In this document: one piece after another, positions 1 to 64,000 of the stretch | Layout of the letters: each line of letters starts with the position of its first letter | Numbering within the stretch: position 1 is the first letter of the stretch | IMG/VR virus record: IMGVR_UViG_3300013426_000013 | Coordinates: 61,580-125,579 of that record | Reading direction: 5' to 3' (one strand) | Origin: a virus | Lineage: Duplodnaviria > Heunggongvirae > Uroviricota > Caudoviricetes | Length of the DNA stretch: 64,000 bases | Made by a program: the position numbers and the translations under genes | Notes under the pieces: generated by a model | What the model saw: the letters and a program-made list of their open reading frames with translations, nothing else | What the model was told of the DNA's origin: nothing | Database searches by the model: none

Positions 1-104
1 ATGACAGGCGTCGGTGTAATAAAATTAGAAAAGCGTTTGTAGGAAGAAAAACTGAAGCGTACAATGTAGGTAATGAACAATATGAAAATTTAACAATTGA
101 CGAT

Positions 105-329
105 GTGTATTTGCTTTACTATAACAGAAACCTTAATCAATACAGTTTTGTTTTTACATTCTCAAACGGTCACAGCACAACAGTCTTTTTGGATGGAACA
201 TTATATGATAACTTGAAACATGTTGATAGCAAACAGTTAGGAACGGTGGTTGTTCTTTTACATTCAGATCGTTTCGAACAGTACATTGTTTTAAATGATG
301 TCGGAAACACCTGTTTAAAAGAGATTTAA
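105..329 (+). CDS. small protein, C-terminal-motif (CTM) family member; ends VGNTCLKEI
   Basis: 74-aa ORF. C-terminal G at -8, L at -4 and hydrophobic at -1 match the family consensus shared with about 18 other ORFs in the window. Confidence 0.45.
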   Translation: MYLLYYNRNLNQYSFVFTFSNGHSTTVFLDGTLYDNLKHVDSKQLGTVVVLLHSDRFEQYIVLNDVGNTCLKEI

Positions 330-419
330 ATTTTGATATCTTTTAAAGTTAAATATTTTATACATAGGGTGTTGTAAGGTATGATATATTTTGCTTAACA
401 ATCAGAAAGATGTTTTGAG

Positions 420-773
420 ATGATTGAAGATGGTATTAATGGTATTATAAAGAAAGTGTCCGATTGGTTTGTAGGTCGAACGGTTAATATACCTGATTGC
501 AACAAAACTTTAACGATTCATGTGAATGAGTTTATTCCTTCAGATACATTCCTTCAGTTTGATGGTCTTTATTTACATTTTTATGGTAAAGATATAAACA
601 ATAATGAAGAGAAAATTCGTTTAATTTTGTTTGTTGATATAGATCTTTTTGATGCTGTAGGATCAACAAACAGTAAATTCTTTAGGTGTTCAAAGAGATT
701 TGTTGCTTTTTTAGGCTATAGACTTTTCTTTGAGCTCGCTGATTTAAATGAAGAGTGTCTTGAAAGTATTTGA
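420..773 (+). CDS. small protein, CTM-family-like; ends NEECLESI
   Basis: 117-aa ORF on the same strand. The C-terminal L-E-S-I tail resembles the family but the G is absent. Confidence 0.4.
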   Translation: MIEDGINGIIKKVSDWFVGRTVNIPDCNKTLTIHVNEFIPSDTFLQFDGLYLHFYGKDINNNEEKIRLILFVDIDLFDAVGSTNSKFFRCSKRFVAFLGYRLFFELADLNEECLESI

Positions 774-785
774 AAAGGTTATTCT

Positions 786-1151
786 ATGCAGTTTAAACAT
801 ACTAATAAGGACATTATTGATAAATGTGAAGCTATCCTTTTAAAGGTTGTAAACATTAATGATATTCATTATAGTAATGACATGTTTTCAGCCGGGAGAA
901 TTTCAACGATATCTGATCCACCGTATAGAAAAAAAGAAAAAGGTATATATTTGTTTGTAAATGCAACAAGACATTCAACAAATAAAAAAGATTCAGTGTT
1001 GTGTATTTACGTTTGTAACGAGTTATTAGAACTAGACAAACAAGAAATAATCAATAAACAATTTAAAATTGAGAATATAAAGAGTAACTTGTTAAATTAT
1101 TTGAATGTTTTCGAAATTGATATTGGTGAATCTGTTTTGGAATCTTTTTAA
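786..1151 (+). CDS. small protein, CTM family; ends DIGESVLESF
   Basis: 121-aa ORF with the canonical DIGE-x-VLE-x-hydrophobic C-terminus. Confidence 0.55.
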   Translation: MQFKHTNKDIIDKCEAILLKVVNINDIHYSNDMFSAGRISTISDPPYRKKEKGIYLFVNATRHSTNKKDSVLCIYVCNELLELDKQEIINKQFKIENIKSNLLNYLNVFEIDIGESVLESF

Positions 1152-1522
1152 TGTGTGGAAGTGTAATGAAAGAAGTAGCAGACCCTTTTATATCACATAA
1201 TTTTAAACCTTTTTACTTACCATGGGATATTAGAATAGCTTTAGAAGACAATTTAGAAGGTTTAATTGTGCCATGTGAAAAGAATGAAGCAACAATATTT
1301 ATTCATTTTTATTTTCATATGCAGACTTTCGAAGGTTTAGATAACGATATCATTGTACGTGCTTTTGTAAATGCTGATGGTCATTATCAAGAAAAAACAT
1401 TTTATTTAGAAAAGACTTTGTTTGATTTCATAAAAGATAAAGTCAATATGGGTTTATACATCACAAAAGATTGTCAAATAAAATCATCTTTAATAGGTGA
1501 GTTTTTAACCTATGATATTTAG
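1151..1522 (+). CDS. small hypothetical protein, weak CTM-like end IGEFLTYDI
   Basis: 123-aa ORF whose start overlaps the previous stop (TAATG). The IGE tail is present but the spacing is shifted. Confidence 0.4.
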   Translation: MCGSVMKEVADPFISHNFKPFYLPWDIRIALEDNLEGLIVPCEKNEATIFIHFYFHMQTFEGLDNDIIVRAFVNADGHYQEKTFYLEKTLFDFIKDKVNMGLYITKDCQIKSSLIGEFLTYDI

Positions 1523-1525
1523 TTG

Positions 1526-1554
1526 TTGACATTTTCTTTTTAACGTTATACAAT
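1526..1554 (+). promoter_or_regulatory. sigma70-like promoter TTGACA-N17-TACAAT
   Basis: TTGACA at 1526-1531, a 17-nt spacer and TACAAT at 1549-1554, about 27 nt upstream of the RBS/ATG of the 1581 gene. Confidence 0.5.
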
Positions 1555-1580
1555 GTTTATATAATTCTTAAAGGTGAACT

Positions 1581-1907
1581 ATGTCGCAAATAATAAACCT
1601 ACCTAATGAGAAGTTTAATCAGTTAACAGATCAGTTGTATAATCTTAAATTTGAAACTGAACGTGGTATCTTTGCAATAGATAGTTATTTTGGGTTTACT
1701 CTATATGAAACATTTGATGAAAACTTTTATTTATTGAAGGTTATAGCAGCAAAAGAAAGTGTAACGAATGAACCTGTTTCAATGTATAACCACACTTTTA
1801 AACTTTTAAAATCTATTGTTGATAGCGACAAGGTACAAAAGTTATTCATAAAGGACATGACAATATACCCTGAAAACTTTGGCGAAACTATATTGCAGAC
1901 ACTTTAG
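1581..1907 (+). CDS. small protein, CTM family; ends FGETILQTL
   Basis: 108-aa ORF with a good RBS (AAGGTGAA). The C-terminus has G at -8, L at -4 and L at -1. Confidence 0.5.
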   Translation: MSQIINLPNEKFNQLTDQLYNLKFETERGIFAIDSYFGFTLYETFDENFYLLKVIAAKESVTNEPVSMYNHTFKLLKSIVDSDKVQKLFIKDMTIYPENFGETILQTL

Positions 1908-1972
1908 TTTGATTGACTGAATTATTCTTTCATATTGTTATAAAAATTATATTTTGAAAAGGAACGAATTAC

Positions 1973-2281
1973 ATGACTAATTTTGTAGCTTTTAATGGTA
2001 AAACTCTTAAGACAATCTGTAAAGAATTAGGGTTGAACTATACAACTGTTACTCAACGAAGAATGAAGAATCCAGGAAAACCCTTGGAAGCATATCTTTA
2101 TCCTGTTAGAAAGAATCGTGGTGGCAATTGTCGTGCTGATTACTTGACTAATGATGGTAAACCTATGTATCAACTATTTAAAAATAGTAAATCACAATAT
2201 TCAAAAATGCTCTACTTAATGGGGAAGAAGAAATTAAGCTTTGATGAAGCTTATTCTATCGTGATGAAAGAAAACAAGTAA
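1973..2281 (+). CDS. hypothetical basic protein
   Basis: 102-aa ORF with an AAGGAA RBS. No recognisable motif. Confidence 0.4.
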   Translation: MTNFVAFNGKTLKTICKELGLNYTTVTQRRMKNPGKPLEAYLYPVRKNRGGNCRADYLTNDGKPMYQLFKNSKSQYSKMLYLMGKKKLSFDEAYSIVMKENK

Positions 2282-2619
2282 TGCCATATACTTCGTACAT
2301 TTTTGAAGAATTGTCTGTAACTAAAGCTGTTGAGTTTAAGAATGCGTTAATAGGTACGAAGTTTTATTATCGTAATACGTTATATGAAATTATTGGTTTA
2401 GAAAATTGTCTTTATTCATTGCACGGGACTGAACCATGGTCTATAAAAGTTAAAGCAATTGCTAAAGTTGATGGCATTTCATTAACTAAAGAATTTAGAT
2501 TTGATATATCTGAACATTTAATCAACAATGAACTTGACTATAAAAGTATGCAGTTTGCAATTGTAAATGGTGAAATTGTTCAAACTGATGTAGGTCAAGA
2601 AGTTTTAAATAACATATAA
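2281..2619 (+). CDS. small protein, CTM family; ends VGQEVLNNI
   Basis: 112-aa ORF with the C-terminal motif at the canonical spacing. Confidence 0.5.
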   Translation: MPYTSYIFEELSVTKAVEFKNALIGTKFYYRNTLYEIIGLENCLYSLHGTEPWSIKVKAIAKVDGISLTKEFRFDISEHLINNELDYKSMQFAIVNGEIVQTDVGQEVLNNI

Positions 2620-2623
2620 TGAA

Positions 2624-2656
2624 AAAGCGGTAGACATAACAACCTACCGCTTTACA
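2624..2656. terminator. bidirectional rho-independent terminator
   Basis: AAGCGGTAG ... CTACCGCTT hairpin followed by a T-run, lying between convergent genes (+ gene ending 2619, - gene ending 2682). Confidence 0.55.
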
Positions 2657-2681
2657 AATTTATATGTGAATATATTTATAC

Positions 2682-3572
2682 TTATTCTTTTTCAACAGCA
2701 CCATGTTGAATCAGATAATCCTTAATTTCATCATTATGTGTGAGTGATAGAATAGATGCGCCATCATTTGTAACAGCATTGACATCAGCACCATGTTCAA
2801 CTAAAATTTTGATAACATTTAAATTTGATGAAATGCAAGCACAGGCTAAAGGTGTGAATCCAGCAATTGAAGTAGCATTAACATCAGCACCTTTATCAAG
2901 CAACATATCAATAATATCAAGGTGACCTTCACGACTAGCAAAAATTAAAGGTGTGTCACCTTCCCATTCAGTATTATTAATATCAGCACCTAATTCAAGC
3001 GCTTTAACAGCTAGATCTAATTTATCAGAAATACAACTTCCTGTTAATAGACGATTAGCGTCATGTACAATAGCACCATGAAAAACTAAAGATTCAATAA
3101 TGTCATATACATGTTCAAAAGCACCTTCGTCTAAAAGAATATCAAGCGCAGTTTTTCCATCTTTATCTGTAATGTTTGGATCGGCACCATGTTCAAGTAA
3201 CCAATCGATTGTACTTAAATTAGCGTAATTTAAGCAAGACAAATACAGAATTGTTTCGCCATTGTTTGATTTGATATTGACATCGGCACCGTGTTCAACA
3301 AGTAATTGAGCAAGTTCAAGGTTATCTTGATAGATAGCACGAAACAATGGTGTTTCGCCATAGTAATCCGTAACGTTGACATCAATAGAAGGATCAGCTA
3401 AAACTTCTTTAACTAAATTAATATCACCGGAAAACAGTTTTACTTTTGTATTTTCCGATTCACCTTCTTCTATTAACTTTACAACGCTTTCTTTTAGTTT
3501 TTGATTAACTGTACGTCTAAAAGATTTAATCAATACTTCATCATCAATCATGTGTTTAGATTCCTTTATCAA
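2682..3572 (-). CDS. ankyrin-repeat protein
   Basis: 296 aa with at least 6 tandem ~33-aa repeats carrying G-(A)-D-V-N and T-P-L-x-x-A signatures (for example GADVNIKSNNGETILYLS, GADVNATSIAGFTPLACA). Confidence 0.8.
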   Translation of the reverse strand: MIKESKHMIDDEVLIKSFRRTVNQKLKESVVKLIEEGESENTKVKLFSGDINLVKEVLADPSIDVNVTDYYGETPLFRAIYQDNLELAQLLVEHGADVNIKSNNGETILYLSCLNYANLSTIDWLLEHGADPNITDKDGKTALDILLDEGAFEHVYDIIESLVFHGAIVHDANRLLTGSCISDKLDLAVKALELGADINNTEWEGDTPLIFASREGHLDIIDMLLDKGADVNATSIAGFTPLACACISSNLNVIKILVEHGADVNAVTNDGASILSLTHNDEIKDYLIQHGAVEKE

Positions 3573-4072
3573 TAAAATGATGCAATTTTTGGTGATAATG
3601 TTTTTAAATATTTAGGATCAACAATGTCAATCATGTTAACTTTTTTGAGCAGACTGTAAGGTGATGACCAAACGTTTTCTTGACTATATAAATCAGCACC
3701 ATGACTTAAAAGATAATTGATTTTATCTTTAGCATCATCAATATCTTCTTGCGTTGTGTGTTTATCTAAACTATCAACAAAGTTTTTTGTTATCATTTGT
3801 AAAACTTTATTCATACGTTCATTGTCAAAATAAGCAGGATAATGTTTAAGAAGCAGATCAGCAACATCAAAAGCTTTACTTTCAAAACATATAGCAAAAG
3901 CAATGCGACTATCTATTCCGAAATCTTTTGGATGCTGTTCCTCAAAGTTTTTAATGTCATCAACAGACATTGTTTCTACTGTAACAAATTCACGTTCAAC
4001 AAGTTTAGATAGTTTGTTCTGAATAACTTGCTTAAAGTCTTCAAACAGTGTTTCTTTACTAGACATTGACAA
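3569..4072 (-). CDS. hypothetical protein with ankyrin-like C-terminal segment
   Basis: 167 aa, overlapping the downstream ankyrin gene by 4 nt (operon-like). The C-terminal LLSHGADLY resembles one ankyrin repeat. Confidence 0.5.
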   Translation of the reverse strand: MSMSSKETLFEDFKQVIQNKLSKLVEREFVTVETMSVDDIKNFEEQHPKDFGIDSRIAFAICFESKAFDVADLLLKHYPAYFDNERMNKVLQMITKNFVDSLDKHTTQEDIDDAKDKINYLLSHGADLYSQENVWSSPYSLLKKVNMIDIVDPKYLKTLSPKIASFY

Positions 4073-4096
4073 CCTAATATTTATATGTTATGTTAC
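4068..4096 (+). promoter_or_regulatory. sigma70-like promoter TTGACA-N17-TATGTT
   Basis: TTGACA at 4068-4073 and TATGTT at 4091-4096, upstream of the 4133 gene. Confidence 0.4.
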
Positions 4097-4132
4097 ATGT
4101 CTTAAAGAACGATTATGTGGAAGGTAGTTTAG

Positions 4133-4492
4133 ATGCCTAATTTAGAAGAAAAATGTCTAAAGATAATGTTGAATAATTTTGTGAAAAATGATTGGTTTGT
4201 AAACTTAACATCTGAACAACAAACTAAAATGACATGTCTGTTAAATAAAGTTGTTAACAAAGATTATGGTTTAGATGTGGAAATCAAGAAGGTCATTTCA
4301 CAACCAACCTTTACCTTTATCAATTTAATTTGTTTTACAATAACATTAAAAAATAATGAACAGTTAACAATTTATGTTTCAGATGATATTAAAAAATATA
4401 AAGATAGATTAGATTGTATATGTTTAAAAAGAGTTAAAGACAATGAGTTTAATGTTGCGGATATCGGCGAGTCAGTTTTAAAAGAGTTATAA
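4133..4492 (+). CDS. small protein, CTM family; ends DIGESVLKEL
   Basis: 119 aa with a canonical C-terminus and an RBS GGAAGG. Confidence 0.6.
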   Translation: MPNLEEKCLKIMLNNFVKNDWFVNLTSEQQTKMTCLLNKVVNKDYGLDVEIKKVISQPTFTFINLICFTITLKNNEQLTIYVSDDIKKYKDRLDCICLKRVKDNEFNVADIGESVLKEL

Positions 4493-4493
4493 C

Positions 4494-4829
4494 ATGAGTT
4501 GTTTTGATAAATTATCAAAAGAGCAATTATATGATTTCATTGATGTTTTCGATGAGTTGATTTTAAAAGAATTCAAATGGTGTCGAGCATATGATAAAGA
4601 GTCATTTATTAATGACTTTCTAGCAACTGTTCAAGAACTGGATGACGTTTATTGTTTTTATATTGATGTAAAAAGAAAAGGTGGTAAGAAAAGAAATTCG
4701 CAATTTTTCTATTTTGATAAATTATTTTTCAATAATTTAAATAATTTCCATAAACTTAAACTTAAGCGTGTTGATGAAACAACTTTTATGGTAGAAGATA
4801 TTGGTAATGAAACTTTAGAAGGAATTTAA
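4494..4829 (+). CDS. small protein, CTM family; ends DIGNETLEGI
   Basis: 111 aa with a canonical C-terminus, tightly packed with its neighbours. Confidence 0.6.
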   Translation: MSCFDKLSKEQLYDFIDVFDELILKEFKWCRAYDKESFINDFLATVQELDDVYCFYIDVKRKGGKKRNSQFFYFDKLFFNNLNNFHKLKLKRVDETTFMVEDIGNETLEGI

Positions 4830-4830
4830 A

Positions 4831-5199
4831 ATGCAATTACAAGTCGGGATTGGTTTAGATAGTGTTGTTAAAAAAGCACAAGATTTAGTTGAACAATCAT
4901 CACCTTTATATATTATGGACAATGGTGTTAAAAGGGTAGTATTAGGTGTTCATACAAAAATTAATTCCGGTTTGATTTTTGATGACGATTACTATTATAT
5001 TGATGTTGCAACGAAAATAGTAGGCGAAGATTATTTTCAAACAAAAGCAACAATTCGTATTGCTGTTGATAAAAAATTGATTGATGCTATTCATGACACT
5101 AAAAAATACAAAGCTAAATTTGTTTATAGGTTAAGCGCAATTTGTAGCCAAGAATTAGAAATTGTTGATATAGGTGAACGTGTTTTATCAAAAATCTAG
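4831..5199 (+). CDS. small protein, CTM family; ends DIGERVLSKI
   Basis: 122 aa with a canonical C-terminus. Confidence 0.6.
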   Translation: MQLQVGIGLDSVVKKAQDLVEQSSPLYIMDNGVKRVVLGVHTKINSGLIFDDDYYYIDVATKIVGEDYFQTKATIRIAVDKKLIDAIHDTKKYKAKFVYRLSAICSQELEIVDIGERVLSKI

Positions 5200-5228
5200 T
5201 TGACATATATTAGTCATTGTTGTAACAT
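5200..5228 (+). promoter_or_regulatory. sigma70-like promoter TTGACA-N17-TAACAT
   Basis: TTGACA at 5200-5205, upstream of the 5327 gene. Confidence 0.4.
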
Positions 5229-5326
5229 ATCTTTAGAGAATAAACAATGAGTACAAATGATGAACATTAAATTAAAGATTGAAGATTTACATTGTAGACT
5301 TTATGATATTGGAGAAGAGTGTTTAG

Positions 5327-5716
5327 ATGCAGTTTGATTTATATAAAAACTCGAAACTTTTTAAAAATGTTCAACAGTTGTTTACAGTGGCTAAAGGTTT
5401 GGCTGTCAGGTGTGAAGATAATACTTTTGTCATTTTAAAGTTTCGAGAAAAAGGATATGGTTTTCAGATAAATGTGAATGGTGTTTTATGGGTAGGATTT
5501 CCTGTCGAATGCTTGAATTTTAACCCTCTTCTTCTTAACGAAGAAAAACCAATTGTTAATAACAATATCTTTTGTTTAGCGAGTTGGATTGAAAAAACTT
5601 CTGAATTCAAAAAAGAAAATCTTGAATTCTTTCAAATGAACAGTACGGATGCTTTAGACAATAAATTAGTTATTCAAGATAAATCAATTGGTGCTGTTAC
5701 ATTAAACAATATTTAA
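5327..5716 (+). CDS. small protein, CTM family; ends IGAVTLNNI
   Basis: 129 aa with G at -8, L at -4 and I at -1. Confidence 0.5.
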   Translation: MQFDLYKNSKLFKNVQQLFTVAKGLAVRCEDNTFVILKFREKGYGFQINVNGVLWVGFPVECLNFNPLLLNEEKPIVNNNIFCLASWIEKTSEFKKENLEFFQMNSTDALDNKLVIQDKSIGAVTLNNI

Positions 5717-5719
5717 TGG

Positions 5720-5748
5720 TTGACATTTTTATAAATTTGTCATACAAT
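5720..5748 (+). promoter_or_regulatory. sigma70-like promoter TTGACA-N17-TACAAT
   Basis: TTGACA at 5720-5725 and TACAAT at 5743-5748, upstream of the 5788/6009 operon. Confidence 0.5.
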
Positions 5749-5787
5749 ATGTTGTAAGAAATAAAAACATATTGCTAAAGGTGCTTC

Positions 5788-6009
5788 ATGATTACAGCTG
5801 ATAAATCACATAAAGTTTTTGACAACAGCGGTTGGGTTCCTGTAAAAGATAGTGGTTGGATTATTTTACATAATGGATATGTTGTTTGCCAGAAATGTGG
5901 AAAAAAGACATCTCATAAATTATATTTAGGTGCCGAACATCACGATGATATTCATTGTCCAAATTGTGATAATGTAGTTATAGGATCAAATGGTTTGAAA
6001 GTACGCTAA
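5788..6009 (+). CDS. small zinc-ribbon protein
   Basis: 73 aa with CQKCGKK ... CPNCDN (two CxxC pairs). RBS AAAGGTG. Confidence 0.5.
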   Translation: MITADKSHKVFDNSGWVPVKDSGWIILHNGYVVCQKCGKKTSHKLYLGAEHHDDIHCPNCDNVVIGSNGLKVR

Positions 6010-8276
6010 TGAAATATTTAATCTTGCTTCGAGGACTTCCCGGGTCTGGCAAAAGTTATTGGGTAAAAGAAAACAAATTAGAAGATTATACTATTTCTTC
6101 TGATAATGTTCGTTTATTGTTTGCAACGCCATCTATCCCGTTTGCCGCATGTTATAAAGATAGAGGTATTTCACAAAAGAATGATAAAGACGTTTGGGAA
6201 CTCATTCATTCTTTAGTTGAACGTCGTTTAACGAACGGCATGACAACTATTGTTGATGCAACACATTTGACGGAAAAATCTATCAACTGCTATAAAAGCT
6301 TTTGTATGAATAATAATGTGCGTTGTATAGTGCTTGATTTTAATGTGAATGTTGAACAAGCTATAAACAATGATATGTTGCGTAAAGGTACATGTCGTTA
6401 TGTTGGCGAATATATCATCAAACGCATGAATGAAAATACCGAAAAGGTTTCTAAATGGGTTGATTATACAGATAAAGATCGTATTATAAAGATGTTTAAT
6501 GAATGTCTGGAACCTGTTGATTATAACGAAAAGTATGATAACATTGTAATCTTCGGTGATTTACACGGTTGTTATGAACCTTTAAAGCAGTGGTTTGATA
6601 AGCATCCTGTTAATGATAAAACTAAATATATCTTCTGTGGTGATTATGAAGATAGAGGTATTCAACATAAAGAGTTATTTGGTTTTCTTTTACAACATCG
6701 TAAAGATTTTAACTTTAAATTTTTAAAAGGAAATCATTCACGTCGTTTGTTGCAAATAGCTGAACGTGATAAAGATTCTATTCGATATCCGGAATACTAT
6801 AATACACTTGAACAGTTGAAAGATTTTGATCCTATTGAACTGAAAAAGTTTGTTCGGGATCAAGATGATATGATTTACTTCACATTTCGTAATAAAGTGT
6901 TTTGTGTATCACATGGTGGTATTAGTTGTTTACCGTCCTTGAAATTGAATAGTGATGAATACGTAAAAGGTCACGGTACATATCAAATGGCGCATCAAGT
7001 CGACGATGAGTTTTTGTTTAATGTCTCTATTGAGAATGACAACATTTATCAAGTACATGGCCATCGAAATGTAAATAACGAACCTGTTCAAGTAAATGAG
7101 CATTGCTTTAATCTAGAAGGTGGTATTGAATTTGGTGGTGAATTACGAATTCTTCAAATTAATAATAAAGGTGAATGTCATATACATACTATCAAGAATA
7201 CCGTGTTCAAACAATTGAATGATGATTCGAAGATTGTTAATGAGTTTAAGTATTCATCTTTAATTCGTAAATCTCAAAATCCTGACGGTATCAGTTCGTA
7301 TAATTTTAACCGTGATGCTTTTTATGACAAAAAGTGGAACAACTTGACATGTACAGCAAGAGGGTTGTTTGTATATGATGATACTGATAAAGTGGCATGT
7401 CGTTCGTTTAACAAATTTTTCAATCTCAATGAAGTAAAGACTTCTAGTCTAGATTGGGTTGTTAAGAATTGGCAAGGTATTACAAACGTTTATAAAAAGG
7501 AAAATGGTTATTTAGGAATCATTTCTGTTGATGTTCGTAATAACGAATTTATTTTTGCATCTAAAAGTCGTACTGATAAAGAGTATGCTTTAAATTTAAA
7601 ACGTATCTTTAATGATAAATTGTCGGATGAACAAAAAGATAATTTAAAAAAGTGGTTACTGAAAGATATAGATAAACATGGTGGTAATGCATATTCTTTA
7701 GTTGTTGAGGTTGTTGATCCTATAAACGATCCGCATATCATTAAATATGATAGTTGTGAATTGTTTATGCTTGAAGCTTTTGTTAATACGTTTAAAGAAG
7801 AAACAATTTCATATGACGCGTTAAAACAATTGCATGATTTAATTGGTTTAAAGATCAAGGGAAAGATTTGTGAAACATCAAATTTAAAATCAACAATTTA
7901 TGGTTTATGTAATTCAAAAGAACATGTTGAAGGTTTTGTTTTGGAAGGCTGTGACTTTAATGGAAAAGTGGTCAGGGTAAAAGTAAAAACAAAATATTAT
8001 TTGATGTGGAAGAAGTTTAGGTCGACAGGTTTGTTTGATAGAAGTTTTGATTGTGTAAACGGCTTAACAAATGAACAACAAGTGTTCGCTAAACAAATTT
8101 ATCTACGTGCAAAACAATTGATTGCTTTACAGGAAGGTCAAACTATTCAAACCAATGAGTTGATTAATGTAAATGCTGAAGTTGATAATTGCAATACATT
8201 AATCTATAAAGATTTGATTGGTGGGTGGCATATTAACATTCCTAAAGTAATTGAATTCGTAGAAAATATGAAATAG
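6009..8276 (+). CDS. pnkp: trifunctional polynucleotide kinase / 2',3'-phosphatase / RNA ligase (bacterial Pnkp-like RNA repair enzyme)
   Basis: 755 aa. N-terminal Walker A GLPGSGKS; central calcineurin-like metallophosphoesterase motifs GDLHG, GDYEDRG, GNHS; C-terminal nucleotidyltransferase motifs KENG (motif I lysine), EGFVLEG (IV), VKVKTK (V). The domain order matches Clostridium thermocellum Pnkp. Confidence 0.85.
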   Translation: MKYLILLRGLPGSGKSYWVKENKLEDYTISSDNVRLLFATPSIPFAACYKDRGISQKNDKDVWELIHSLVERRLTNGMTTIVDATHLTEKSINCYKSFCMNNNVRCIVLDFNVNVEQAINNDMLRKGTCRYVGEYIIKRMNENTEKVSKWVDYTDKDRIIKMFNECLEPVDYNEKYDNIVIFGDLHGCYEPLKQWFDKHPVNDKTKYIFCGDYEDRGIQHKELFGFLLQHRKDFNFKFLKGNHSRRLLQIAERDKDSIRYPEYYNTLEQLKDFDPIELKKFVRDQDDMIYFTFRNKVFCVSHGGISCLPSLKLNSDEYVKGHGTYQMAHQVDDEFLFNVSIENDNIYQVHGHRNVNNEPVQVNEHCFNLEGGIEFGGELRILQINNKGECHIHTIKNTVFKQLNDDSKIVNEFKYSSLIRKSQNPDGISSYNFNRDAFYDKKWNNLTCTARGLFVYDDTDKVACRSFNKFFNLNEVKTSSLDWVVKNWQGITNVYKKENGYLGIISVDVRNNEFIFASKSRTDKEYALNLKRIFNDKLSDEQKDNLKKWLLKDIDKHGGNAYSLVVEVVDPINDPHIIKYDSCELFMLEAFVNTFKEETISYDALKQLHDLIGLKIKGKICETSNLKSTIYGLCNSKEHVEGFVLEGCDFNGKVVRVKVKTKYYLMWKKFRSTGLFDRSFDCVNGLTNEQQVFAKQIYLRAKQLIALQEGQTIQTNELINVNAEVDNCNTLIYKDLIGGWHINIPKVIEFVENMK

Positions 8277-8281
8277 TTGAT

Positions 8282-8316
8282 AAAGGCAAGAGTTTAATTC
8301 CTTGCCTTTATTTTTA
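8282..8316 (+). terminator. rho-independent terminator
   Basis: AAAGGCAAG ... CTTGCCTTT hairpin plus a T-run immediately after the pnkp stop. Confidence 0.6.
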
Positions 8317-8327
8317 TAAAATATTTA

Positions 8328-8354
8328 TTGACATTGATTTGCGTTTAGTATAAA
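8328..8354 (+). promoter_or_regulatory. sigma70-like promoter TTGACA ... TATAAA
   Basis: TTGACA at 8328-8333, a 15-nt spacer and TATAAA, upstream of the 8384 operon. Confidence 0.4.
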
Positions 8355-8383
8355 GTTGTTGTAAATTAAATGAAAGGAAAAAT

Positions 8384-8581
8384 ATGATAACGATTTTTTG
8401 TGCATTTATAGGTTTTTTGTTTTCAGCTTTTGGCTACAACGTAATTGAGAATACAACAGCAATTCTTTTGTCTTTTCTGTTTGAAGTGGCTTTTGAGGTT
8501 GTAATTGGTGCAATTTATGTTATAGTAAAAGGTGAACGTGAATTGAAGAAACCTGATTGTTTCTTTTACAATAACAAATAA
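8384..8581 (+). CDS. small membrane protein
   Basis: 65 aa with two hydrophobic helices. RBS GAAAGGAAA. Confidence 0.4.
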   Translation: MITIFCAFIGFLFSAFGYNVIENTTAILLSFLFEVAFEVVIGAIYVIVKGERELKKPDCFFYNNK

Positions 8582-8595
8582 CTAATAGGTCTTAA

Positions 8596-8853
8596 ATGTT
8601 TACAGATAAAACAGAAACGCACGAATGTAATTGTTTCACTTGCAAAAATAAAGACAACGTTGATTCGTTGGTTGGATATTATACAGGATGTTTTGATGCA
8701 TTAAAAGAAGCAATTGAGTTGACAAAAGAATGTCAATGTGATAATAGGTTTGATAAAGATTTAGCATTTAAGTCTTTATTGGCAAAACTGAATTACGAAC
8801 TTGAATGTAATGGTGTTTTGTTGGAAGAAGTTGAGTTGAAAAAGAAAGGTTAA
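8596..8853 (+). CDS. small Cys-rich protein
   Basis: 85 aa with CNCFTCKNKDN ... CQCDN ... CNG cysteine spacing suggestive of metal binding. Confidence 0.4.
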   Translation: MFTDKTETHECNCFTCKNKDNVDSLVGYYTGCFDALKEAIELTKECQCDNRFDKDLAFKSLLAKLNYELECNGVLLEEVELKKKG

Positions 8854-8859
8854 GAAATT

Positions 8860-10155
8860 ATGGTTGATAAAGTTTGTAAACTGTCTAGCGGTGCAACGTT
8901 TTTGTATAATCAGCAAGAAGACGATCTTTCATCGTTTGCTGTTTTGTTTGATGTTGGTTCTATTGACGAATTGGCAAATGAAAAGAAAGGTATTGCACAT
9001 TGTCTTGAACATATGATGTTTAAAGGTACGAAAACAAAAACAGCCGCTGAATTTCTTAACTTAATGGATAAGTTGGGGGTTGAGTCTAATGCTTTTACTT
9101 GTTTTGATGCCACTTGTTATCATGGTACATTTCATAACGATGATACAAAAGAAGTTATCAATTTGTTTGGTGAAATGTTAACTGAACCACGTTTCGATGA
9201 AAAAGATTTGGCTTTAGAAAAAGGTGTAATTCATCAAGAAATCATTATGTTTGAAAATAGTCCACAGGAACGTGCGCAACAACATGGTGTAAGTGTACTG
9301 TTTAAAGATACGCCTTTTGCAAGGCCTGTTATTGGGTATTGGAAAGATGTTAATGCGATTACATCTGATGACTTGCGTTCATTTATGCATAATCATTATA
9401 CACCCGCTAATTGCATTATTGCATATTCAGGTAAAACACCTTTTAATGAAGTGCGCAATATTGTTGAAGAATTTACAAAGAAATTCTCAAATAATAATGT
9501 TGTATACGAACGTGCGTCTGTACAGTTAAATTTAGGTGCTGATACTGTTGTTATTGAAGATAAAGAAACCAAACAGAATACAATTATGATTGGTGGTTCT
9601 TCATATACTTCAAACTCTATTGGTGGCGTTGCAAGCATCCTTGCAAAAGCTGTTTTAGCTGGCGGGTTGGCAAGTCGTTTAGTTAAGCGTATTCGTGAAG
9701 AATTAGGGTTGTGTTACTATATTGGGATTGCAAATGTCCCATCTATTAAAGATATTGTCACGCCACTAGTTGTTTGTATCACGGATAAAGATACAAAGAT
9801 GGTAGAGGCTGAAATCAAAAAAGTCATTGCTGAAGCCATTAAAAACGGTTTCGAAGATGAAGAAATTAAAGCTGTTAAAAAACATGGTGAGTTATGTTGT
9901 ATTCAGTCGAACATCAACCGTGATGATTATGCAGTTCGTATGTGTACAAATTATCAAGGTACAGGGAAGCTACCTTCACAGTTGTTGAAAACTAAAGTGT
10001 CTCGTTTTAAGAAAGCTTCTAAAAAATCTATCGAAGAAGCTGTTGATAAAATGTTTTGTGAGACAACTTCTATTCATGTAATCAAACCTGTTGAAAAAGA
10101 GTGCGCTGTTAAACGGTTCTTTAAAACAATCTTTAACCGATTGAATGAAGAATAA
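8860..10155 (+). CDS. M16-family (insulinase/pitrilysin-like) zinc peptidase
   Basis: 431 aa with the inverted zinc motif HCLEHMMFKGT (HxxEH) near the N-terminus, as in M16 peptidases. RBS AAAGGT. Confidence 0.8.
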   Translation: MVDKVCKLSSGATFLYNQQEDDLSSFAVLFDVGSIDELANEKKGIAHCLEHMMFKGTKTKTAAEFLNLMDKLGVESNAFTCFDATCYHGTFHNDDTKEVINLFGEMLTEPRFDEKDLALEKGVIHQEIIMFENSPQERAQQHGVSVLFKDTPFARPVIGYWKDVNAITSDDLRSFMHNHYTPANCIIAYSGKTPFNEVRNIVEEFTKKFSNNNVVYERASVQLNLGADTVVIEDKETKQNTIMIGGSSYTSNSIGGVASILAKAVLAGGLASRLVKRIREELGLCYYIGIANVPSIKDIVTPLVVCITDKDTKMVEAEIKKVIAEAIKNGFEDEEIKAVKKHGELCCIQSNINRDDYAVRMCTNYQGTGKLPSQLLKTKVSRFKKASKKSIEEAVDKMFCETTSIHVIKPVEKECAVKRFFKTIFNRLNEE

Positions 10156-10339
10156 TATGACACACGAATTTCCTTGCGTACATGAGTCTGAACTAAAAAG
10201 TCTTGCATTGTTCATTGTTGCGACAATGTTATTGATTGCTTGTCTATTCGGTTTTTATAGTTTAGGTAAAAATGAAGCTATTGAAGCTTTATGCCAAAAG
10301 CAACATTATGACTTTTGTGTAAAGAATAATAATAAATAA
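10145..10339 (+). CDS. small membrane protein
   Basis: 64 aa with one TM helix. It overlaps the preceding stop. Confidence 0.35.
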   Translation: MKNNMTHEFPCVHESELKSLALFIVATMLLIACLFGFYSLGKNEAIEALCQKQHYDFCVKNNNK

Positions 10340-10344
10340 CAATC

Positions 10345-10390
10345 GAATCACACGGTGTGTTTATACATGTCGTGTGATTTACTTTTTTTC
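10345..10390 (+). terminator. rho-independent terminator
   Basis: AATCACACG ... CGTGTGATT hairpin followed by TTTTTTTC. Confidence 0.55.
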
Positions 10391-10403
10391 TAATAGGTGA
10401 TTT

Positions 10404-10808
10404 ATGGCTGATACTGATATCGAAGAAAAAGTTTTACGGTATGCTTTAGCACAGATTGACGACAGTTATAGTTATAAAGAAGCTTTCAGCTTAACTGAAG
10501 AACAAAAACAAGTTTTAATTGAAATGAAAACTTGCACGCAGTCAGAAAAAGAAAAGTTGTTAGAAAAATATTATGCGGCTATTGAGTTTGAAAATTTAAA
10601 AACAGCATATCTAGAAAATTTGACCAAACAATATGTAAAGCATTTGAGAGAATGCTTAGATTTTTCTGTTGAGTTAGATTCAAAAGATATGCTTGAATTT
10701 GTTAAAGCTGAACGTGATTTAAGGAAAGTTGATTCTGAAAAAAAGTTTAATAATGAATGGCTTTTAGAGCGTTATAAAAATTTCTTTAATAAAGATTTTA
10801 TGTCATAA
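10404..10808 (+). CDS. hypothetical protein
   Basis: 134 aa, acidic/helical, with a GGTGA RBS. Confidence 0.45.
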   Translation: MADTDIEEKVLRYALAQIDDSYSYKEAFSLTEEQKQVLIEMKTCTQSEKEKLLEKYYAAIEFENLKTAYLENLTKQYVKHLRECLDFSVELDSKDMLEFVKAERDLRKVDSEKKFNNEWLLERYKNFFNKDFMS

Positions 10809-10871
10809 AGAAATTATAAAAAGCAAAAGATAATTAATGATAGTTTAAACAAGTATAATATAGATTTTGAA

Positions 10872-11075
10872 TTGAAAGAATCTTTTGAAAAGAGTTGGCG
10901 AAATTGGAAAATAAATAAAGATTTGATAAACATAAATTTACAGCCTGAACCTTTATACTCAACTACTTTTGAGGAATTGGAACGTTTTACTCAAACACTA
11001 GAAAAGAATTTAGGAAAGACTAGAAAACAAATTGTTCAAGAAATTAAAGAAATGATAAAAAGTGAAAATTTCTGA
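10872..11075 (+). CDS. truncated copy of the C-terminal domain of the duplicated HExxH family
   Basis: 67 aa. Its last ~45 aa (PLYSTTFEELERFTQTLEKNLGKTRKQIVQEIKEMIKSENF) are near-identical to the C-termini of the two downstream paralogs. Confidence 0.4.
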   Translation: MKESFEKSWRNWKINKDLININLQPEPLYSTTFEELERFTQTLEKNLGKTRKQIVQEIKEMIKSENF

Positions 11076-11968
11076 TGAATGATACTTTAAACAAATTTAT
11101 CAAACGTTGGTCTACACCAAATTATAAAAGAATGATGTGTTTAGAAGAGTCTTTTTATAAAGATTATATTGCAGCTTTAACATATTATAAAACTGTAATT
11201 GGTTTGTTGGATGACTACACTTCATTTAAGAATGAAGAAGATAGTGTTATAAAGAACAATTTCTTTAAAGAATTGAATGCAATATATTTAAAAATAAATG
11301 ATAAGCAACCTTCTATATCGTTCAGTTTTAATAAAAACATAAAAGAAATTTCTGGAAACTTTATGCAATTTAAATTTCCTGGAATCATAACTATTGCTGT
11401 ATTTAGATTGTTTAATAAAATTCCTAATACAATAAGTGAAGGTGTTGCTTTTGTGAAAAAAGCAATTAATACTGATTTAACAGTTTTAATGTCAATTTTG
11501 CATGAATACTTTCATTTTTTGTTTGAGAACGGTTTGTCAACAGAGGAGTTTCAAATGCTTAACAACAATACTAAAGAATCTGAATTTAATTCATATACAA
11601 AAGAGTTAATGATTCAATTATTGGCATCAAATGACAATAAATTCTTTTCAAAAGAAGGTGATTTAAAGAAAGCCTATCACGAATTTGAAGATACTATTGA
11701 AACAAAGAAGAATTTGCTGCAAATTTGCAATGATGAGAAATTGATTCTAGATACATTGTTTCAATACAATAAAAGTTATGAGTTGAAAGAATCTTTTGAT
11801 ATAAGAGCCGAAATTGATATGTTAACGTTACGACGTACCAAACCTTTATATACAACAACACTTGACGATTTGGAAAAGTTTACTCAAACACTAGAAAAGA
11901 ATTTAGGAAAGACTAGAGAACAGATCTTTCAAGAAATTAAAGAAATGATAAAGAGTAAAAATTTCTGA
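11075..11968 (+). CDS. HExxH-motif protein, duplicated family copy 1
   Basis: 297 aa containing ILHEYFHFLFENG (HExxH). It is the tandem paralog of the 11968-12854 gene. Confidence 0.55.
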   Translation: MNDTLNKFIKRWSTPNYKRMMCLEESFYKDYIAALTYYKTVIGLLDDYTSFKNEEDSVIKNNFFKELNAIYLKINDKQPSISFSFNKNIKEISGNFMQFKFPGIITIAVFRLFNKIPNTISEGVAFVKKAINTDLTVLMSILHEYFHFLFENGLSTEEFQMLNNNTKESEFNSYTKELMIQLLASNDNKFFSKEGDLKKAYHEFEDTIETKKNLLQICNDEKLILDTLFQYNKSYELKESFDIRAEIDMLTLRRTKPLYTTTLDDLEKFTQTLEKNLGKTREQIFQEIKEMIKSKNF

Positions 11969-12854
11969 TGAGCGATACTTTAAATAGATTTAAAAGAAGA
12001 TGGTCTACGCCAAATTATAAAAGAATGATGTGTTTAGAAGAATCTTTCTATAAAGATTATGCAATAGCGTCTACTTTTTATGTTGCCAATCTAAAGCAAT
12101 TGGATAATGCCAACTATTTCAAATTTAATAGTCAAAATATCTTAAATAATTTTGTCTCTTTTCAATCGATTGTTGTACAAATAAATAACAAGCAGCCAAC
12201 GTTATCCTTTAATTTTAATAAAAATATAAACGGTATTTCTGGAAACTTTAACCAAATAATGTACCATGACCTTATAACAATACCTTTATTTCATTACTGT
12301 AACAAAGTACCGGAAACAATAGAAGAAGGCATTAACTTAATTAAGCAATTAATAAAAGAAAATGAATTGATATCAGTATCAATTTTGCACGAATACTTTC
12401 ATTTTTTGTTTGAAAATGGTTTATCAACAGAGGAATTTAAAATGTTTAATGATAAAACAATGCGTTCAGAATTTAATAATTTAATTCATTTACAAAAGAA
12501 TTGATGGTTCAGTTATTATCTTCTAACGAAGATAAACACTTTAACACTGAAGAAGATTTAAAAAGGGCATATGAGAATTTCAAAGATAAATTAGAAACAA
12601 AAAAGAATTTATTACAGTTTTGTAATGATGAAAAATTAATTTTAGATACGCTAATCAAATACAATAAAGATTTTGAATTGAAAGAAGCCTCGGAAACAAG
12701 ATGGCAAATAGATTTAATCAATTTACAATCCGAACCTTTATATTCGACTACTTTTGAAGAATTGGAACAGTTTACACAAATGCTAGAAAATAGTTTAGGA
12801 AATACCAGAAAACAAATTGTTCAAAGTATTTTAGACATGGCTAATAAGAATTAA
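11968..12854 (+). pseudogene. HExxH-motif protein, duplicated copy 2, disrupted by an 8-bp tandem duplication (frameshift)
   Basis: Two overlapping ORFs (11968-12504 and 12501-12854) together align end-to-end with copy 1. Around 12480-12495 copy 2 reads GAATTTAATAATTTAATTCAT where copy 1 has GAATTTAATTCAT, an AATTTAAT duplication giving a +2 frameshift. Confidence 0.5.
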
Positions 12855-12882
12855 TAAGAATTAGAAAGAAGTGAGTCAGCGC

Positions 12883-12898
12883 GATTGCAATTGCAATC
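12883..12898. promoter_or_regulatory. perfect 16-bp palindrome GATTGCAATTGCAATC (candidate operator)
   Basis: An exact reverse-complement palindrome at the start of a ~1.2-kb ORF-free region, followed by the GAAGTTCGAAGTTC direct repeat flanked by TTGAATT/AATTCAA. Confidence 0.35.
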
Positions 12899-13687
12899 AA
12901 TTCAATTCAAAAAAGTTGAATTACTGAAGTTCGAAGTTCAAATTCAAATTTCAAAAGCTTTCCTTTCTTTTTAAGAAAACATACCAAACCAAATAAATAT
13001 AATTAAAAAGGAGAAAATAGAAAAAAATTTATTTAAGATAGTGAACTGATAAAACCATCATGTTGTGTGTAGGTGTTTACTAGCATGAGGCTCAGTGCAG
13101 GTTTCTTTCCGCTGTTTTCCTGTTGACGATAAAAACAAGTAAAGTGTTGCTATTAAAAATTTATTTTATTATTGAATAATTTTGAAACAAGTGTGTTACG
13201 GTTTGAAGAATAAACGATAACTTCAAAATTAAGGTAGTAAATCGAAATCTCAATAACAAATTTAGCAATGCTGGGATCACCTAATGGCCTACTAAATTCG
13301 GTGTCTAAATAATTATATAGTGGGAGTTTCAGCCCTGTAATGCAATCGTTTTAGAGAACGGTGAAAGATTGGGGTTTGTAGAGGTTATAAAGGCCACTAC
13401 AGGAAACAGGTTCTTTTGTGGGTGAAGATTTAAGCAATTAAATCGCAGCGTGGATCTGATGTCTTACTGTTTGACTTTCCCCGGATCCAATGGTCGGTAC
13501 GTTAATCCGATACCTGATAACTGAAAGAAGAAACACTTTAAAGTCTTAATGCCTAATTGTTCCAATGTTTGGTGGTTTAGCAGTTTTCACCCCAAACAAT
13601 CTTTAGACTATTGCCTAATTAAATTTAGTGAAGAATATTGTGATAAAGCTGTAAAAATAAAATTTTCAACATCACTTAAAAAAGTTC

Positions 13688-13716
13688 TTGACATTCATAA
13701 CTGATTTTGATAATTT
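13688..13716 (+). promoter_or_regulatory. sigma70-like promoter (AAAGTTCTTGACATTCA box), copy 1
   Basis: AAAGTTCTTGACATTCA followed by GATAAT. The same 17-mer recurs at 15228-15244 ahead of the second tRNA group. Confidence 0.45.
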
Positions 13717-14031
13717 AGTTTTTGTCAGGTGATGAACTTGATATTGAGATTTTAAAAATAGTGAATATGATTTCCATACTTAAGGAAAACCTCATCGTGG
13801 TTGTATGGTCTAGTAACTGTTTAGCAATGTTATCTCATCTCCAAATTCATCCTCTCTAAACAGTGAAGCCAATTTCCTTTCTTCTTCATAAAACAGCCTT
13901 GACGTGGCGAAGAAGCTCTAGTAGTTTACATTTGTAAACGAAGCTAATGTTTGACATAATTTACTCTCTTAAAAGTAGTCGCGAAAGTGTGAGTGGTGTG
14001 ATTGTTAAAACAGTTACACCACTCATTTCTT

Positions 14032-14122
14032 GGATACATGGTTGAGTGGTCTAAAACAGCGGTTTGCTAAACCGTCGAACAATGAAAGTTGTTCCGCAAG
14101 TTCGAATCTTGCTGTATCCGCC
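14032..14122 (+). tRNA. tRNA-Ser (anticodon GCU), type II
   Basis: Hand-folded cloverleaf: acceptor GGATACA/TGTATCC, anticodon stem GCGGT/ACCGT with loop TTGCTAA, long variable arm, T-arm GCAAG-TTCGAAT-CTTGC, encoded CCA. Confidence 0.75.
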
Positions 14123-14149
14123 AAAAGTTTCTGTAGAAGATACAGATTA

Positions 14150-14244
14150 TGCCCCTGTCGTTCAACGGTTAGGACACTCGGCTTATACCCGGGCGAGCAG
14201 CTGATATCTGCGAAATCACAGTTCGAATCTGTGCGGGGGTACCA
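14150..14244 (+). tRNA. type-II tRNA with predicted anticodon UAU (isotype ambiguous)
   Basis: Acceptor GCCCCTG/CGGGGGT (two G-U pairs), D-stem GTTC/GGAC, anticodon stem CTCGG/CCGGG with loop CTTATAC, 23-nt variable arm with GCAG/CTGC stem, T-arm CACAG-TTCGAAT-CTGTG, encoded CCA. Confidence 0.55.
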
Positions 14245-14252
14245 ATTTTAAT

Positions 14253-15107
14253 TTGCATTTTGAAAGTTGGGTAGACATGCAATATTTAACGAAACCTTTT
14301 GTAAAATGGGTTGGTGGTAAAAAACAACTTCTTGAGAAATTAAGATCTTGTATGCCTAAAGACTATAATCGTTATTACGAACCTTTTATCGGTGGCGGGG
14401 CCTTGTTGTTTAATATTCAACCTAAAGATGCTGTTATTAACGATACAAATAGTCAGTTAATAAATGTTTATAATCAATTAAAAATAAACATTGAAGACGT
14501 TATAAAAACGGTGAATACTCTAGACGGTAAAATTTGTGATGAAGATTATTATCTAGAAATTCGTGACCGTTATAATTCAAAAATCAACTCAAAAGAGTTA
14601 GATGCTGAATGTGCATCTTTAATGATTTGGCTTAATAAACATTGTTTTAATGGGTTGTATAGGGTCAATTCAAAAGGGTTGTTTAACGTTCCGTATAACA
14701 ATAAAGTTGATGGCGTTTCAATTGATGAATGTAATTTGCGAAACATCAGTAATTATTTAAATTTGAATAATATTGATATTCGTGAAGGTGATTTTGAGGA
14801 TGCTTGCAATGATGTGAAAAAAGGTGATTTCGTTTATTTCGATTCTCCATATGTTCCTGAAAGCAAGACGGCAAACTTTACTGATTATACAAAAGATGGG
14901 TTTACTCTAAACGACCATAAACGTTTAGCAAGTCTGTTTTGTTCATTGGATAAAATCGGCGCTTTTGTTGTGTTGAGTAATAACGATGTGCAATTGGTCC
15001 ATGAAATGTACGAACAGTATAATATAATCCCTGTTGATGTGCGTCGTTCAGTAAACAGTGATGCATCAAAAAGAAAAGGTAAAGAAGTTATTATTAAGAA
15101 TTTTTGA
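14253..15107 (+). CDS. dam: DNA adenine (N6) methyltransferase, Dam-like
   Basis: Motifs KWVGGKK, EPFIGGGA (motif I, SAM binding) and FDSPYVPE (DPPY catalytic motif), in the Dam/DpnII/T4 Dam order. The true start is probably the internal ATG at 14277 (MQYLTKPF). Confidence 0.85.
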   Translation: MHFESWVDMQYLTKPFVKWVGGKKQLLEKLRSCMPKDYNRYYEPFIGGGALLFNIQPKDAVINDTNSQLINVYNQLKINIEDVIKTVNTLDGKICDEDYYLEIRDRYNSKINSKELDAECASLMIWLNKHCFNGLYRVNSKGLFNVPYNNKVDGVSIDECNLRNISNYLNLNNIDIREGDFEDACNDVKKGDFVYFDSPYVPESKTANFTDYTKDGFTLNDHKRLASLFCSLDKIGAFVVLSNNDVQLVHEMYEQYNIIPVDVRRSVNSDASKRKGKEVIIKNF

Positions 15108-15118
15108 TGATAACTTTT

Positions 15119-15204
15119 GGGTAGGTGGCCGAGTGGTTAATGGCAGCAGACTGTAAATCTGCCCGCGAAAGCGTACGGTTGTTCGAATCAACCCCTACCC
15201 ACCA
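15119..15204 (+). tRNA. tRNA-Tyr (anticodon GUA), type II
   Basis: Acceptor GGGTAGG/CCTACCC, anticodon stem GCAGA/TCTGC with loop CTGTAAA, variable arm, T-arm GGTTG-TTCGAAT-CAACC, encoded CCA. Confidence 0.8.
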
Positions 15205-15234
15205 AACTTTTTGGAAATTATGATAAAAAAGTTC

Positions 15235-15263
15235 TTGACATTCAGTTCTTAATTTGCTATAAA
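15235..15263 (+). promoter_or_regulatory. sigma70-like promoter (AAAGTTCTTGACATTCA box), copy 2
   Basis: TTGACA at 15235-15240, a 17-nt spacer and TATAAA at 15258-15263. The upstream 17-mer is identical to that at 13683. Confidence 0.5.
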
Positions 15264-15303
15264 GAATATAGCAAGACGAGATGTTAAACATTGTAAATAA
15301 GAA

Positions 15304-15340
15304 CCACCAAGTGAACAAATACCTCTACGTGGTTTGGTGG
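15304..15340 (+). ncRNA. conserved hairpin with ACGTGGTTT loop, copy 1
   Basis: CCACCAA ... TTGGTGG stem enclosing a loop that ends CTCTACGTGGTT. Copy 2 has a different stem but the same loop. Confidence 0.4.
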
Positions 15341-15479
15341 ACAAGTAACCAGAAGTAAACCGTGCTATTTAGCTATTTAGCATAAGCATAAATTCTGGCC
15401 GGAAACTAAAATTTGTTCTATCAATGAAAAGCGTGCTTTTAAAGGTTTGTGTATAAACAAAATTTTATATGCAAACCCT

Positions 15480-15516
15480 CCTTCATCAAGCTGAAAACCT
15501 TTACGTGGTTTGAAGG
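15480..15516 (+). ncRNA. conserved hairpin with ACGTGGTTT loop, copy 2
   Basis: CCTTCA ... TGAAGG stem with loop ... CTTTACGTGGTT. A third, degenerate copy lies at 16420-16440 (CCTTCACGTGGTTTTGAATG). Confidence 0.4.
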
Positions 15517-16232
15517 ATAAGTAGCAACCTTCTACTGTTTATTTTCAAGAGCGAAGCATTGATTGTAAACTGTTGCGAAACAAAAGTTCAGCTATGTAAC
15601 AATTGATGAAATTTCTGCATCTTTTGTTGCTTTTGATGTTAGTTTTAAACCGTTGTAATCCCAAATTTAGCGTACGATAATGCGGGAAAACATATTTGTT
15701 ATAGCAGTTTGAGACTATTGCAAGCTATTTGTTTAGCCGTTTTTAGGAAAGTTTTGGTGTTAAAAACTTCCTATTTCTCATAGCGGAAAGATTTATAGGT
15801 CTCTCTTTATTGAAAAGAGTCAGTTCAATTCTGAATTCCGCGTAGGTAACAATATTGTCGAAAGATGATATTGTTTCAGGTAATTCGCGATAGTCAGTAC
15901 CTGTCAAAAACCTGGCAATTAGATAAATTGAAATATATTTATCTATTAGGTTCCTAAAACCTGTCATCAAAATTTAGGCATCAAGATTGTTTCTTGCAGG
16001 TTTCTTGTTCACCTGACAAAAGCAATAAGCAGTACAAACGCTGTAGAATCGTTTGTGGGTTTGTCGTTGCCCATATACCGACCAGAAATGATACTTGCTG
16101 ATATGATAGAAGTTCCGCTAGACTGATGATCTTCATGTAAAGTGCGACAAGCTTTACTTTATGACATTCTTAATTGAATGCTGTCAAAGGTTTTGTGTGT
16201 TGTACCAGCGTAGCAAAACAATACACGGTTAA

Positions 16233-16307
16233 GCCGATGTAGCACAACGGTAGTGCAACTGATTTGTAATCAGTAGGTTCTTGGTTCGAATCCGAGCATC
16301 GGCACCA
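16233..16307 (+). tRNA. tRNA-Thr (anticodon UGU)
   Basis: Acceptor GCCGATG/CATCGGC, anticodon stem ACTGA/TCAGT with loop TTTGTAA, T-arm with TTCGAAT, encoded CCA. Confidence 0.75.
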
Positions 16308-16507
16308 GTTGTTTAGGTGTTTTGCAGGGTTTAATTTTACTCGCTCGTTAAACCTTCCTTTCAAAATTCTCATCATCTCTAATTTTGATAAATGCAAAAC
16401 AGTTCAATTCGTTTGTTTACCTTCACGTGGTTTTGAATGTGAGTAGCTTAAGTTTTTAACAATTGTCGTAGATCGTTTACTTAAGTGAAACTAAATGACA
16501 AACAAAT

Positions 16508-16595
16508 GCCCTCTTGATGGAATCGGTAGACATAAGAGACTTAAAATCTCTTGCAATTTATTTGCGTGCCAGTTCAAGTCTGGCAGAGGGCACCA
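16508..16595 (+). tRNA. tRNA-Leu (anticodon UAA), type II
   Basis: Acceptor GCCCTCT/AGAGGGC, anticodon stem AGAGA/TCTCT with loop CTTAAAA, long variable arm, T-arm CCAGT-TCAAGTC-TGG, encoded CCA. Confidence 0.75.
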
Positions 16596-16598
16596 TTC

Positions 16599-16690
16599 GG
16601 GTGGTTGGTAGAGTGGTTGAATACAACGGTCTTGAAAACCGTCGAACATAGGAATATGTTCCGTGCGTTCGAATCGCACACCACCCGCCA
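16599..16690 (+). tRNA. tRNA-Ser (anticodon UGA), type II
   Basis: Acceptor GGGTGGT/ACCACCC, anticodon stem ACGGT/ACCGT with loop CTTGAAA, long variable arm, T-arm GCGTTCGAATCGC, encoded CCA. Confidence 0.75.
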
Positions 16691-16697
16691 AATTTAA

Positions 16698-16774
16698 CGG
16701 GGTTTAGCGCAGTCTGGTAGCGCGTCTGCCTTGGGAGCAGAAGTTCGAGTGTTCAAGTCACTCAATCCCGACCA
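16698..16774 (+). tRNA. tRNA-Pro (anticodon UGG)
   Basis: Acceptor CGGGGTT/AATCCCG (one G-U pair), anticodon stem TCTGC/GCAGA with loop CTTGGGA, T-arm GAGTG-TTCAAGT-CACTC, encoded CCA. Confidence 0.7.
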
Positions 16775-16779
16775 ATTCT

Positions 16780-16854
16780 TCCGTGATAGCTCAATGGTAG
16801 AGCAATCGGCTGTTAACCGATTGGTTGTAGGTTCGAATCCTACTCGCGGAGCCA
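16780..16854 (+). tRNA. tRNA-Asn (anticodon GUU)
   Basis: Acceptor TCCGTGA/TCGCGGA, anticodon stem ATCGG/CCGAT with loop CTGTTAA, T-arm GTAGG-TTCGAAT-CCTAC, encoded CCA. Confidence 0.75.
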
Positions 16855-16946
16855 ATTATATCTTTTTACTGTTCGATGCAACTACGCTTTCCATATTGCG
16901 TTTGTAAAGCTCTTGTCAGTTCTGCTGTTGCTAAAACTGAAGACAT

Positions 16947-17033
<87 letters not shown>

Positions 17034-17098
17034 AATTGTGAATTTGCAACAACCTTTTCTTTCCTTTCGGGTTGTTGCCAGCCAATGAGTGAAGGCTG

Positions 17099-17132
17099 AA
17101 GTTACAACTTTCTCAAGAGTGAAAGTTGTAAC
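17099..17132 (+). ncRNA. perfect 12-bp hairpin inside a ~300-nt ORF-free structured spacer
   Basis: AGTTACAACTTT-ctcaagagtg-AAAGTTGTAACT. The surrounding 17034-17342 also has the CAACAACC ... GGTTGTTG hairpin and a long-range GAGCATTGAGAGAG / CTCTCAATGCTC pairing. Confidence 0.4.
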
Positions 17133-17342
17133 TCAACGACATATGGCAAACATCTTGTTTGACGTTTGTTCATTGTCCTCAACGGGTGAGTTCTCTACTC
17201 CTTATGAAAAATCGAGCATTGAGAGAGCTAGTAAAATGCTTGTTTATAATGCAAGTTAAATCTTCGTGAAGAGAGTTTTTGCATAGCACCCCTGTTGAAA
17301 CGGTGATAATTTTACTGTCCTCTCAATGCTCGTGACAATTAC

Positions 17343-17417
17343 TTTCGGGATCGACTAAAGGTAGGTCAGCACACTTTGACTGTGCTAAGGTTGGTTCAAG
17401 TCCAGCTCCCGAAACCA
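17343..17417 (+). tRNA. tRNA-Gln (anticodon UUG)
   Basis: Acceptor TTTCGGG/CCCGAAA, anticodon stem GCACA/TGTGC with loop CTTTGAC, T-arm GTTGG-TTCAAGT-CCAGC, encoded CCA. Confidence 0.7.
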
Positions 17418-17489
17418 TTTTAACTATTCCTCGATTTGTGGCTGTTTTGGTTATAGATCGAGGAATTTTTCATATGTGAGGAAAATAAA

Positions 17490-17696
17490 ATGAGTAAAAA
17501 GAAAAAGCAAAAAGTAATTCACAGAGATTTTATTGCTAAAGATCTAATGACAAACAAATATAGGCAGCGTGTAGTTCCAAATAAGAAAAAGAGATTAAAG
17601 AAGTTTGATTGGAAAAAACAAAAAGACGATGACAGAATCATTGATTGTTTGATGGTTGTGTCATCGTCTTTTTGTTTATTTGAACCCTCGTTTTAA
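17490..17696 (+). CDS. small highly basic protein (Lys/Arg-rich)
   Basis: 68 aa with a strong RBS GAGGAAAATAAAATG. The 3' end overlaps a 15-bp perfect inverted repeat (AAAAAGACGATGACA ... TGTCATCGTCTTTTT) that likely acts as a terminator. The real stop may be earlier. Confidence 0.35.
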   Translation: MSKKKKQKVIHRDFIAKDLMTNKYRQRVVPNKKKRLKKFDWKKQKDDDRIIDCLMVVSSSFCLFEPSF

Positions 17697-18713
17697 AAAT
17701 GTATTAAATGTTTTTTGTTTATCTTCTTTTGACATTGCTAAAATTTCTTTTGTTCTTTTTAAAACAATATTTTTGTTTTCGATATCAAGTTTATTTATTA
17801 TTTGTAAAAGATCATCGTCTAATTTGTTGTTGCATGACTCATTAAAATTAAACAATTTCTTTAAACATTTATCAAAAATCCAAAAATATTTTTCATCAAT
17901 ATAATCAGATTTCATTAATGCTTTGCAATTTTTACAAACTTCTTCATATGAGTTAAAATTTGTATCCATCTGCCGCATACCATAAATATAAGATATCAAG
18001 AATGCTTCTTTTTCAGTGACACAGTTGTAGTAATGTTCAGGATTTTCAGACGTTGATATGCTCGCATCACTATTCAGATCATATTTATCGTTACTGCATT
18101 TATTGTGCAAAATTTGCATAACATGTTGAAACTCATGAACATATTTATGATTATGAAACCCTTCGTATTGAATTCTTTTAATCATGGCTTCAATATAGTC
18201 AACTGGTTTCTTATCAATAATTTGTTGTTCAGTTAGTCCAGCTTGTTCACCCCAATCTTCGAAGCTCCAAGCTTCAACAAATTCATTAATTGATATAACT
18301 ATTTTATCTTTTAGATCGTAGGTAACCCCAAAGTAGTTGCTTTTTCCAGGTATTCTTTTGAAAACAATGTTGCATAGAATCGGTAGGACGTCATTGTTTT
18401 GCAGATGATTTTCATATTCTTTAGCATTTCTACAGAAGAAGTTATATTGTGGCACTTTGTTAACGAAAACATCAAAAGATTGAATGTTACATTTACGAAC
18501 TTTTTCTTGAAGCTTTCTTAATTCGTTGACACAGTCGTCAATAAAAGCATATGATAGTTTTAATCGTTGCGAAACAAAAGGTCTGTCAGCAATATATTCT
18601 TCCACGTTTTCATTAACTAATTGATAAAATCGAGGAAAACGTGCTAAACGTTGTTGCTTAACCTTTTCAAAAAGTTCCCAATCAAGTTCAACTTCAGAGA
18701 ATTCATCTAGCAT
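17676..18713 (-). CDS. HExxH-motif protein (putative zinc metallopeptidase)
   Basis: 345 aa containing KYVHEFQHVMQILHN (HExxH followed by H). Confidence 0.55.
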   Translation of the reverse strand: MLDEFSEVELDWELFEKVKQQRLARFPRFYQLVNENVEEYIADRPFVSQRLKLSYAFIDDCVNELRKLQEKVRKCNIQSFDVFVNKVPQYNFFCRNAKEYENHLQNNDVLPILCNIVFKRIPGKSNYFGVTYDLKDKIVISINEFVEAWSFEDWGEQAGLTEQQIIDKKPVDYIEAMIKRIQYEGFHNHKYVHEFQHVMQILHNKCSNDKYDLNSDASISTSENPEHYYNCVTEKEAFLISYIYGMRQMDTNFNSYEEVCKNCKALMKSDYIDEKYFWIFDKCLKKLFNFNESCNNKLDDDLLQIINKLDIENKNIVLKRTKEILAMSKEDKQKTFNTFLKRGFK

Positions 18714-18773
18714 TTGTTTAGTGTCTTTATTTTTTTATAAAACAAAGAACTAAAATCAGTGTGCTGAATAAAC

Positions 18774-20096
18774 TTAATCTTCACCGTTTGCGTAAATAAA
18801 ATAAAAACCTTGTCTTGTTGTATCAGTAGTAAAAGTTGCTGAAGAATCTATTCCCAAAATTATAGAATCACCTTCTAAAACAGGCAGCATTGCACAAACT
18901 TCAGTATTGTTTCCTTTAGCACAACTAAAAGATTTTGTATGCTTCGCCCTCATTTCCAGTACAAACCATGAACCTTCTTTTGAACATATAAAATTACCAA
19001 TGAACCACCCGTTTGCAGGTGCTAAATAAGTCGTCCCATTTGAACCTAAAGTTAAGTGAATAGATTTTCCTGATGGCATTGTCATGCCAGATATATCTGA
19101 ACGTGCATAGATATTTATAGATGAAGCAATTTCTGGTTCAAAGGATGTTATTTTAAAATTTGCATTTGTTGCAATGTTTGTTGCAATTATAATCTCTTTT
19201 GAATTTGACCAAACACCTGAACCATTGCTTCTAAATGTTTCGTTTGTTTCTGGTTTGTACCATACAGAATCAGTATAGACAGGTTGACTGTTTTGAATAA
19301 AATATCTAGCTGTTCGGATTAATGCACCGGATTCATGAATGGATAAAGGTTGCCTATCTGGATCTTTAACGTTGTAACCGTATTGTGTGGTTGCAACTTT
19401 ATCGAATGTTTTTGTTATTGATTTAAATGTACCATCTGAATTTCTACCATCAGCAAATTGGTATTTTACACCTGGTAAAGCAAATGCTGTCGAACCAATA
19501 TATCCAAATCCATTAAACACTTGGTCGATTGATTTAAGACCGCCATCGGTTAAGCCCGAAGCTGAAGGAGAATCCTCTGTCGCTATACAAAATGGAAAAG
19601 TTACATTTGTGTCATAACCATCAATGCCATTATGTAATTTAATGCGATTTTCTGTTGTATCATACCATATATACCAGTTATCTGTTGGTTGTGTAGTCCC
19701 TGAAAAAAAGTTCGCGGCTACACTCCATTCAATATGATCTTTTTCATTAAAAGAATACACAACTATAACTCCAGAGCGGCCAACACCATATCTTAAATCT
19801 GTAATTGTATCTTGTGTGATGATAGAAGAAAATTTTGGTGTAACACCATCAGCTTCAAACCCATCAGGGTACCAGATTTTTGAACCTGCCTTTAGAACTA
19901 ACTGTTTATTATCATCCAGCTCGACTTTAATATTTTGCGGAATTTCAAGAATTCGGTTCGTCGTATAGTTCAACAAATTGAGTTGTAATTTATCATCAAC
20001 GCTATCATTAGTAGCATAATCACCAATGTCTTGTTTATTTAGTAAAGTTTGTGGTAATTGGTTTACTGTTGTTTGTTTAATTGTAAAACTCGACAT
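18774..20096 (-). CDS. tail-fibre-like structural protein, paralog A
   Basis: 440 aa. The N-terminal ~100 aa (LNYTTNRILEIPQNIK ... LKAGSKIWYPDGFEADGVTPKF) are paralogous to 61272-62525 and 62611-63909. RBS AAGAGGTG. A GTCGTACGA element lies ~45 nt upstream. Confidence 0.6.
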   Translation of the reverse strand: MSSFTIKQTTVNQLPQTLLNKQDIGDYATNDSVDDKLQLNLLNYTTNRILEIPQNIKVELDDNKQLVLKAGSKIWYPDGFEADGVTPKFSSIITQDTITDLRYGVGRSGVIVVYSFNEKDHIEWSVAANFFSGTTQPTDNWYIWYDTTENRIKLHNGIDGYDTNVTFPFCIATEDSPSASGLTDGGLKSIDQVFNGFGYIGSTAFALPGVKYQFADGRNSDGTFKSITKTFDKVATTQYGYNVKDPDRQPLSIHESGALIRTARYFIQNSQPVYTDSVWYKPETNETFRSNGSGVWSNSKEIIIATNIATNANFKITSFEPEIASSINIYARSDISGMTMPSGKSIHLTLGSNGTTYLAPANGWFIGNFICSKEGSWFVLEMRAKHTKSFSCAKGNNTEVCAMLPVLEGDSIILGIDSSATFTTDTTRQGFYFIYANGED

Positions 20097-20137
20097 TTTG
20101 CACCTCTTATGACTAATGATAGTTAAAGAACTTTAAG

Positions 20138-20147
20138 TCGTACGAAC
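20138..20147. promoter_or_regulatory. GTCGTACGA(A/C) palindromic late-promoter-like element, copy 1
   Basis: TTTAAGTCGTACGAACAA, ~45 nt upstream of the minus-strand fibre gene start. The same core occurs 9 times in total, always in front of structural genes. Confidence 0.5.
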
Positions 20148-20177
20148 AATTTGACTTGTAAATTTTATAAAACTACT

Positions 20178-20186
20178 CGTACGACT
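20178..20186. promoter_or_regulatory. TCGTACGAC element, copy 2
   Basis: CTCGTACGACTCG, ~45 nt upstream of the plus-strand glycine-rich pseudogene at 20231. Confidence 0.45.
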
Positions 20187-20230
20187 CGATGTTCTTGAGT
20201 GTAAGAGTTTTAATTAGAAGGAAATTTTAC

Positions 20231-20548
20231 ATGCCAATTTTTAAAGGAAGTACTCGACTCTCCGGTAAAGAGATAAATCTCAACATGTTTATGCCGGATT
20301 ATTCAAAAGGTTTTGCAATTACAGCGCCATACACGTGTACACAACGTGGTTTAGTTTGGTGCTGACAAGTCTCCTCAAATAGAGACACTTGGCTTTTAGT
20401 AAACAATATAGAAGTAGCAAGAATGTACGATTTAGGGGATTCAGGCTCATGTGGTGGTAACGGTTATGCATGGGTTTCTGTTGGCGATGTAATATCGATT
20501 CGTGGAACCGCACCCACTATTTTAAGGTTTTACCCAATGAAGGCATAA
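20231..20548 (+). pseudogene. degenerate, frameshifted remnant of a glycine-rich structural paralog
   Basis: The first frame gives MPIFKGSTRLSGKEINL... (compare MPIYKGNKSIS at 61108), stopping after 44 aa. A second frame continues GDSGSCGGNGYAWVSVGDVISIRG, resembling the Gly-rich family core. Confidence 0.4.
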
Positions 20549-20621
20549 ACAAATTTCTTGAAAAAGTTTGTGTTTTATGATAACTTAAGTTCAATGATTT
20601 CGAAATGAAAGGTTGAACTGA

Positions 20622-20942
20622 ATGGATTATGATATTTTAGCATTGTCACCTGATTATGCTCGAATTTGGAATGTGCCTAATTTTTTGTTAGCGGCCTGTT
20701 TATTGTCTTGTATTTATTTAACTGTTTATCTAATAAAATTTCAAGAGAGATTGGTTGAGACAAATAAATATAAATTTTTATTTTATATTTTAATAGTCAC
20801 TGTAATTGATGCTACTTTTTTATTTATGTGCTACAAAAGGTTGTCATTTGATGACATTTTTGCGATGATTGTCCTTGCGCCTTTAGTTTATTTCTTTAAA
20901 GAAATGTTTTTTGAAATTTTTGAATATAAGAGAAACAAATGA
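20622..20942 (+). CDS. small membrane protein
   Basis: 106 aa with three predicted TM helices. RBS GAAAGG. Confidence 0.45.
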   Translation: MDYDILALSPDYARIWNVPNFLLAACLLSCIYLTVYLIKFQERLVETNKYKFLFYILIVTVIDATFLFMCYKRLSFDDIFAMIVLAPLVYFFKEMFFEIFEYKRNK

Positions 20943-21280
20943 GACATTTTTATTGGTTTGGTGGGTATATTAAAAAACGCAATAGTTGTCAACGTGTTGA
21001 ATTTATTGTATCCAAAGAAGAAGCGAAACTTTACAAATTTGTCGACTATAAGCTTGTTGAAGAAAAGAATTCGTCGTCAAAAGATTTATGGAGTGATGCA
21101 TCAAGTATGATTCAAAAAGCTGGTCATTGGAGTGACGAAGCGGATGCAGCTTTAGCTTTTAACGGTTATTTGTGGTCTGAAATTACAAGACAAGAATTTA
21201 ATGAAATTTATAAAGCTGGAACTGTAGAAGAAAAAGACTTGCGAATGATTTACTTGCAGTATTTGAAAGAAAAAGACTAA
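20939..21280 (+). CDS. hypothetical protein
   Basis: 113 aa, start overlapping the previous stop (ATGA). Confidence 0.45.
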   Translation: MRHFYWFGGYIKKRNSCQRVEFIVSKEEAKLYKFVDYKLVEEKNSSSKDLWSDASSMIQKAGHWSDEADAALAFNGYLWSEITRQEFNEIYKAGTVEEKDLRMIYLQYLKEKD

Positions 21281-22245
21281 TGTCAAATAATAAACTAATT
21301 GATTGGTGGTTTCGGCAGTTTGATATCTCTAATGAAGAGATGAAGCTATTAAAATCATATGAAACAGATTTTGAAACAAAAGATGTTGAGTACTTTTATG
21401 ATTATGTAAAAGAAAAAGCATTGTCTATGCTTCCTGTACGTACATTTAATTATAATGTTCATTTTGACACGTGTGCGACAAATATTATTGATTGGTTATT
21501 TCAACAATTTGTAGATGATGATACATTAGTCATTACTACAATGAGCGAGCATCCGTCAGTTAAAAAGAATCTTGAGAAATGCAAGAATGTATTGTACATA
21601 TGTTGCAACGGTAAAGTTATTGAAGACTTTTACAAGAAATCAGAACAAATTCGTAATTTTAAAAGGGTTTTTGTTTATAGCATAGCATTGTCTGTAGGTG
21701 ATTGTCAAATTACGTTTAATGATATTATGAAAGATTTAAAACGTGATTTAGATTTGAGGCATATTCAATCTGTGTTTGTATTGGATGCAGTGCAAGAGTT
21801 GTTTATGCTACCGCGTGATTATGCGCTGTATGATTATGTTATAGGTACAGCACACGCGTTTGTAACACAATATGATACTGGTATTTTGTTTAGTAGAGAA
21901 TATGTTGAATCAACGAAAGAGTGCTTATCACGTGGAAATCAGTATTTAGATTTGTTATCTATTTTGATTAGAAATAAAGAGAAATTATATCAATTTAAGT
22001 ATGTGATGACACAAGTGTTTGGAAGTTATTTAGCAACAGACAACGCCTTAAGTGTTACGGAAAATGGTCCTTATGTATTTAATTTGGTTGATAAAAAGAA
22101 TAGATTGATTGGCATTACAGAAGCTGATCCTATTGCACAGCCTGAAAATACAAACGCAACTTTACGAGCATGTGAATCTTTACTAGATAAAGAAAAATTC
22201 ATCAATAAAGTTGAAACTATCAAATATTTATTATCGGAGAATTAA
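21280..22245 (+). CDS. cysteine-desulfurase-like (class V aminotransferase fold) protein lacking the PLP lysine, paralog 1
   Basis: Motifs TTMSEHPSV (compare IscS ITSxxEHxAV), LDAVQELF (compare VDAAQSVG) and DYVIGTAHAFVTQYDTGILF, which aligns with SufS/IscS [20 protein letters not shown] except that the Schiff-base Lys is Ala. About 320 aa, shorter than IscS. Confidence 0.55.
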   Translation: MSNNKLIDWWFRQFDISNEEMKLLKSYETDFETKDVEYFYDYVKEKALSMLPVRTFNYNVHFDTCATNIIDWLFQQFVDDDTLVITTMSEHPSVKKNLEKCKNVLYICCNGKVIEDFYKKSEQIRNFKRVFVYSIALSVGDCQITFNDIMKDLKRDLDLRHIQSVFVLDAVQELFMLPRDYALYDYVIGTAHAFVTQYDTGILFSREYVESTKECLSRGNQYLDLLSILIRNKEKLYQFKYVMTQVFGSYLATDNALSVTENGPYVFNLVDKKNRLIGITEADPIAQPENTNATLRACESLLDKEKFINKVETIKYLLSEN

Positions 22246-22247
22246 TA

Positions 22248-23108
22248 ATGTCTGATGAATTAGAAACTATTAACATTTTTGATTATGATAAATTTGATTG
22301 GAGTAGACTTGAAACACATTCAATATCAGGAATTAAAACTACGTCTAAAGAAGATGAAGATAGTTTTGTTAAGAGGTATTGTTTAAAAGAAGCTAAAGTT
22401 GTTATTGAACCTGATACTTTTCCTTATGATATAAAACAAGATTCAATTGGAATAGTTTATAGCGGCGGTTATGATTCAACTGTTTTAATGCTTAAAGCGT
22501 TGTTGAATGGTGAAACAGTGAAACCAATCATCTTTAATTTTGCACAAGATGATATAATTAAAGCAATTAATTTATCTGTTTTGAAGAAAAGGTTTGGCAA
22601 TAAATTATTAAAGCCTATTTGGTTTGGGTTGTTTGGCCTACAAGAAGGAATGTGTGGAAAGCAGTGTACACAACAGTTGATGATTCATAATAATTTGACA
22701 TATCTATCTGATGGCGTCTTGAAAAACTTAAAAGAAATTCAGATTGGGTATGTAATGAATGATGATGCTGTTTCTTTTCAAGAAGAATTTAAAAGTGTAG
22801 TATCAACAAGCTTTAAGATTCAAAATAAAAAGAACGTTCCTGTTACCTATCCTTTAATTCAAAAGCACAAATACTGTATTGATGATTTTATTGCACAGCA
22901 TTTAGGAAAGAATCATTTATGTTTGTCATGCGAATCACCAAACTTTAACTATTACAAAGATTCAGAAGCATTATATGTTGTTACAAAAGTTTGTCATTGT
23001 TGTCATTCTTGTTTCCAATCTAAATATTTAAAACTAAATTTTTATAATGATAGTGACAATTTAGTTTTAGCAACACGTATTCCTTTTGTAAAAAATTTTT
23101 GTTTTTGA
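22248..23108 (+). CDS. PP-loop ATP pyrophosphatase (QueC/TtcA/ThiI-like)
   Basis: 286 aa with the N-terminal PP-loop IVYSGGYDSTVLM (SGGxDS) and a C-terminal Cys cluster CLSCES ... VCHCCHSC resembling a QueC Zn site or TtcA Fe-S site. Confidence 0.65.
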   Translation: MSDELETINIFDYDKFDWSRLETHSISGIKTTSKEDEDSFVKRYCLKEAKVVIEPDTFPYDIKQDSIGIVYSGGYDSTVLMLKALLNGETVKPIIFNFAQDDIIKAINLSVLKKRFGNKLLKPIWFGLFGLQEGMCGKQCTQQLMIHNNLTYLSDGVLKNLKEIQIGYVMNDDAVSFQEEFKSVVSTSFKIQNKKNVPVTYPLIQKHKYCIDDFIAQHLGKNHLCLSCESPNFNYYKDSEALYVVTKVCHCCHSCFQSKYLKLNFYNDSDNLVLATRIPFVKNFCF

Positions 23109-23148
23109 TACTATAAACAATAATAAACTAATTGATGCTAGGTGCTTA

Positions 23149-23913
23149 ATGATTTTTGCAGATACAGAAACAACAGATTTAACAGATCCTAAAATTTGTT
23201 CAATTGCAATGATTAAGGTTGATTGTAAAGGTAATGTAATAGAAACATTGTCGGAATTAATTAACCCTGAAAAAGAAGTATCACCTGAAGCTAGTAATGT
23301 TAACGGATTTACTTTAGAAACATTGTCAAAGTATAAAACATTTAAAGAATTAGCAGATGAGATTATTCAATTCGTTGGTGACGATATTGTTGTATTTCAT
23401 AATGCTAATTATGACATGAGTGTATTGAACAAAGAATTTGCATGTTGTGATAAAACAGTTAATTGGAAAATTTTAGACACTTTGCGTTTGTCATACGATG
23501 TTTTGAATAGTCAACATAAACATGTAAAACATAACTTGAATGCATTAGTGAATTATTATGGTTTGACGAATTTACGTGATAATAAACATGATTCATTAAT
23601 TGATACGCTAATGTTAAAAGATGTTTATTACAAATTAATTGATGATTACAAACGAATTAAAAACACAAAAGATTTCTGGACACGTAATGGTTTAATCGAG
23701 CTAGCATCATATAAGCGCTCTAAAGTGTGTATTGCAGGTATTGGCTATAAACTTGATGATGTCACAAAAACAAAAAAATATTGGCGAGGTTATGTTTGGC
23801 TAAAAGATTCTGATGTGATCGAACCTATTTATACAAACAGAATAACTTTTAATACACGTGATGGTAAATTAACATTTTATTTAGATTCAGTTTCTATTTT
23901 AAAAATAAAATAG
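23149..23913 (+). CDS. DnaQ-like 3'-5' exonuclease (DEDDh)
   Basis: Exo I IFADTETTDL, Exo II VVFHNANYDMSVL, Exo III KHDSLIDTLM. Confidence 0.75.
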   Translation: MIFADTETTDLTDPKICSIAMIKVDCKGNVIETLSELINPEKEVSPEASNVNGFTLETLSKYKTFKELADEIIQFVGDDIVVFHNANYDMSVLNKEFACCDKTVNWKILDTLRLSYDVLNSQHKHVKHNLNALVNYYGLTNLRDNKHDSLIDTLMLKDVYYKLIDDYKRIKNTKDFWTRNGLIELASYKRSKVCIAGIGYKLDDVTKTKKYWRGYVWLKDSDVIEPIYTNRITFNTRDGKLTFYLDSVSILKIK

Positions 23914-23916
23914 TTG

Positions 23917-23945
23917 TTGACAATGTTTTATTTTCGATATAGTAT
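23917..23945 (+). promoter_or_regulatory. sigma70-like promoter TTGACA-N17-TAGTAT
   Basis: TTGACA at 23917-23922, upstream of the 23975 gene. Confidence 0.45.
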
Positions 23946-23974
23946 ATAACTATATTTGATAGGTAAGGTGTGAT

Positions 23975-24394
23975 GTGATGCAATTGGTTTTGGCAAAAGA
24001 AGAAATGAAGCAAGTGACAAAGTTGCGTAATTTGTTTAAAGGACTGTACGTTAGATGTTTCATGTCTATCGCAGTTGAAAACACTGATGTTGTTCGTGTG
24101 TTAAGTAAACAAAATCGAGCTACACAAGGAAATTGGTGGCGGGATCATCACAAAGCAAGTCAAGAACGTGAAATGTTAAATGTCTTTTATTTTAGTGACA
24201 GTGACAACGTAAGCATTGAATTAAAGGCAACTTTTGATAATAAAGAGTTTAATTTTTCGATTGTTGTCCCTATTAATGAATTAAGGCAAATTACAAAACA
24301 AACAAATTTAAGCGATTTAATTATTAAACCTGATTTTCATTGTGTTTTTGTTACTTTAAAAAATATTGGTGAAGTAGCTTTAGAAACTATTTAG
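23975..24394 (+). CDS. small protein, CTM family; ends IGEVALETI
   Basis: 139 aa with a canonical C-terminal motif. Confidence 0.55.
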   Translation: MMQLVLAKEEMKQVTKLRNLFKGLYVRCFMSIAVENTDVVRVLSKQNRATQGNWWRDHHKASQEREMLNVFYFSDSDNVSIELKATFDNKEFNFSIVVPINELRQITKQTNLSDLIIKPDFHCVFVTLKNIGEVALETI

Positions 24395-24403
24395 GTATGT
24401 GTC

Positions 24404-24709
24404 ATGATTGAACCTATTACAGAAAATTTGAGATTATTAATGAATTTGGTCAGTCAAAAGTTTTCGAACTTCGTTGATTGGAATGAGAAAGACGCTGCGA
24501 TTGATTCAAAATATTTGACCGTTAAAAATGTTTCTATAACAAATGGTTTTACAGGATTTGAACTAGATATACAAATCACATTGGCAGAGTTAATGCTAAT
24601 CACTGAAGATACAAAAGAAAATCAAATATTATTTGACTATAATAAAGAGTCTCATTTTCTTGAAGTGTCATTTAAAGATATAGGTGCGCAAACATTGGAG
24701 TGCGTGTAA
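24404..24709 (+). CDS. small protein, CTM family; ends IGAQTLECV
   Basis: 101 aa with a C-terminal motif. Confidence 0.5.
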   Translation: MIEPITENLRLLMNLVSQKFSNFVDWNEKDAAIDSKYLTVKNVSITNGFTGFELDIQITLAELMLITEDTKENQILFDYNKESHFLEVSFKDIGAQTLECV

Positions 24710-25059
24710 TGACTGTGTATGAGAAGTTTGAAACGCAAACAATGCAAATTGTTAAATCTTTAGATGGTAAAATTTTTAAAGATGAAAACGAATGTGAGTA
24801 CAAACTCGAAACTAAAGATGTTAAATATTCAATTGATTTAGTTGATACTTGGGCGGATTCTGATTTTTACTATATAAAGTTGTTTGCTGAAAGACAATAT
24901 TCTCTTTTGAAACAAAAGGAGATGTTTTATTTCAAAGTTTTGATTGATGGTTTTAACAATTGGCAAAAAGGAGATGTTTTAACTTTCAAATCTTGCAAGC
25001 GTCATTTCATTGATATGTCTATAGAAACTGTTGGGTGTGCATGCTTAAGTGAAATTTAA
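24700..25059 (+). CDS. small protein, CTM family; ends VGCACLSEI
   Basis: 119 aa with a C-terminal motif. Confidence 0.5.
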   Translation: MRVMTVYEKFETQTMQIVKSLDGKIFKDENECEYKLETKDVKYSIDLVDTWADSDFYYIKLFAERQYSLLKQKEMFYFKVLIDGFNNWQKGDVLTFKSCKRHFIDMSIETVGCACLSEI

Positions 25060-25119
25060 ACATATTGATAAGCGTTTGATTTTAATGTAGCATATATTGA
25101 CGAAAGAAGTGAGGAAAAA

Positions 25120-25563
25120 ATGAGAATTTTCGTAGTGCCGAGAAAATATATTAAGATGTATTCTTTTAAAGATATGTTTTTTAAATATAATAATTTCATT
25201 TCTATTGGTGAACAGGAGGGTTATGAAGGTGTACCTGTAAACACAAAAAATGTTTTAAAGCTTGTTTTTGATGATATGTCAGATAAAGAAACTGACGGCA
25301 TTTTGTTTAATGAAAAGCACGCAAAACAAATTAAAGAGTTTGTTGACAAAATTGATCACAGCAAAACGTTGTATGTTAATTGTTTTGCAGGAATTTCTCG
25401 AAGTGGTGCTGTAGGAACTGTCATTAATGATTATGTAAATTGTTATCTGAATGATTGTAAAAAGAATGAAGATTGGTTTGCTTTTTTTGATGATAACAAA
25501 CAGATTAAACCTAATGCATATGTTATGCGTGTTTTGAATAAAGAGTTCGGTTTATCATATTGA
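25120..25563 (+). CDS. Cys-based (CX5R) dual-specificity-type phosphatase
   Basis: 147 aa with VNCFAGISRSGAVGTVINDYV, matching the HCxAGxxRS(G) P-loop signature of DSP/PTP phosphatases. RBS GAGGAAAAAATG. Confidence 0.7.
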   Translation: MRIFVVPRKYIKMYSFKDMFFKYNNFISIGEQEGYEGVPVNTKNVLKLVFDDMSDKETDGILFNEKHAKQIKEFVDKIDHSKTLYVNCFAGISRSGAVGTVINDYVNCYLNDCKKNEDWFAFFDDNKQIKPNAYVMRVLNKEFGLSY

Positions 25564-25862
25564 TGATGAAGGTAAATAGCATGAAATTGTGTAAAAGTAA
25601 ATTTAAAGAAAAGGCCAATTATTTTTATCTTGATGCTGTTGATTACGTTAATGCTATTGATTTGAACAATTTTGTGATCCCTGAAAAGGTAGAGTTTACA
25701 TCAATCAAACAAATGGTTGAATATGCAATGGAATTAGTACCTGCTACTGCATTAGAGTCTTTTGCCAGTTTTCATTATATCAAAAATGATGTAATGAAAG
25801 AAGAAATTGCAATGTTGTTCAAATACGACAATAGTGGAAATTTACAAACATTTAAATGCTAA
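25560..25862 (+). CDS. hypothetical protein
   Basis: 100 aa, start overlapping the previous stop. Confidence 0.4.
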   Translation: MMMKVNSMKLCKSKFKEKANYFYLDAVDYVNAIDLNNFVIPEKVEFTSIKQMVEYAMELVPATALESFASFHYIKNDVMKEEIAMLFKYDNSGNLQTFKC

Positions 25863-26215
25863 ACCATTGAAATTGTTATATATCCATCACCAGATTTAAA
25901 TCTTTGAGTGTGTTTTACGTTCGTACATAAATCTGGGTTTGTGTATGAAGAACCACCTCCGCCGCCAGCACTACAAGTACCAACTTTTTTAACTAACCCA
26001 CTATCGCCGCCACCGCCGCCACCAACAACAGTAATTGTTAATGATAATAATTCTTTAGGTAAAGTGAAGCTATATGTTCCTGCTGCATTAAAAATTTTGT
26101 TTTCTGTCGTCTGAACTTTAGTGACATAAACAAGTGTCGATCCTTTATATATGCGTCTTGCTTTTTTGCTATTTGCGTTAATGATGCTGATGTTTGTAGT
26201 TTTGAAAAGTGACAT
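25859..26215 (-). CDS. glycine-rich structural protein family, member
   Basis: 118 aa with a TYSFTLPKELLSLTITVVGGGGGGDSG core shared with 49592, 49981, 60455 and 48962. A GTCGTACGA element lies ~50 nt upstream, at 26265. Confidence 0.55.
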   Translation of the reverse strand: MSLFKTTNISIINANSKKARRIYKGSTLVYVTKVQTTENKIFNAAGTYSFTLPKELLSLTITVVGGGGGGDSGLVKKVGTCSAGGGGGSSYTNPDLCTNVKHTQRFKSGDGYITISMV

Positions 26216-26264
26216 TTTAATAACTTTATGTAATTTATAAATAATCTATTTTAAGAACATAAAG

Positions 26265-26273
26265 TCGTACGAT
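26265..26273. promoter_or_regulatory. GTCGTACGA element, copy 3
   Basis: CATAAAGTCGTACGATAAATTTG, upstream of the minus-strand gene 25859-26215. Confidence 0.45.
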
Positions 26274-26282
26274 AAATTTGTA

Positions 26283-26335
26283 TGCGGGCAAAAATAAAGC
26301 CGCACATATTGTACGGCTTTATCATTTTATTGAAG
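26283..26335. terminator. bidirectional rho-independent terminator
   Basis: AAAGCCG ... CGGCTTT hairpin with flanking T/A runs, downstream of the minus gene ending at 26343. Confidence 0.5.
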
Positions 26336-26342
26336 TAATCAA

Positions 26343-26702
26343 TCACACTTCAAAAACGTAAGGAACTTCATCCTCGCGAATTTCAAAGATTTTATCATAT
26401 GTTTTGACATAACCTTGTTCAACCAGGTATTCAACAAAACCATAGAAGGGTGATTTAGCATCTTTTAACAATGCGTCTTTATACATTTTTCTTAAGTTGA
26501 AATCTTTAACAACAAGAAAAGTTGTGTGTTTTGCATCAGCATCATTATCAGCGAATTCGTTTAGTTCGATTAACTCACCAGCATGACAATCGAAACCTTC
26601 AGGTTCATAAGTATCCCAATCACGTTCAATAGCGTCTTCATTTAAGAATGAACGAACGAATTTACGATATGATTCTTCGAGATTAATTTTGGAATCAGAC
26701 AT
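26343..26702 (-). CDS. hypothetical acidic protein
   Basis: 119 aa with no motif. The terminator follows directly. Confidence 0.5.
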   Translation of the reverse strand: MSDSKINLEESYRKFVRSFLNEDAIERDWDTYEPEGFDCHAGELIELNEFADNDADAKHTTFLVVKDFNLRKMYKDALLKDAKSPFYGFVEYLVEQGYVKTYDKIFEIREDEVPYVFEV

Positions 26703-26815
26703 TGTTTTAGCCTATATTAAGTTGCAACTAAATAAAGAACAATATTTAAGATAATCAGCTTGACTTTACATTTTAATTTTGCTAATATTTCTTTACAAAC
26801 TAATGGAGAACTAAT

Positions 26816-27733
26816 ATGAATTTCAATGCTTTTTTGAAGATTGACGAAATTAAAAACCTGTTTAAATGCCCTGAAAATGTAAAATATCATCCTGAAGGAA
26901 ATACAGGTGGCCATGTTGTGAAAGCATTGGAATGGCTTAATGTTAATTGTCCTTCTGAATTTAAGCACGATTGCTATATTGCAACATTACTGCATGATAT
27001 TGGTAAACCTTTAACAGAAAAATCTTTATTTCCTAAACATCCTAAACATGATGAATTAGGGGCTGATTTTATTAGTGAAAATGGTGGCTTCCGTAAAGAA
27101 GTAAAGGCTATTTACGGAGATGTTGATTGGTCTTTTGTTGAAAACGTTTGTCGTTATCATATGACTTTTTGGCATTTCAAAGATCGTAACAAACGCACAT
27201 CTAGCTTTTTAAAATTGTTGGAAGGTGTTGGTTATGAAAATATTGATAAATTTTTATGGTGTGTGTTTGCAGATGAGTGTTGTAATGATAATGTAAACGA
27301 TAAAAGATATGCGACATTGTTTCAATTGTGTAAAGACTTGTTTAAAGACTTGAAAAACATGTGCGACAAAGTCATAGAACCTAATCATAAATATAAACAA
27401 TGGAGAAATATGTATTGGGAAGCTAAAGTACGTGTATGTTCTGACATTGTCAATACGTTTAATAAAGAAGCCAAATTTGTTGTGTTTGATGATTTGGTTC
27501 AATCTTTTATGAATATGCTAAAGAAAAAAGAAGGCAGTCAAATTAGCAACGATTCAGTTTCAATAAACAAAGAAAACTCGACATTGTGGTTTAATGTTAA
27601 CAATGTCAATTATGTAATTGGAGTAGATGATTTAAAGAAATGCAATTGCCGTGTAATGACTGAACATTTGTTTGAATTTAAATTCAGCACTGATTTTAAT
27701 ATTTGGTTTGTAAAGCCTTTAGTAGAGTTATAA
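26816..27733 (+). CDS. HD-domain phosphohydrolase
   Basis: 305 aa with HPEGNTGGH ... IATLLHDIGKP (H ... HD ... signature of the HD superfamily). RBS GGAGAA. Confidence 0.65.
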   Translation: MNFNAFLKIDEIKNLFKCPENVKYHPEGNTGGHVVKALEWLNVNCPSEFKHDCYIATLLHDIGKPLTEKSLFPKHPKHDELGADFISENGGFRKEVKAIYGDVDWSFVENVCRYHMTFWHFKDRNKRTSSFLKLLEGVGYENIDKFLWCVFADECCNDNVNDKRYATLFQLCKDLFKDLKNMCDKVIEPNHKYKQWRNMYWEAKVRVCSDIVNTFNKEAKFVVFDDLVQSFMNMLKKKEGSQISNDSVSINKENSTLWFNVNNVNYVIGVDDLKKCNCRVMTEHLFEFKFSTDFNIWFVKPLVEL

Positions 27734-28116
27734 CCGTTATGTTTACATATAGTTTACTCTTCTACCATAGTGACGGCACAATAACAGGGCCCCACATTGA
27801 TGCTTTTTGTGAAACTATAAAGGGTTTGAAATGCAAATCTCATATTAAATTTGACGGGTGTAATTTAGCGACAATATTTGATACAGAAAAATTTTTTATG
27901 GATTCTGGTGAATATTATACTTTAAAAGCAAAGGTTGAAAACACAGAGAAACATATGTTTACGGTTGAAACTTTTTGTGTTGATAAAGATTGGTTTAAAA
28001 GTATTAATTGTTTTGACAATATGAAATTTAAAGTCATTTTGAAAACAACAACTAAAGGCAATTTACAATTTATAAATGAACAACCTATAGGTGAAATTAT
28101 TTTGGAAGATTTGTGA
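27703..28116 (+). CDS. small protein, CTM family; ends IGEIILEDL
   Basis: 137 aa with a C-terminal motif. Confidence 0.5.
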   Translation: MVCKAFSRVITVMFTYSLLFYHSDGTITGPHIDAFCETIKGLKCKSHIKFDGCNLATIFDTEKFFMDSGEYYTLKAKVENTEKHMFTVETFCVDKDWFKSINCFDNMKFKVILKTTTKGNLQFINEQPIGEIILEDL

Positions 28117-28501
28117 AATGAATATTGAAACAGCTAGAATAAATTTTAATAAAATCATGAATAAATTTTTAGGAACTGCAATAAAGTATACCGATCCTTT
28201 TTCACACAAGGAAAAGGCGATAAATTTTTTAAAACTAAAAGATGATTTTAATTTTGATGAGTGGATAAAGCATCAAATGGAACAGTTTCAATCACTTCCA
28301 CAGTTTAAAGATTGTTATGAGATTACATTGTATGGAAAAGACAAACATAACATTGAAAAAGCTTTTTCAATGTTTATAAAAAAAGATGCGTTGTTTAATA
28401 ATGCATCAAAATTAAAGTACAATTATGAATTTGTATTTGATTGTTTGTGCTGTTTTGTTTCAGATGATGGTATCGGCGCTAAAGTGTTAGAAGAAATTTG
28501 A
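28091..28501 (+). CDS. small protein, CTM family; ends IGAKVLEEI
   Basis: 136 aa with a C-terminal motif. Confidence 0.5.
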   Translation: MKLFWKICEMNIETARINFNKIMNKFLGTAIKYTDPFSHKEKAINFLKLKDDFNFDEWIKHQMEQFQSLPQFKDCYEITLYGKDKHNIEKAFSMFIKKDALFNNASKLKYNYEFVFDCLCCFVSDDGIGAKVLEEI

Positions 28502-28959
28502 TGATTTTAAAAGTTGTATATACAGTAATTTATATTTTACCTTCTATCGCAATGTTGTTTTACAGAGATGGATGGCAACCTTTTGCATTACTGCTACCTA
28601 TATTACCTATTTGTGTAATTGATTTTAGTTGGAAACATTGTACAAATTATGTCATTGTAAATAAAGTGCAAATTAGTTGTTCAAATCTATCAAGAGAAAA
28701 TGTTTTATATTCATCAATAAGCGATTTTTATAATAGGTTGTCAAATGTTTTACAAATAAACAAATATACATTGTTGACAACTAATTTAAGTTCATTCGAC
28801 AGATTTATGTTTAAATTGTTGTTCAAGCATGTAATTGTGAGTTGGTGTCAGAAACAATTCAAGGGTGAAATCAAAATCAGTTTTAGCGCACTTTATAATC
28901 AGCTTGTTTATAAAGTTGAAAAAGTTGAAATTGGAGAAGTTTGTTTAAATAGTTTTTAA
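28498..28959 (+). CDS. small protein with N-terminal TM helices, CTM family; ends IGEVCLNSF
   Basis: 153 aa with a hydrophobic N-terminus and the family C-terminal motif. Confidence 0.5.
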   Translation: MMILKVVYTVIYILPSIAMLFYRDGWQPFALLLPILPICVIDFSWKHCTNYVIVNKVQISCSNLSRENVLYSSISDFYNRLSNVLQINKYTLLTTNLSSFDRFMFKLLFKHVIVSWCQKQFKGEIKISFSALYNQLVYKVEKVEIGEVCLNSF

Positions 28960-28969
28960 AGGAATTAAA

Positions 28970-29596
28970 ATGTCTACAGAATATTTTTATGTTAAAGAGT
29001 CAACAAAAGAATTGTTTGATTTAGGTAATGGTGGTCACTATTATGATTTATATGAAACAGTTTTAAAAAAGATTAAATCATTTCAAAAATCAGGAACAAC
29101 TATTAATATAGTTAAAGAAAAACTTAAGCCAATCTTTCTAGAAGAGTTTAGTTATTTTGATCCTGATATAACAGATGATGATTCATATCTAAATTTTATA
29201 ATAAATAAGATTGTTCCGGCTCTTTTAAATTGGGTTGATGAAACAACAACTATTGTTGATGATTATAGTTTGATTACATCTGTTGAAAAGAAATACGGTA
29301 AAGACTTGTGTGAAAAGTTTTATGAAGAAAACCATTCAAGTTACGTAGATCATATTTATAAAACAGTTGGCTCAATTTATGAAGATGAAACTTTTGAAGA
29401 TGGAATAGTAGATCGTTCAGTTACTTTTGATCGAGTGTTAATAGAATTGAAAGCAGGAAAATCAGCATATCGAAAAAGTAAACCGAATATTATGTTCGGT
29501 TTGTTGCCAAATGGCTTGTTGTTAGTGAATAATCATGGAATGAGTTTAGCTAAAGTTGAAGATATCCTCGCGGATGATTGGATTGTTGTTGACTAA
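28970..29596 (+). CDS. hypothetical protein
   Basis: 208 aa with an RBS AAAGGAA. Confidence 0.5.
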   Translation: MSTEYFYVKESTKELFDLGNGGHYYDLYETVLKKIKSFQKSGTTINIVKEKLKPIFLEEFSYFDPDITDDDSYLNFIINKIVPALLNWVDETTTIVDDYSLITSVEKKYGKDLCEKFYEENHSSYVDHIYKTVGSIYEDETFEDGIVDRSVTFDRVLIELKAGKSAYRKSKPNIMFGLLPNGLLLVNNHGMSLAKVEDILADDWIVVD

Positions 29597-29642
29597 TTAC
29601 TTGTTTTTATATATAATGCTCATATAAAAAGGTTTAGTTGAA

Positions 29643-29951
29643 ATGAAAAACAATGATACTGAATTGACGCAATCTGTAAAAGACTTTATATTGGCAACAC
29701 CTTTATATGGTTATGAAGTTATGTCTGTTGATGCTGCAAATGCATCAACGAAAAAAGGTTATACTTGTATTGAAGTTACATTAAAATACAGTACGTCATT
29801 TAATGTTGTCGAAGCGATTGTTTGGATTAACAACAAATATCTTGATGAACGTTTATATAAATATTTTAGGTATCAGAAAATGGATACTAATAAGTTTCAT
29901 GATGAAATAGTTCCTATTGAAATTGGTGAAAATGCTTTAAACGAAATTTAA
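29643..29951 (+). CDS. small protein, CTM family; ends IGENALNEI
   Basis: 102 aa with a C-terminal motif. Confidence 0.5.
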   Translation: MKNNDTELTQSVKDFILATPLYGYEVMSVDAANASTKKGYTCIEVTLKYSTSFNVVEAIVWINNKYLDERLYKYFRYQKMDTNKFHDEIVPIEIGENALNEI

Positions 29952-29960
29952 AGGTGCTAC

Positions 29961-30143
29961 ATGATAGTTGAATTATCAGAAAAACAAATAATTAGTAAAT
30001 CGGAAAAAGAACATTTAAAACGTGTTGAGCAATTGAATAGCCTAGAGCATTTAAACAATATTGCACGTGAAGAGTTGAAAGAGTGTTTGAGAATCCATTT
30101 TGAATTGTTTGGCTTTAAAAGGTTAAAAAATGAGAAATTATAA
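29961..30143 (+). CDS. small coiled-coil protein
   Basis: 60 aa with an RBS AAAGGTG. Weak. Confidence 0.3.
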   Translation: MIVELSEKQIISKSEKEHLKRVEQLNSLEHLNNIAREELKECLRIHFELFGFKRLKNEKL

Positions 30144-30897
30144 TGATATTTATTTATCTATTTTAATGAATGAGATGCTTGCACCACGACCTTTAAAGTT
30201 TGTGTCTTTTAATAATTGCTTTAAGTTATTAAATATGTTCGTTTATGCAATAAAACATATTATAAATAATTGTTCAGATAAAATTATTGAAGGAAAGCAG
30301 AACCAAAAAAATCAACAATTGACAGGGACAATTAAAGGGTTAAAAATCAATATCATTTTTGAATTTGATACTGATGAAGATGATACTTTAGCAAGTTTTA
30401 ATCCTTTAGTGTATCCGTATGAATTGTGCATTAATTTAAAACATTTAAATCTTAATAATAAAGAAGATTTAATAGAATACATTAATTCAATAAAATTTCA
30501 AACAATTCTAGCACACGAAGTTTGTCATTTTCAGCAAACAATTGAATATGGTGTATCAGAAATGAAACGATTTATAAATATGGAAAAAAATATTAAAAAC
30601 TATCAAACATCACCAATTGAATTGGAAGCTTGTGTCTTTATGGTTTTAGAAAACGCTAAAAGAAACAATGTTACAATAAAAGATTTAAATGAGTTTAATG
30701 ACTTCGTTTCATCTTTAAGTGAAGATTATCTTAATTTGGCAAAGACATTTATTAGCAACAATCAAGTTGCTGTCAAAGCAATTTTTGAAAACAACGAATT
30801 ATTAGAAACGTTTAATGAAAATATTGATGAAACAGATGTGGTGATTCTCGGCCCTTGCGTCACCGTAGGCAAAAGAAAGCATGTAAAATGGTGGTAA
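30130..30897 (+). CDS. HExxH-motif protein (putative metallopeptidase)
   Basis: 255 aa containing TILAHEVCHFQQTIEYG. Confidence 0.5.
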   Translation: MRNYNDIYLSILMNEMLAPRPLKFVSFNNCFKLLNMFVYAIKHIINNCSDKIIEGKQNQKNQQLTGTIKGLKINIIFEFDTDEDDTLASFNPLVYPYELCINLKHLNLNNKEDLIEYINSIKFQTILAHEVCHFQQTIEYGVSEMKRFINMEKNIKNYQTSPIELEACVFMVLENAKRNNVTIKDLNEFNDFVSSLSEDYLNLAKTFISNNQVAVKAIFENNELLETFNENIDETDVVILGPCVTVGKRKHVKWW

Positions 30898-31229
30898 ATA
30901 CCAAGAATAAAAAGCTTGAACTGATTTATCAAATTTTAAATGAAAAAGAGTCAACATTTAATCTATATGATAACGAATATTACGTCAAAACATGTCATAC
31001 ATTTTCACTTGATAAAGAAAATAATGAGTATGTTGTCGCAGGTGCTATTTATTTAGATAAAGAAAGAGCTACGAATGCATCTGGCTACATTATAGTTCGA
31101 GTGACAAGAGAAGATTTAAAACAATTTTCTAAAACATTTGAAAAAGATGATTTGTTTTTAGAAACACATGGGTTGTCCATATTAATAAAAAGAAAGGATG
31201 TTGGAAAAGTTGTGCTAGATGTTATTTAA
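30855..31229 (+). CDS. small protein, CTM family; ends VGKVVLDVI
   Basis: 124 aa with a C-terminal motif. It overlaps the upstream gene in another frame. Confidence 0.45.
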   Translation: MRHRRQKKACKMVVNTKNKKLELIYQILNEKESTFNLYDNEYYVKTCHTFSLDKENNEYVVAGAIYLDKERATNASGYIIVRVTREDLKQFSKTFEKDDLFLETHGLSILIKRKDVGKVVLDVI

Positions 31230-31233
31230 TCTA

Positions 31234-31262
31234 TTGACATACAACATTGTATGTGATACATT
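31234..31262 (+). promoter_or_regulatory. sigma70-like promoter TTGACA-N17-TACATT
   Basis: TTGACA at 31234-31239, upstream of the small membrane gene and the SPFH operon. Confidence 0.45.
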
Positions 31263-31297
31263 TTGCATACTACTAAGTCAGTTCAAGGAGAAATTTT

Positions 31298-31414
31298 TTG
31301 TTAAGTTTAGGTGTTGTATTTACTGTTGTTGCAGTTTTAGGTTTTGTTTGGGCAATCAAATTGTCCAAAGTTGTTGAAAAGGCTGATAAAGCTGATCGTG
31401 AAAATAAAAACTAA
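31298..31414 (+). CDS. small single-TM membrane protein (TTG start), partner of SPFH gene
   Basis: 38 aa (LLSLGVVFTVVAVLGFVWAIKLSKVVEKADKADRENKN) preceded by a strong RBS AAGGAGAAA. Not in the supplied ORF track because it is under 60 aa and starts with TTG. Confidence 0.4.
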   Translation: MLSLGVVFTVVAVLGFVWAIKLSKVVEKADKADRENKN

Positions 31415-31427
31415 TTGAGGTGTTTGA

Positions 31428-32576
31428 ATGTCGTTTAAAAGTTTGACAATCGTGACGATTGCAATTTGTTTGGTGCTTTTTGTTTGTTTGGCTGGTGGTC
31501 TGTTTGAAACAAACAGTTTCGGAAACTACCAAATTAAACAGGCGGCCGTTACTGGTAATGTTACTGTTCGTACAGCGCCAGGTTTGTATTGGCAAGGGTT
31601 CGGGCAAATCACTACATACCCTGTTTCTGAAGACCTTGATTTTGAGGATTCAGGAATGACTGTGCGTTTTAATGATGGATCTGTTGCTAGTGTGAAAGGT
31701 ACCGTCAAATACAAATTGCCAATGTTAGAAAAATTGCAGATGGAATTACATCGTGACTACGGTTCATTCAAGAATGTTGAAGAAGATTTGATTCGCAAGA
31801 ATGTAGCTGAAGCTTTATCACAGGCCGCTACGTTGATGGTTGCTGAAGATTCATATTCTGCAAGACGTGCTGAATTTTCAGATGCGGCGAAGAAACAGTT
31901 GGAAAACGGTATTTTCAAAACGTCTACAAAAGTTGTCGATTCGACTGATGAAAATGGAACAAAATTCAAACAGCGCATCATTAACATTGTTTATGATAAT
32001 GAAGGAAACCCTATCGTTCAGAAACAGTCATTGCTGAAGCATTATGGGATTGAAATTCTTCAGTTTGTTGTAAACGATTTTGGCTACGATTCGAAAATTA
32101 ATGATTTGATTTCGAAAAAGAAAGAAGCAGAACAATTGAAAGTTGTCAGTACTGCTAATGCTGAACGTGCTAAACAGGATGCTTTGACAGCTGAAGCTCA
32201 AGGTAAAGCAAGAATTGCTGAAGCACGTGCTAATGCAGAAGTACAGAAAATGACTGAAGTTGTTGAAGCACAGAAACGTGCTGAAGTTGCTAAACTTGCC
32301 GCTGAACAGGCTAAATACGAAGCAATGAAAGTTAAACAAGAAGGTGAAGCTGAAGCATATGCAAACAAATTGAAAGTGCAAGCAGGGTTGACACCTTTAG
32401 AAAAGGCTACAATTGAAAAAGAAACACGCATTGGGATTGCTAAAGCATTGGCTAGTGTGAAGTTCCCAGAACATATGATCATTTCAGGTGGTAGTTCAGG
32501 AACAGGTTCAACAAACCCTTTTGATGCTGTAGGTTTGAAAGCATTGTACGAACTGTCAAATAGTTTGAATAAATAA
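31428..32576 (+). CDS. SPFH/band-7 (stomatin/prohibitin/HflK-like) membrane protein
   Basis: 382 aa with an N-terminal TM helix, then a long Ala/Glu/Lys/Gln-rich coiled coil (AEAQGKARIAEARANAEVQKMTEVVEAQKRAEVAKLAAEQAKYEA) typical of band-7 proteins. GC content is higher than in surrounding genes. Confidence 0.7.
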   Translation: MSFKSLTIVTIAICLVLFVCLAGGLFETNSFGNYQIKQAAVTGNVTVRTAPGLYWQGFGQITTYPVSEDLDFEDSGMTVRFNDGSVASVKGTVKYKLPMLEKLQMELHRDYGSFKNVEEDLIRKNVAEALSQAATLMVAEDSYSARRAEFSDAAKKQLENGIFKTSTKVVDSTDENGTKFKQRIINIVYDNEGNPIVQKQSLLKHYGIEILQFVVNDFGYDSKINDLISKKKEAEQLKVVSTANAERAKQDALTAEAQGKARIAEARANAEVQKMTEVVEAQKRAEVAKLAAEQAKYEAMKVKQEGEAEAYANKLKVQAGLTPLEKATIEKETRIGIAKALASVKFPEHMIISGGSSGTGSTNPFDAVGLKALYELSNSLNK

Positions 32577-32585
32577 AGAAATAAT

Positions 32586-32618
32586 AGAGGCAATGCTAAA
32601 ACATTGCCTCTTTTTAAT
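32586..32618 (+). terminator. rho-independent terminator
   Basis: AGAGGCAATG ... CATTGCCTCT hairpin plus TTTTTAATT. Confidence 0.65.
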
Positions 32619-32646
32619 TGACAACTCTTTGCATCTAGTGTATATT
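32618..32646 (+). promoter_or_regulatory. sigma70-like promoter TTGACA-N17-TATATT
   Basis: TTGACA at 32618-32623 and TATATT at 32641-32646. Confidence 0.45.
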
Positions 32647-32673
32647 TATTTTAAATAAATAGGTAGGTGACAA

Positions 32674-33015
32674 ATGACTAATTGTTTAATGAATGCTACA
32701 TACACAAAAATGCAAGAAAGATTATTGTCAGATGATAATCTGAAAGTATTTACAGTGTGTTGTGATATTGATAAAAATGAATTCTTTTTTATCGAGCGTG
32801 TTGATTCTGATGCTGTAATTACAAACAACAACCGTTATAAAGATTATATCAGTTTGTGGGATTACCAGTTTGACAGATTGTCAGAAGAAGGTGTTAAGTG
32901 GATTAAACGGTTGTTAGATCGTGAAGGCATTATGATAGTAACAAAATGTAGCAATAAAGATGATTGCGTTAAATTGGTTAAGGAGTTGGAAAAGATGAAA
33001 TTTGCCGTCCACTAA
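32674..33015 (+). CDS. hypothetical protein
   Basis: 113 aa with an RBS GGTAGGTGA. Confidence 0.45.
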   Translation: MTNCLMNATYTKMQERLLSDDNLKVFTVCCDIDKNEFFFIERVDSDAVITNNNRYKDYISLWDYQFDRLSEEGVKWIKRLLDREGIMIVTKCSNKDDCVKLVKELEKMKFAVH

Positions 33016-33263
33016 ACATCATAATCGCTTGAAGTCTGTTTGTTTAAAACTTCTTCTTCATGAGCCTTTTGACAATGATTACGATAACCTGTAAAGATGG
33101 CAAAAGAGATATCAATAATAAAACATGTCACTATAAAAAATAGTTTGCCTTCATATGCTTTTCTGTAGCTACGGGCAGCAAATGTTTCATCAGGGTAACC
33201 AAACAGAATGCTGTTTAGTAATTGACTAATTGATATCAAAATGTTTTTTATGTATTGTTTCAT
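33012..33263 (-). CDS. small membrane protein
   Basis: 83 aa with two TM helices. It is the only minus-strand gene in this block. Confidence 0.4.
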   Translation of the reverse strand: MKQYIKNILISISQLLNSILFGYPDETFAARSYRKAYEGKLFFIVTCFIIDISFAIFTGYRNHCQKAHEEEVLNKQTSSDYDV

Positions 33264-33304
33264 ATGTCACCTTGAAACTTTATAGATATAAGAACTAATT
33301 TAAA

Positions 33305-33333
33305 CTTGACAATTCAACCGTTTTGCTTTATTG
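33305..33333 (+). promoter_or_regulatory. sigma70-like promoter TTGACA-N17-TATTGT
   Basis: TTGACA at 33305-33310. Confidence 0.4.
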
Positions 33334-33823
33334 TTTATTTAATGAAAGGAAACTTATGAGTAAAATTAATAAAAAATATAAAGCAAAAATTTATCGAGAT
33401 TCATGGTCAATTGATACTGCGTTTTATGCCTGGTTGTTGCCAAGGTTAAAATGTTATCGTGATTATACAAATGGTTGGCCGGATCAAGAATATAAAACAT
33501 TTGATGATTTCATTTCAGATATTAATGAAAAAATTAAATGGCTTGAATTCTTGTATAAAGCAACATCAACAAGAAAAGATTTGGCAATCACAAAAGAAGA
33601 AATTGATTCATTGTTTAATGAAGAAATGATTGACAAATATTATCAAGGTGACTGGCGTTATTGGCTAAATAAAGCACCACTTCATATAAAATGTGGTGAA
33701 TATGAAAAGATTTATGACGAAGGTGAAAGTAATTATATTTGGAAACAAGAAATTCTTCAAAATGCTTTAAGTAAAGCTTTTGGAGAGTGGTTTGGAAGTC
33801 ATTATTTCATGTTATGGTGGTAG
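33323..33823 (+). CDS. hypothetical protein
   Basis: 166 aa. The true start is probably the internal MSKINKKY downstream of the GGAAAC RBS. Confidence 0.45.
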   Translation: MLYCLFNERKLMSKINKKYKAKIYRDSWSIDTAFYAWLLPRLKCYRDYTNGWPDQEYKTFDDFISDINEKIKWLEFLYKATSTRKDLAITKEEIDSLFNEEMIDKYYQGDWRYWLNKAPLHIKCGEYEKIYDEGESNYIWKQEILQNALSKAFGEWFGSHYFMLWW

Positions 33824-33832
33824 CAAATAATC

Positions 33833-34039
33833 ATGAAGATGTTTATTTTAAATTTATCAAAATTTCAATTGATGTTTACAGTAGTAACTTCATTGGTTGT
33901 GTTGTCACAGGTTTTTGATGAATCAGAAGAAAGCATTTTCATTTTTCAAATTTATATGTTGTTTAACACTTTATCTGTGATTTTATATTTGTTTGGTGAT
34001 ATTGTTGCTGAAGAATATGAAATTGTTGATAAGCAATAA
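33833..34039 (+). CDS. small membrane protein
   Basis: 68 aa with two TM helices. Confidence 0.4.
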   Translation: MKMFILNLSKFQLMFTVVTSLVVLSQVFDESEESIFIFQIYMLFNTLSVILYLFGDIVAEEYEIVDKQ

Positions 34040-34059
34040 AGTTTAGAAGGAATGTACTA

Positions 34060-34407
34060 ATGGGAAGAAAAGCTAAATATACACCTGAAGAAAGAAAAGA
34101 ACGTGCTAAAGAGTATCGTAAAAACTATTATAAGAATATGCCTGAAGAAAAGAAAGCAGAATATAGAAAACGTTTTTACGAATATTTGAAAAAGCGTCGG
34201 CAGAACCGTACTGAAGAACAGATCGCTAAAGACAAAGAAAAAAGTCATCAGAGTTATAAAAAGTATATTTCTGTTCCAGAAAATCGTGCAAAATCAAATC
34301 AGCGAGCAAAAGAGTATTATCAAAGTCATAAAAAAGAAATTTTAGAGAAACAGCGGCAACGTTATGTAAATATGACTTCTAAAGATAAAGATAAAGATAA
34401 AGATTAA
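34060..34407 (+). CDS. highly charged basic protein (Lys/Arg/Glu-rich)
   Basis: 115 aa, about 45% K/R/E, ending with a KDKDKD repeat. RBS GAAGGAA. Confidence 0.45.
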   Translation: MGRKAKYTPEERKERAKEYRKNYYKNMPEEKKAEYRKRFYEYLKKRRQNRTEEQIAKDKEKSHQSYKKYISVPENRAKSNQRAKEYYQSHKKEILEKQRQRYVNMTSKDKDKDKD

Positions 34408-34850
34408 TGCGATTGTTAATGCCGAACGAGTGGACAGCATCATTGTGTTCAAACAAAGTTGTAGTCAACCGTTTAATACAATATCAAAGTTCATCTGAAC
34501 AATACTTTTTAGATAGTACTAATGAACACTTTAAGAAGATTCTTAAGGTGATTCAAAGTCATTGCTATACATATATTGTTGAATGTTTAAAACAAAATTC
34601 TGGTGGTCGTTGTTGCAACGGCAAAAATACGTTTGTTCAAATTTGGGATATGCCAAAATGTCAAACAAGTATTAATTCTATTTGGGTACAAGTTTATACT
34701 AAAGGAAGACGTGCATATTATGCCCATGAAGATTGTTTTAAGAGGTCACATATTGCATTCGAAGAGTTGCGTTTCATTACTGATGAATACACAAAAACAC
34801 GATATATTGTTTTAAAAGAATGTGGTGAAGTTGTTTTGGAGTCTATTTGA
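34407..34850 (+). CDS. small protein, CTM family; ends CGEVVLESI
   Basis: 147 aa with a C-terminal motif (G at -8, L at -4, I at -1). Confidence 0.5.
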   Translation: MRLLMPNEWTASLCSNKVVVNRLIQYQSSSEQYFLDSTNEHFKKILKVIQSHCYTYIVECLKQNSGGRCCNGKNTFVQIWDMPKCQTSINSIWVQVYTKGRRAYYAHEDCFKRSHIAFEELRFITDEYTKTRYIVLKECGEVVLESI

Positions 34851-35212
34851 TTATGGAAAATTATAATTTAAAAGCCGGAGAGCTTCTTGAGCTGGCAGAA
34901 GGTGAATATGAGGATTATTTTGTATTCATTAAGCGTGTAGTTTTGAAAGATTTTAATATTCAAGATGAAGCTAAAAGTTATATTGAAGAATGTGGTGATA
35001 CAATTAATCTTTATGGATTCATAGAGCAGCTTGATGATAAAGGTTTTACAAAAGAAATTGAAGTACATAATTTTTATGTTAGTAACGGTTATGTTGATAA
35101 TCATCAAGATTTTGATTGGTTCGGTAACTTTAGCGAAGAAGAAGTAAAAGAGCACGTTGATGCGTACTATAATGATGAAGGTGAAATAGTAGAAGATGAA
35201 GAAGAGAATTAA
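34847..35212 (+). CDS. hypothetical acidic protein
   Basis: 121 aa with a Glu/Asp-rich C-terminus. Confidence 0.45.
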   Translation: MIMENYNLKAGELLELAEGEYEDYFVFIKRVVLKDFNIQDEAKSYIEECGDTINLYGFIEQLDDKGFTKEIEVHNFYVSNGYVDNHQDFDWFGNFSEEEVKEHVDAYYNDEGEIVEDEEEN

Positions 35213-35753
35213 GTTTCGAGTTTGGGATAAACGCAATCGAGAATATTGGTCTTTTGATAAAATTGAAGATAAATATGATTGGTTGACGGATGATACTGAT
35301 TCAACAGAAAAAAACTTTATCATCATTGAGAAAAATACTGGAATGTGTGATTCCTACGGCCATGACATTTATGAGAATGGTTGCGTTGATATTGAAAAGA
35401 TCGGAATGTGTGTTGTTCGTATGAACAATAAAACAAGCACATGGTCTTTTGTTTTATCAAAAAGAAATAAACCTGATCGTTGGTTCAGTGTTGAAGATGT
35501 GAAAGATATGACTAAACGAACTGTAGGGAATATTCATGTTTACGAAAAGAATGTAATCAAACCAGTTGCACGTTGTATTGGTGGTTATGCTTTACGAAAA
35601 GATTATATTGAGTATGAACTTGATAGTTTGTTGTCAGACTTAATGGATCATGAAAACGTTGCTGTCAGTCGTAAATTTTTAAAGAAGATCAAAACAAAAT
35701 TAATGCGTTTAAACGAAAAGAAACATAAATCAAATCGCATGACACGACTTTAA
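35196..35753 (+). CDS. hypothetical protein
   Basis: 185 aa. Confidence 0.45.
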   Translation: MKKRIKFRVWDKRNREYWSFDKIEDKYDWLTDDTDSTEKNFIIIEKNTGMCDSYGHDIYENGCVDIEKIGMCVVRMNNKTSTWSFVLSKRNKPDRWFSVEDVKDMTKRTVGNIHVYEKNVIKPVARCIGGYALRKDYIEYELDSLLSDLMDHENVAVSRKFLKKIKTKLMRLNEKKHKSNRMTRL

Positions 35754-35804
35754 CAAGTGTTAAAAATGTTCTTTAATTTGCTATTTTAACTAAAGGTTTT
35801 TAAG

Positions 35805-36470
35805 ATGTTTGACCAAAATACAGTTGTTCATTTTGAGAATGAAAATAAAGAAGATATCAAAAAAGTATTAGATGAATTGTTTGCATATGAAGAAACTCTA
35901 GAAGACAATTCGAATGTTAAGCTTGATTTGAAAGGAAAAAGTCTTGACACAATTGCTTTTGTTTTGAAAGAAGCACTGAATAATCCTGAATTAAAAAACA
36001 TTCAGTTGTTAACAAACGTATTGTGTCTGTTGAAGTCATATTTTACATTTGATTCCAGCTTTTTTGAATCTGAAGATATTTATGTTAATAAATCAGTTGA
36101 ATTGGTTGATTTGAAACGCCGTCTGAAAGATGACATCAATAAAGTTTCACGGCAAGTAGCTATTTATTTTCTGTCAATTTGTAGATCGTTGAACAAGGTT
36201 GAATATACTATGCTTGATTCATACAGGCCGTTGCCGAACCTTTACCATACACTCTTCTTGACAACAGATATGGTTACCATTAGCAGCATTTTATGTGATG
36301 TTAAAGATGGTTCTTTTTCTGAATGTTCATTGGTTCGAGATGCTAATTTATACTTTAATTCTATTATGAGTAAGTATCGTATTGGCAATGAAATGATGAA
36401 TGAATTCTTAAGACCAATCTTAAAACAGTTTCAGAAAGAAGACGGTGTAGAAAATGAAAAAGCTGATTAA
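35805..36470 (+). CDS. hypothetical protein
   Basis: 221 aa. Confidence 0.45.
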   Translation: MFDQNTVVHFENENKEDIKKVLDELFAYEETLEDNSNVKLDLKGKSLDTIAFVLKEALNNPELKNIQLLTNVLCLLKSYFTFDSSFFESEDIYVNKSVELVDLKRRLKDDINKVSRQVAIYFLSICRSLNKVEYTMLDSYRPLPNLYHTLFLTTDMVTISSILCDVKDGSFSECSLVRDANLYFNSIMSKYRIGNEMMNEFLRPILKQFQKEDGVENEKAD

Positions 36471-37110
36471 GTATAATGATCTAATTGAGTATGCTTTAAC
36501 ATATATTTCATCAGTTTGTGAAAACATTGATGGCATGAAGTCATCTGTTCCTGATGATGTTAAAAATGGTTATACACGCGTTCTTGCTAACAACGGTAAA
36601 CATTCTTTCACAATGGTAGTTTCTGATGGTACTGTTGCACAAGTTGCTTCTTCTACTGTTCGTTCTGAATTGACTAGCTTTTTGTCAACATATGGTGTAT
36701 ATTCAAAAGCAGGTACTTTGATTAATGCTAAAGGTGTTTTGAATTTCTTTAACTATTTAGCGTCCTTCATTAGTGGACATGTGTTTACTGTTGTAAATAA
36801 TGTATCGGGAAACAAGTGTTGTATTTATAAATCAGGTGCAGTTACTGTTTCAGGTGTTGCTAAATTGTCAGAAGAAATCAATTCTGATCCTGAACGCCAT
36901 GAAGTAATTTTTACGACAACACATAACGAATATAATCTGGCATCTTTAGCTGAAGCTTTGAAGAATGTGACAAGTGTTAAAAGTGTAAATACATTGATTA
37001 ATTATGCATGTTCATCTTCATCATCTTCATCAAGTTCATCTTGCAGTTGTTCGAGCAGTTCAAGTTGTTGTAGTTCATCTTCTTCATACATTGTCTATAT
37101 GATGATTTAA
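36454..37110 (+). CDS. hypothetical protein with C-terminal poly-Ser/Cys tract
   Basis: 218 aa. The C-terminus reads CSSSSSSSSSSCSCSSSSSCCSSSSSYIVYMMI, encoded by an imperfect (TCN)n microsatellite. Confidence 0.45.
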   Translation: MKKLIKYNDLIEYALTYISSVCENIDGMKSSVPDDVKNGYTRVLANNGKHSFTMVVSDGTVAQVASSTVRSELTSFLSTYGVYSKAGTLINAKGVLNFFNYLASFISGHVFTVVNNVSGNKCCIYKSGAVTVSGVAKLSEEINSDPERHEVIFTTTHNEYNLASLAEALKNVTSVKSVNTLINYACSSSSSSSSSSCSCSSSSSCCSSSSSYIVYMMI

Positions 37111-37120
37111 TAGGTGCAAT

Positions 37121-37681
37121 ATGAATATTACATATAGCAACATCACAACAACAATGCTAAATAAGTTGATAGCAATGTGTGCTAATATCAATAATTATGG
37201 CAACATTGACGCTTGTTTTAAAGCAGGTTTTTCTGTCAATGTAAAGGTACCTCATACATATACTGCTCCAGGCTCTGGCGGTAGGGTAGAATACGTACCT
37301 ATTTCAAATTATTCATTGACAGGCAATGCGGTTCCGCAACAAACCGCTGCAAATTTAACAAATGATTATAATGCATTTATTGCAAAATTAGGTTTAAATT
37401 TGAATGCAAAATGTACTGTTAACGGTATATTTTATTTGTTAGAAAATATTGTAGAATTTGCTAAAAGCAATATTTTTTTCGCAACTAGCATATATACAGG
37501 CAATAAATGGGTTGTTTATATACCTTCTAACGAATCTGTGCGTGTACACAATGCATCTGAACTGTCTGATGATATCGTAAGAGAAAACCCTGTCACTAAA
37601 ATTATTGAAGAGTATGTAACCGCAATTCGTAATCGTATTCGTGCATACCCAGCTATATATACATTTAAGATTGTAAAGTAG
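37121..37681 (+). CDS. hypothetical protein
   Basis: 186 aa. Confidence 0.45.
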   Translation: MNITYSNITTTMLNKLIAMCANINNYGNIDACFKAGFSVNVKVPHTYTAPGSGGRVEYVPISNYSLTGNAVPQQTAANLTNDYNAFIAKLGLNLNAKCTVNGIFYLLENIVEFAKSNIFFATSIYTGNKWVVYIPSNESVRVHNASELSDDIVRENPVTKIIEEYVTAIRNRIRAYPAIYTFKIVK

Positions 37682-37692
37682 AGGTAGTTTTT

Positions 37693-38331
37693 ATGAAAAA
37701 GTTTAATCTGAAATTGGGAAATAACTTTTGTCCTTTTTGTGGAAGTGAATTAACATATAACGATGAATATAAAGTAGTTTATTGCAAAACATGTAAAGAA
37801 AATGGACATACTGTTCAGTTTAAATATAAAGATGATCCGCAAGAAGCTTTTGATTATGCCAATACACGTAATGGTGAAAATGAGCTTTTAGAAAAGTTGC
37901 AAGACCTTTATGCATACTTAAAACAGTTAGGTATTGAAGGCCAGAATCTTGAAGATATTTCTGTGGCATCTGAAGGTGAATTGCCAAACAATGGTTGGAT
38001 TATCACTGAAGAAGCTGTTGCATTGCCTTGCGAAGAACCTCATGATGAAATGTATTCGCATTTAGTTACAGACAAAACCATTAATTTATCTGATCGTCAA
38101 GAAGTCTGCAATGTCATTCATTGTATTAATGTTACATATGTAATGAAAGTCCTTGACATATACATTCCAAAAAGATATAATGCAAAACAGAAAGAAGTTT
38201 TAACAAAGGTTTGCTCAAAGTATCCGAAAGATACTAAAATTGAAGTCGAATATTTGACAGAAGCTAAAGGCAAACAGTTTGAAACTTTTGATGGGTTAAG
38301 TGACTTTTTACTATTTTTGGATACAATCTAA
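37693..38331 (+). CDS. zinc-ribbon protein
   Basis: 212 aa with an N-terminal CPFCGSEL ... YCKTCKEN CxxC-CxxC ribbon. It directly precedes the radical-SAM array. Confidence 0.5.
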   Translation: MKKFNLKLGNNFCPFCGSELTYNDEYKVVYCKTCKENGHTVQFKYKDDPQEAFDYANTRNGENELLEKLQDLYAYLKQLGIEGQNLEDISVASEGELPNNGWIITEEAVALPCEEPHDEMYSHLVTDKTINLSDRQEVCNVIHCINVTYVMKVLDIYIPKRYNAKQKEVLTKVCSKYPKDTKIEVEYLTEAKGKQFETFDGLSDFLLFLDTI

Positions 38332-39194
38332 TGGATATCAAACCAATCACGGAATTTCTTCTTTGGGATAATTGCAATAACAATTGTAAGTTTTGTTTTC
38401 AACGGAAGAATCCAAGATTGTTTTCATTAGAGGAACAAGAACAAATTCTTGACAATGTGTTAAGGTTTCTTAATTCAGATGAATATATAAAAGGAAGTCA
38501 TGTACTCGTTGTTGGCGGTGAACTATTTGATCGTGATCGCGGGTTCATGCTTCCTTTTTTTGAACAGATTATTGAAAAAATGTTGTCTGACGACATTGAT
38601 ATTCTGTATTTGAATACGAATTTGATTTACGATCAAACATATTCAACAATGTTGAAACCTGTTTTAAAAATGTTCGATGCAAATAGTCTGTTTGACAGAT
38701 TAAAGTTCACAACATCTTTTGATATTGCCGGAAGGTTTAAAACGAAACAGGCACGTTCATTAGTATTGTCAAACCTATTGTTGTTAAAAGATGATTTTCC
38801 TAATCTTCGAACTGTTGTTAACATCATCTTAACAAAACAGTTTTGTGAAAGTGTTATCAATGAAAAGTTTGACATCTTTCATTTCATGGAATCGTTTAAT
38901 GTTAATACAAATCTAATTCCATACATTGTGTTGAATAAAGAGTTGTGTGCTGATAGAGAAACGATATTTGAAGCTTTAAGGAAGATTAATGAACAGCACC
39001 CTGAATATATCAGACAATACGTAGATAATATGGATTTGAGACATAAAAGGTATCTGTATGCTTGCTATCCAGATAATTTAAAATTGTGCAGTTGTGATGA
39101 TTCAGAATGTGGCCATTCTGTAAACTTTAAGAAATATAGCGATGACCATGAAGCATGTTTTGTTTGTGATTTAAAGAGAGTTTTTGATCTATGA
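38331..39194 (+). CDS. radical SAM enzyme, tandem paralog 1
   Basis: 287 aa with N-terminal NCNNNCKFCF (CX3CX2C [4Fe-4S]/SAM motif) and VVGGELFD (GGE SAM-binding motif). C-terminal cysteine cluster CSCDDSECGHSV ... CFVCD. Confidence 0.7.
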   Translation: MDIKPITEFLLWDNCNNNCKFCFQRKNPRLFSLEEQEQILDNVLRFLNSDEYIKGSHVLVVGGELFDRDRGFMLPFFEQIIEKMLSDDIDILYLNTNLIYDQTYSTMLKPVLKMFDANSLFDRLKFTTSFDIAGRFKTKQARSLVLSNLLLLKDDFPNLRTVVNIILTKQFCESVINEKFDIFHFMESFNVNTNLIPYIVLNKELCADRETIFEALRKINEQHPEYIRQYVDNMDLRHKRYLYACYPDNLKLCSCDDSECGHSVNFKKYSDDHEACFVCDLKRVFDL

Positions 39195-40147
39195 CTAAAG
39201 TAAACACAAATGTAGTAGATTGTGGTGAACATCGTTTTCTACAATTTAATTTATGGAAAGATTGCAATAATAATTGTGAATTTTGTTTTTATCGTGGTCA
39301 CAAATTGTTATCAAATGAAAAGAAAATTTCATCAATCAATTTTGTTAAAGAAAGATTGTTGGATTTGGAAGAATCTGATTTCTATAATGAAATTGGTTTC
39401 ATTGGTGGTGAGTTTTTTGATAATCAGATTGAAGATGAATCTGTGAAAAAGGCTTTTTACAAATTATTTGATATTTTAAAAGACAAACGAGAGCGCGGAA
39501 AGCTTGACCGTATTTATATTACAACTAATCTGATTTTTGATTCGAACAGATTGTTGAGACCGTTTCTTGACTACTTAAAAGAATTAAATTTATTAGATAT
39601 CACATTGTTGTGTACTTCATATGATTTGAAGTATCGGTTTCATAATGAAAAAGCATTACAGTTGTGGCAAACCAATATGGTTGAATTGTCAAAAGATTAT
39701 AACACAATGATTCATACAGAGATTATTGTGACGCAAGCATTTATTGACGCTGTAATGAAGGGAACATTTAATATTGAAGAGTTCTGTGAAAAATACAACA
39801 CACGTATTGATTATATTGAACCATCTTCAGGGTTTTATTTTTATGATAAAAAAGAGTGTGAGAAGGAAGTTAAAGACTTCTTCCCAAAACGTGAAGATTT
39901 CTTAAACTTTATTCAATATACAGCAATTGATAACCATTGGATTGATTTAACAAAATTCTTATCAATGCGCATTCGTTCTGATACGTTATATTGTCATTTA
40001 AAAGGACAGTGGCGAAAATTAGAAGGTCGTCGATCTCAATACATTTGTCCAACTTTAGGTTTGTATAATGTGACATATGAGAATGGTTATTGTGATTCAA
40101 AAGAGTCAATGGTTGAAGATGTTAATGCATTTTTAGGTAGTGTTTAA
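39191..40147 (+). CDS. radical SAM enzyme, tandem paralog 2
   Basis: 318 aa with DCNNNCEFCF and FIGGEFFD. The C-terminus differs (YCHLKG ... YICPTLG ... YCDS). Confidence 0.7.
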   Translation: MTKVNTNVVDCGEHRFLQFNLWKDCNNNCEFCFYRGHKLLSNEKKISSINFVKERLLDLEESDFYNEIGFIGGEFFDNQIEDESVKKAFYKLFDILKDKRERGKLDRIYITTNLIFDSNRLLRPFLDYLKELNLLDITLLCTSYDLKYRFHNEKALQLWQTNMVELSKDYNTMIHTEIIVTQAFIDAVMKGTFNIEEFCEKYNTRIDYIEPSSGFYFYDKKECEKEVKDFFPKREDFLNFIQYTAIDNHWIDLTKFLSMRIRSDTLYCHLKGQWRKLEGRRSQYICPTLGLYNVTYENGYCDSKESMVEDVNAFLGSV

Positions 40148-41079
40148 TGGGAAAAATGGTGCAATATTCGATGTGGTCTAATTGCAGCAATCATTGTGAT
40201 TTCTGTTTAATTCGTGACCATCATCACTATACGAAAAAAGAGCAGGTTGCTAATATTCGTAGGATTCGCGAAAACATCAAGCATGTTGATTGGCAAAATG
40301 AATTTTCATACGGAATTTCTTTATTAGGTGGTGAATTGTATTTCATTACAGATAAAGAAGTGCAAGATGAATTCATGCTGTTAATTAATGATATCATTGA
40401 TAATATTCTGTTAAAAGTTGATAATGAATTCTGTCGATATTCATCCGTTACAAATGGCTTGTATGATCCAACGTTTCTTTTTCGTGTAATTGATGAAATT
40501 AAAAACCGTGCAGGTATTGAAAAGGTTGATATTAACTTTTCATACGATTTGAAATACAGATATCATTCTGAAGAAAGAAGAAAACTTGCTTTAGAAAATA
40601 TTAACAAATTTCATGACCGATACAACTATCGTGTTGGTGTTCAGATGATTGTTACACAACATTTGATTAATTTATGTAAATCAGGTGAATTTAATGTAGC
40701 CGAATTTGTTGAAAAAGAAATTCCTGGTTGTGTGTTGTCATTGTTGTACCCGCACCCTGTTCAGACAGGAAATAAACTCCCAGATTTTTTCTTTAAACGT
40801 GAAGATCTGTTTTGGTTTGTCGATTACTTAAGAGAAAATTGTCTTGATACGTATTATAATTTTTTGTATAGTACAAAAAATTCCGGAACTTTTAAATATA
40901 CAGGGTTCCTTGACAGAACATCTAAAGGATTAAAACACCTTGATCAACAACCAACTTTATCTGATGGTAAAGAAGAGTTAAGTGAATGCGGACATTCTGT
41001 TTTGTATAAATGCTATTCTGATAGTAATGACTGTATGTTGTGTGATTTGGAATTACTAGAAGCGGATATTAATTCATGA
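40147..41079 (+). CDS. radical SAM enzyme, tandem paralog 3
   Basis: 310 aa with NCSNHCDFCL and LLGGELYF. C-terminal ECGHSVLYKCYSDSNDCMLCD. Confidence 0.7.
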   Translation: MGKMVQYSMWSNCSNHCDFCLIRDHHHYTKKEQVANIRRIRENIKHVDWQNEFSYGISLLGGELYFITDKEVQDEFMLLINDIIDNILLKVDNEFCRYSSVTNGLYDPTFLFRVIDEIKNRAGIEKVDINFSYDLKYRYHSEERRKLALENINKFHDRYNYRVGVQMIVTQHLINLCKSGEFNVAEFVEKEIPGCVLSLLYPHPVQTGNKLPDFFFKREDLFWFVDYLRENCLDTYYNFLYSTKNSGTFKYTGFLDRTSKGLKHLDQQPTLSDGKEELSECGHSVLYKCYSDSNDCMLCDLELLEADINS

Positions 41080-42056
41080 ATACTGAAATGAACAATAGAC
41101 AGGAATGCCAATTTGAAGTTTGGACTGAATGCAATTCTAAATGTGTCTTTTGTTATTTAAGTACAAATAACATCAAAACTTTAGATGAAATTAAAATCAG
41201 GCAAATGAATAAAATCATTGACAGCATGAATGAACCTGATTTTTGCAAAAAGTTTAATAAAGTAGCATTTATTGGTGGTGAATTTTATCAAGGACAATTG
41301 GCTAATCCTGAAGTCAAATCCAAATTTATGGAAATGATGGATGTTGCTGCTAAATTGTTGAATGACGGTAAAATTAATGAAGTCTGGACATGTGCAACTT
41401 TAACCATTGGCGACCAAAAAGATATGTATGAAGTGTTGAAGAAATTCAATGATATATCAAAAGTTTGGGTGTTGACATCCTATGATACAATTGGAAGATT
41501 CCATACACCTAAAATGAAACAAACATGGCTCGACAATATGCAAAAGCTGCGTGATACATATAAAGATATTAAAATCAATATCACATCTATTCTAACAGGT
41601 GATTTTATTGATAAATATCTTGAAGGTACTTTAGATTTATGGGAGATTGCTAACAAATATCAGGCTGCTGTTTTCTTGAAACCTGCTTGCCCTATTGACC
41701 GTAATGAAAAGTCACAATATACAAAAGAAGAAACGAATCAAATTATTCCAAACTTCTTTCCAACACGTGACAAATTTATTGAATTTCTATATAAATTTAG
41801 AATGAATGAACCTGAATTTATGTATGATAAATTGTTCAATATGAAATATCGCAGCGATTATTTGTATAGATTTGAAGAAGGTGAAATGCACTGTTCCCAT
41901 CGTGTAAAGGAAACACAGCAAGAATTTTATGATAAACAAATTGCCGACAATGTTGTTAATAAATGTGGTCATAGTTCACAATATCAAATCTATTTAGATA
42001 GCGAAGAGTGTGCAGTTTGTGATAAAGAAATGATTAAGGAAATGCTAAATGATTGA
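41076..42056 (+). CDS. radical SAM enzyme, tandem paralog 4
   Basis: 326 aa with ECNSKCVFCY and FIGGEFYQ. C-terminal CSHR ... NKCGHSSQY ... EECAVCD. Confidence 0.7.
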   Translation: MNTEMNNRQECQFEVWTECNSKCVFCYLSTNNIKTLDEIKIRQMNKIIDSMNEPDFCKKFNKVAFIGGEFYQGQLANPEVKSKFMEMMDVAAKLLNDGKINEVWTCATLTIGDQKDMYEVLKKFNDISKVWVLTSYDTIGRFHTPKMKQTWLDNMQKLRDTYKDIKINITSILTGDFIDKYLEGTLDLWEIANKYQAAVFLKPACPIDRNEKSQYTKEETNQIIPNFFPTRDKFIEFLYKFRMNEPEFMYDKLFNMKYRSDYLYRFEEGEMHCSHRVKETQQEFYDKQIADNVVNKCGHSSQYQIYLDSEECAVCDKEMIKEMLND

Positions 42057-42987
42057 ATCTATTCTAGAAAAAGTAGCGTTTAACAGTGCTGAATTTGCAT
42101 ATTATAAAGAAGCATTAAAGAGTTATAATGCAAAAGAACTGATGTCTGAACGTGATTATGTATCTGTAGACGAAACTTTAAAAAAGTTTTTACCTTGTCA
42201 AATTAATGATGATTATCATTTCACATTTTCTACTACAGCAACAGATTTAATTAAACAGTTGTTTGCAAAATATGTTGATGATGAAACTTTAGTTTTGACA
42301 ACAAATAGCGAACATCCAAAAGTTCAAGAAATTCTAAAGAAATGTAAAAATGTTGTTAAGGCTTTTGATAAAGAAACATTGCAGCAGTTTACAGTAGACA
42401 AGAAATATAAACGTGTTTTTATTTATATGATTGGTACAATGTGTGCAACAGGTCATATTGTATATGATCAAGAATTTGAATCAATCATTGAACGTGCGAA
42501 AGCGTCAGGAAAAGAAGTAATTACAGTTATTGATGCCGTTCAGGAATTGTTTTTGTTATATCGTGATTATAATAAATTCGATTATGTTATTGGAACAGCT
42601 CATGCCTTAATCCCAGAATACAACGTTGGATTGTTACTATCAAAAGATAATTCAATTGGGAAACCTTTAGCAATTGCTCAACCTTTTGTTACAATGCTGA
42701 ATTGGTTGTTGAAACGAAAAGAGTATCTTTATCAATTTAATACCTATATGAGTATGGAATTTGGAAATACTCGCAACACTCAATTTCATTTTGATTTTGG
42801 TATTAGTCACCTGTTTTTTATTAAAACTAGAAATGGTGAATTTAATCAAATGCAGGAAGAAGACACTGTAAGAGATAATATTGATAATGTTGGCGTACTG
42901 TTTAGAGGTTGTTGGTCTGTTGTAGATAAAAACAATTTTAACAATCTTTTTCAAACAACAAAATTTATTGTTGATGGGAATTTATAA
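42049..42987 (+). CDS. cysteine-desulfurase-like protein lacking PLP lysine, paralog 2
   Basis: 312 aa with TTNSEHPKV, IDAVQELF and DYVIGTAHALIPEYNVGLLLS, the same K-to-A substitution as paralog 1. Confidence 0.55.
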   Translation: MIESILEKVAFNSAEFAYYKEALKSYNAKELMSERDYVSVDETLKKFLPCQINDDYHFTFSTTATDLIKQLFAKYVDDETLVLTTNSEHPKVQEILKKCKNVVKAFDKETLQQFTVDKKYKRVFIYMIGTMCATGHIVYDQEFESIIERAKASGKEVITVIDAVQELFLLYRDYNKFDYVIGTAHALIPEYNVGLLLSKDNSIGKPLAIAQPFVTMLNWLLKRKEYLYQFNTYMSMEFGNTRNTQFHFDFGISHLFFIKTRNGEFNQMQEEDTVRDNIDNVGVLFRGCWSVVDKNNFNNLFQTTKFIVDGNL

Positions 42988-43076
42988 TCAAATTTTTATA
43001 TAAAATCATATAAATATCACTTGTATTTTCCTTAAAAAGATGATATTATAAAATAAGTAAGTTAAGGATTATCTGA

Positions 43077-44423
43077 ATGATAACATTGAAAATTAAATAT
43101 ATTGCAGAAAGGGCATCTGATAATCAGGTGATAGCTGATTATCAGATGCAGTATAATAATCTTCTGCATTTATTCTATAATAGATTAAAGGATGGTACAT
43201 CTGAAACAAAATGTAAACATTTACAATTCAATAACCTTGATTTAATGAAATCTTGGTTTAGACAATCTTGTGTGAAAGATGCTTCATTCTTGTTAAAGAA
43301 GAATGAGGAAACAATCTTATTTGGTGGAAAGTATCTTTTTGAACAAAGATTTAGACATAACATTTCAAAGGAAGAATTTAAAGAAAGAAGATTAGTTCCA
43401 TTGTGTTCAATTGGTGAAGGCAGATGTAATGGAAATAGATTCTTCAGATTGTCTGAAGATTGTTATTCAGTCATATTTAGTCCTATGTTAAAACAAAAGA
43501 CGAAGTTAAAACTCATTGGTGTTGGTAATAGGATTAAAGTATTAAAGAAATTATATATTCACCAACAATTAAAAGATACACCAATTACTTATAAATTGGA
43601 TAAGAAATTTGTATATATCTCATTTGATGAATCTATCTTACGAGATAAGATTGTTAAACCAATATCCAACAGAATATTTTCCATAGATATGAATCCCAAT
43701 TACATCGGATGGTCAGTCGTAGACTTGAAAGAATCTGATGAATTCAAGGTTGTGAATTCAGGTGTAATATCACTGAAAAATATCAACGATGTTGAGTTCA
43801 AATTTAAGAAATTAAAATTACCTTCAACATCCACAGAAAGAAAACATCTGAACAATAAACGCAACTATGAAACATTGGAAGTATCAAAGTTTCTTGTCGA
43901 TATATCTAAACATTATCATTGTGAGTGTTTTGCTATTGAAGATTTGGTTATCAAATCCAAGGATAATTATCAAGGAAAGAATTTCAATAGACTTATAAAC
44001 AATAATTGGAATAGAAATAAACTAGTCAATAACTTAAGAAAAAGATGTAATATATTCGGTATTAAATTTGTAGAAATATCTCCACAATATTCATCTGTTA
44101 TAGGCAATTTAGTTTACAGGGAATTAAGATTACCTGATATGGTTTTATCTTCTATTGAGATCAGTAGAAGATGCTATGAATTTAATCTTCAATACATAAA
44201 GAAGATTAAAGCTAAAACGAAGAATGTGATCTTTCCAGATTTAACAGAATTACTATTAGACAAAGTAAAACACTCGTTGGAAGAAGTAAAGTGCTTTGTG
44301 GATTTTGTGAGTTGGAAACAGATTCATTCAGAGTTAAAGAAATCTAAACTTAGATATAGATTTCCTCTTGACGAAAGAGTCTTTAAGACTAAAACCTTAA
44401 GGTTTATTAATGTTTTTATATGA
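43077..44423 (+). CDS. TnpB/OrfB (IS200/IS605)-like protein, truncated, lacking zinc finger and RuvC-III (TldR-like, probably nuclease-dead)
   Basis: 448 aa. The N-terminus MITLKIKYIAE ... NNLLHLFYNRL resembles the TnpB N-terminus. RuvC-I is FSIDMNPNYIGWSV and RuvC-II is CFAIEDLVIKSKDNYQGKNFNRLINNNW ... GIKFVEISPQYSSVIGN (compare TnpB IAIEDLNVKG ... W ... PxYTSQxC). There is no CxxC ... CxxC finger and no D-x-D-x-NAA motif downstream. Confidence 0.55.
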   Translation: MITLKIKYIAERASDNQVIADYQMQYNNLLHLFYNRLKDGTSETKCKHLQFNNLDLMKSWFRQSCVKDASFLLKKNEETILFGGKYLFEQRFRHNISKEEFKERRLVPLCSIGEGRCNGNRFFRLSEDCYSVIFSPMLKQKTKLKLIGVGNRIKVLKKLYIHQQLKDTPITYKLDKKFVYISFDESILRDKIVKPISNRIFSIDMNPNYIGWSVVDLKESDEFKVVNSGVISLKNINDVEFKFKKLKLPSTSTERKHLNNKRNYETLEVSKFLVDISKHYHCECFAIEDLVIKSKDNYQGKNFNRLINNNWNRNKLVNNLRKRCNIFGIKFVEISPQYSSVIGNLVYRELRLPDMVLSSIEISRRCYEFNLQYIKKIKAKTKNVIFPDLTELLLDKVKHSLEEVKCFVDFVSWKQIHSELKKSKLRYRFPLDERVFKTKTLRFINVFI

Positions 44424-44454
44424 TTTTAATGAATTTTAATATTTTAGGTGTTTA

Positions 44455-45420
44455 ATGAAATTAATTGCTAATTGGTTGAACAGTTTCAACTACTCAAAAG
44501 AAGAGCTTGCTAAATTGACTAGCATACGTGATTCTGAACAAATTGTTGAAGATAATTTTGAAGAAGAAAAAAATAGAACTTTTTCTATGCTTCCATTCAA
44601 TAGCTTTACGCATAAAGAATTATCAGTGGATACGTGTGCTACAAACATTATAAATAAATTGTTTGATAAATATGTTGACGATGATACTTTAGTTATTACT
44701 ACAGGTAGTGAACATCATTCTGTTAAAAATAATTTTAAGAAATGCAAGAATTTAATTCATTTTGTTTGTCGAGGTGAGATTCGTAAAGATATAGACATTA
44801 TAAAAGAAATCAAACCTTTTAAAAAGGTATTCATTTATATGATTGCTTTAAGCGTTGGTGATACACATTATTTAAACAATTGTATTATTGAATGGTTGCA
44901 ACAAATTTTAAAAGAAAACAATAAACAGTTTGTTACTGTATTGGATGCTGTTCAAGAACTATTTCTATTGCCACGTGACTACTCTATTTATGATTATGTA
45001 GTAGGTACTTCACATGCTTTGATTCCAAATTATGATATGGGTATGTTATTTGGTAAATCAGACTTTTCTTATAAAGCAGGAAATTGGTTGAAAGATTTTA
45101 ACGATTGCATGTCAATTTTATTAAGAAATAGAGACAAACTCTATCAATTAAATGTAATTATGAGGCAGCATTTTGCTAAATTTACAACATTTGATAAAGA
45201 CTTAATTGATTCAAGTCGAGCGCCATACGTTTATAATTTATGTGACTATAAAAAACGTTTAGAAGGGTTAAATGATGTAGATTATGAGCACGGGGCAATT
45301 GTCCCGGGTGATTATACACCTGTAACTTTTCGAGCCTGTCCTTTCCTTGCACATCAAGAAAAGTTTATAGATAGGATACAACAAATAGACAATATTCTTG
45401 AAATAGATATTGGCAATTAA
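44455..45420 (+). CDS. cysteine-desulfurase-like protein lacking PLP lysine, paralog 3
   Basis: 321 aa with TTGSEHHSV, LDAVQELF and DYVVGTSHALIPNYDMGMLFG (Ser at the Lys position). Confidence 0.55.
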   Translation: MKLIANWLNSFNYSKEELAKLTSIRDSEQIVEDNFEEEKNRTFSMLPFNSFTHKELSVDTCATNIINKLFDKYVDDDTLVITTGSEHHSVKNNFKKCKNLIHFVCRGEIRKDIDIIKEIKPFKKVFIYMIALSVGDTHYLNNCIIEWLQQILKENNKQFVTVLDAVQELFLLPRDYSIYDYVVGTSHALIPNYDMGMLFGKSDFSYKAGNWLKDFNDCMSILLRNRDKLYQLNVIMRQHFAKFTTFDKDLIDSSRAPYVYNLCDYKKRLEGLNDVDYEHGAIVPGDYTPVTFRACPFLAHQEKFIDRIQQIDNILEIDIGN

Positions 45421-45424
45421 AAAC

Positions 45425-45453
45425 AAAGGCTGGAATTAAAATTTCCAGCCTTT
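45425..45453. terminator. bidirectional rho-independent terminator
   Basis: AAAGGCTGGAA ... TTCCAGCCTTT hairpin between convergent genes. Confidence 0.6.
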
Positions 45454-45457
45454 ACTA

Positions 45458-46069
45458 CTAAACAGTTGCTTTATTGATGTTGACCATTCTTTGTTGTTGG
45501 TCTGTTGTTCGATATAGTTGTTTATCAAACCAATCAAGACCTTCAATATTGTTTGGAACGATTGCAAATTTTAAATCATCTTTAAATTTAATTGAGTTAT
45601 CTTCAATAAAAGGTTTGAACATGTCTTTTACACAAACAAATGAACAATTCTTTAAAAGATAGTTTCTCAATTCAGAATATATTCCAAAAGCATCGAGATG
45701 ATCTAAACGAAGTAAAGTTTCATTGATTTTATTGTAGTCTTCTTCGTTTATTGTTGACATTGCACAACCACAAACGATCCTCGATTGTTGTGTTGAATCA
45801 TAACTTAATTGATTGACTGTAAGTATAACTAAATGTGTTTTATCAAAAAACACTCGCATCCTGACAAAACTAAACACGCCTTTATTTTCGACATCGTTTT
45901 CAGCATGGAATGAGAATTCCTTCAAATCATCTTTATTCCATTCATCACCTTTAACATATTGAGAAATATAGCTAAAATCTTCTTTAGCATATTTCATGTG
46001 CTTTTCTTCTAAAGGATGCCCATAGCTTTCTTTCATTAATTGCAAAAACAATTCAGTAAACGTTTTCAT
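45458..46069 (-). CDS. hypothetical protein
   Basis: 203 aa. Confidence 0.5.
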   Translation of the reverse strand: MKTFTELFLQLMKESYGHPLEEKHMKYAKEDFSYISQYVKGDEWNKDDLKEFSFHAENDVENKGVFSFVRMRVFFDKTHLVILTVNQLSYDSTQQSRIVCGCAMSTINEEDYNKINETLLRLDHLDAFGIYSELRNYLLKNCSFVCVKDMFKPFIEDNSIKFKDDLKFAIVPNNIEGLDWFDKQLYRTTDQQQRMVNINKATV

Positions 46070-46223
46070 TAAGTTGTACCTGTTTTTTATTTGTTTAAAT
46101 TAAGAACGTTAAATTTTGTGCTATAATTAGATTCGTAAACAGATAGTCATTGTTGGATTTACTTCTTAAAAGTTGCAAAACAAAAATATATTTGTTTTGC
46201 AACTTTGATTTGTTCTAAAATAA

Positions 46224-46237
46224 GCTGTACGAAACTT
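46224..46237. promoter_or_regulatory. GTACGAAACTT element (variant of the GTCGTACGA box)
   Basis: AAGCTGTACGAAACTTGTT closely matches copy 5 (AAGTCGTACGAAACTTTGTT), upstream of the 46282/46770 structural genes. Confidence 0.4.
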
Positions 46238-46281
46238 GTTTATCTAATCTGTTTGTTAAATAAAAATTAAGGAAACAAACA

Positions 46282-46752
46282 ATGGGTGTCCATTACTATC
46301 TTGATGAAATTCAAGAAATCAAAAAACTAATTTATAATGAAATAAAAAAGAAAGGTGTTGAAATCGATAAAGATCTCTACTTCAATGAATATCCTTTGAA
46401 GATTAGAGAAATCGAAACAGCATCAAAAGAGGAAAAACCATACTTTAACTTTTTTAAAGTGCCTATTGAACCCAAAAACTTTGTGTTCGGAGGTGGCGTT
46501 TCTTCTGTAATGGGTGAAATTTATTTTTCTTTCAACATAAAAGATATTCTAACAATTGAAAAACCTTTACTTAAAATAGGTGATCAAGTTTGGGGTTATC
46601 GTGGTTTAGAAACTGTCGATAAATCGTATGTGGTTGAAAAACAAGTTTCTTCCATAGATTATAGTTTTATTAAGGCTCAACCAACATGTACAGAGCAAGT
46701 TTGGGGGCCAAATAAAACTTTAGATGACTTTCAATTCTCAACTGACGTTTAA
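46282..46752 (+). CDS. hypothetical structural-module protein
   Basis: 156 aa with an RBS AAGGAAACAAACAATG. Confidence 0.5.
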   Translation: MGVHYYLDEIQEIKKLIYNEIKKKGVEIDKDLYFNEYPLKIREIETASKEEKPYFNFFKVPIEPKNFVFGGGVSSVMGEIYFSFNIKDILTIEKPLLKIGDQVWGYRGLETVDKSYVVEKQVSSIDYSFIKAQPTCTEQVWGPNKTLDDFQFSTDV

Positions 46753-46769
46753 TTTTAAGGAATTTACAA

Positions 46770-48929
46770 ATGTCTACAATTATTTATAACAACGTAGAAT
46801 ATAATCAAATCTTTATCGACCCATCTAAAACTGTTGCCGGTGACGGGTCAACACCAGAAAATGCATTGTTTGATTTTCCAACAACATTGGCTGACAATAC
46901 TTGTTATGTCATTAGACGTACAAATGAAAGTCCTAATACTTTACCACAAATTCCTAACGGAACTTACGATTTTAAAAATTTGATGATTTGTGGTATGCCT
47001 AAAGAAACAGATTTATTGTACAAGTATATGAATCAGTTGGAAAAAGATGCTTGGGGTAAAGACAATTTTGACTATGCAATGTGTCGTGTCAACAACACAA
47101 CGGCCAACCAACCAGCTGTTACTCTAACAGCCGTCAATGATTTTATTGTCAATCGTTGTTATTTGTTCAGAGATGAAAGCGATTTGTCTAACGACAATGT
47201 TAAAGAATTTGCCTTTGACGTGACAAACGCTGATGCTTGCACCAAATTTGACAATTGCAAATTTGGGTTTTTAGGCGATAATTTTGATGATGACGCATGG
47301 TTAAGTAGTCATTCTGCACCAAACAATAAAAATCGTGCCTATTTTCTACATGCAAGCGATACACAGGCAGTTTCCATCTCAAATTGTGTTTTTAACGCTG
47401 CTTCAGATTATAACAGTTTAAACGGCACTTATCGTTCCTGTTTGTTGACTGTGGAAGGAACACAAAATATAAACATTTGCAATAATATATTTAATATTTG
47501 CAGTAAATCTAATGCTGCTTCAAGTGCATCACATGATTGTTGTTCATATTTATATGGAAACGTTTGTCGTAATGTAAATATGTCTAACAATGTTTTCAAT
47601 ATGATTGATTATGGCAACATTTACTGTCCACACTTTTCAATATGTTTTTTCATGCCTGAAAATGATTATACAACTAATTTTATAGTTGATAATACAAAAG
47701 TGAATTATAAACAAATGAAAGACAATGTTGCTTCGTGTGTCCAAGGTTCAATTTTATTTGATTTTGAAAACTTAACTCACTATTCAATTACAAACTTTGA
47801 TTTAGATTTTTCTAATTCACCATACTTTGGTTTATATAAAGACTTATTAATTAGTTGTAAGTATTCAAGAAGCCCAAATAATAAGATTGACAATATTTCT
47901 ATAAAATATAATACATCTTCAAAAGTAGGTTATAATGATAATAATAACAACGATTTTGGAAGTTTAGCAATTTTATGTGATTCTGTAATGGGCAGCACGG
48001 GTTCAGAGCAATCTACACCTATTTATACACCAACCATTTGTAAAGCTACAAACATTTCTGTTTTAAGAGGTTATGGCGCCGCATTGTATTCAACAGGTGC
48101 TTGTATTGAAGCGAATATAATTCGTGGATTGATTTATCTTTATAGTCGAAATTACTTTAAAGCTAACAAAGTAATCAACCCAAAGGGTAACTATAGGGTT
48201 ATTGATATGTCTAGCGCTGCATGCTGCAGTACTGTATCAATTGATACACTTGAAGTTGTTAAAGATGATGCAACATATCCGTATGACTCTTCAATAGAAC
48301 AGATCGTATTTTACAATCTTGAATATGGTGCAACAAACAATGTTTTCATTAATCATTGTAATGCATTACCGTTCAATCTATCAATGTCAACGAACAAAAA
48401 TAGTAATGCTCGTGAAACTTCATGGGTTGCTAATGATTACAATGGTTTGTTTATTGCCCGTAACCTTTCAGCTTCAGCTAAATCATGGGGTGTTACAAGA
48501 GCTGGTACTACTGCTAAAGCATCTTTTAAGATGGAAACAACCGTCAATGATACAAACAACGAATTGACATTAGGTTGCAATCCTTGCACTGGCTTTATTT
48601 TGACCCCGTCTGAAACAGGTGCAAAAACAATTACAGCGTATTTTGGTTCATCTAATTCTTATACTTCTTTTGCAGGTATTGGTTCCAAAATTTGGCTGGA
48701 AGCTTTTGTTCCTCAAACAGATGGTTCAGTTAAAGTGTATAACTCAATTGTTCAAGGTTCAGTTGAACAGGATACTTCAGTTTGGGAAGGCGATTCTGGC
48801 GTGAAACCTCTAAAAGCTGTATTGCCTGTCGATGTCCAAACAACTGACGATATTGAAGTTAAGGTTCATTTCCATTGGTATGATAGCATTGGCTATACAT
48901 ATTTAGATCCGGAATTACATCTCGACTAA
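46770..48929 (+). CDS. large Asn/Ser/Cys-rich structural protein, probable beta-helix tailspike/depolymerase-like
   Basis: 719 aa with repetitive N-x-x-F-N/NIC/NNVFN segments typical of parallel beta-helix proteins. RBS AAGGAATT. Terminator immediately after. Confidence 0.5.
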   Translation: MSTIIYNNVEYNQIFIDPSKTVAGDGSTPENALFDFPTTLADNTCYVIRRTNESPNTLPQIPNGTYDFKNLMICGMPKETDLLYKYMNQLEKDAWGKDNFDYAMCRVNNTTANQPAVTLTAVNDFIVNRCYLFRDESDLSNDNVKEFAFDVTNADACTKFDNCKFGFLGDNFDDDAWLSSHSAPNNKNRAYFLHASDTQAVSISNCVFNAASDYNSLNGTYRSCLLTVEGTQNINICNNIFNICSKSNAASSASHDCCSYLYGNVCRNVNMSNNVFNMIDYGNIYCPHFSICFFMPENDYTTNFIVDNTKVNYKQMKDNVASCVQGSILFDFENLTHYSITNFDLDFSNSPYFGLYKDLLISCKYSRSPNNKIDNISIKYNTSSKVGYNDNNNNDFGSLAILCDSVMGSTGSEQSTPIYTPTICKATNISVLRGYGAALYSTGACIEANIIRGLIYLYSRNYFKANKVINPKGNYRVIDMSSAACCSTVSIDTLEVVKDDATYPYDSSIEQIVFYNLEYGATNNVFINHCNALPFNLSMSTNKNSNARETSWVANDYNGLFIARNLSASAKSWGVTRAGTTAKASFKMETTVNDTNNELTLGCNPCTGFILTPSETGAKTITAYFGSSNSYTSFAGIGSKIWLEAFVPQTDGSVKVYNSIVQGSVEQDTSVWEGDSGVKPLKAVLPVDVQTTDDIEVKVHFHWYDSIGYTYLDPELHLD

Positions 48930-48936
48930 AACAGCA

Positions 48937-48966
48937 AAAGCGGGGTTTAAAACCCCGCTTTTTATA
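48937..48966. terminator. bidirectional rho-independent terminator
   Basis: AAAGCGGGGTT-TAA-AACCCCGCTTT plus T-run between convergent genes. Confidence 0.7.
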
Positions 48967-49579
48967 TTGCTGTAACTTTTACGTATCCACCTAGTGCTGG
49001 ATATGATGCACTGTTTTGACCAGCATTATTATATCCTGAAGCACCCGGACCTGTTTGAGTATTGTCGAATGTCGAAACTGTTCTGGTTGAGCCTGGTGCA
49101 ACCCATGAATCATAAATAGCAAACCAATGGCCATTCGCCGGTGTGTTGTTACTAATTATTTGAAAATCTGTCCATAAAGACGTATCGAAACCACCTGTTG
49201 AATAACCAACAGCTTTTGTTCCATCCCCAACTTTACCGGAATTAAAAGCAGAACCAACTTGTTGTAGATTTCCTTGAGGTGCTATAAATATATTTGAAGA
49301 ATAGTCTGGTAGAGTTCCTACTCCTGAAGCAGCGCCTTCATGTGTCGGCGCTGGTAAAGATCCATTACCGAAATTTGTATTATCACCGCCGTTACCAACA
49401 AAAATATATAATTTCTGCCCAACAGTTTTTGGTTTAATCCTGATAACTCCACAACCTGAACCACTTGCTGTCGAACGTGACCAATAAACCTTATAACGTT
49501 TATCACTATGTTTGTTTAAACGGTTGTTTCTATTATGTTTTTTGATGTTGTTATTTAAAAAGTTTCCAACGTTAATCAT
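48962..49579 (-). CDS. glycine-rich structural protein family, member
   Basis: 205 aa with YIFVGNGGDNTNFGNGS and many G-x-G repeats. Confidence 0.5.
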   Translation of the reverse strand: MINVGNFLNNNIKKHNRNNRLNKHSDKRYKVYWSRSTASGSGCGVIRIKPKTVGQKLYIFVGNGGDNTNFGNGSLPAPTHEGAASGVGTLPDYSSNIFIAPQGNLQQVGSAFNSGKVGDGTKAVGYSTGGFDTSLWTDFQIISNNTPANGHWFAIYDSWVAPGSTRTVSTFDNTQTGPGASGYNNAGQNSASYPALGGYVKVTAI

Positions 49580-49591
49580 TCAATAATTCCT

Positions 49592-49852
49592 TTATAAATC
49601 GATTGCAGCACCTACAACTGGTGAACCCCCACCAACAATTACAATCTCTATCATTTGAGCTGTTGGCAGAATTAATTCATATTTTGTGCCGCCACCACCG
49701 CCGTTTGTTCCATATTTTTCAAACAGAATTGTACCTGTTGGTAATGCTTTTTGATAAAGTAACGTTGAACCTTGATAAATTTGAGAAATAGTTTTATCGC
49801 CTAATGTAATCAATGGCATTTCTTTTCCGTCATAAACAATCATATGAAACAC
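49592..49852 (-). CDS. glycine-rich structural protein family, short member
   Basis: 86 aa with GSTLLYQKALPTGTILFEKYGTNGGGGGTKYELILPTAQMIEIVIVGGGSP. Confidence 0.5.
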   Translation of the reverse strand: MFHMIVYDGKEMPLITLGDKTISQIYQGSTLLYQKALPTGTILFEKYGTNGGGGGTKYELILPTAQMIEIVIVGGGSPVVGAAIDL

Positions 49853-49910
49853 TTTCTAGTAACTAAATATTTAGTTGCATAAAATTACAACTAAAAGGAA
49901 GAACATGTAG

Positions 49911-49918
49911 TCGTACGA
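49911..49918. promoter_or_regulatory. TCGTACGAC element, copy 4
   Basis: ATGTAGTCGTACGACTCAAATC in a divergent intergenic region. Confidence 0.45.
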
Positions 49919-49946
49919 CTCAAATCTTATTTTTACAAATATTAAG

Positions 49947-49955
49947 TCGTACGAA
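49947..49955. promoter_or_regulatory. GTCGTACGA element, copy 5
   Basis: ATTAAGTCGTACGAAACTTTG followed by TATAAT, ahead of the 49981 gene. Confidence 0.5.
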
Positions 49956-49980
49956 ACTTTGTTCTATAATTATAGTTTAA

Positions 49981-50664
49981 TTGTTATTTGTGTTTAGTGT
50001 TATGTCAATTTATAAAGGTAAAATCAAGCAAAATATAATATGTGAAGGTTTGAAAACAATTGAAAAGATCTGCAAAGGTTCAACAATTATATATGAAAAT
50101 AAGTTACCTGCTGGCCAAATTTTAGTTGAAACATCAACGCCAGGAACATATACATTAACAATTCCTAAAACACAAAACTATTATTTTATTGCAGTCGGCG
50201 CTTGTGGCGGTAGTGCATTGGGCGGTTCTGGGCACTATACAAATTGTAATGCTGCTGGTGGTTCTGGCGCATGTGCAGCTGGAACAATTAAATTAGCAAA
50301 AGGCACTATTGTCACTTATGTTGTAGGTGCATTAGGTGCAAATAACTCTGGGTACTCTGTCGGAAACTATCCGGCAAAAGCAGGTGGTGCATCGTCAGTT
50401 TCAATTCCTGGAAATTCTATAGCAACAGCGAACGGTGGTGGCGGTGCAATTGCACATATTCATACTTCACCAACAAGAACGCCATGTGCAGGTGGAACAT
50501 ATGCATTTGGGTCTGGTGTAACCGTAGACACATCTATAACTAAAAATGGCAACTCTGGTGTAAATGACTCCCCTGGCGCATCTGTTTACGGTGGTCATGG
50601 TAAAGGTAACCAAACAGGTACAACAAACGGTACACTTGGGTATTTTATTTTTAAAACAGCATGA
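49981..50664 (+). CDS. glycine-rich structural protein family, member
   Basis: 227 aa with MSIYKGK ... TYTLTIPKTQNYYFIAVGACGGSALGGSG. Confidence 0.55.
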   Translation: MLFVFSVMSIYKGKIKQNIICEGLKTIEKICKGSTIIYENKLPAGQILVETSTPGTYTLTIPKTQNYYFIAVGACGGSALGGSGHYTNCNAAGGSGACAAGTIKLAKGTIVTYVVGALGANNSGYSVGNYPAKAGGASSVSIPGNSIATANGGGGAIAHIHTSPTRTPCAGGTYAFGSGVTVDTSITKNGNSGVNDSPGASVYGGHGKGNQTGTTNGTLGYFIFKTA

Positions 50665-50666
50665 CA

Positions 50667-50690
50667 ACTTGTACGGATTAGCAATTTAAA
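50667..50690 (+). promoter_or_regulatory. AACTTGTACGGRTTRGCWATTTAAA element, copy 1
   Basis: AACTTGTACGGATTAGCAATTTAAA. A near-identical copy lies at 52845-52869, each ~70-130 nt upstream of a plus-strand gene. Confidence 0.4.
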
Positions 50691-50822
50691 ACACAAACGG
50701 CTTTTGCTTTTAAGACTTGGTAAATAAAAAATTTTACCATTGGTTTGTAAATTTTACCTTGCCAATTTCTTTTAAATTTGCTAAACTTAATATACAAAAA
50801 TAACAAACTAATAGGTTTCTAA

Positions 50823-51755
50823 ATGGTAACAAAAAAAGATTTGGAATTACTTCCTTCTAACATTAAACATCAAGTTGAAAAATGTTTGCAGTTTGAAGAA
50901 GATTGTAAAAAGCAAGATGAAATTGAATTTCGTGAATTCGCACGATCACACAATAATCTTTCTGCAAGTGATTTTGTTTTACAATACTATAATACAACAA
51001 AAAAAGTATTGTCTGATGAACGTTTGTTTTGGTACTTGCAAGTTTATGGAACAAACACATATGGTGCTAGTGTAGCTAAATTTGTATTAGACAATACAGA
51101 TTTAAATGATATTCATGTTCCTGTAAATGAAAACAAACCAAAAGAATGTTTGAAAGAATTTAAGGATCCTGTTATAGCACCTTATGAAATTACATGCACA
51201 TGTGAACAGCCTTCTATTACTGTTCATAATGAAACATGTAAATGTTGTGAGGTGTTTCCTGAATTACTTGAAGACAGCAACACCTTTCAACAGTTTAGTA
51301 ATAAAGAAAATTCTAAAGATGATAATGAATTGTTTCAATTGTCAAAAGCTGTTTATCAAGCTTGCAAGATGTATGAAAACAAATCAATTACATCTTTAAT
51401 TTTGTTTGATATACTTTATGAAAAAGATGAATCTAAAAGCATTGATGATAGTGATAACTACAAATTCATTGTAGAATTAATTAAAACAATGTCATCATAC
51501 GGCATCATTAAAAGGAAAAGTTTGACATTTAAGATTGTTGATAATTTATTCACTTTTGATCGTGTAAAGAATTGTATTGTTAAGACATGTTGCTATTCCA
51601 ATTTGTTTACAAATGAAGAAAAGATTAACTATTTGCAAGCAATGAAAACGTTGAATGTAATGGAATTGAGTCGATTGTTTAAGCAAGCTCATGAAAAAAC
51701 TTCTGAACTTTTGGAAAGTCTAGGACTTAAGAAAAAGCGAACTAAAAAGAATTAA
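50823..51755 (+). CDS. hypothetical protein with basic C-terminus
   Basis: 310 aa ending LKKKRTKKN. Confidence 0.5.
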   Translation: MVTKKDLELLPSNIKHQVEKCLQFEEDCKKQDEIEFREFARSHNNLSASDFVLQYYNTTKKVLSDERLFWYLQVYGTNTYGASVAKFVLDNTDLNDIHVPVNENKPKECLKEFKDPVIAPYEITCTCEQPSITVHNETCKCCEVFPELLEDSNTFQQFSNKENSKDDNELFQLSKAVYQACKMYENKSITSLILFDILYEKDESKSIDDSDNYKFIVELIKTMSSYGIIKRKSLTFKIVDNLFTFDRVKNCIVKTCCYSNLFTNEEKINYLQAMKTLNVMELSRLFKQAHEKTSELLESLGLKKKRTKKN

Positions 51756-51767
51756 TTGGAAAAATTT

Positions 51768-51802
51768 CAGCGGGTAGTTTTGTTACTACCCGCTTTTCTT
51801 TT
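51768..51802. terminator. rho-independent terminator
   Basis: CAGCGGGTAG-tttgtta-CTACCCGCTTTTCTTTT. Confidence 0.65.
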
Positions 51803-52019
51803 ATATTGCTAATTTAAACTCTGGTGACTTTATCGCTGAAATAAAATCTGGAAATTGTTTTACAACCGGCTCTATCATTTCGTTTTTTCTACACATGCAA
51901 GTTAACCCATTGCTATATAGGTAAAAACAAAACTCTTCTGAAACTTTAGTTATCAAGAATCTTTCACCACAAAAGGTTTCTCGTAACTGGAATGCTTTAG
52001 GGAGTGCTGATTTAGACAT
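51801..52019 (-). CDS. small hypothetical protein
   Basis: 72 aa with an RBS GGTGAA on the minus strand. Confidence 0.35.
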   Translation of the reverse strand: MSKSALPKAFQLRETFCGERFLITKVSEEFCFYLYSNGLTCMCRKNEMIEPVVKQFPDFISAIKSPEFKLAI

Positions 52020-52185
52020 GGGATTTCACCTTGTTCATAGTTGCACGGACTTTTTCAAGAACATTAATTAGACATTGCTGCTTTTACAGACTTAATGTAT
52101 GGCTAAAGAATTCAATGCAACTGTTGACAACAAACTACAATTAAACGTAATTATTTAATTTGACAAAATTTAAACAAAATTTTCA

Positions 52186-52758
52186 TTAACTTGTCGACAA
52201 TTTATTGTATAGCATAAACAATAAACGTACTTGCTTAAAGCAAGAATTATCTAAAGGTGTAGGAAGTTCAAATGCTGTACAAATTGTATTAAATTTGAAA
52301 TCAGGAATGGTTGGGCGAATGTCTAGCAATAAAATGTTTGCCATTTGCATTACATCTAACGCAGGTGAATAGAAGTAATCAAAAAATCGATTATGTTTGT
52401 TTCCTGATTCATCAACAACTGTTCCATGTTTTTTAAACATATTCAATAAAAAGTCATAAACAAATGATGCATTATACGCAACAATCATAAACTTTTCATC
52501 AGGTACAGTGTGTTTATTCAAAAACTTTTCAATATGGTTAAATGCAAATTCTTGCGGAATATATTGTTGAATTGTTTCTTGCTTTTCATTGTTAATTTCT
52601 AGCGCTTTTGAATCGAACTCAACTTCACCAGGATTCATTTTAGTAAACATTTGATCTATTGCACGACCATCTTTTACTGCAAGCATTGCTATTTCAGTTA
52701 TCCCATGTTTCCATGGAATAGTGCCGGTTGTCTTTATTGAGATAAAAATTTTAATCAT
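52186..52758 (-). CDS. DnaQ-fold exonuclease homolog with degenerate Exo I motif (probably inactive)
   Basis: 190 aa. The N-terminus FISIKTTGT ... ITEIAML parallels FDTETTG ... IIEIA but has D-to-S and E-to-K changes. Exo II is VAYNASFVYDFL. Exo III is YSPALDV (Y-type). Confidence 0.45.
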   Translation of the reverse strand: MIKIFISIKTTGTIPWKHGITEIAMLAVKDGRAIDQMFTKMNPGEVEFDSKALEINNEKQETIQQYIPQEFAFNHIEKFLNKHTVPDEKFMIVAYNASFVYDFLLNMFKKHGTVVDESGNKHNRFFDYFYSPALDVMQMANILLLDIRPTIPDFKFNTICTAFELPTPLDNSCFKQVRLLFMLYNKLSTS

Positions 52759-52844
52759 TTAGTTTTCTAACTGTTAATTGTTTGAACGCGAAATAAACTA
52801 TAACATAAAGCTTGTTTTATTGCAACATATTTGTTCAAACTTAA

Positions 52845-52869
52845 ACTTGTACGGGTTGCTATTTAAATT
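52845..52869 (+). promoter_or_regulatory. AACTTGTACGGRTTRGCWATTTAAA element, copy 2
   Basis: AACTTGTACGGGTTGCTATTTAAAT upstream of the 52919 gene. Confidence 0.4.
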
Positions 52870-52918
52870 GGTTCTAAAAAATTAATAGTGTTACTAAATT
52901 AGTTAAAAAGGTGCATAA

Positions 52919-54379
52919 ATGATTGATTTAAGCATTAAGAAACTTCTAGATGTTAAAAAAGATATTCGTGATGCAATTGAAGAAAAAGGTGTTACAATTG
53001 CTGACGATAGCAATTTTGAAGAATATTCAAAACATATTCAAAAAATCTCTGGAAGTGGCGGAAGTGACCTTGAAACTTCAACATTCAATAATGTTTTGAA
53101 CAATTCATCTAATAAAGTAAATGTTGAAGATAAAGTCTTTTTGAATCATGTTAATGCTTTAAGTGGTGAAGGGTCCTGTATCTCTGATAAAGATGATTTT
53201 AAAACATCATATCCTAGAATTTTATCCGCAGATGGAAATTTTGTTTATGCACCAAATGCTATGCAACAGTTATCATACGTTAAGTTAGACGGTTTAAAAG
53301 CTAAAGATTTTTCTACTGTTACACGTACTTTGGGTTTGCGTGATTTGGCATTTGGACCAAATGGTGAATTGTTGACATGCAATTTAAGATATACTTCTGG
53401 ATCCAATACTTCGGAAGAATACCGTTGCGATTCAAGGTATTGGAAAGAATATATTTCTTATCATGCTGGAGGTGGATATATAGGTGAAGACATTTACGTC
53501 TTGCAATCAGACAATAAAAATTATGTCATTAAAAAAGACCTTGAAACAGGAAAGAATCTAAAACAGTGGTTAATTGAAGACGTTGATTGGTCTTACGCTA
53601 ACTATAAAGCTCAATGTATTGCATTGTATGAAAATGATAAATTATATGTTTATGATTTTAAAGCAAATATTGTCGCTATAATTGATGAAAATACTGATAC
53701 AGTTACAAAAGAAAACATTAATGTATCCAAGCTGCAAGAAATTAATATTCGACCTGTTGCTATAACAAACGATCACAAATTTATTATTTGTAAAAGTACA
53801 AACTCTTCTTCTGAAAGATTACGTTGCATTAGACGTGATTCTATTAACTCTTTTACGGAACTATCAGATTTAGAATCAGGCAAATTACAAATGCAAAACA
53901 AATTTGCTAATCTAAATTATTTGTTCTTTTTTAATCGTTTCAATCAAATTTTATCAATAAAATATCAGCAAAAAGACAAATACCTAATTTTGCAATATAC
54001 TGGTTGTGACGAAAACAATTTACCAATTTTTAATGAAATCAAATTGTCAAAACCTGATGCATTTAACAGCGATGAATACTCTTTCACATCAGATGATATT
54101 CCATTCACTTTTGATGCTACTGGAACAAAAGTTGTGTATGCGTTGCAAAAAAACGATGGCGATTTTAATTATGTTATTGTACAGTCTTTAGAAGATCGTT
54201 CACAGTTTGAGATTGTTGACTCTGATTTATGCAACTCAACAAGTATTCAAGGAATTGTTCAAAAAGCTGCTGAAACAGGTGCAATGACAAAAGTTAAAGC
54301 TTATAAAATGAAAGAAGCTACTGCAACAGTGACAACAAATATCAATGCTGAAATCGAAATCGTTGGGGGAATTCAATAA
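52919..54379 (+). CDS. structural protein (tail/baseplate-like)
   Basis: 486 aa, Asn/Ser/Thr-rich, translationally coupled (ATAATG) to the next gene. Confidence 0.5.
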   Translation: MIDLSIKKLLDVKKDIRDAIEEKGVTIADDSNFEEYSKHIQKISGSGGSDLETSTFNNVLNNSSNKVNVEDKVFLNHVNALSGEGSCISDKDDFKTSYPRILSADGNFVYAPNAMQQLSYVKLDGLKAKDFSTVTRTLGLRDLAFGPNGELLTCNLRYTSGSNTSEEYRCDSRYWKEYISYHAGGGYIGEDIYVLQSDNKNYVIKKDLETGKNLKQWLIEDVDWSYANYKAQCIALYENDKLYVYDFKANIVAIIDENTDTVTKENINVSKLQEINIRPVAITNDHKFIICKSTNSSSERLRCIRRDSINSFTELSDLESGKLQMQNKFANLNYLFFFNRFNQILSIKYQQKDKYLILQYTGCDENNLPIFNEIKLSKPDAFNSDEYSFTSDDIPFTFDATGTKVVYALQKNDGDFNYVIVQSLEDRSQFEIVDSDLCNSTSIQGIVQKAAETGAMTKVKAYKMKEATATVTTNINAEIEIVGGIQ

Positions 54380-56001
54380 TGTCAGAATTAGTTAAAAACG
54401 TTTATAGTAATTATCCGTTTATTGTGAAAGCTAAATCACGTGGTTATTATGATTACAGATCAACTCAAACTATTGTCGATTCAAGCAATATTGTTTTAGA
54501 CATGAAGAAATTTGAAGGACTTGAAACATCCTTAACTGAAACAGACAATTACCCATTAATTGTTTCTACAAAAGAACATACATTGCCGAATTGGCATTTT
54601 ATTGATGACACAAAAAATGTGTTTATGAATGTTGGTAAAAACTATAAAAGCATCGGTGAATATAAAAACAATTACTATTTAATTAATAATGGTTGTACTG
54701 AATCTGAAGGTGTTTATTCCGGATTTAATAGTAGTGAAAACAAATTAACATTGAACAAAAAGTTTCCTTCAGATATGACATCAATGGAAATTGTGACAAA
54801 AGCAATGTTTACAGAAAATGGGTCTCACTCAACATTGTTTGGAAGAAATTCTGGCAATGATGGAACTATTATCATTCGTAATAATAGCGGATTTAAATTT
54901 GGGTATTATCACGGGAGCTGGACTTGGGAGTCTTCCGCGCCAGAAGTCGAATTGAATAAATGGCACTGGTTTAAAGTGATATGGGACGGAACAAATTTAA
55001 CTGGATATATGCTTGAAGATAATTCTTATACTTTAGACGCTTTGCCAGAAATATCTTCATGGTCTCAATGTTGGCAATCAACTGATAATATATTTACAGG
55101 AAATTCTTTTGATATAGGATATAATAAGAATTTAACTGGCGAATATTGTAAAGGAAGCATTGATTTAGCAAATACTAAAATCGTTGTTAATGATGATTTA
55201 TTTTTTGCATATAATCAACAAACATTGGTTAAATATAACTTAAACGGTTGTTTGTACAATTATACTGATACAGGTGTTGCTGATACATTAAATATGTTTA
55301 GCGTTGAAAAAGACAATCAAGACACTGCTATTATTTTAACGAAAGAAGAATCACCGACAATTGAAAACAGTGTCGTAACATATTTAGGTCAAACCAATGT
55401 TCCTGAACATAAAGTGTATAGTTATTCAGAAGTCGATGGTTATGAACCTTTTGATGTAACTTTGGTAGGAACAGATGCAACCTACGATATATCAACATAC
55501 CAGTTCAATGGATCAAAAGCGTCTGAAAGCTATCTTAAACTTAATTATGATTTGAAAGAATCTGATAATTTAGAGATCATAACAAAAGTTAAATTTAATG
55601 ACGTCAGTTCGTCAGCAGCTGTTTTTTGTTCAAGTACAAATGTTTGGTGGATTGGAGAAACTCGTGGAAAGTTTGGTGGATATTTAAATGGCTCTAAAAC
55701 AAGCAATTTTACATTGGAAGCCAATAAAACATATTGGTTAAAAATTGTCGAGGATGGATTAAACTTGAAACTGTACGCTGTAGAAGATGATAATTATTCA
55801 ATTAACAACGTTCCATTTGGAGATGCTGTCTATACAAGTAGCCGTTATGGGTTGACTAAAAATGGATTTGTCTTCGGTGCAAATATTGGCTATAATAGTG
55901 AAAACCTTGACGGCACAATTTACTTAAAAGATTCTAAATTCGTAGTTAACGATGAAGCAATATTTGGTAATGTTGTCGTTGGTAACTGGGTTAAAAAGTA
56001 A
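54379..56001 (+). CDS. structural protein with two internally repeated lectin-like (LamG/ConA-like) modules
   Basis: 540 aa. An internal repeat is visible (GTNLTGYMLEDNSYTLDALP ... FDIGYNKNL versus LNLKLYAVEDDNYSINNVPFG ... ANIGYNSENL). Confidence 0.5.
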   Translation: MSELVKNVYSNYPFIVKAKSRGYYDYRSTQTIVDSSNIVLDMKKFEGLETSLTETDNYPLIVSTKEHTLPNWHFIDDTKNVFMNVGKNYKSIGEYKNNYYLINNGCTESEGVYSGFNSSENKLTLNKKFPSDMTSMEIVTKAMFTENGSHSTLFGRNSGNDGTIIIRNNSGFKFGYYHGSWTWESSAPEVELNKWHWFKVIWDGTNLTGYMLEDNSYTLDALPEISSWSQCWQSTDNIFTGNSFDIGYNKNLTGEYCKGSIDLANTKIVVNDDLFFAYNQQTLVKYNLNGCLYNYTDTGVADTLNMFSVEKDNQDTAIILTKEESPTIENSVVTYLGQTNVPEHKVYSYSEVDGYEPFDVTLVGTDATYDISTYQFNGSKASESYLKLNYDLKESDNLEIITKVKFNDVSSSAAVFCSSTNVWWIGETRGKFGGYLNGSKTSNFTLEANKTYWLKIVEDGLNLKLYAVEDDNYSINNVPFGDAVYTSSRYGLTKNGFVFGANIGYNSENLDGTIYLKDSKFVVNDEAIFGNVVVGNWVKK

Positions 56002-56060
56002 AACTCTAAACAATTCTAAACTATCATAAATTTTATGATAGTTTAGAATATTGGGTTATT

Positions 56061-56762
56061 TTAATCTAAATCATTTATCATATTCATGATCTTTTTATTC
56101 AAACCATGGTCTCTAACAACTAAAAACTCATTATTATTTCTTTTAACAACACCCAAGTTAGAAATCGCAGAATTATCAATTAAATCAGCAATAAACATAG
56201 CATCAGGTTTTTCAGTATATAAATAGTTAGAAAATTCTTGAATAAATTTATTTTTCTTGATAACATCATCATAATTATTGTGTAATTTAGCTAACTCATC
56301 TTTATTCAAATTAGCCGAAATAAATTCTTTATCATATTTTCTTGTAAAATAAATGTCTCCAAGAAGATAAAGAATTTTTCCGAAATCACTATGGGATATT
56401 CCTGTTAATTCTTTAAATTTTGATCTTGAAACATCTTTAGCGTATTCGCATTCTATCCAACTAAAATCATCAGCATGCCTATAAATTTTTGTAAAAATTT
56501 TATAATTAGCTTTCTTTTTATCGCATTCAAATTCATTTTGTTTGATACCAATTTCATTAAAAGCTAATTTTAAAACATGATTCATTTTTGGTAAATAAAA
56601 ACTTATACGAGTTGTACCTTTTCCAACAATTTTCAAAAATTTTTTACAATATTTTATTTTATCAGATAATTCTTTTTTAGAATTTAGCTCTGCAATGGAA
56701 AACATTGACTCTAAAAGTGTTTGAAATATTTCTTGTCTAAAGATTTCAATTAAATCACACAT
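56061..56762 (-). CDS. hypothetical protein
   Basis: 233 aa. Confidence 0.45.
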   Translation of the reverse strand: MCDLIEIFRQEIFQTLLESMFSIAELNSKKELSDKIKYCKKFLKIVGKGTTRISFYLPKMNHVLKLAFNEIGIKQNEFECDKKKANYKIFTKIYRHADDFSWIECEYAKDVSRSKFKELTGISHSDFGKILYLLGDIYFTRKYDKEFISANLNKDELAKLHNNYDDVIKKNKFIQEFSNYLYTEKPDAMFIADLIDNSAISNLGVVKRNNNEFLVVRDHGLNKKIMNMINDLD

Positions 56763-56878
56763 TCTAAACCTATTAAAATAAATTTAATTGTTCAATATAG
56801 AACTTTTTATTTAATTGAAAATTTATCTTTAATGAAGTTTAATTGTCTTTCAAATGACTATATAGTAAGCTAAATAAA

Positions 56879-56907
56879 AAAGGGCAGGTAATTTACCCGC
56901 CCTTTTC
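56879..56907. terminator. bidirectional rho-independent terminator
   Basis: AGGGCAGGTAA-ttt-ACCCGCCCTTTT downstream of the minus gene 56914-57222. Confidence 0.6.
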
Positions 56908-56913
56908 TCTATG

Positions 56914-57222
56914 TTACGTCAATTTCACAAATTTGCCATTACGAACAATATATGCAACAGGTTTTTTCTTTTTTGCCTTAACAATAAAGATAAACCCATC
57001 TTTATTCATATCAACAAACTCTTTAGCCTGTTTCAATGAACCGTAAACAGGAAATGTATCGTCATCGTCAATCTCGATTACATCCCCCAAAATATGGTCA
57101 ATATCCTGAAAAGCAAACTGATAAAAGTCAGATGCAAATTCATCAACATCAGTTGCTTTCAAAAACATTTCTTTCAAATATTCGATCAGATCACGCGGTG
57201 TATTAAATGTAGGTTTTGTCAT
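56914..57222 (-). CDS. hypothetical protein
   Basis: 102 aa. Confidence 0.45.
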   Translation of the reverse strand: MTKPTFNTPRDLIEYLKEMFLKATDVDEFASDFYQFAFQDIDHILGDVIEIDDDDTFPVYGSLKQAKEFVDMNKDGFIFIVKAKKKKPVAYIVRNGKFVKLT

Positions 57223-57352
57223 TCTGAGTTCCTTTTGTTAAACCAATGAACATAAATTAAAATAAATGCGCATATTTGTCAAGCTTTATTTACATCACTT
57301 TCTAAAAAACTTTCATCACGTTCTTTTATAAAGATTTTGAAAACAAACAGGT

Positions 57353-59314
57353 GTGAATATGAGCATTCGTGTTAATGGTAAAATTATTGCAAGTAACGGT
57401 GATATTAAAACAGAAGTATCAACAGATAATCTTGTTACTCTTGATACGAATCAAACTATTACTTCCTCAAAAACTTTTACAATCGAACCTTTAAAGAAAT
57501 CAACAACTGTTGATATTACCGTCGAAAACCCTGAAACTTATCAACAAAATGATGCTTTTCGTGTTCAAGATAAAAACGGAAAAGATATGGGGTGGTTTGG
57601 TTGTGGACAATTAACATCTGGCGAAATTCATACAACTATTCATTCGAAAAACAAGGATGGCTATAGTTCAATTGTAGCCGCTTGCGTTCCTCAATCCGGT
57701 ACGACAGGTGCTTATGCCTATGCTCCAAACACACCAGAAAATGCCCCTGATAATGCAATTGTTACCGTGGATTATGTGAAAGACAAGTCTGGGTCTTTGT
57801 CTATTATGGATGTCGTCTTCGCTCCTTTGGGTATTGATGAATCCAAGAACAAACGTCGGTATCTGAATGGTCAGGTAATTATTCAATCACAGTTCCCTGC
57901 ATTTACGTCAGCAGTCAAGGCTCGCATGACCACTATGGCTAATGCGTTCACGACTGAAACAAACTGGCAAGCTGAGAAGACTAACAGCAAACTGGGTCAA
58001 TGCGGCAAGTTCGTTGTTGATGACACTGCTGGTACAATCAGATTACCGTGTGTGGTTAATGCACAAGGGTTGACTGACTTGGCTCAGATTGGCGGGATTA
58101 AGAGTGAGAGCTTGCCGAATATAACGGGTGAAGTCGGTTACGCGGGCGATTTAGGTTTTCTTGACGCAGATGTTACAAGAATTAGCGGAGCGTTCAAGAA
58201 AGGACAGACGACGATTGCCGCGCCTGTTGGGCAGAACAAGAGCAGTTACGCTTTGGGTTTCGACGCATCTCTCTCCTCTTCCACCTATCAAGACAACGCC
58301 CCTGTTCAGCAAGAAGCAATCCAGTATCCGTATGTGATTGTCGTTAATACAGGTGTTGAGGAAGCTGAACGTCCTATCAATAACTATCAGGTCAACAATG
58401 TCTATTCCTATGGTATGTCGCAATACTATAATGGTGATATGAACAACCTGTCTTGGCTCAAATCTGCGGGTCAATGGAATAGCAGCACTGTCTATGCTGG
58501 TATGTATAACTGGCTGGTTGAACAAGTAAATGCTGGCAAGTCTGGGTTTGTCGCTTCGACTGCTACATACACGGATTACGACTTTGTTATCAATACAACA
58601 GACCAGACTTTCAGATTACCGCTGCTGAATGGGCAGGAAGGTATTTTTGCTGATGGGGTTAAAGGGAATGGATTGACACTTGGGTTGACAGACGGAACTA
58701 ATAATGGTGGTTTGCAATCTATGGTGTACCACTCTAGCGTTACTGATGGTGGTTCACTTCTTGTAAATGAAGCAAACTACACTAAAGCGACAGGGACTGA
58801 AGGTTATAATAGTGGTCCCGGGAATTTATTTGATTCTTTTAAAACATTAGGAATAGCAACAGATTCCTCAAAATCAGGTATGGTTGTTGATAAGACCGTC
58901 CCCTCCGGTTATAACCTCTATTACTACGTTGGTGATACATTACAGAATGCGTCCTTGATTAACGTTGCAAGGATTGAGGAAAAGCTGACTGATGTGAATG
59001 CCGCTTCCCGTGGTTATTTGGTTGAGTCGTATCACAACGGTACTGAATGGTATCGTGTGTATTCAGATGGTTGGATTGAACAAGGGGGACGAGTAGTTTC
59101 AGATGGTACATTAGATTGGAAAATCGCAAGTCTTGTAAGGCCATTTAGTGACAAGAACTACAATATATTGATATCTGGTGACCAGCTTACTGGTGATTCA
59201 GCGGGAACATTCTCAGGACTGGTGCAATACGCCAAGAGTACCAACTCTCAGTTTACATGGTTTTGGAATGCGAATTCAAGCTACGCTATTAACTGGTACG
59301 CTTGCGGATATTAA
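57353..59314 (+). CDS. tail fibre protein (distal/receptor-binding type); higher GC in distal two thirds
   Basis: 653 aa, Gly/Thr/Asn-rich. From about 57700 onward GC content and codon usage shift upward relative to the genome background. Confidence 0.55.
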   Translation: MNMSIRVNGKIIASNGDIKTEVSTDNLVTLDTNQTITSSKTFTIEPLKKSTTVDITVENPETYQQNDAFRVQDKNGKDMGWFGCGQLTSGEIHTTIHSKNKDGYSSIVAACVPQSGTTGAYAYAPNTPENAPDNAIVTVDYVKDKSGSLSIMDVVFAPLGIDESKNKRRYLNGQVIIQSQFPAFTSAVKARMTTMANAFTTETNWQAEKTNSKLGQCGKFVVDDTAGTIRLPCVVNAQGLTDLAQIGGIKSESLPNITGEVGYAGDLGFLDADVTRISGAFKKGQTTIAAPVGQNKSSYALGFDASLSSSTYQDNAPVQQEAIQYPYVIVVNTGVEEAERPINNYQVNNVYSYGMSQYYNGDMNNLSWLKSAGQWNSSTVYAGMYNWLVEQVNAGKSGFVASTATYTDYDFVINTTDQTFRLPLLNGQEGIFADGVKGNGLTLGLTDGTNNGGLQSMVYHSSVTDGGSLLVNEANYTKATGTEGYNSGPGNLFDSFKTLGIATDSSKSGMVVDKTVPSGYNLYYYVGDTLQNASLINVARIEEKLTDVNAASRGYLVESYHNGTEWYRVYSDGWIEQGGRVVSDGTLDWKIASLVRPFSDKNYNILISGDQLTGDSAGTFSGLVQYAKSTNSQFTWFWNANSSYAINWYACGY

Positions 59315-59326
59315 GGAGATACGACA

Positions 59327-59668
59327 ATGAAACTGAACAAACCTTACACAAACACTCAGTATGCTGACCTTGCTGTTTATTGCAACAAGAACGGCTTAGT
59401 CATTGAAGATAAAGGTGATTATCTGGAAGCTGTCAATCCACCCGAACCGACTGATGAAGAAAAGCAGACTCGTGTAAGACAGGTCAGAAACCAGTATTTA
59501 CAAGATACGGATAAATATATCGCCCTGTCCGATTTCCCTATCACCGATGAGGAACGTGAGCTGTATAAAGCGTATAGAGTTTATTTGCGTGATTATCCTG
59601 AAACAGAAAATTGGTTCAAAACCGATCCGATGACGTTTGAGGAATGGCAGAAAGAAACCACGAATTGA
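59327..59668 (+). CDS. small tail-fibre-associated protein (assembly/chaperone-like), paralog 1
   Basis: 113 aa directly downstream of the fibre gene with the same elevated GC. Ends ... YLRDYPETENWFKTDPMTFEEWQ. Confidence 0.45.
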   Translation: MKLNKPYTNTQYADLAVYCNKNGLVIEDKGDYLEAVNPPEPTDEEKQTRVRQVRNQYLQDTDKYIALSDFPITDEERELYKAYRVYLRDYPETENWFKTDPMTFEEWQKETTN

Positions 59669-59686
59669 ATTAAAGGAACTATATAA

Positions 59687-60064
59687 ATGTTTAAAGCACT
59701 TAAAGACAATAAAATTATTGCAGTCAACGAAACTGGTGAATTTCCATGCATGGTTCTTGATACAGTTGAGGAAGATACCGAACACCAGGTTTCGGATTAT
59801 GTCCACTGCAATGGCGAGTTTGTTCTGACAACATCCGACCCTGCGATTGAGCAGTATAAAGAGAACAAACGTTATGAACGGGATGTGATGATTGAAAAAT
59901 ATGAATGGCGTCTATCACGTTATGAACGGCAAAAAGCTATTGGTATAGAAACCACTGATTCTGAAGAAACTTACATTAAGTTATGTCAATATATTCAAGA
60001 GCTGCGTGATCTACCTGAAAAAGATAAATGGTGGGAACTTGAATTAAAAGAGTTTGAATTTTAA
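59687..60064 (+). CDS. small tail-fibre-associated protein, paralog 2
   Basis: 125 aa of similar architecture ( ... LRDLPEKDKWWELELKEF). Confidence 0.45.
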   Translation: MFKALKDNKIIAVNETGEFPCMVLDTVEEDTEHQVSDYVHCNGEFVLTTSDPAIEQYKENKRYERDVMIEKYEWRLSRYERQKAIGIETTDSEETYIKLCQYIQELRDLPEKDKWWELELKEFEF

Positions 60065-60084
60065 CTCAAACAATTAAAAAGATT

Positions 60085-60124
60085 AAGGCAGATAGTGAAT
60101 TAAAATTCTATCTGCCTTTTTGTT
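60085..60124. terminator. bidirectional rho-independent terminator
   Basis: AAGGCAGATAG-tgaattaaaatt-CTATCTGCCTTTTTGTTG between convergent genes. Confidence 0.65.
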
Positions 60125-60142
60125 GAAATGTTTATTTGTTGC

Positions 60143-60385
60143 TTACTCTTTACAGTCCTCTACTCTGAAGCCACAACCATTTTTCCATAAAACTTTTTTT
60201 GGATATAGTTTTAAAGCGTTTTCAATAGCTATTGGTGAAATATCAAACTTAGCACAATTTCTAGAAGCACTTTCCACTCGACGTGTGTAGCTGATAAATT
60301 CTTTCATAGAAACAAATTTATTCGAATTCAATAGCGGAAATAGTACACGTTCAGCATCAAAGAATTTTGTCATAAAAACTTTCAA
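60143..60385 (-). CDS. small hypothetical protein
   Basis: 80 aa with an RBS GAGGTTGA on the minus strand. Confidence 0.4.
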   Translation of the reverse strand: MKVFMTKFFDAERVLFPLLNSNKFVSMKEFISYTRRVESASRNCAKFDISPIAIENALKLYPKKVLWKNGCGFRVEDCKE

Positions 60386-60454
60386 CCTCGTTTTTCTTAA
60401 ATGTAATCTTATTTTAAGATTACATAATTCATCCTTAAAATCAAGGATAAAATT

Positions 60455-61108
60455 TTATATTGTCCTGATCTCAACCCAACCAGATTGTCCAGTAGCACCA
60501 CCCGCTTTTGTTGATGCATTTGTTCCACTTCCGCCAGCGCCTGGACCTGTTAAAGTCCCATCAACGATCGAATACCCGCCGTGACCACCAGCAACCCAAC
60601 CGTCACCAACATTTCCGGCTATGTTTTTAATCACTATAAATCCAGAATTATAACCTGAACAAGCTTCACCAGCCTTTTGAGCTTCAGCAGAGATGTGTCG
60701 TTGTGCCCCACCACCATAACCTCCTCCGATTGAACACAAACCTTCTATTGTGGTTGTTCCCCCACGACAAGCAATACCAGAATTTGAGGTGTTTCGGTTA
60801 CCGTTTGAACCGCCAGCCCCCACGGTAATATTAAGAACTGTTCCTTTAGATAATTTAATTTGCCCGATAAACACACCACTCGAGCCACCAGAAGCAGTAC
60901 AACCGCCGCCACCTCCACCGACAACCGTGATACGATAGTTTTGTGATGTAGGAATTGTGTAACTATAAGTCCCTGCTGTACGTGTAGAAAATAAGACAGT
61001 GTTCACAGGTAGAATCTTAAACATTAATGTAGAAGCATGATAAACTTTTCCAATATTTCGACTACATTTAATGGTACTAATCGATTTGTTTCCTTTATAT
61101 ATTGGCAT
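60455..61108 (-). CDS. glycine-rich structural protein family, member
   Basis: 217 aa with MPIYKGNKS ... TYSYTIPTSQNYRITVVGGGGGGCTASGGSSG. Confidence 0.55.
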   Translation of the reverse strand: MPIYKGNKSISTIKCSRNIGKVYHASTLMFKILPVNTVLFSTRTAGTYSYTIPTSQNYRITVVGGGGGGCTASGGSSGVFIGQIKLSKGTVLNITVGAGGSNGNRNTSNSGIACRGGTTTIEGLCSIGGGYGGGAQRHISAEAQKAGEACSGYNSGFIVIKNIAGNVGDGWVAGGHGGYSIVDGTLTGPGAGGSGTNASTKAGGATGQSGWVEIRTI

Positions 61109-61177
61109 AGTTTAATTAATCTTTCAGAGTGTTAATGATAGCTAAAGTTTTAAAAATACATAATTTAAGAACATTGA

Positions 61178-61187
61178 ATCGTACGAC
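61178..61187. promoter_or_regulatory. ATCGTACGAC element, copy 6
   Basis: TTGAATCGTACGACTGTTTTTATAAAA in a divergent intergenic region. Confidence 0.45.
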
Positions 61188-61217
61188 TGTTTTTATAAAA
61201 ATTGAAATTTAATATGT

Positions 61218-61227
61218 ATCGTACGAA
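61218..61227. promoter_or_regulatory. ATCGTACGAA element, copy 7
   Basis: TATGTATCGTACGAATCGAAGGTCTATAGTT, ~45 nt upstream of the 61272 start. Confidence 0.45.
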
Positions 61228-61271
61228 TCGAAGGTCTATAGTTAAATGGCTCAAGAACGCAGGGAATAGCA

Positions 61272-62525
61272 ATGTCTAACTATCAAATAAATCAATCAGT
61301 TGTTCAAGATTTGCAGACAGACAAAAACACAATAATTGATAAATTTAATTCGAATAGAATTGTGTCAATTCCACAGGATATTGTTATTACATTTGATAGC
61401 GGCGTGTTGACATTGATATCAGGTAGTAAATTGTATGTCCCGAATGGTTTTGAATCAGATGGCACAACACCAAAATTTGATATATTTATTTTGCAAAAAG
61501 ATGTTATATCGACAAGAAATTCATCAGTAAAAGAGTTTTATATGTATGAAACAAAGAATGATGTAATATCTCAATGGGGTAATTCAAGTTTTTGCATAAT
61601 TAGTTCAGGAACGACAGCGCCAACAGGAAAAACTTTTATGTGCTGGTATGACTTGAATGATAATAAAATTAAAGTAACAAAAGATTCGGGAGCAACATGG
61701 GAAGATCGCGGAATGAGTTTTCCTTTCTGTTTGGCTACATCTAGTGATACAGCAATAAAACAAGTTGATCAATTGTTTAATGGTTTTGGATATATTGGTT
61801 CAACTTGTTATATTCTTCCAGGTGTTACTGGATATATTCCAAAAGGGTTAAATTCAGACGGAACATTAATTAATGAAATAATTACACAAACAAAAGTGTC
61901 TATAACAACTGTTACTTCATCATGGGGTACTGGTTCAGAAACCTTTTTCTTTAATGGTGTTGATAGTTATATTCATCGTGCATCAAAAAATTGTTTTTAT
62001 CAAGCAACGCAACCTATAGTTAAAGATGTTGAAAATTATTGGTTTAACACAGCATCTGGAAAATATTATGAAACAAAAGATTCTGGATTAACATGGACAG
62101 AATTTAAAGCAATTCCAGCATTCACAATTACTTTTGATAATAGTTTAATTACTTCTTTAAAATCTTGTGGTGTACATGAACTAGTTAATTCAAATGCAAC
62201 GAATTTATCTGACTATGGAAGAGAAATTATTTCTGGTTTAGGAAAACCTTCAGACAAATATATTGATCTGACTGTCGGGGCTTCTGGAACGACTTATATT
62301 GCTCCAATGAATGGCTATATTTATTGTAGTGGTCATGCCAATGCTTCACCTGCATATATATCAATTGATATTCCAAACTTACAATATTGTGGAATAAATG
62401 GTAATGAAGGACATGATTTAACAACAAATCAAATAGCATTAAAAATTGGTGATAAATTTACTCTACGCTATAGTAACACAACAATTAATGCTTTTAGGTT
62501 TGTTTATGATGAAGGGTGCTCTTAA
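61272..62525 (+). CDS. tail-fibre-like structural protein, paralog B
   Basis: 417 aa with an N-terminus paralogous to 18774-20096(-) and 62611-63909 (IPQDIVITFDSGVLTLISGSKLYVPNGFESDGTTPKFDIFILQKD). Confidence 0.6.
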   Translation: MSNYQINQSVVQDLQTDKNTIIDKFNSNRIVSIPQDIVITFDSGVLTLISGSKLYVPNGFESDGTTPKFDIFILQKDVISTRNSSVKEFYMYETKNDVISQWGNSSFCIISSGTTAPTGKTFMCWYDLNDNKIKVTKDSGATWEDRGMSFPFCLATSSDTAIKQVDQLFNGFGYIGSTCYILPGVTGYIPKGLNSDGTLINEIITQTKVSITTVTSSWGTGSETFFFNGVDSYIHRASKNCFYQATQPIVKDVENYWFNTASGKYYETKDSGLTWTEFKAIPAFTITFDNSLITSLKSCGVHELVNSNATNLSDYGREIISGLGKPSDKYIDLTVGASGTTYIAPMNGYIYCSGHANASPAYISIDIPNLQYCGINGNEGHDLTTNQIALKIGDKFTLRYSNTTINAFRFVYDEGCS

Positions 62526-62537
62526 ATAGTCTGCTAA

Positions 62538-62547
62538 ATCGTACGAC
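62538..62547. promoter_or_regulatory. ATCGTACGAC element, copy 8
   Basis: CTAAATCGTACGACAGATTTAATAATAAAT, ~65 nt upstream of the 62611 start. Confidence 0.45.
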
Positions 62548-62610
62548 AGATTTAATAATAAATATTTAAATCAATGTTCTTTTTATTAGTTAAAATAAAG
62601 GAGCATTGAC

Positions 62611-63909
62611 ATGGTGTCATATACAGTTAAACAAACAGTTGTTGAAAATTTAAATGCAGATCTTGATGGAAAACAACCAGCGGGCGATTATCCTACAAAT
62701 GCTTCTTTAACAGAATCTCTACAATCAAATCTGTTGAATTACACAACGAACCGAATTCTTGAAATTCCACAGGATATAAAGCTTGAGTTAAATAACGGCA
62801 CATTGACATTAAAAGCTGGCAGCAAGGTTTATATTCCAAACGGATTTGAATCTGATGGAACAACACCCAAATTTGATGTGTTTATTGTTAGCAAAGACGT
62901 ATTGCTATCAGCTTCACTGGTAAGCAACTATTATACTTCCGGCTATGGTTGGTGTTTCAATAAAAATTTGAACAAAATACAAGGTGGAAATTTTATAGGA
63001 AATCAATTTCAAAGTGGCACTTTTGTGCAAACGGTATGCTGTATGTTTTACGACACCGCTGCAAATATTATAAGATATACCGCTGATACAGGTGCCACTT
63101 GGGAAGAAGGTTATTCTTTACCATTTGCTGTTACTCAACTGGTACACGGAACCGGTATAACATCCATTGACCAAGTCTTTAATGGTTTTGGGTATATCGG
63201 TTCAACAGAATTTGCATTACCAGGTGTTAAATATCAGTTTGCTGTTGGTACAGACAATAACGGTTTATTTAGTTCTGTTGTAAAAACTTCAAACACAGTA
63301 ACAATCAGAAATAACTTAACAACGGAAACAGGTGAAGCTGTTTGTTTTTTGACCGAAGATTTTCAACCATATGCGGTTTGGCAAAATAACTATCACACTT
63401 CAGCAACACAACCAGATGACCAAACTGGAGCTGTTTGGTTTAACGGCAACGTTTTTTATCAAAATATTGGTACAAATGATTCGCCTAATTGGAAACAAAA
63501 GAATTTAATTCCTTGTTTTAACTATTCTGTGAATCAAGGAACAGTAACACAATTTAAAGGCTATGAAGTTAGCAAATTTAACTCATATCAAGACTTTGAG
63601 CTTGCTGAAAAACCATTACCTTCAAACAACTTTATTAATTTGACATTAGGTGCATCTGGAACAATCTATACAGCGCCAGCAAACGGTTGGATAAATATGA
63701 GCGTTAATTTAGCTGTTAATAATTATATGGCGTTTTTTAATAAAAACTCTGCCAACGTATCAGAGCTAATTAATATGCAATCAGCTGGCATTAATCAAAA
63801 TTATACAATTGGTTTTCCAATTAGAGCTGGCCAAAAGTTTCGTGTCCAGTACGATGCTTACAACAATTTAAATAGCTTTAGATTTTATTTTGCTCAAGGA
63901 GAATTGTAA
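62611..63909 (+). CDS. tail-fibre-like structural protein, paralog C
   Basis: 432 aa with LNYTTNRILEIPQDIKLELNNGTLTLKAGSKVYIPNGFESDGTTPKFDVFIVSKD, nearly identical to the N-terminal block of paralog A. Confidence 0.6.
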   Translation: MVSYTVKQTVVENLNADLDGKQPAGDYPTNASLTESLQSNLLNYTTNRILEIPQDIKLELNNGTLTLKAGSKVYIPNGFESDGTTPKFDVFIVSKDVLLSASLVSNYYTSGYGWCFNKNLNKIQGGNFIGNQFQSGTFVQTVCCMFYDTAANIIRYTADTGATWEEGYSLPFAVTQLVHGTGITSIDQVFNGFGYIGSTEFALPGVKYQFAVGTDNNGLFSSVVKTSNTVTIRNNLTTETGEAVCFLTEDFQPYAVWQNNYHTSATQPDDQTGAVWFNGNVFYQNIGTNDSPNWKQKNLIPCFNYSVNQGTVTQFKGYEVSKFNSYQDFELAEKPLPSNNFINLTLGASGTIYTAPANGWINMSVNLAVNNYMAFFNKNSANVSELINMQSAGINQNYTIGFPIRAGQKFRVQYDAYNNLNSFRFYFAQGEL

Positions 63910-63980
63910 AATTTCTATTAAATGTCTAAAAATTTTACAGTTTATCTACTGTGTCTGCAGTTTTAATATTCACCATTAAA

Positions 63981-63990
63981 GTCGTACGAC
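63981..63990. promoter_or_regulatory. GTCGTACGAC element, copy 9
   Basis: CATTAAAGTCGTACGACAAATTTTTAA at the window edge, presumably ahead of the next structural gene. Confidence 0.4.
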
Positions 63991-64000
63991 AAATTTTTAA

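Follow-up and report, generated by a model that had tools for sequence, protein, structure and literature searches.

The stretch of phage DNA analyzed here (the window, 64,000 nucleotides) carries, between positions 105 and 34850, a series of short open reading frames (ORFs) of 74 to 153 amino acids (aa), all on the + strand, which close with the same pattern, G-x3-L-x2-[ILFVM]-stop. The pattern ends 17 ORFs in the window, compared with 0.22 C-terminal matches expected by chance from its rate at internal positions. Shuffling of residues within ORFs gave an expectation of 0.15, with a maximum of 3 in 2,000 shuffles. Together with two degenerate members, these ORFs make up 19 family members (Table 1), and a family hidden Markov model (HMM) run against all window ORFs recovered exactly 19 (E ≤ 1.8e-5; next best, E = 0.07). 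A sequence-only reading had described about 19 window proteins with a positioned C-terminal motif and had asked whether a permutation test might reduce the motif to chance; the number is borne out, and the motif is far beyond chance. The rigid placement of Gly at -8 and Leu at -4 claimed there stands for the 17 ORFs but not for 420-773, which lacks the Gly, or 1151-1522, which lacks the Leu. The gene blocks listed in that reading do contain the window members, but the family extends upstream of the window, ORF 105-329 is a fragment, and several listed starts (27703, 28091, 28498, 30855, 24700, and 23975) are too long.

Table 1. Members of the tailed-protein family in the window; body z is the score of the body against a family profile from which the tail was removed
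Position	Strand	Feature	C-terminal tail	Remarks
1..329	+	member truncated by window start	...LNDVGNTCLKEI	full protein 123-124 aa; P0007; L010:9539-9910
420..773	+	degenerate member	...ADLNEECLESI	Asn replaces Gly at -8, orthologs likewise (P0016); body z 8.0
786..1151	+	member	DIGESVLESF	two other assemblies carry a frameshift
1151..1522	+	degenerate member	LIGEFLTYDI	Thr at -4, Ile in ortholog P0015
1581..1907	+	member	NFGETILQTL	TTGACA-N17-TACAAT site ahead, at 1526
2281..2619	+	member	DVGQEVLNNI	followed by a hairpin
4133..4492	+	member	DIGESVLKEL
4494..4829	+	member	DIGNETLEGI	protein of the confident AlphaFold2 model
4831..5199	+	member	DIGERVLSKI	body z 11.7
5327..5716	+	member	SIGAVTLNNI	body not recognized by tail-less profile
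23978..24394	+	member	NIGEVALETI	promoter-like site at 23917
24404..24709	+	member	DIGAQTLECV
24709..25059	+	member	TVGCACLSEI
27739..28116	+	member (P0001), 125 aa	PIGEIILEDL	most family-typical body (z 13)
28118..28501	+	member (P0011)	GIGAKVLEEI
28501..28959	+	member (P0012)	EIGEVCLNSF	hydrophobic N terminus, transmembrane-like segments
29643..29951	+	member	EIGENALNEI	promoter-like site at 29589
30888..31229	+	member (P0018)	DVGKVVLDVI
34407..34850	+	member	ECGEVVLESI	Cys-rich body, missed by profile

In the tail, Gly is encoded by GGT, GGA, GGC, and GGG and Leu by TTA, TTG, CTT, and CTA, and TAA, TAG, and TGA are all used at the fixed end position. As third codon positions vary, selection acts on the protein and not on the DNA. 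The same variety of codons, along with the three stop codons in use, indicates that the standard code applies and that the stops are true ends, which answers an earlier doubt as to whether they were gene ends at all.

Size, lineage restriction, and divergence of the family

The same phage carries 18 further members, 2 of them on the minus strand, in the 9.5 kb upstream of the window, bringing the total to at least 37 in one genome of ~314 kb. The coding sequences of these 37 members sum to 13,374 nt, about 4% of the genome, and 28 members are found in the first ~15 kb of the arrays. A related phage has 26 members within 14.6 kb. Around the Pnkp gene of a distant phage (30% identity in Pnkp), no members occur. 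An HMM search of 1.84 billion representative proteins returned 11 matches, all of them orthologs within this phage group, and word-based searches likewise returned only orthologs from this lineage. When all 63 members were scanned singly against Pfam-A, PHROGs v4, and NCBIfam 20, no family was matched by more than 2 members and none below an E value of 0.003; a profile search of PDB sequences gave a best E value of 0.92. The suggestion that this is not a described family therefore holds for Pfam, PHROGs, NCBIfam, and PDB sequences. The family is a lineage-specific paralog expansion, with many homologous copies per genome and none outside the lineage.

Jumbo phages are known to harbor such expansions. 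The zinc-ribbon family of Bacillus phage G, with ~35 copies, was called an unprecedented lineage-specific expansion, and a role in gene regulation or host conflict was proposed for expansions of this type (Iyer et al. 2021, PMC7824862). At 37 copies or more, the present family is as large as the phage G case, the biggest phage paralog expansion that we found described. The two share dozens of small-domain paralogs in one very large genome and restriction to a lineage. They differ in that our family has no recognizable relatives in sequence or in predicted fold, and in that its hallmark is an extreme C-terminal motif rather than a metal-binding core.

The bodies ahead of the motif had been taken to be unrelated, but most of them are not. 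A profile from which the last 10 residues were removed recognized four held-out bodies (z values of 7.9, 11.7, 8.0, and 13.0; Fisher p = 8e-11), and some paralog pairs can be aligned at full length, over 110 to 140 residues. Divergence is nonetheless extreme; the nearest paralog pair is only 44% identical, and five window members have bodies that no longer match the family profile but retain the tail. Ortholog lines are under purifying selection (dN/dS of 0.13 to 0.63 across 15 pairs). The proteins form one divergent domain family and not a set of different proteins onto which a tag was grafted. The fixed distance from tail to stop is what inheritance through duplication predicts.

Conservation and predicted structure of the tail

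The tail consensus is D-[IV]-G-x-x-[VCT]-L-[NE]-x-[ILVF]-COOH. Gly -8 is present in 36 of 37 members and Leu -4 in 34 of 37, far stricter than every other hydrophobic position. At the remaining hydrophobic positions, I, V, L, and F readily replace one another. At -3 and -2, N, E, S, and D predominate, and of the last three residues only the final one is hydrophobic. In comparisons of orthologs, Gly -8 and Leu -4 alone stand out as especially conserved. Tail identity equals that of positions -10 to -40 (0.61 versus 0.61), and dN/dS is 0.43 in the tail versus 0.29 in the body.

The product is predicted to be a small alpha/beta domain of ~110 aa, made up of a helix at the N terminus, an antiparallel sheet, and a beta-hairpin on the C-terminal side. 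AlphaFold2 modeled the 4494..4829 protein with a pLDDT of 81.6 and a pTM of 0.71. Residues 1 to 103 are confident (body pLDDT, 85 to 91), and exactly residues 104 to 111, from the invariant Gly to the end, fall below 50, although the model is built on a shallow alignment of 36 sequences and a low terminal pLDDT is weak evidence.

One possible explanation, less probable than the one we propose below but of real weight, is that the tail is a structural cap, a Gly-capped two-turn amphipathic helix that lies on the protein's own sheet and closes the hydrophobic core, being the best-conserved part for that reason alone, with no shared partner or signal. There is no linker ahead of the tail, which directly continues the conserved hairpin, and the bodies are homologous. 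Among orthologs the tail is conserved to the same degree as the 30 residues ahead of it, with a dN/dS no lower than that of the body. An earlier, low-confidence AlphaFold2 model drew residues 111 to 118 as a helix, and the hydrophobic residues at -9, -5, -4, and -1, as read from the sequences, have helical periodicity and fit a single helix face. However, the confident model leaves unplaced precisely the residues that would form the cap, and Leu -4 is hardly ever I, V, or F, unlike every other core position. In addition, the tail persists in the five bodies lost to the profile, one of which has a transmembrane-like hydrophobic N terminus, and extension beyond the final residue was seen only once, in P0045, a single-contig stop-loss variant. 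The view that the tail has a function of its own still stands, given the near-invariance of its Gly and Leu and its persistence in those five members after the body signal has gone.

Probable early expression and candidate roles of the tail

Promoter-like sites of the form TTGACA-N17-TAnAAT occur 18 times, compared with 7.5 expected, mostly on the + strand and within the first 33 kb. Roughly half are clearly intergenic, and some lie directly upstream of two family blocks. Because the arrays are dotted with these sigma-70-type sites, the family genes are probably early and transcribed by host RNA polymerase. In the SPO1 host-takeover module, the T5 pre-early genes, and the terminal-repeat genes of Herelleviridae, short ORFs also stand behind strong host-type early promoters, and most of these genes lack known relatives; they can be lost one at a time and evolve fast. 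The arrays described here resemble them in their clustered short ORFs and early-type promoter sites, predicted in our case from sequence. They differ in that, where the genes of those arrays are unrelated, much of the arrays here consists of one paralogous family with a common C-terminal signature.

We propose, at somewhat short of an even chance, that the members of this family are diversified early proteins with a common partner-docking tail. Old tandem duplications gave rise to the copies. Their bodies then drifted nearly beyond recognition, each ortholog line held by purifying selection, and Gly -8, Leu -4, and the final hydrophobic residue were retained throughout. The variable domain surfaces may bind or inhibit differing host targets, as a host-takeover or counterdefense arsenal. 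The tail, a Gly hinge followed by a short amphipathic segment, may dock into one common site, which could belong to a partner from host or phage that all members share or to a neighboring family subunit. Three observations speak against docking. The tail continues the beta-hairpin with no flexible linker in between. The members at 420-773 and 1151-1522, with their orthologs, are long-lived without the Gly or the Leu, and the motif is thus not indispensable. Also, taken as a whole, the tail is no better conserved between orthologs than the body.

Short acidic or hydrophobic C-terminal peptides that bind hubs are found in the SSB C-terminal tip, the beta-clamp-binding motifs, and the FtsZ C-terminal peptide, which sit on long disordered linkers. 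The family tail is likewise at the extreme C terminus, ends in a hydrophobic residue, and is of a kind in which position relative to the carboxylate matters. Its sequence, DIGxx[VCT]L[NE]x[ILVF], is unlike the DDDIPF, QLxLF, and DIPxFLR of those peptides.

Less likely, in our view, is that the tail serves as a phage-specific C-terminal address tag, with one receptor reading G-x3-L-x2-hydrophobic-COOH and thereby treating at least 37 diversified early proteins alike. Candidate receptors are an unfoldase or protease of the host, a peptidase of the phage, a gate for export or into a compartment, and the inside of the capsid. Short terminal peptides that deliver variable cargo to one receptor include the capsid-targeting sequence of T4 internal proteins, which is N-terminal and cleaved, the encapsulin cargo-loading peptides, which follow a flexible linker and have another spacing, and the C-terminal signals of Dot/Icm effectors. 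Under the address-tag reading, the family would resemble these in joining hypervariable bodies to a conserved terminal peptide; it differs in its homologous bodies, its lack of a linker, and its early-looking genes.

That the tail is an exposed degron or processing signal giving the proteins a short common lifetime we consider improbable. The protease might be a host AAA+ or tail-specific enzyme or a phage M16 or HExxH peptidase. The tail is predicted to be flexible, its distance to the C terminus is strictly fixed, expression is probably early, and the window encodes an M16 peptidase (8860-10155) and several HExxH proteins. These peptidases, however, are tied to the family by the shared genome alone, and an invariant Gly eight residues before the end is not a normal need of a degron. 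An ssrA-type degron (ClpX C-motif 1) is an unstructured tail with a free carboxylate and three nonpolar last residues (LAA), whereas the family tail ends polar-polar-hydrophobic and does not fit this motif.

More doubtful still is a virion packaging or ejection signal, by which the proteins would enter the capsid and be injected with the DNA. The predicted flexibility of the tail agrees with it, and there are precedents in which varied cargo carries a short conserved peptide at one end, as well as hypervariable internal-protein loci in T4-like phages. Encapsulin-type or capsid-targeting peptides imply a flexible linker and late coexpression with the shell; here we find no linker, and the arrays carry sigma-70-like early promoter sites and are distant from the structural genes. 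The motif spacing is also unlike that of encapsulin peptides, and 37 different cargoes would be an unprecedented load.

The sequence-only reading had further suggested a substrate-recognition follower for the tandem radical-SAM enzymes, of which there are four, at 38331-42056. The family members would then be RiPP-type precursors. The radical-SAM genes do share the window, and Cys and Thr are frequent at -5. We nevertheless find this extremely unlikely, as the products are folded domains of 90 to 155 aa rather than short unstructured precursors beside a maturase, 28 of the 37 genes are >30 kb from the radical-SAM genes (the nearest, the last member, at 3.5 kb), and the tail has no invariant modifiable residue. 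In NCBIfam, three of the four radical-SAM paralogs gave only 15 to 22 bits against cutoffs of 126 to 650, confined to the CxxxCxxC region, and the fourth (40147-41079) matched nothing; no peptide-maturase family was matched near its cutoff. In Pfam, for which only the first paralog was scanned, Radical_SAM matched below its cutoff, and the proteins are too divergent for either scan to exclude RRE or SPASM domains.

Huge phages hold hundreds of genes annotated without function, and here a single family takes up about 4% of a genome of ~314 kb. Its 8-residue tail, with two near-invariant residues, offers a simple experimental handle. Should the tail prove only structural, the family would remain a clear illustration of how extremely genes in phage early regions can diverge once duplicated. 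If it is an address tag, it would be the first case of a bacteriophage sorting or turning over dozens of clients by a C-terminal code. If, as we favor, it docks to one partner, that partner would be a hub at which the phage aims dozens of diversified proteins, and the family members would amount to a natural binder library built on a single scaffold.

A C-terminal motif at true protein ends

A six-frame listing of the window's ORFs was searched for products ending in G-x3-L-x2-[ILFVM], and 17 were found, all on the plus strand between 105 and 34850. The motif occurs inside ORFs at a rate of 0.0015 per position, from which 0.22 C-terminal matches would be expected among 143 ORFs, and shuffling of residues within ORFs gave a mean of 0.15 C-terminal matches and a maximum of 3 in 2,000 trials. 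Two further members are degenerate (420-773, ending ...DLNEECLESI, and 1151-1522, ending ...IGEFLTYDI). A family HMM sets these 19 apart from all other window ORFs (E <= 1.8e-5; next, 0.07). The pattern that the sequence-only reading had reported in about 19 ORFs is thus borne out and is not a product of chance.

In the tail (the last eight residues, from Gly at -8), the Gly and Leu codons vary at the third position, the sequences downstream of the stops differ, and TAA, TAG, and TGA are all found at the same tail position, which together place the constraint at the protein level. The same variation at synonymous Gly/Leu positions and in downstream DNA excludes a shared element in the final codons, be it a ribosome-binding site, a terminator, or a site of recombination, and retention of the motif by members at operon ends also counts against a DNA-level explanation. 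Readthrough or an alternative genetic code is ruled out by the three stop codons at one position and by large ORFs that are intact under code 11. The stops are true gene ends in the standard code.

One small domain, expanded and highly diverged

The bodies (the remainder of each protein) had been described as unrelated, and from the 19 window sequences alone, hardly any homology among them was detected by pairwise BLAST or by a leave-one-out profile. This apparent absence was overturned by a profile built from 63 collected sequences. With the last 10 residues stripped and a member's own orthologs left out, each held-out body was compared with 500 shuffles of itself; z was 13.0, 11.7, 8.0, and 7.9 for four members and 2.7 to 3.7 for four more (Fisher combined p, 8e-11). 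BLAST detects homology in 15 of the 666 paralog pairs of this phage; several alignments span 110 to 140 residues at 26 to 44% identity, and the pairs connect members transitively. Alignments reveal a common plan of N-terminal helix, variable segment, beta-hairpin (..YYhxh....hxhYhDKD), short helix (LFxxI), and a second hairpin that passes straight into the D-I-G of the tail. The bodies of most members are therefore related, and it is firmly shown that the family is a lineage-specific expansion of a single small domain, whose duplications are old and whose divergence is extreme. Five window members (5327, 24404, 28501, 30888, and 34407, named by start position) carry a perfect tail without body signal.

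Window position 1 corresponds to position 9582 of L010, an assembly of the same phage that includes upstream DNA. The 9.5 kb upstream hold 18 further members (two in minus-strand orientation), and ORF 105-329 is the 3' part of a 123- to 124-aa member. The full count is at least 37 members, with 13,374 nt of coding sequence over about 44 kb, so that the family as reported from the window is about half of its real size. Since the gene before the first upstream member (L010:188) is a nonmember, the array may begin there; a search of metagenomes for that first member gave no match. The related phage L005 carries 26 members in 14.6 kb, with orthologs 31 to 81% identical; gene order has changed in places, and some members have been gained or lost. 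dN/dS values of 0.13 to 0.63 in 15 ortholog pairs indicate functional genes.

Strain-level variation was also seen. Members 786-1151 and 1151-1522 are broken by single-base indels in L010 (10367-11105) and in a second assembly, L011 (10367-10734), corresponding to window 786-1522; these assemblies are otherwise ~99 to 100% identical to the window. Either the frameshifts are errors of assembly, or they mark strain-level pseudogenes and would then suggest that single members are dispensable. One member variant, P0045, from a single ENA contig of 718 nt, has lost its stop and runs 24 residues past the tail (...IGSICLNEVWHKSY...).

Phage, host, and neighboring genes

G+C content is 27 to 37% over most of the window, with a peak of 42% near 59 kb. 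No phage deposited in INPHARED matched the window at the DNA level. Proteins identical to those of the window lie on metagenomic contigs of 313 to 314 kb (e.g., ENA ERZ27300218 k119_53550 and NCBI GCA_902725595.1 CACUWO010000001.1), and the source is a huge phage present in many samples. Phages of Staphylococcus, Bacillus, and Alicyclobacillus encode proteins ~33% identical to the Pnkp/RNA-ligase protein of this phage, and clear Shine-Dalgarno sequences precede genes; we infer a host that is probably low in G+C and uses Shine-Dalgarno sequences. TTGACA-N17-TAnAAT occurs 18 times, a count attained in none of 100 shuffles (expected, 7.5); the sites lie mostly on the plus strand in the first 33 kb, and about half are clearly intergenic. 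Because these promoter-like sites are enriched and stand directly upstream of family blocks 23975 and 29643, the family genes look early and, judging by consensus matches, would be transcribed by host RNA polymerase.

Other features of the window
Feature	Coordinates	Strand	Remarks
Radical-SAM (rSAM) paralogs (n = 4)	38331-42056	+	Tandem, very divergent; N-terminal CxxxCxxC in 4/4
~320-aa paralogs (n = 3)	21280-22245, 42049-42987, 44455-45420	+ (44455-45420)	Paralogy
QueC-like PP-loop protein	22248-23108		
TnpB-related (IS200/IS605 accessory) protein	43077-44423	+	Between rSAM block and third ~320-aa paralog
C-terminal module ...EPLYSTTFEELExFTQxLEKNLGKTRxQIVQEIKEMIKSxNF	10872-11075, 11075-11968, 12501-12854	+	Ends these proteins
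HExxH metallopeptidase-like motifs	11075-11968, 11968-12504, 17676-18713, 30130-30897	- (17676-18713)	
M16 peptidase	8860-10155		Pitrilysin-type, YfmH/YfmF-like
tRNA block (10 genes)	14032-17417	+	Ser, Ile-tat, Tyr, Thr, Leu x2, Ser, Pro, Asn, Gln
Ankyrin-repeat protein	2682-3572	-	Mid family array, strand opposite
Protein with ankyrin-like motif	3569-4072	-	After the ankyrin-repeat protein
Glycine-rich paralogs (Gly_rich_2/ALK_LTK_GRD-type)	25859-26215, 48962-49579, 49981-50664, 60455-61108	-, -, +, -	
Fibre-like paralogs (n = 3)	18774-20096, 61272-62525, 62611-63909	-, +, +	Common ...QVFNGFGYIGST...

A C-terminal CGHS...CxxCD motif is found in three of the four rSAM paralogs (absent in 39191-40147), and the sole database match among the ~320-aa paralogs is a weak one to the cysteine-desulfurase family, for the second copy. 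Together with the QueC-like protein, these genes suggest a pathway that modifies a nucleotide, DNA, or a cofactor. The third ~320-aa paralog ends in ...NILEIDIGN-stop; it was considered as a truncated or frameshifted family tail and rejected, as none of the frames continues into such a tail and the stop is followed by a hairpin. The HExxH-motif proteins gave no Pfam match, and 11968-12504 plus 12501-12854 appear to be two parts of a further copy of the 297-aa HExxH protein encoded at 11075-11968. A Dam-like methyltransferase ORF (14253-15107) sits within the tRNA block, and the copy number of the glycine-rich paralogs varies between strains. Both ankyrin genes are conserved in the related phage, and their products may be protein-binding partners. 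The protein of 36454-37110 (+) has a C-terminal Ser/Cys low-complexity run (CSSSSSSSSSSCSCSSSSSCCSSSSS).

Role of the tail and standing of the family

AlphaFold2 with 4133-4492 as target and 23 sequences gave a pLDDT of 55, too poor for use. A second run, on 4494-4829 with 36 sequences including its orthologs, gave a pLDDT of 81.6 and a pTM of 0.71, with helices at 3-6, 9-27, 35-45, and 76-80 and strands at 29-31, 47-49, 52-61, 67-75, 90-92, and 97-100. Only at 104-111, which starts exactly at the invariant Gly and runs to the C terminus, does pLDDT fall below 50, and this segment was assigned no secondary structure. Structural matches were weak and included helix-on-sheet alpha+beta proteins (cystatin, NTF2-like, and VirB8-like), from which we draw no claim.

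Between orthologs the tail as a whole is unexceptional, with identity of 0.61 over the last 9 residues versus 0.61 at positions -10 to -40 and dN/dS of 0.43 in the tail versus 0.29 in the body. Gly -8 and Leu -4, by comparison, are 95% identical between orthologs and occur in 36/37 and 34/37 paralogs, respectively. The hydrophobic positions -14, -9, -5, and -1 accept I, V, L, F, or C interchangeably. The deviations in the two degenerate tails are preserved in their orthologs, so the motif is not absolutely required.

It may be that the tail docks to a common site, on a shared partner or a neighboring subunit, and we hold this reading tentatively because Gly and Leu are near-absolute, the C-terminal end is fixed save for P0045, the tail is retained on bodies diverged beyond recognition, and the model leaves exactly this segment unplaced. 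A purely structural cap is a serious though somewhat less likely alternative; there is no linker ahead of the tail, its hydrophobic spacing is helical, its conservation between orthologs equals that of the neighboring hairpin, and the stop position would be inherited by duplication anyway. The shared C-terminal signal proposed earlier survives as a plausible functional element, here on related bodies, with none of its specific candidate functions established: a degron or processing signal seems improbable, and a signal for packaging more improbable still. Least credible is a follower sequence for the tandem rSAM enzymes, as the proteins are too large and, in the model, folded, most members lie too far from the rSAM genes, and the resemblance of the rSAM paralogs to known families is limited to the CxxxCxxC region.

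When 1.84 billion representative proteins were searched by HMM, the 11 matches were all orthologs from the same phage group, and word-indexed searches likewise stayed within this lineage, a raised E-value limit adding one fragment. IMG/VR holds one distant relative by Pnkp gene (30% identity, 188-kb contig), with no family members near that gene. Scans of all 63 collected members against Pfam, PHROGs, and NCBIfam, and a search of PDB sequences, returned no recurrent family, and we found no description in the literature on phage multigene families and early-gene paralogs with a conserved C terminus; this agrees with the initial impression of an undescribed family. At 37 or more copies, its size is similar to that of the zinc-ribbon expansion of phage G (~35 copies), which a jumbo-phage survey called unprecedented (PMC7824862). 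The family itself is new, while expansion of paralogs among small early proteins of phages is a known kind of phenomenon.

Follow-up and report, generated by a model that had tools for sequence, protein, structure and literature searches.

A 64,000-nucleotide stretch of a tailed-phage genome, here called the window, carries a gene that a first-pass annotation read as a kinase-phosphatase-ligase of the bacterial Pnkp type lying next to a tRNA array. The locus raises the question of which repair system the gene belongs to, which RNA ends its product would make and seal, and what the phage would use it for.

Domain architecture of the repair gene

The proposed open reading frame was borne out as an uninterrupted gene starting at ATG (Table 1). 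All motifs named in the annotation were found in the protein: GLPGSGKS (residues 9-16) in the kinase, GDLHG (183-187), GDYEDRG (211-217) and GNHS (241-244) in the phosphoesterase, and KENG (497-500), EGFVLEG (641-647) and VKVKTK (657-662) in the ligase half. Pfam assigned AAA_33 to residues 4-122 (51 bits, gathering score 27), Metallophos to residues 179-361 (50.2 bits, gathering score 21.5) and RNA_lig_T4_1 (PF09511) to residues 450-664 (98.2 bits, gathering score 28.3; model positions 2-227 of 227). An AlphaFold2 model of the protein had a mean pLDDT of 86.1 and a pTM of 0.70, with block-mean pLDDT of 60-87 in the C-terminal tail. This tail of about 80 residues is kept only in the closest relatives, at 58-78% identity (in the alignment, P0002-P0009 alone have it); in representatives of other clusters the match stops at about residue 672.

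Table 1. Features of the repair locus, in window coordinates
Feature	Position	Strand	Remarks
Sigma-70-like promoter match, TTGACA-17-TACAAT, 11/12	5720..5748	+	Precedes two-gene unit; weak evidence
73-aa ORF upstream of repair gene	5788..6009	+	No family match
Repair gene	6009..8276	+	Intact ORF (755 aa and stop codon) for a single protein with kinase, metallophosphoesterase and RNA ligase modules
P-loop polynucleotide 5'-kinase module	6009..6503	+	Residues 1-165
Binuclear metallophosphoesterase, predicted 2',3'-phosphate end-healing module	6531..7208	+	Residues 175-400
Rnl1/Trl1-type ATP-dependent RNA ligase core	7215..8024	+	Residues 403-672
Lineage-specific C-terminal tail	8025..8273	+	Residues 673-755
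10 tRNA genes	14032..17417	+	ARAGORN; all ten also recovered with Rfam under permissive settings (46-75 bits)
D12-class DNA methyltransferase gene interrupting tRNA array	14253..15107

The ATG of the repair gene overlaps the TAA stop of the upstream 73-aa ORF ('TAATG'), and the two are probably co-translated. The small ORF had no PHROG match. Relative L168, with a repair protein of 76% identity, has the same arrangement. Sites resembling promoters were no more numerous in this region than in shuffled controls. Stop-codon recoding, suspected from a 292-aa gene in the source assemblies that reads as two ORFs under table 11, was rejected: compared with three other assemblies, the window has 8 bp inserted.

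Catalytic residues could be mapped in each module. In the kinase these are the P-loop residues K15/S16, the general base D32, R35, T85 and the lid residues R125/R130, including equivalents of CthPnk Lys21/Ser22/Asp38/Arg41. In the phosphoesterase, D184, H186, D212, R216, N242, H243, H302 and H352 match Asp187/His189/Asp233/Arg237/Asn263/His264/His323/His376 of the CthPnkp set, which also comprises Asp392. The ligase has R451, K469, F471, K497 (the AMP acceptor), G500, K519, E567, E641, G642, K658 and K660. Every mapped catalytic residue was conserved in 29 database homologs and in 157 homologs from fetched loci, and since the motif residues are invariant across both sets, the motifs lie far beyond chance. 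They include K497, the KENG lysine on whose conservation the annotation had made its ligase assignment depend. At the position of CthPnkp His189 (H186 here), the window protein and 119 of the 157 homologs have His, and a quarter of members carry a natural His-to-Gln change, the Saccharibacteria protein of locus L155 being one example.

A Pnkp-type healing unit joined to an Rnl1/Trl1-type ligase

The resemblance to bacterial Pnkp held for the domain order and for the kinase and phosphatase, which are CthPnkp-like, but not for the C-terminal ligase, which belongs to the Rnl1/Trl1 family PF09511 rather than to the Pnkp ligase-like domains. That this region is an adenylyltransferase/ligase, as proposed, was upheld by the Pfam match and by a fold match to Trl1. 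It contains nucleotidyltransferase motifs I, III, IV and V together with the Rnl1-specific upstream Arg, Lys-x-Phe and the Lys119 equivalent. Aligned to T4 Rnl1 (hhalign, 97.7%), it paired with all eleven of R54/K75/F77/K99/G102/K119/E159/E227/G228/K240/K242; the match stops at Rnl1 residue 257, and the C-terminal tRNA-specificity domain of T4 Rnl1 was not aligned. Trl1 was the best match in both sequence and fold, including the region after motif V, and is closer than T4 Rnl1: both the LIG adenylyltransferase domain and the signature C-domain of Trl1 were matched. The ligase core also has a candidate Trl1-like triad, H576/K668/R671, which would correspond to the His-Arg-Arg residues H227/R334/R337 of CthLIG, set at fixed spacing from motifs III and V. 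Across the 157 homologs, neither the His (+9 from E567) nor the second Arg varies, while the place of the first Arg is taken by Lys in 152 and by Arg in 5.

Several known systems offer comparisons. Like T4 Pnkp and Rnl1, the window enzyme is phage-encoded, is predicted to carry out the same three chemical steps and uses a ligase of the same Pfam family; unlike them, it is one polypeptide where T4 has two, and its 3' healing would rely on a metallophosphoesterase instead of a DxDxT acylphosphatase. Like fungal and plant Trl1, it would be a trifunctional heal-and-seal enzyme. However, its order is KIN-metallophosphoesterase-LIG where Trl1 has LIG-KIN-CPD, its kinase is CthPnk-like and unlike that of Trl1, and it has a metallophosphoesterase and no 2H domain in place of the 2H cyclic phosphodiesterase of Trl1. 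The baculovirus protein AcNPV ORF86 also combines RNA ligase, Pnk and phosphatase, with the ligase N-terminal and the phosphatase of the DxDxT type. Judged by its sequence, the window enzyme is a chimera in which the end-healing unit is of the bacterial-Pnkp type and the sealing unit fused to it is of the Rnl1/Trl1 type.

Predicted healing and sealing of RNA ends

In our view, the likely product of the gene is an RNA repair enzyme that heals and seals without other proteins and would help to keep tRNAs intact under host defences. The gene is genuine, and its product is probably fully active. The central Mn2+/Ni2+-type binuclear phosphoesterase would open the cyclic phosphate and then take off the monoester, the latter step being predicted because the metal ligand His186 is kept; the healed end would be 2'-OH,3'-OH, as with wild-type CthPnkp. 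The N-terminal P-loop kinase would phosphorylate the 5'-OH with the gamma-phosphate of an NTP; Asp32 would serve as general base, and Lys15/Ser16 and Mg2+ would act on the NTP. Lys497 of the ligase would then be adenylylated by ATP, AMP would pass to the 5'-phosphate, and attack by the 3'-OH would reseal the RNA. Since no Hen1 would be needed and none was found among the annotated window genes, a 'clean' junction would be expected, as in the T4 Pnkp and Rnl1 pathway. In phages, the likely role of such an enzyme would be to preserve working tRNAs, and possibly other RNAs, when host defences cleave RNA; the members found in bacteria presumably have the same role against toxins.

The ligase itself argues against a clean end. 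Fungal Trl1 is a closer match to it than T4 Rnl1 is, and the His, Lys-or-Arg and Arg positions that enforce 2'-PO4 dependence in Trl1 are retained, a poor fit with a phosphatase predicted to give 2'-OH ends. The enzyme might instead need or strongly prefer a 3'-OH,2'-PO4 end, with H576/K668/R671 as the recognising residues; the phosphoesterase would here be chiefly a cyclic phosphodiesterase, and the 2'-phosphate would stay in place; the junction 2'-PO4 would later be removed by Tpt1/KptA or serve as a transient shield against re-cleavage. We regard this as unlikely. First, the retained His in the window protein and in most homologs predicts full phosphate removal. Second, the first triad position is Lys and not Arg, and T4 Rnl1, which seals 2'-OH ends, is also basic at the aligned positions (R166, H250, K253). 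Third, Tpt1 is absent from the window and was adjacent in only 1 of 160 homologous loci (1 of 47 lineage groups; 3.06 Mb of loci), a bacterial member in which the Tpt1 and fusion genes overlap in an operon. Lastly, no co-occurrence was evident at genus level in complete phage genomes: in these tallies Bacillus was the one listed genus common to Tpt1 (98 records) and the fusion (188 records), and Staphylococcus is not among the Tpt1 phage genera, yet 94 Staphylococcus phages carry the fusion. Nor was an RNA ligase found within 6 kb of kptA in phage phiCD211.

Genomic context and possible roles

The tRNA array reported beside the gene exists, though it comprises ten genes by both ARAGORN and Rfam and not the 11 first counted, and 'next to' proved loose because the array begins 5.75 kb further downstream, beyond about nine other ORFs. 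Its proximity, and the 12 tRNAs lying 4.2 kb from the gene in a close relative, would suit an enzyme that serves the nucleic acids of the phage itself, in tRNA or transcript maturation or quality control or in DNA-end healing, and not damage done by defences. Enzymes of this Pnk/phosphatase type, T4 Pnkp and CthPnkp among them, also act on DNA ends. Many homologs moreover have ordinary chromosomal surroundings in bacteria, such as a site flanked by IleRS and a DEAD-box helicase, which is also why a counter-defence role is something that we infer. Against service to the phage's own nucleic acids, ARAGORN reported none of the ten tRNAs as intron-containing, 48 of 80 viral loci lack any tRNA within 10 kb, and relative L167 has none nearby; Rnl1-family ligases are RNA enzymes, and to our knowledge their only established phage role is the mending of nuclease-cut tRNA. 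We therefore think such a housekeeping use quite improbable. The array was also rejected as a conserved partner: the relative with the 76%-identical repair protein has one, but a related phage whose protein is 59% identical has none close to the gene.

Other neighbours were similarly inconstant. When 3,382 ORFs from the 160 loci, in 47 lineage groups, were clustered, no neighbour family occurred in more than 5 of the 47, hence no conserved partner; recurrent neighbours were DNA methyltransferases, Band_7, Pol III alpha, HNH endonuclease and permease. None of nine flanking ORFs matched a PHROG, and the tenth protein scanned, whose gene sits within the tRNA array, is a DNA methyltransferase.

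That the gene is a genuine bacterial Pnkp, whose ligation and junction 2'-O-methylation would need a Hen1 partner elsewhere in the genome, is highly implausible: the domain order is identical, CthPnkp is closest to the kinase and phosphatase modules and TIGR04075 matches in part (2.1e-15), but the match reaches 56 bits against an equivalog cutoff of 750, aligns model positions 10-406 of 851, and is contradicted by the defining C-terminal domain, which is of another ligase family. The reported lack of a Hen1-like methyltransferase holds among the Pfam-annotated window genes (up to about 59 kb of the 64 kb), where the sole methyltransferase is the D12-class DNA enzyme, and the recurrent methyltransferases of the 160 loci are DNA methyltransferases only. 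The window enzyme thus differs from the Pnkp-Hen1 system of Clostridium thermocellum in its ligase family and in having no Hen1 partner found. The Capnocytophaga gingivalis Pnkp1-Rnl-Hen1 complex (PDB 4xrp) is described as a three-protein heterohexamer in which methylation needs Hen1 (PMC4411300), whereas the window enzyme has all its predicted activities fused, without Hen1.

Distribution and significance of the family

The three-domain family is already annotated and is not new; databases label PHROG 8238 'RNA ligase'. Residues 1-721 of the window protein match positions 1-725 of the 737 in this model (3.1e-154), a full-length match. Members such as Staphylococcus phage SA11 gp182 (YP_007005657.1), Brochothrix phage A9 gp147 and Fusobacterium phage FNU2 have the same full-length three-domain architecture; the window protein is about 30-34% identical to these phage proteins and has its own lineage-specific 80-residue tail. 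The fusion occurs in 76 deposited phage records at a coverage of at least 80% (tblastn), and at E<=1e-30 the family forms 734 clusters (50% identity), bacterial chromosomes included. Its members come from phages that infect Gram-positive and gut bacteria and, on the bacterial side, from Saccharibacteria, Lachnospiraceae, Myxococcota and Alphaproteobacteria. The window protein's own cluster, the relatives at 58-78% identity, belongs to uncultured gut jumbo phages; the source phage genome is about 313 kb (for example CACUWO010000001.1) and has no close deposited relative, as a megablast search with the gene found no match among 50,697 phage records. An identical contig of 9.3 kb has been placed in the bin of a Melainabacteria MAG. 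The RNA-repair survey of Burroughs and Aravind from 2016 probably lists this fusion architecture. In the literature searched, we found no biochemical study of the fusion family and no activity measurement of any member.

For the window, the result is mostly corrective: the gene is a member of a large 'RNA ligase' family outside the bacterial Pnkp-Hen1 system. The family is worth more than the single gene, since Pnkp-type healing modules are joined to a Trl1/Rnl1-type ligase in a combination spread across phages and bacteria. Whether prokaryotes make 2'-phosphate junctions is an explicit question in the Tpt1 literature (PMC6097658), and the family bears on it in that it keeps the residues of fungal 2'-phosphate dependence. 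The conservation of H576, K668 (in few members Arg) and R671, the His-to-Gln change and the single Tpt1 operon together suggest a possible, if unlikely, reading of the family as a counterpart, in prokaryotes, of fungal tRNA ligase, with 3'-OH,2'-PO4 ends as the ones it seals. If true, it would be a missing bacterial pathway making internal RNA 2'-phosphates, and so a natural source of substrate for the enigmatic bacterial and phage Tpt1/KptA.

A chimera of Pnkp-type healing and Rnl1/Trl1-type sealing modules

In the repair protein, healing modules of the Pnkp type are joined to a sealing module of the Rnl1/Trl1 type, making it a chimera. Pfam matches above the gathering score placed AAA_33 at residues 4-122, Metallophos at residues 179-361 and RNA_lig_T4_1 (PF09511; 98.2 bits against a gathering score of 28.3) at residues 450-664, and all the motifs quoted for this protein in the first-pass annotation are present. 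The family profile matched the ligase domains of Trl1 (1e-31 to 4e-23), T4 Rnl1 (1.9e-14) and the kinase of CthPnkp, the Clostridium thermocellum enzyme (6e-16), while a PDB-wide search with the ligase region alone, at a limit as loose as E<=10, returned Trl1 ligases only. TIGR04075, the NCBIfam equivalog for bacterial Pnkp, aligns over residues 4-387 alone, and its 56 bits fall far below the cutoff of 750. The profile matches and this partial score therefore identify a chimera and not the bacterial Pnkp first proposed, an identity we reject: its three functions and its healing modules stand, but its ligase family does not. Fungal Trl1 is a nearer match to the ligase than T4 Rnl1 is, and the alignment with it runs past motif V.

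The ligase assignment also changes the meaning of the missing Hen1. No Hen1-like protein, second ligase or 2H phosphoesterase was found by Pfam context in the window up to ~59 kb, and a scan over the whole window found no Tpt1. The Pnkp-Hen1 literature ties Pnkp-type ligation to Hen1, but T4 Rnl1 closes healed tRNA breaks unaided; a lack of Hen1 is thus to be expected and carries no information, and the significance originally attached to it falls away with the Pnkp ligase.

Conservation of the catalytic residues

The C-terminal domain does carry the adenylyltransferase fold, matching Rnl1/Trl1 ligases. In an hhalign comparison of T4 Rnl1 with the family profile (probability 97.7%), R451, K469, F471, K497, G500, K519, E567, E641, G642, K658 and K660 pair with Rnl1 R54, K75, F77, K99, G102, K119, E159, E227, G228, K240 and K242, respectively, which we take from published mutational work to be the essential residues. 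The Rnl1 reference sequence matched PDB 2c5u over its full length. All eleven mapped residues, including the KENG lysine (K497), are invariant in 29 database homologs and 157 further full-length homologs from the fetched loci.

In a residue-level alignment with the CthPnkp kinase, K15/S16 correspond to Lys21/Ser22, D32 to the general base Asp38, R35 to Arg41, T85 to Thr80 and R130 to the lid Arg123 (residue roles from PMC3902929). For the phosphatase, motif comparison gave D184, H186, D212, R216, N242, H243, H302 and H352 as counterparts of eight CthPnkp residues from the essential set of nine (PMC3675462); it did not place an equivalent of Asp392. A subclass of ~870-920 aa (e.g. P0023, P0030, P0033, P0058 and P0115 in A1, our alignment of database homologs) has ~130-150 inserted residues within the phosphatase domain, after the GNH motif and before the conserved His that follows it, and in some members the ligase domain contains an insertion as well (A1 columns ~290-440 and ~806-850).

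Genomic context

The repair gene starts within the stop codon of a 73-aa ORF upstream, its ATG overlapping the TAA as TAATG. Promoter-like sites around the gene, among them the sigma-70-like site in the table, were no more frequent than in shuffled controls.

Features of the window around the repair gene and elsewhere
Feature	Position	Strand	Remarks
Ankyrin-repeat protein	2682-3572	-	kept in relative with 76%-identical repair protein
Sigma-70-like site	5720-5748		TTGACA-17-TACAAT
Repair ORF	6009..8276	+	755 codons, ATG start, uninterrupted
M16-family peptidase	8860-10155	+	Peptidase_M16 + M16_C; kept in the same relative
Direct repeat, ~220 bp	10948-11167 and 11841-12060		~0.9 kb apart; spans ends of ORFan genes
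178-aa ORF	11968..12504		part of split 292-aa gene
8-bp insertion	12470-12477		AATTTAAT
117-aa ORF	12501..12854		part of split 292-aa gene
tRNA array	14032-17417		10 genes (ARAGORN)
D12-class (Dam-like) DNA adenine methyltransferase	14253-15107		within tRNA array, between tRNA-Ile and tRNA-Tyr
'Plastid-psbl-rps4' matches	14067-14120 and 16634-16687	-	sub-threshold (Rfam); antisense to both tRNA-Ser genes
Tandem ORF block	38331-45420		seven co-oriented ORFs, ~290-450 aa

The tRNA array had been described as eleven genes next to the repair gene; a permissive Rfam scan returned the same ten genes as ARAGORN and none further, and the array starts 5.75 kb downstream, with about nine ORFs between. 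Among homologous loci, tRNA genes lie within 10 kb of the fusion in 32 of 80 viral and 27 of 80 genome loci. A relative with a 76%-identical repair protein is syntenic and has 12 tRNAs 4.2 kb downstream; one with a 59%-identical protein has another context and no tRNAs. With linkage this uneven, the association with tRNAs is suggestive, yet not a conserved feature. The 'Plastid-psbl-rps4' matches are almost certainly tRNA-Ser read from the opposite strand and no separate element.

Neighbours of the repair gene in the window are nearly all ORFans, apart from the ankyrin-repeat protein, the M16-family peptidase and the D12-class methyltransferase in the table. Clustering of 3,382 neighbouring ORFs from 160 homologous loci in 47 lineage groups revealed no conserved neighbour, with no family in more than five groups, which fits an enzyme that needs no partner. 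The recurrent families were DNA methyltransferases, Band_7, Pol III alpha, HNH endonuclease and permease; the methyltransferases, at other phage loci, belong to four families.

Several other features of the window were recorded. First, the window has 8 bp that three other assemblies of this phage (L002-L004) lack, apparently a tandem duplication. This insertion splits a 292-aa gene; it is a strain variant, pseudogene or assembly error, and explains the split without stop-codon recoding, which we rejected. The window is 99.86% identical to L002 over the 18.3 kb compared. Second, the copies of the direct repeat are ~87% identical, judging by the off-diagonal matches when L002 and the window are compared by blastn. 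Lastly, in the tandem block four adjacent ORFs are 23-31% mutually identical, two others are 41% identical, and some have weak or faint Radical_SAM matches.

Distribution of the family

The repair gene adds a new and divergent member to a large family, one that already has database annotation yet is apparently uncharacterised. PHROG 8238 ('RNA ligase') matches the protein over its full length (3.1e-154), and SA11 gp182, a homolog from a Staphylococcus phage, is likewise annotated 'RNA ligase'. Of 188 phage records matched by tblastn, 76 span >=80% of the protein (~30-34% identity). Staphylococcus phages predominate among them, joined by Brochothrix A9, Fusobacterium FNU2 and Lactobacillus phages. 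Searched exhaustively, 1.84 billion cluster representatives yielded 734 clusters at E<=1e-30, and the best 150 of these are nearly all full-length, aligned over residues 1 to ~672. IMG/VR holds 422 relatives and the species-representative genome set at least 288, some on long bacterial contigs from Saccharibacteria (up to 1 Mb), Lachnospiraceae isolates, Kurthia, Thalassospira and Myxococcota and on one Methyloligellaceae chromosome. No near DNA match to the gene exists among deposited phages; the nearest relatives, all from metagenomes, are 58-78% identical, and the next cluster only 42%. No biochemical study of the fusion was found in a literature search that lacked the RNA-repair survey likeliest to describe it.

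The identical protein occurs in several metagenome assemblies on ~312-314 kb contigs, so the source is a jumbo phage. A 9.3-kb contig with the identical protein (L087, CALAFU010000198.1) was assigned by binning to a 'Candidatus Melainabacteria' MAG, and a 34% homolog (L101) occurs in a Gastranaerophilales MAG; these placements may be a clue to the phage's host (the phage has 30% GC) or may be a binning artefact.

Route of sealing

By homology at each step, the metallophosphoesterase would open and then remove the cyclic phosphate and the kinase would phosphorylate the 5' end; K497 would then be adenylylated, AMP would move to the 5'-phosphate, and attack by the 3'-OH would seal the break. Since wild-type CthPnkp gives 2'-OH ends sealable by T4 Rnl1 (PMC1920235) and the corresponding histidine, His186, is kept in the window protein, a clean T4-style junction is the default expectation.

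Sealing by a Trl1-style 2'-PO4 route is an unlikely alternative, though one with several sequence features in its favour. The fungal ligase needs a 2'-PO4 end through a His nine residues past the motif III Glu and two Arg just past motif V (PMC11404444). Here, E567+9 is H576, and 'W-K668-x-x-R671' aligns with 'Y-R334-Q-W-R337' of the fungal ligase domain (CthLIG); neither H576 nor R671 varies among 157 homologs, and at position 668 Lys stands in 152 of them and Arg in 5. T4 Rnl1, however, is also basic at the aligned triad positions. Gln replaces the phosphatase His that corresponds to CthPnkp His189 (GDxHG to GDxQG) in 38 of the 157 homologs, a change that may be a natural shift of product specificity: CthPnkp H189D leaves a 2'-PO4 that yeast ligase then seals. 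These homologs span 16 lineage groups, 35 of them lie on bacterial genome contigs (Saccharibacteria, Myxococcota, Alphaproteobacteria), and they also differ at GDxxDRG positions (loci L037, L045, L079, L094-L163; e.g. L155 10001-12013); the window protein, by contrast, keeps the wild-type His. At one cellular locus, L151, whose contig bears the label of a Segatella copri isolate assembly, a Tpt1 gene (PF01885, 5.9e-43; 12184..12744) shares 4 nt with the end of the fusion gene (10001..12187), stop codon included, the pair standing between IleRS and a DEAD-box helicase. Yet L151 is the one locus of 160 with an adjacent Tpt1, and no other Tpt1 was found in the 3.06 Mb that the homologous loci comprise. 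Tallied by genus over complete phage genomes, Tpt1 and the fusion have just Bacillus in common among the genera listed, and the Tpt1 genera include no Staphylococcus phage. A clean junction remains the expected product, and only confirmation of a 2'-phosphate mechanism like that of Trl1 would make the repair gene highly important.

Follow-up and report, generated by a model that had tools for sequence, protein, structure and literature searches.

A palindromic intergenic box as a putative operator of receptor-binding-protein genes in a huge tailed phage

The box and its constant partner

The stretch of DNA analyzed here (the window; 64,000 nt), from an uncultured huge phage, carries a repeated 8-bp word, TCGTACGA, and the question that it raises is which genes this box marks and what reads it. 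A sequence-only reading had proposed that it is a mark of structural and late genes in general, acting through a phage late transcription factor or sigma factor. The exact 8-mer occurs nine times against 0.22 expected, a count reached in none of 100 shuffles. The copies start at 20138, 20177, 26265, 49911, 49947, 61179, 61219, 62539 and 63982, which agrees to within 1 nt with the nine coordinates first reported. The 9-mer GTCGTACGA gives ten strand-specific matches (0.05 expected) and covers eight of the nine boxes, the exception being that at 61219, which is without the flanking G on either side. Variants with one mismatch are at chance level (nine extra versus approximately ten expected), and the box is thus sharply defined. 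Two further boxes (pair G) are found just past the end of the window, giving 11 in 74 kb.

All nine copies fall within six of the 45 intergenic gaps, intergenic DNA making up 9.2% of the window on a crude ORF call. In an unbiased k-mer survey of the window and its extension the box is among the 8-mers most enriched in intergenic DNA; 11 of 11 copies are intergenic, which is matched only by the overlapping word CGTACGAC. The proposed palindromic core also stands, the box being perfectly twofold symmetric. Since palindromes account for only 256 of the 65,536 possible 8-mers and the box is invariant, a symmetric binder is indicated.

It had also been claimed that a TATAAA-like hexamer follows each box by 6–12 nt. 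Such a hexamer can be seen by eye at approximately six of the nine copies and is not constant; its place as the constant partner is taken by GKTCT(W), which lies exactly 6 nt (31 boxes) or 29 nt (seven boxes) downstream of all 38 boxes examined. These were taken from the window plus L007 and from L009, L011, L012, L013, L064, and L066, representing this phage and six relatives. A TATAAA-like hexamer near the boxes is unremarkable in DNA of 70% A+T.

The partner motif is not confined to the boxes. Of 60 copies of GTTCTW, 21 are intergenic (35% versus 9.2% of the sequence), and 17 copies, some of them at box-less genes, point at a start codon 14–64 nt away, mostly 26–46 nt. Without a box, GTTCTW precedes approximately 11 other genes, again mostly 26–46 nt before the start codon, and its place in front of the orthologues of such genes is conserved in relatives also when the flanking sequence is different. 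Because it also precedes these box-less genes, GTTCTW is a better candidate than the box for a general middle/late promoter element, and it looks like a general element of promoters that possess no −35 hexamer.

The genes served and the conservation of the sites

Three divergent pairs were confirmed in the window, with start-to-start distances of 39, 36 and 40 nt. In pair A, the left box (20138..20145) serves the minus-strand gene 18774..20096, a fibre/RBP-like (receptor-binding-protein-like) paralog of 440 aa with the N-terminus MSSFTIKQTTVNQL; a minus-strand GTTCTT (20126..20131) lies 6 nt after the box and 29 nt before the ATG at 20096. The right box (20177..20184) serves the plus-strand ORF starting at 20231, with GTTCTT (20191..20196, plus strand) 6 nt after the box and 34 nt before the ATG. 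This ORF (20231..20620) is the remnant of a broken gene, which starts MPIFKGS and is split across frames; it is linked to the glycine-rich gene by position alone, through the locus of relative L066, and not by a family match. In pair B, the left box (49911..49918), followed after 6 nt by GTTCTT (49899..49904, minus strand), serves the minus-strand glycine-rich gene 49592-49852, continuing in 48962-49579. The right box (49947..49954) serves a plus-strand Gly_rich_2 gene (50002..50664; N-terminus MSIYKGK), with GTTCTA (49961..49966, plus strand) 6 nt after the box and 35 nt before the ATG at 50002. In pair C, the left box (61179..61186) and a minus-strand GTTCTT 6 nt after it (61167..61172) serve a minus-strand Gly_rich_2 gene (60455..61108; 217 aa, N-terminus MPIYKGN), and the right box (61219..61226) serves the plus-strand fibre/RBP-like paralog 61272..62525 (417 aa) with the variant GGTCTA (61233..61238, plus strand) 6 nt after the box and 33 nt before the ATG at 61272. 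The fibre/Gly-rich pairs A and C carry the word TTTTATAAAA, as does pair G beyond the window; pair B does not.

The remaining boxes, likewise palindromic, are lone. Box D (26265..26272) has the 6-nt spacing and serves a minus-strand gene for a Gly_rich_2 protein (PF21722; 25859..26215) of 118 aa, which has 240 aa in strain L067; its GTTCTT (26253..26258, minus strand) lies 37 nt before the ATG at 26215. Hairpins after the stop codon of gene 26343-26702 sit just upstream of box D in the direction of the 25859-26215 gene. Box E (62539..62546) lies 13 nt past the stop codon of the fibre gene that precedes it and has the 29-nt spacing, with GTTCTT (62576..62581, plus strand) a further 29 nt before the ATG at 62611. 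The gene that it serves (62611..63909, plus strand) encodes the fibre/RBP-like paralog P0001 of 432 aa, whose AlphaFold model is all-beta and, at low TM-score, matches the folds of viral baseplate, tail-fibre, RBP and C1q-like proteins. For box F (63982..63989), also of the 29-nt class, both the GTTCTT (window-equivalent 64019-64024) and the gene served, which encodes a 446-aa fibre paralog (64054-65394), lie beyond the window end and were read in L007. The box-to-start distances, first given as 45–65 nt, are approximately 42–72 nt.

The 11 boxes thus counted in 74 kb map one-to-one onto 11 genes of two paralogous families, the PF21722 Gly_rich_2 proteins and a fibre/RBP-like family of approximately 430 aa. 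That the box precedes glycine-rich and fibre-like genes, whichever strand they are on, was correctly recognized at the outset; as a mark of structural or late genes in general it does not hold up, being restricted to these two receptor-binding-module families. It does not accompany the 653-aa gene at 57353, which only its context marks as a tail fibre, the 719-aa gene at 46770 or approximately ten further non-early transcription units. Promoters of the sigma-70 type are equally separate: TTGACA-N16-18-TAnnnT has 16 matches, eight of them intergenic and none beside a box, and the TTGACA-N17-TAnnnT promoters are found in front of other genes, most of them small. No sigma-70-type site rose above chance in the three box gaps scanned. 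This bears out two earlier statements, that box genes are without TTGACA-N17-TATAAT promoters while other genes possess them, and that the box is absent from such early-looking promoters.

The box outlasts its surroundings. Paralogous cassettes share only 20–38 nt around the boxes, which makes the box an island of conservation. Syntenic copies are present in relatives whose fibre proteins are only 37–58% identical, all eight positions are invariant in 38 copies whose flanks have diverged to noise, and a clade of huge phages (with contigs of approximately 150–310 kb) preserves the arrangement as a whole. Both motifs are absent from the more distant phages with homologous fibres, L081-L083. Relative L065 keeps the fibre gene and GTTCTT, and its only box there is the mismatched TCGTACAA, from which the box may be dispensable or tolerant of change. 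Being non-random, intergenic, palindromic and conserved at syntenic sites in related huge phages, the box is most reasonably read as a protein-binding transcription signal, as had been suggested.

That the boxes have no function of their own, as relics of duplicated fibre/Gly-rich cassettes or as inverted pairs forming DNA or RNA hairpins, is scarcely probable at all. The downstream genes are paralogous, so that the upstream regions do descend from duplications, and shuffled sequence folds less well than pairs A and B (z −3.3 and −5.1, respectively). However, such hairpin potential arises automatically from back-to-back promoters, the folding of pair C does not exceed chance (z −1.3) and lone boxes cannot make a hairpin; nor would relics keep eight invariant nucleotides in 38 copies within noise, beside fibre proteins down to 37% identical.

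Candidate readers of the box

We consider TCGTACGA to be, quite probably, a putative operator specific to the receptor-binding-protein module, laid over GTTCTW promoters that possess no −35 hexamer; most likely it controls transcription of that module in particular and is not the general late promoter of the phage. GTTCTW, together with a loosely conserved TAnnnN hexamer 1–5 nt downstream, would form the core middle/late promoter element, read by the host RNA polymerase aided by a phage factor. Relative to the presumed +1, the box of the 6-nt class would lie roughly at the position of the −35 hexamer (centre about −30), and that of the 29-nt class about two helical turns farther upstream. A symmetric, dimeric, phage-encoded regulator would bind the box and co-regulate all RBP genes separately from the other late genes, each box of a divergent pair serving the promoter next to it. 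Activation is favoured, with repression or timing control as alternatives. With its half-sites abutted in 8 bp, the palindrome points away from a typical helix-turn-helix dimer, whose sites are longer and have their half-sites apart, and towards a ribbon-helix-helix, bZIP-like or enzyme-like reader. It also counts against this explanation that the approximately 74 of the 211 kb of the genome that could be read yielded no DNA-binding protein family besides the GcrA-like protein considered below.

Known phage systems offer partial parallels. Like the sites of phi29 protein p4 at the A2b/A3 promoters and the dyad sites of Mu Mor/C, which are symmetric sites between divergent late promoters under activator or repressor control, the box is a short symmetric site that would overlap the −35 region, or lie just upstream of it, where a good −35 hexamer is missing; it serves a defined temporal or functional gene class and occurs in a divergent back-to-back layout. 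It differs in its 8-bp length, abutted half-sites and two fixed offsets, and in its restriction to RBP genes rather than all late genes. In T4 middle promoters the MotA box replaces the −35 element, and here, similarly, a phage box would sit at about −30 in place of that hexamer, above a −10-like element for the host polymerase. The MotA box, in contrast, lacks symmetry, is found at one position only and identifies an entire temporal class, and no MotA or AsiA homolog was detected in the phage sequence read here.

On another reading the box itself belongs to the promoter core, where a phage sigma factor would recognize it like a −35 hexamer, or it forms one portion of a contiguous promoter of approximately 20 bp from which a phage-encoded RNA polymerase would transcribe late genes. 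We regard this as unlikely. The 20-bp composite TCGTACGA-N6-GTTCTW is rigidly spaced in 31 units, sigma-70-type promoters are absent from the box gaps scanned, and a polymerase or sigma gene could exist in the approximately two thirds of the genome that are unread; the apparent resemblance of the sub-word TACGACT to part of the T7 promoter is no more than a lead in the same direction. However, one would not expect a sigma factor or polymerase to recognize a perfectly twofold-symmetric element, the box stands 29 nt instead of 6 nt from GTTCTW in seven units, approximately 11 GTTCTW units work, if at all, without a box, and the box, instead of being spread over the late or structural genes at large, is limited to RBP genes. 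Neither the 79 window proteins screened nor the annotated neighbour loci yielded a sigma or RNA polymerase family. The symmetry, the two spacings and the result for the 79 proteins sit poorly with the sigma factor first suggested, were it to recognize the box as its −35 element. The rigid composite of the 6-nt class, taken by itself, would suit a single polymerase or sigma factor equally well, which tells against an operator.

Within the operator explanation, a candidate binder is the GcrA-like sigma cofactor encoded in the same cluster. Its C-terminal domain would tether to the host sigma factor and its N-terminal DNA-binding domain would find the box at variable offsets, thereby recruiting the host polymerase to RBP promoters without a −35 hexamer. 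This sub-case, taken on its own, is distinctly unlikely. The gene for the GcrA-family protein (180 aa; full-length Pfam match, 3.3e-31) lies 88 nt beyond the gene that box pair G serves and is in or beside the RBP cluster in every relative whose locus extends to that block; like Caulobacter GcrA the protein has two domains, aligning to both the DNA-binding and the sigma-interacting one. Through a long linker, Caulobacter GcrA can act at offsets of about −20, about −30, and +5 to +30 (PMC9976885), its elements on sigma-70 promoters occurring at about −20, at about −30 and downstream of +1 (PMC9976885, PMC4647560); comparable flexibility would accommodate the two box spacings. However, that protein binds m6A-methylated YGAKTCG as a monomer, whereas the palindromic box contains no GANTC. 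Only four of the 11 boxes overlap YGAKTCG, which is barely enriched overall (21 observed versus 14±2.8 expected). The only methyltransferase seen is Dam/DpnM-like, presumably specific for GATC, which the box does not contain. Furthermore, L065 retains the GcrA gene but has only a degenerate box, the phage protein falls below the NCBIfam equivalog cut-off, and GTTCTW is an equally good candidate target for it.

Boxes and rearrangement of the module

The boxes, or the box pairs of approximately 70 bp, might instead be recombination sites that invert or swap RBP cassettes and so change host range, either as crossover points of a site-specific recombinase or as hot spots for homologous exchange. 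As their sole role this is very improbable: no recombinase family was found in the window sweep, and recombination explains neither the fixed +6/+29 spacing to GTTCTW nor the constant orientation towards start codons, nor the lone boxes. Homologous recombination would need a longer stretch than eight invariant nucleotides set in variable flanks, and all seven contigs with the 440-aa fibre show the same junction wherever they extend to it, other strains being colinear too.

In the Gin/Cin/Hin systems, crossover sites lie inside the fibre coding sequence, beside a serine recombinase gene. The likeness lies in inverted repeats accompanied by alternative tail-fibre genes, one lineage here differing by an inversion that ends in the repeats; the present sites, unlike those, are intergenic and promoter-linked, with no recombinase found and no inversion seen within a population.

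Several observations speak for exchange at the pairs. RBP gene content between boxes differs among relatives, and two short Logan contigs terminate inside pair A. In L066 a block homologous to 20.6-28.5 kb of the window (reversed) is joined through a box pair to the fibre-plus-GcrA block, a junction that equals an inversion of approximately 47 kb with pairs A and G as its ends; pair G and the reverse complement of pair A have 38 identical nt in common. Under the operator explanation the cassettes, as short conserved repeats at module borders, would also act as recombination points that reshuffle RBP modules. There is precedent in the PeSLs of T4-type phages, mobile regulatory cassettes described as comprising an early sigma-70 promoter and a terminator stem-loop and as flanking genes of the hyperplastic region (PMC2839356, PMC4122927). 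Both are short conserved promoter-bearing repeats that flank variable genes and coincide with rearrangement junctions, whereas the cassette in this phage would be a putative bidirectional promoter/operator of non-sigma-70 type tied to RBP genes.

A palindromic box before putative receptor-binding genes

The 8-bp palindrome TCGTACGA is present nine times in the 64-kb window, as three divergent, back-to-back pairs, A (20138/20177), B (49911/49947) and C (61179/61219), and three lone copies, D (26265), E (62539) and F (63982). Dinucleotide-shuffled sequence is expected to contain 0.22 copies, and a count of nine was not attained in any of 100 shuffles. All nine boxes lie in intergenic sequence, within six of the 45 gaps of a crude ORF-based gene map in which 9.2% of the window is intergenic, and an unbiased survey of 6- to 8-mers places the box and its sub-words among the most intergenic-enriched words of the sequence. 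The recurrent palindrome reported by the sequence-only reading is therefore real, and its coordinates were right to within 1 nt; the 9-mer proposed there, GTCGTACGA, fits all but one of the nine boxes when both strands are considered. Variants with a single mismatch occur at chance frequency, which indicates that the site is all-or-none. L007, a locus of the same phage, adds approximately 10 kb past the end of the window (window position = L007 position + 59474) and contains a further divergent pair, G (window-equivalent 66985/67024), giving 11 boxes in 74 kb, each of which faces exactly one gene.

Six of these genes constitute a glycine-rich group, most members of which start with MPI(Y/F)KG. 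Five of the six match PF21722 (Gly_rich_2) or are visibly glycine-rich; the sixth, to the right of pair A, is broken and is placed in the group by position only. This gene (20231-20620) starts MPIFKGS, reaches a stop after 44 codons and continues in another frame (MYDLGDSGSCGGNGYAW...); in strain L067 likewise only a 41-aa ORF is called at this site. The other five genes encode a fibre-like family, mostly starting M-S-x-(Y/F)-T-(V/I)-K-Q-T, with four members of approximately 417-446 aa and one of 247 aa. This family shows no Pfam domain and no sequence match to the PDB. An AlphaFold model of one fibre-like protein is all-beta (mean pLDDT 77.8), its best matches being baseplate, tail-fibre, receptor-binding and C1q-like proteins among viral models and lambda gpJ and TNF-like domains among solved structures, all with low TM-scores (≤0.26). 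Tail-assembly chaperones (PF16778) neighbour the fibre-like and Gly_rich_2 genes. On the basis of these chaperones and the weak fold matches, both families are treated here as a putative receptor-binding protein (RBP) module. Two patches within fibre-like genes, 19517-19926 (in strains L072 and L076) and 62266-62537 (in strain L070), are replaced in strains that are otherwise 99% identical, and represent strain-variable parts of the RBPs.

The earlier description of the box as a mark of structural or late genes is too broad, since it is missing from two probable virion genes, one at 57353 for a 653-aa protein, with two chaperone-like genes behind it, and one at 46770 for a 719-aa protein. Over the window and its extension, approximately a third of the genome, the RBP genes would instead form a separately marked regulon, each gene having its own signal.

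The partner motif and three kinds of upstream signal

G(T/G)TCT lies downstream of every box when the box is read toward its own gene. Across the window with L007 and six related loci, GKTCT stands exactly 6 nt (31 boxes) or 29 nt (seven boxes) downstream of all 38 boxes, in one orientation. All pair members and lone box D fall in the 6-nt class, whereas the boxes with the 29-nt spacing are lone ones preceding fibre genes that stand in tandem behind another fibre gene (E, F and the orthologs of E). The partner most often reads ATGTTCTT in the window, where five of the ten copies of this sequence adjoin a box.

The partner also occurs alone. GTTCTW is intergenic in 21 of its 60 window copies (35%, against 9.2% of the sequence), and among all permutations of the same letters none is as strongly enriched between genes as GTTCTT. 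Of the intergenic GTTCTW copies, 17 face a start codon at a distance of 14-64 nt, in most cases 26-46 nt. Box-less units of this kind precede the genes at 3569-4072, 17676-18713, 26343-26702, 33012-33263, 45458-46069, 51801-52019, 52919, 56061-56762 and 57353, the gene at 46282 (followed by that for the 719-aa protein) and a long operon from 35805, whose upstream signal is GTTCTT only. In the related phages, orthologs of several of these genes have retained GTTCTW upstream, in some cases within diverged flanks.

A third kind of signal, TTGACA-N16-18-TAnnnT, has 16 matches in the window, eight of them intergenic and before mostly small genes. None adjoins a box, in agreement with the sequence-only reading, which had confined promoters of this type to other genes. 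Upstream signals in the window are accordingly of three kinds: the sigma-70-like TTGACA type, GTTCTW alone, and box plus GTTCTW. Scanning of three box gaps revealed zero to one weak sigma-70-type sites, no more than in shuffles, and a promoter with hexamers 16-18 nt apart was rejected for these gaps.

An A/T-rich hexamer had been thought to follow each box. In the fibre/Gly-rich pairs TTTTATAAAA lies 4-5 nt past one box, always toward the fibre gene, but the feature is not constant: pair B lacks it, as does the relatives' second type of pair. Downstream of GTTCTW itself, T at +4 and A at +5 are each found in 11 of 19 aligned units; this is a weak tendency only, and a consistent TAnnnT at fixed offset was dropped. 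The T4-type late promoter, with TATAAATA at −10 as its sole conserved element and placed before all late genes, does not describe these sites, in which the invariant partner of the box is GKTCT. The sequence TTTATAAA lies beside boxes only at pairs A, C and G and box D, and is elsewhere scattered, mostly within genes.

Recognition of the whole unit by a dedicated sigma factor or RNA polymerase appears less likely. The 6-nt class forms a rigid 20-bp composite compatible with such a promoter, and T7-like single-subunit polymerases use a contiguous conserved block of approximately 19-23 bp that includes the start site; here, however, contiguity is broken by the 29-nt class and by the box-less GTTCTW units, and the palindrome and the restriction to RBP genes are likewise at odds with a polymerase site. 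No sigma factor, RNA polymerase, helix-turn-helix (HTH), ribbon-helix-helix (RHH) or recombinase family was found among the 79 window proteins, and the Pfam marks of the neighbouring loci include no RNA polymerase family. Sigma-54 promoters (TGGCAC-N5-TTGC, with GG at −24 and GC at −12) have a similar two-block geometry but a different sequence, the present units reading TCGTACGA-N6-GTTCT, by inspection without GG or GC blocks.

Conservation, rearrangement and phage identity

The same invariant 8-mer is found at syntenic sites in six related-phage loci (L009, L011, L012, L013, L064 and L066), the fibre proteins of which are 37-58% identical to the query. In these relatives boxes lie between the Gly_rich_2 gene and a fibre gene, before the next fibre gene, and, at a further site, with a 105-aa gene on one side and a glycine-rich (ALK_LTK_GRD) or 247-aa gene on the other. 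Within the window phage, similarity between paralogous cassettes is limited to 20-38 nt surrounding the boxes, so that box and GTTCTW remain identical where the adjoining sequence has diverged. Selection accounts for this better than recent copying does, and the invariance of the box within diverged flanks contradicts the idea that it is a functionless relic of duplication. The inverted layout also gives the paired boxes a potential for hairpin or cruciform formation, but since this fails for the lone boxes and for pair C it is not a general function.

In a further related locus, L065, the ortholog of site E reads TCGTACAA, while the fibre gene and its GTTCTT are intact; no other box is present in its 21 kb. 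Three more distant phages with homologous fibre domains carry neither box nor GTTCTW motif. A fibre-based search for relatives and motif scans revealed no clade member in IMG/VR: the pattern AAGAACAT-N4-box gave five single, chance-like matches, and box-N26-34-box gave 50 loci, none from this clade. Scans of metagenomes and GTDB for a pair plus GKTCT recovered only strains of the same phage and unrelated high-GC matches. From the distant phages and the IMG/VR result we conclude that the box system is clade-specific. The same core palindrome is used in unrelated IMG/VR contigs of 35-50% GC (L015, L016, L024, L027, L033, L039, L046, L051; L017, L025), in one group as pairs of TATTCGTACGAATA-like sites 26 nt apart and in another as a TTGACA hexamer overlapped by three copies of TCGTACGA; either arrangement resembles an operator. 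A literature search for TCGTACGA gave no phage or promoter paper among the 15 best-ranked of 314 matches.

Comparison with L066 raises the question of recombination at the box pairs. In L066 (1-12706) a block homologous to window 20.6-28.5 kb, reversed, is joined via a box pair to a block containing the fibre and GcrA genes, so that the window phage differs from it by the equivalent of an approximately 47-kb inversion with its ends at pairs A and G. Pair G (66985-67031; L007 7511-7557) and the reverse complement of pair A (20138-20184) have 38 identical nt in common, and the RBP content between boxes varies. Against a dedicated recombination site, no resolvase or integrase family was found among the 79 window proteins, the junction at pair A is the same in every contig with the 440-aa fibre, with no alternative found within the population, and recombination leaves the spacing rules unexplained. 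Reshuffling at these cassettes is regarded as a side effect. A crossover site for a serine invertase of the Gin/Hin/Cin type was likewise rejected, no recombinase gene having been found in the window and orientation differing between lineages only. A possible parallel is with the PeSL cassettes of T4-type phages, whose reshuffling is described in two papers (PMC2839356, PMC4122927); the present cassettes lack a stem-loop terminator, and the rearrangement ending in box pairs is a single event. TnpB/IS605-type genes (Cas12f1-like_TNB, OrfB_IS605) adjoin the RBP cassettes in L011 (4136-5329), L065 (205-1392) and L066 (7353-8492), and the insertion in L011 splits a fibre gene downstream of a box pair.

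The window DNA has a G+C content of 30%, and most of its proteins belong to no PHROG or Pfam family. Megablast with 27 kb of the window revealed no nucleotide-level relative among approximately 50,700 isolated phage genomes, tblastn of the fibre against these gave one weak match, and the collection contains no annotated relative. Exact matches to the 432-aa protein encoded at 62611-63909 occur on metagenomic contigs of 211,111 and 182,832 bp, and homologs of it on contigs of up to 313 kb, including LR756497.1 (NCBI, 309 kb), for which a literature search returned no paper. The window therefore belongs to an uncultured huge phage. The two assemblies of 182,832 and 211,111 bp, which are independent, end within 90 nt of each other (window ~59389-59475) in an unusually G+C-rich region (42%) where the 653-aa fibre gene ends and its chaperone lies; the window itself continues across the break. 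Two same-phage contigs, 98-99.7% identical to the window (L076, CALBJM010000217.1; L080, CALBJM010000188.1), are binned in a GTDB genome, the uncultured Erysipelotrichaceae MAG SRR1747018_bin.99. This is a weak hint of the host, or a binning artefact; the TTGACA-N17-TAnnnT promoters and strong AGGAG ribosome sites of the window agree with it.

Proposed working of the box and the GcrA-like protein

The invariance, symmetry, intergenic position and orientation of the box, its two rigid spacings, the lack of sigma-70 promoters in the box gaps scanned and the restriction to one gene module suggest a division of labour. GTTCTW would be the general element of a promoter class without a −35 hexamer, acting with a loosely conserved hexamer starting with TA, 1-5 nt downstream, whereas the box would be an added operator for a symmetric regulator, setting the RBP genes apart. 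A site for a dimeric factor should be twofold symmetric and fixed in position; here the palindrome has perfect symmetry, all 38 copies are the same, and every copy lies exactly 6 or 29 nt from GKTCT. Abutted half-sites in a palindrome of 8 bp suit RHH and bZIP-like readers and DNA-modifying enzymes better than they suit HTH dimers. Positions can be estimated by taking the TA hexamer as −10: GTTCTW would lie near −20, and the box of the 6-nt class would be centred near −30, in the place of the −35 hexamer, with that of the 29-nt class standing approximately 23 bp upstream of there. Because these promoters appear to have no −35 element and the box takes that place or lies upstream of it, an activating role is favoured on sequence grounds, with repression or a timing function as alternatives.

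With no HTH or RHH family among the 79 window proteins, the only DNA-binding candidate is a GcrA-like protein of 180 aa encoded just past the window (L007 8432-8974; window-equivalent 67906-68448), whose gene begins 88 nt past the one that pair G drives. The Pfam GcrA match extends from end to end of the protein (3.3e-31), which also aligns to the DNA-binding and sigma-70-interacting domains of Caulobacter GcrA (PDB 7ye1, 5yix, 5yiu), although it scores below the NCBIfam equivalog cut-off. A full-length GcrA-like sigma-70 cofactor is thus encoded by a low-GC huge phage, and a protein of this family lies in or adjoins the RBP cluster in every clade locus that reaches this block. Caulobacter GcrA is a monomeric sigma-70 cofactor that acts at a methylated YGAKTCG element, which may be placed around −20 or −30 or else past the start site (PMC9976885). 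This use of several offsets makes the phage protein a reasonable candidate reader of the box or of GTTCTW at more than one offset.

That the box is the cis element of this cofactor is nevertheless unlikely. Both domains needed are combined in the one protein, but the box contains no GANTC, and YGAKTCG overlaps the edge of only four of the 11 boxes and shows little overall enrichment (21 copies, 14±2.8 expected). The sole methyltransferase seen (14253-15104) is Dam/DpnM-like, and the box contains no GATC; L065 keeps its GcrA gene with only a degenerate box. Counts and positions ruled out canonical GcrA (GANTC) or Dam (GATC) sites as a real signal. We likewise hold it improbable that the box, read by the GcrA-like cofactor or a partner, is the means by which a phage of a probable Firmicutes host switches on at least 11 RBP genes from cassettes that double as breakpoints for host-range reshuffling. 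Were it so, an alphaproteobacterial-type sigma cofactor would be in use by a huge phage of a low-GC, probably Firmicutes, host, a cis element would for the first time be assigned to a phage GcrA homolog, and the host-range genes would form a dedicated regulon apart from the remaining late transcription.

A promoter or operator motif specific to one class of genes is of a known kind in phages and is a conventional finding. What is new is the composite TCGTACGA-N6/N29-GKTCTW, its limitation to an RBP regulon with many members, its preservation across a clade of huge phages that is unstudied, and its link to a phage GcrA homolog and a rearrangement breakpoint. Huge uncultured phages are almost unstudied with respect to transcription, and for one clade a map of three promoter classes is now available. 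The 20-bp composite offers a handle for the regulator search and for predicting host-range genes in related metagenomic phages, and allows one to ask whether phages with multiple RBPs regulate or reshuffle their adhesins as a unit.

Several other features of the window may be recorded. Ten tRNA genes (two Ser, Ile-tat, Tyr, Thr, two Leu, Pro, Asn and Gln; eight confirmed by Rfam) are clustered at 14032-17417, and the Dam-family methyltransferase, closest to DpnM/M.DpnII (7.8e-73), is encoded inside this cluster; GATC is strongly under-represented in the window and extension (120 observed, 211±15 expected). A 755-aa protein (6009-8276) combines a polynucleotide kinase-like P-loop, a metallophosphatase and a T4 Rnl1-type RNA ligase (phrog_8238, 3e-154), and looks like a tRNA-repair enzyme; its closest relatives, at approximately 32% identity, are in Staphylococcus, Bacillus and Alicyclobacillus phages. 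Genes for proteins of approximately 290-330 aa run through 21280-22245, 38331-42987 and 44455-45420, and blastp with at least three of them (21280, 42049 and 44455) finds one and the same relative protein. Radical SAM matches were obtained for four window proteins, with a weak QueC match nearby, and this run of genes may specify a DNA or nucleotide modification pathway.
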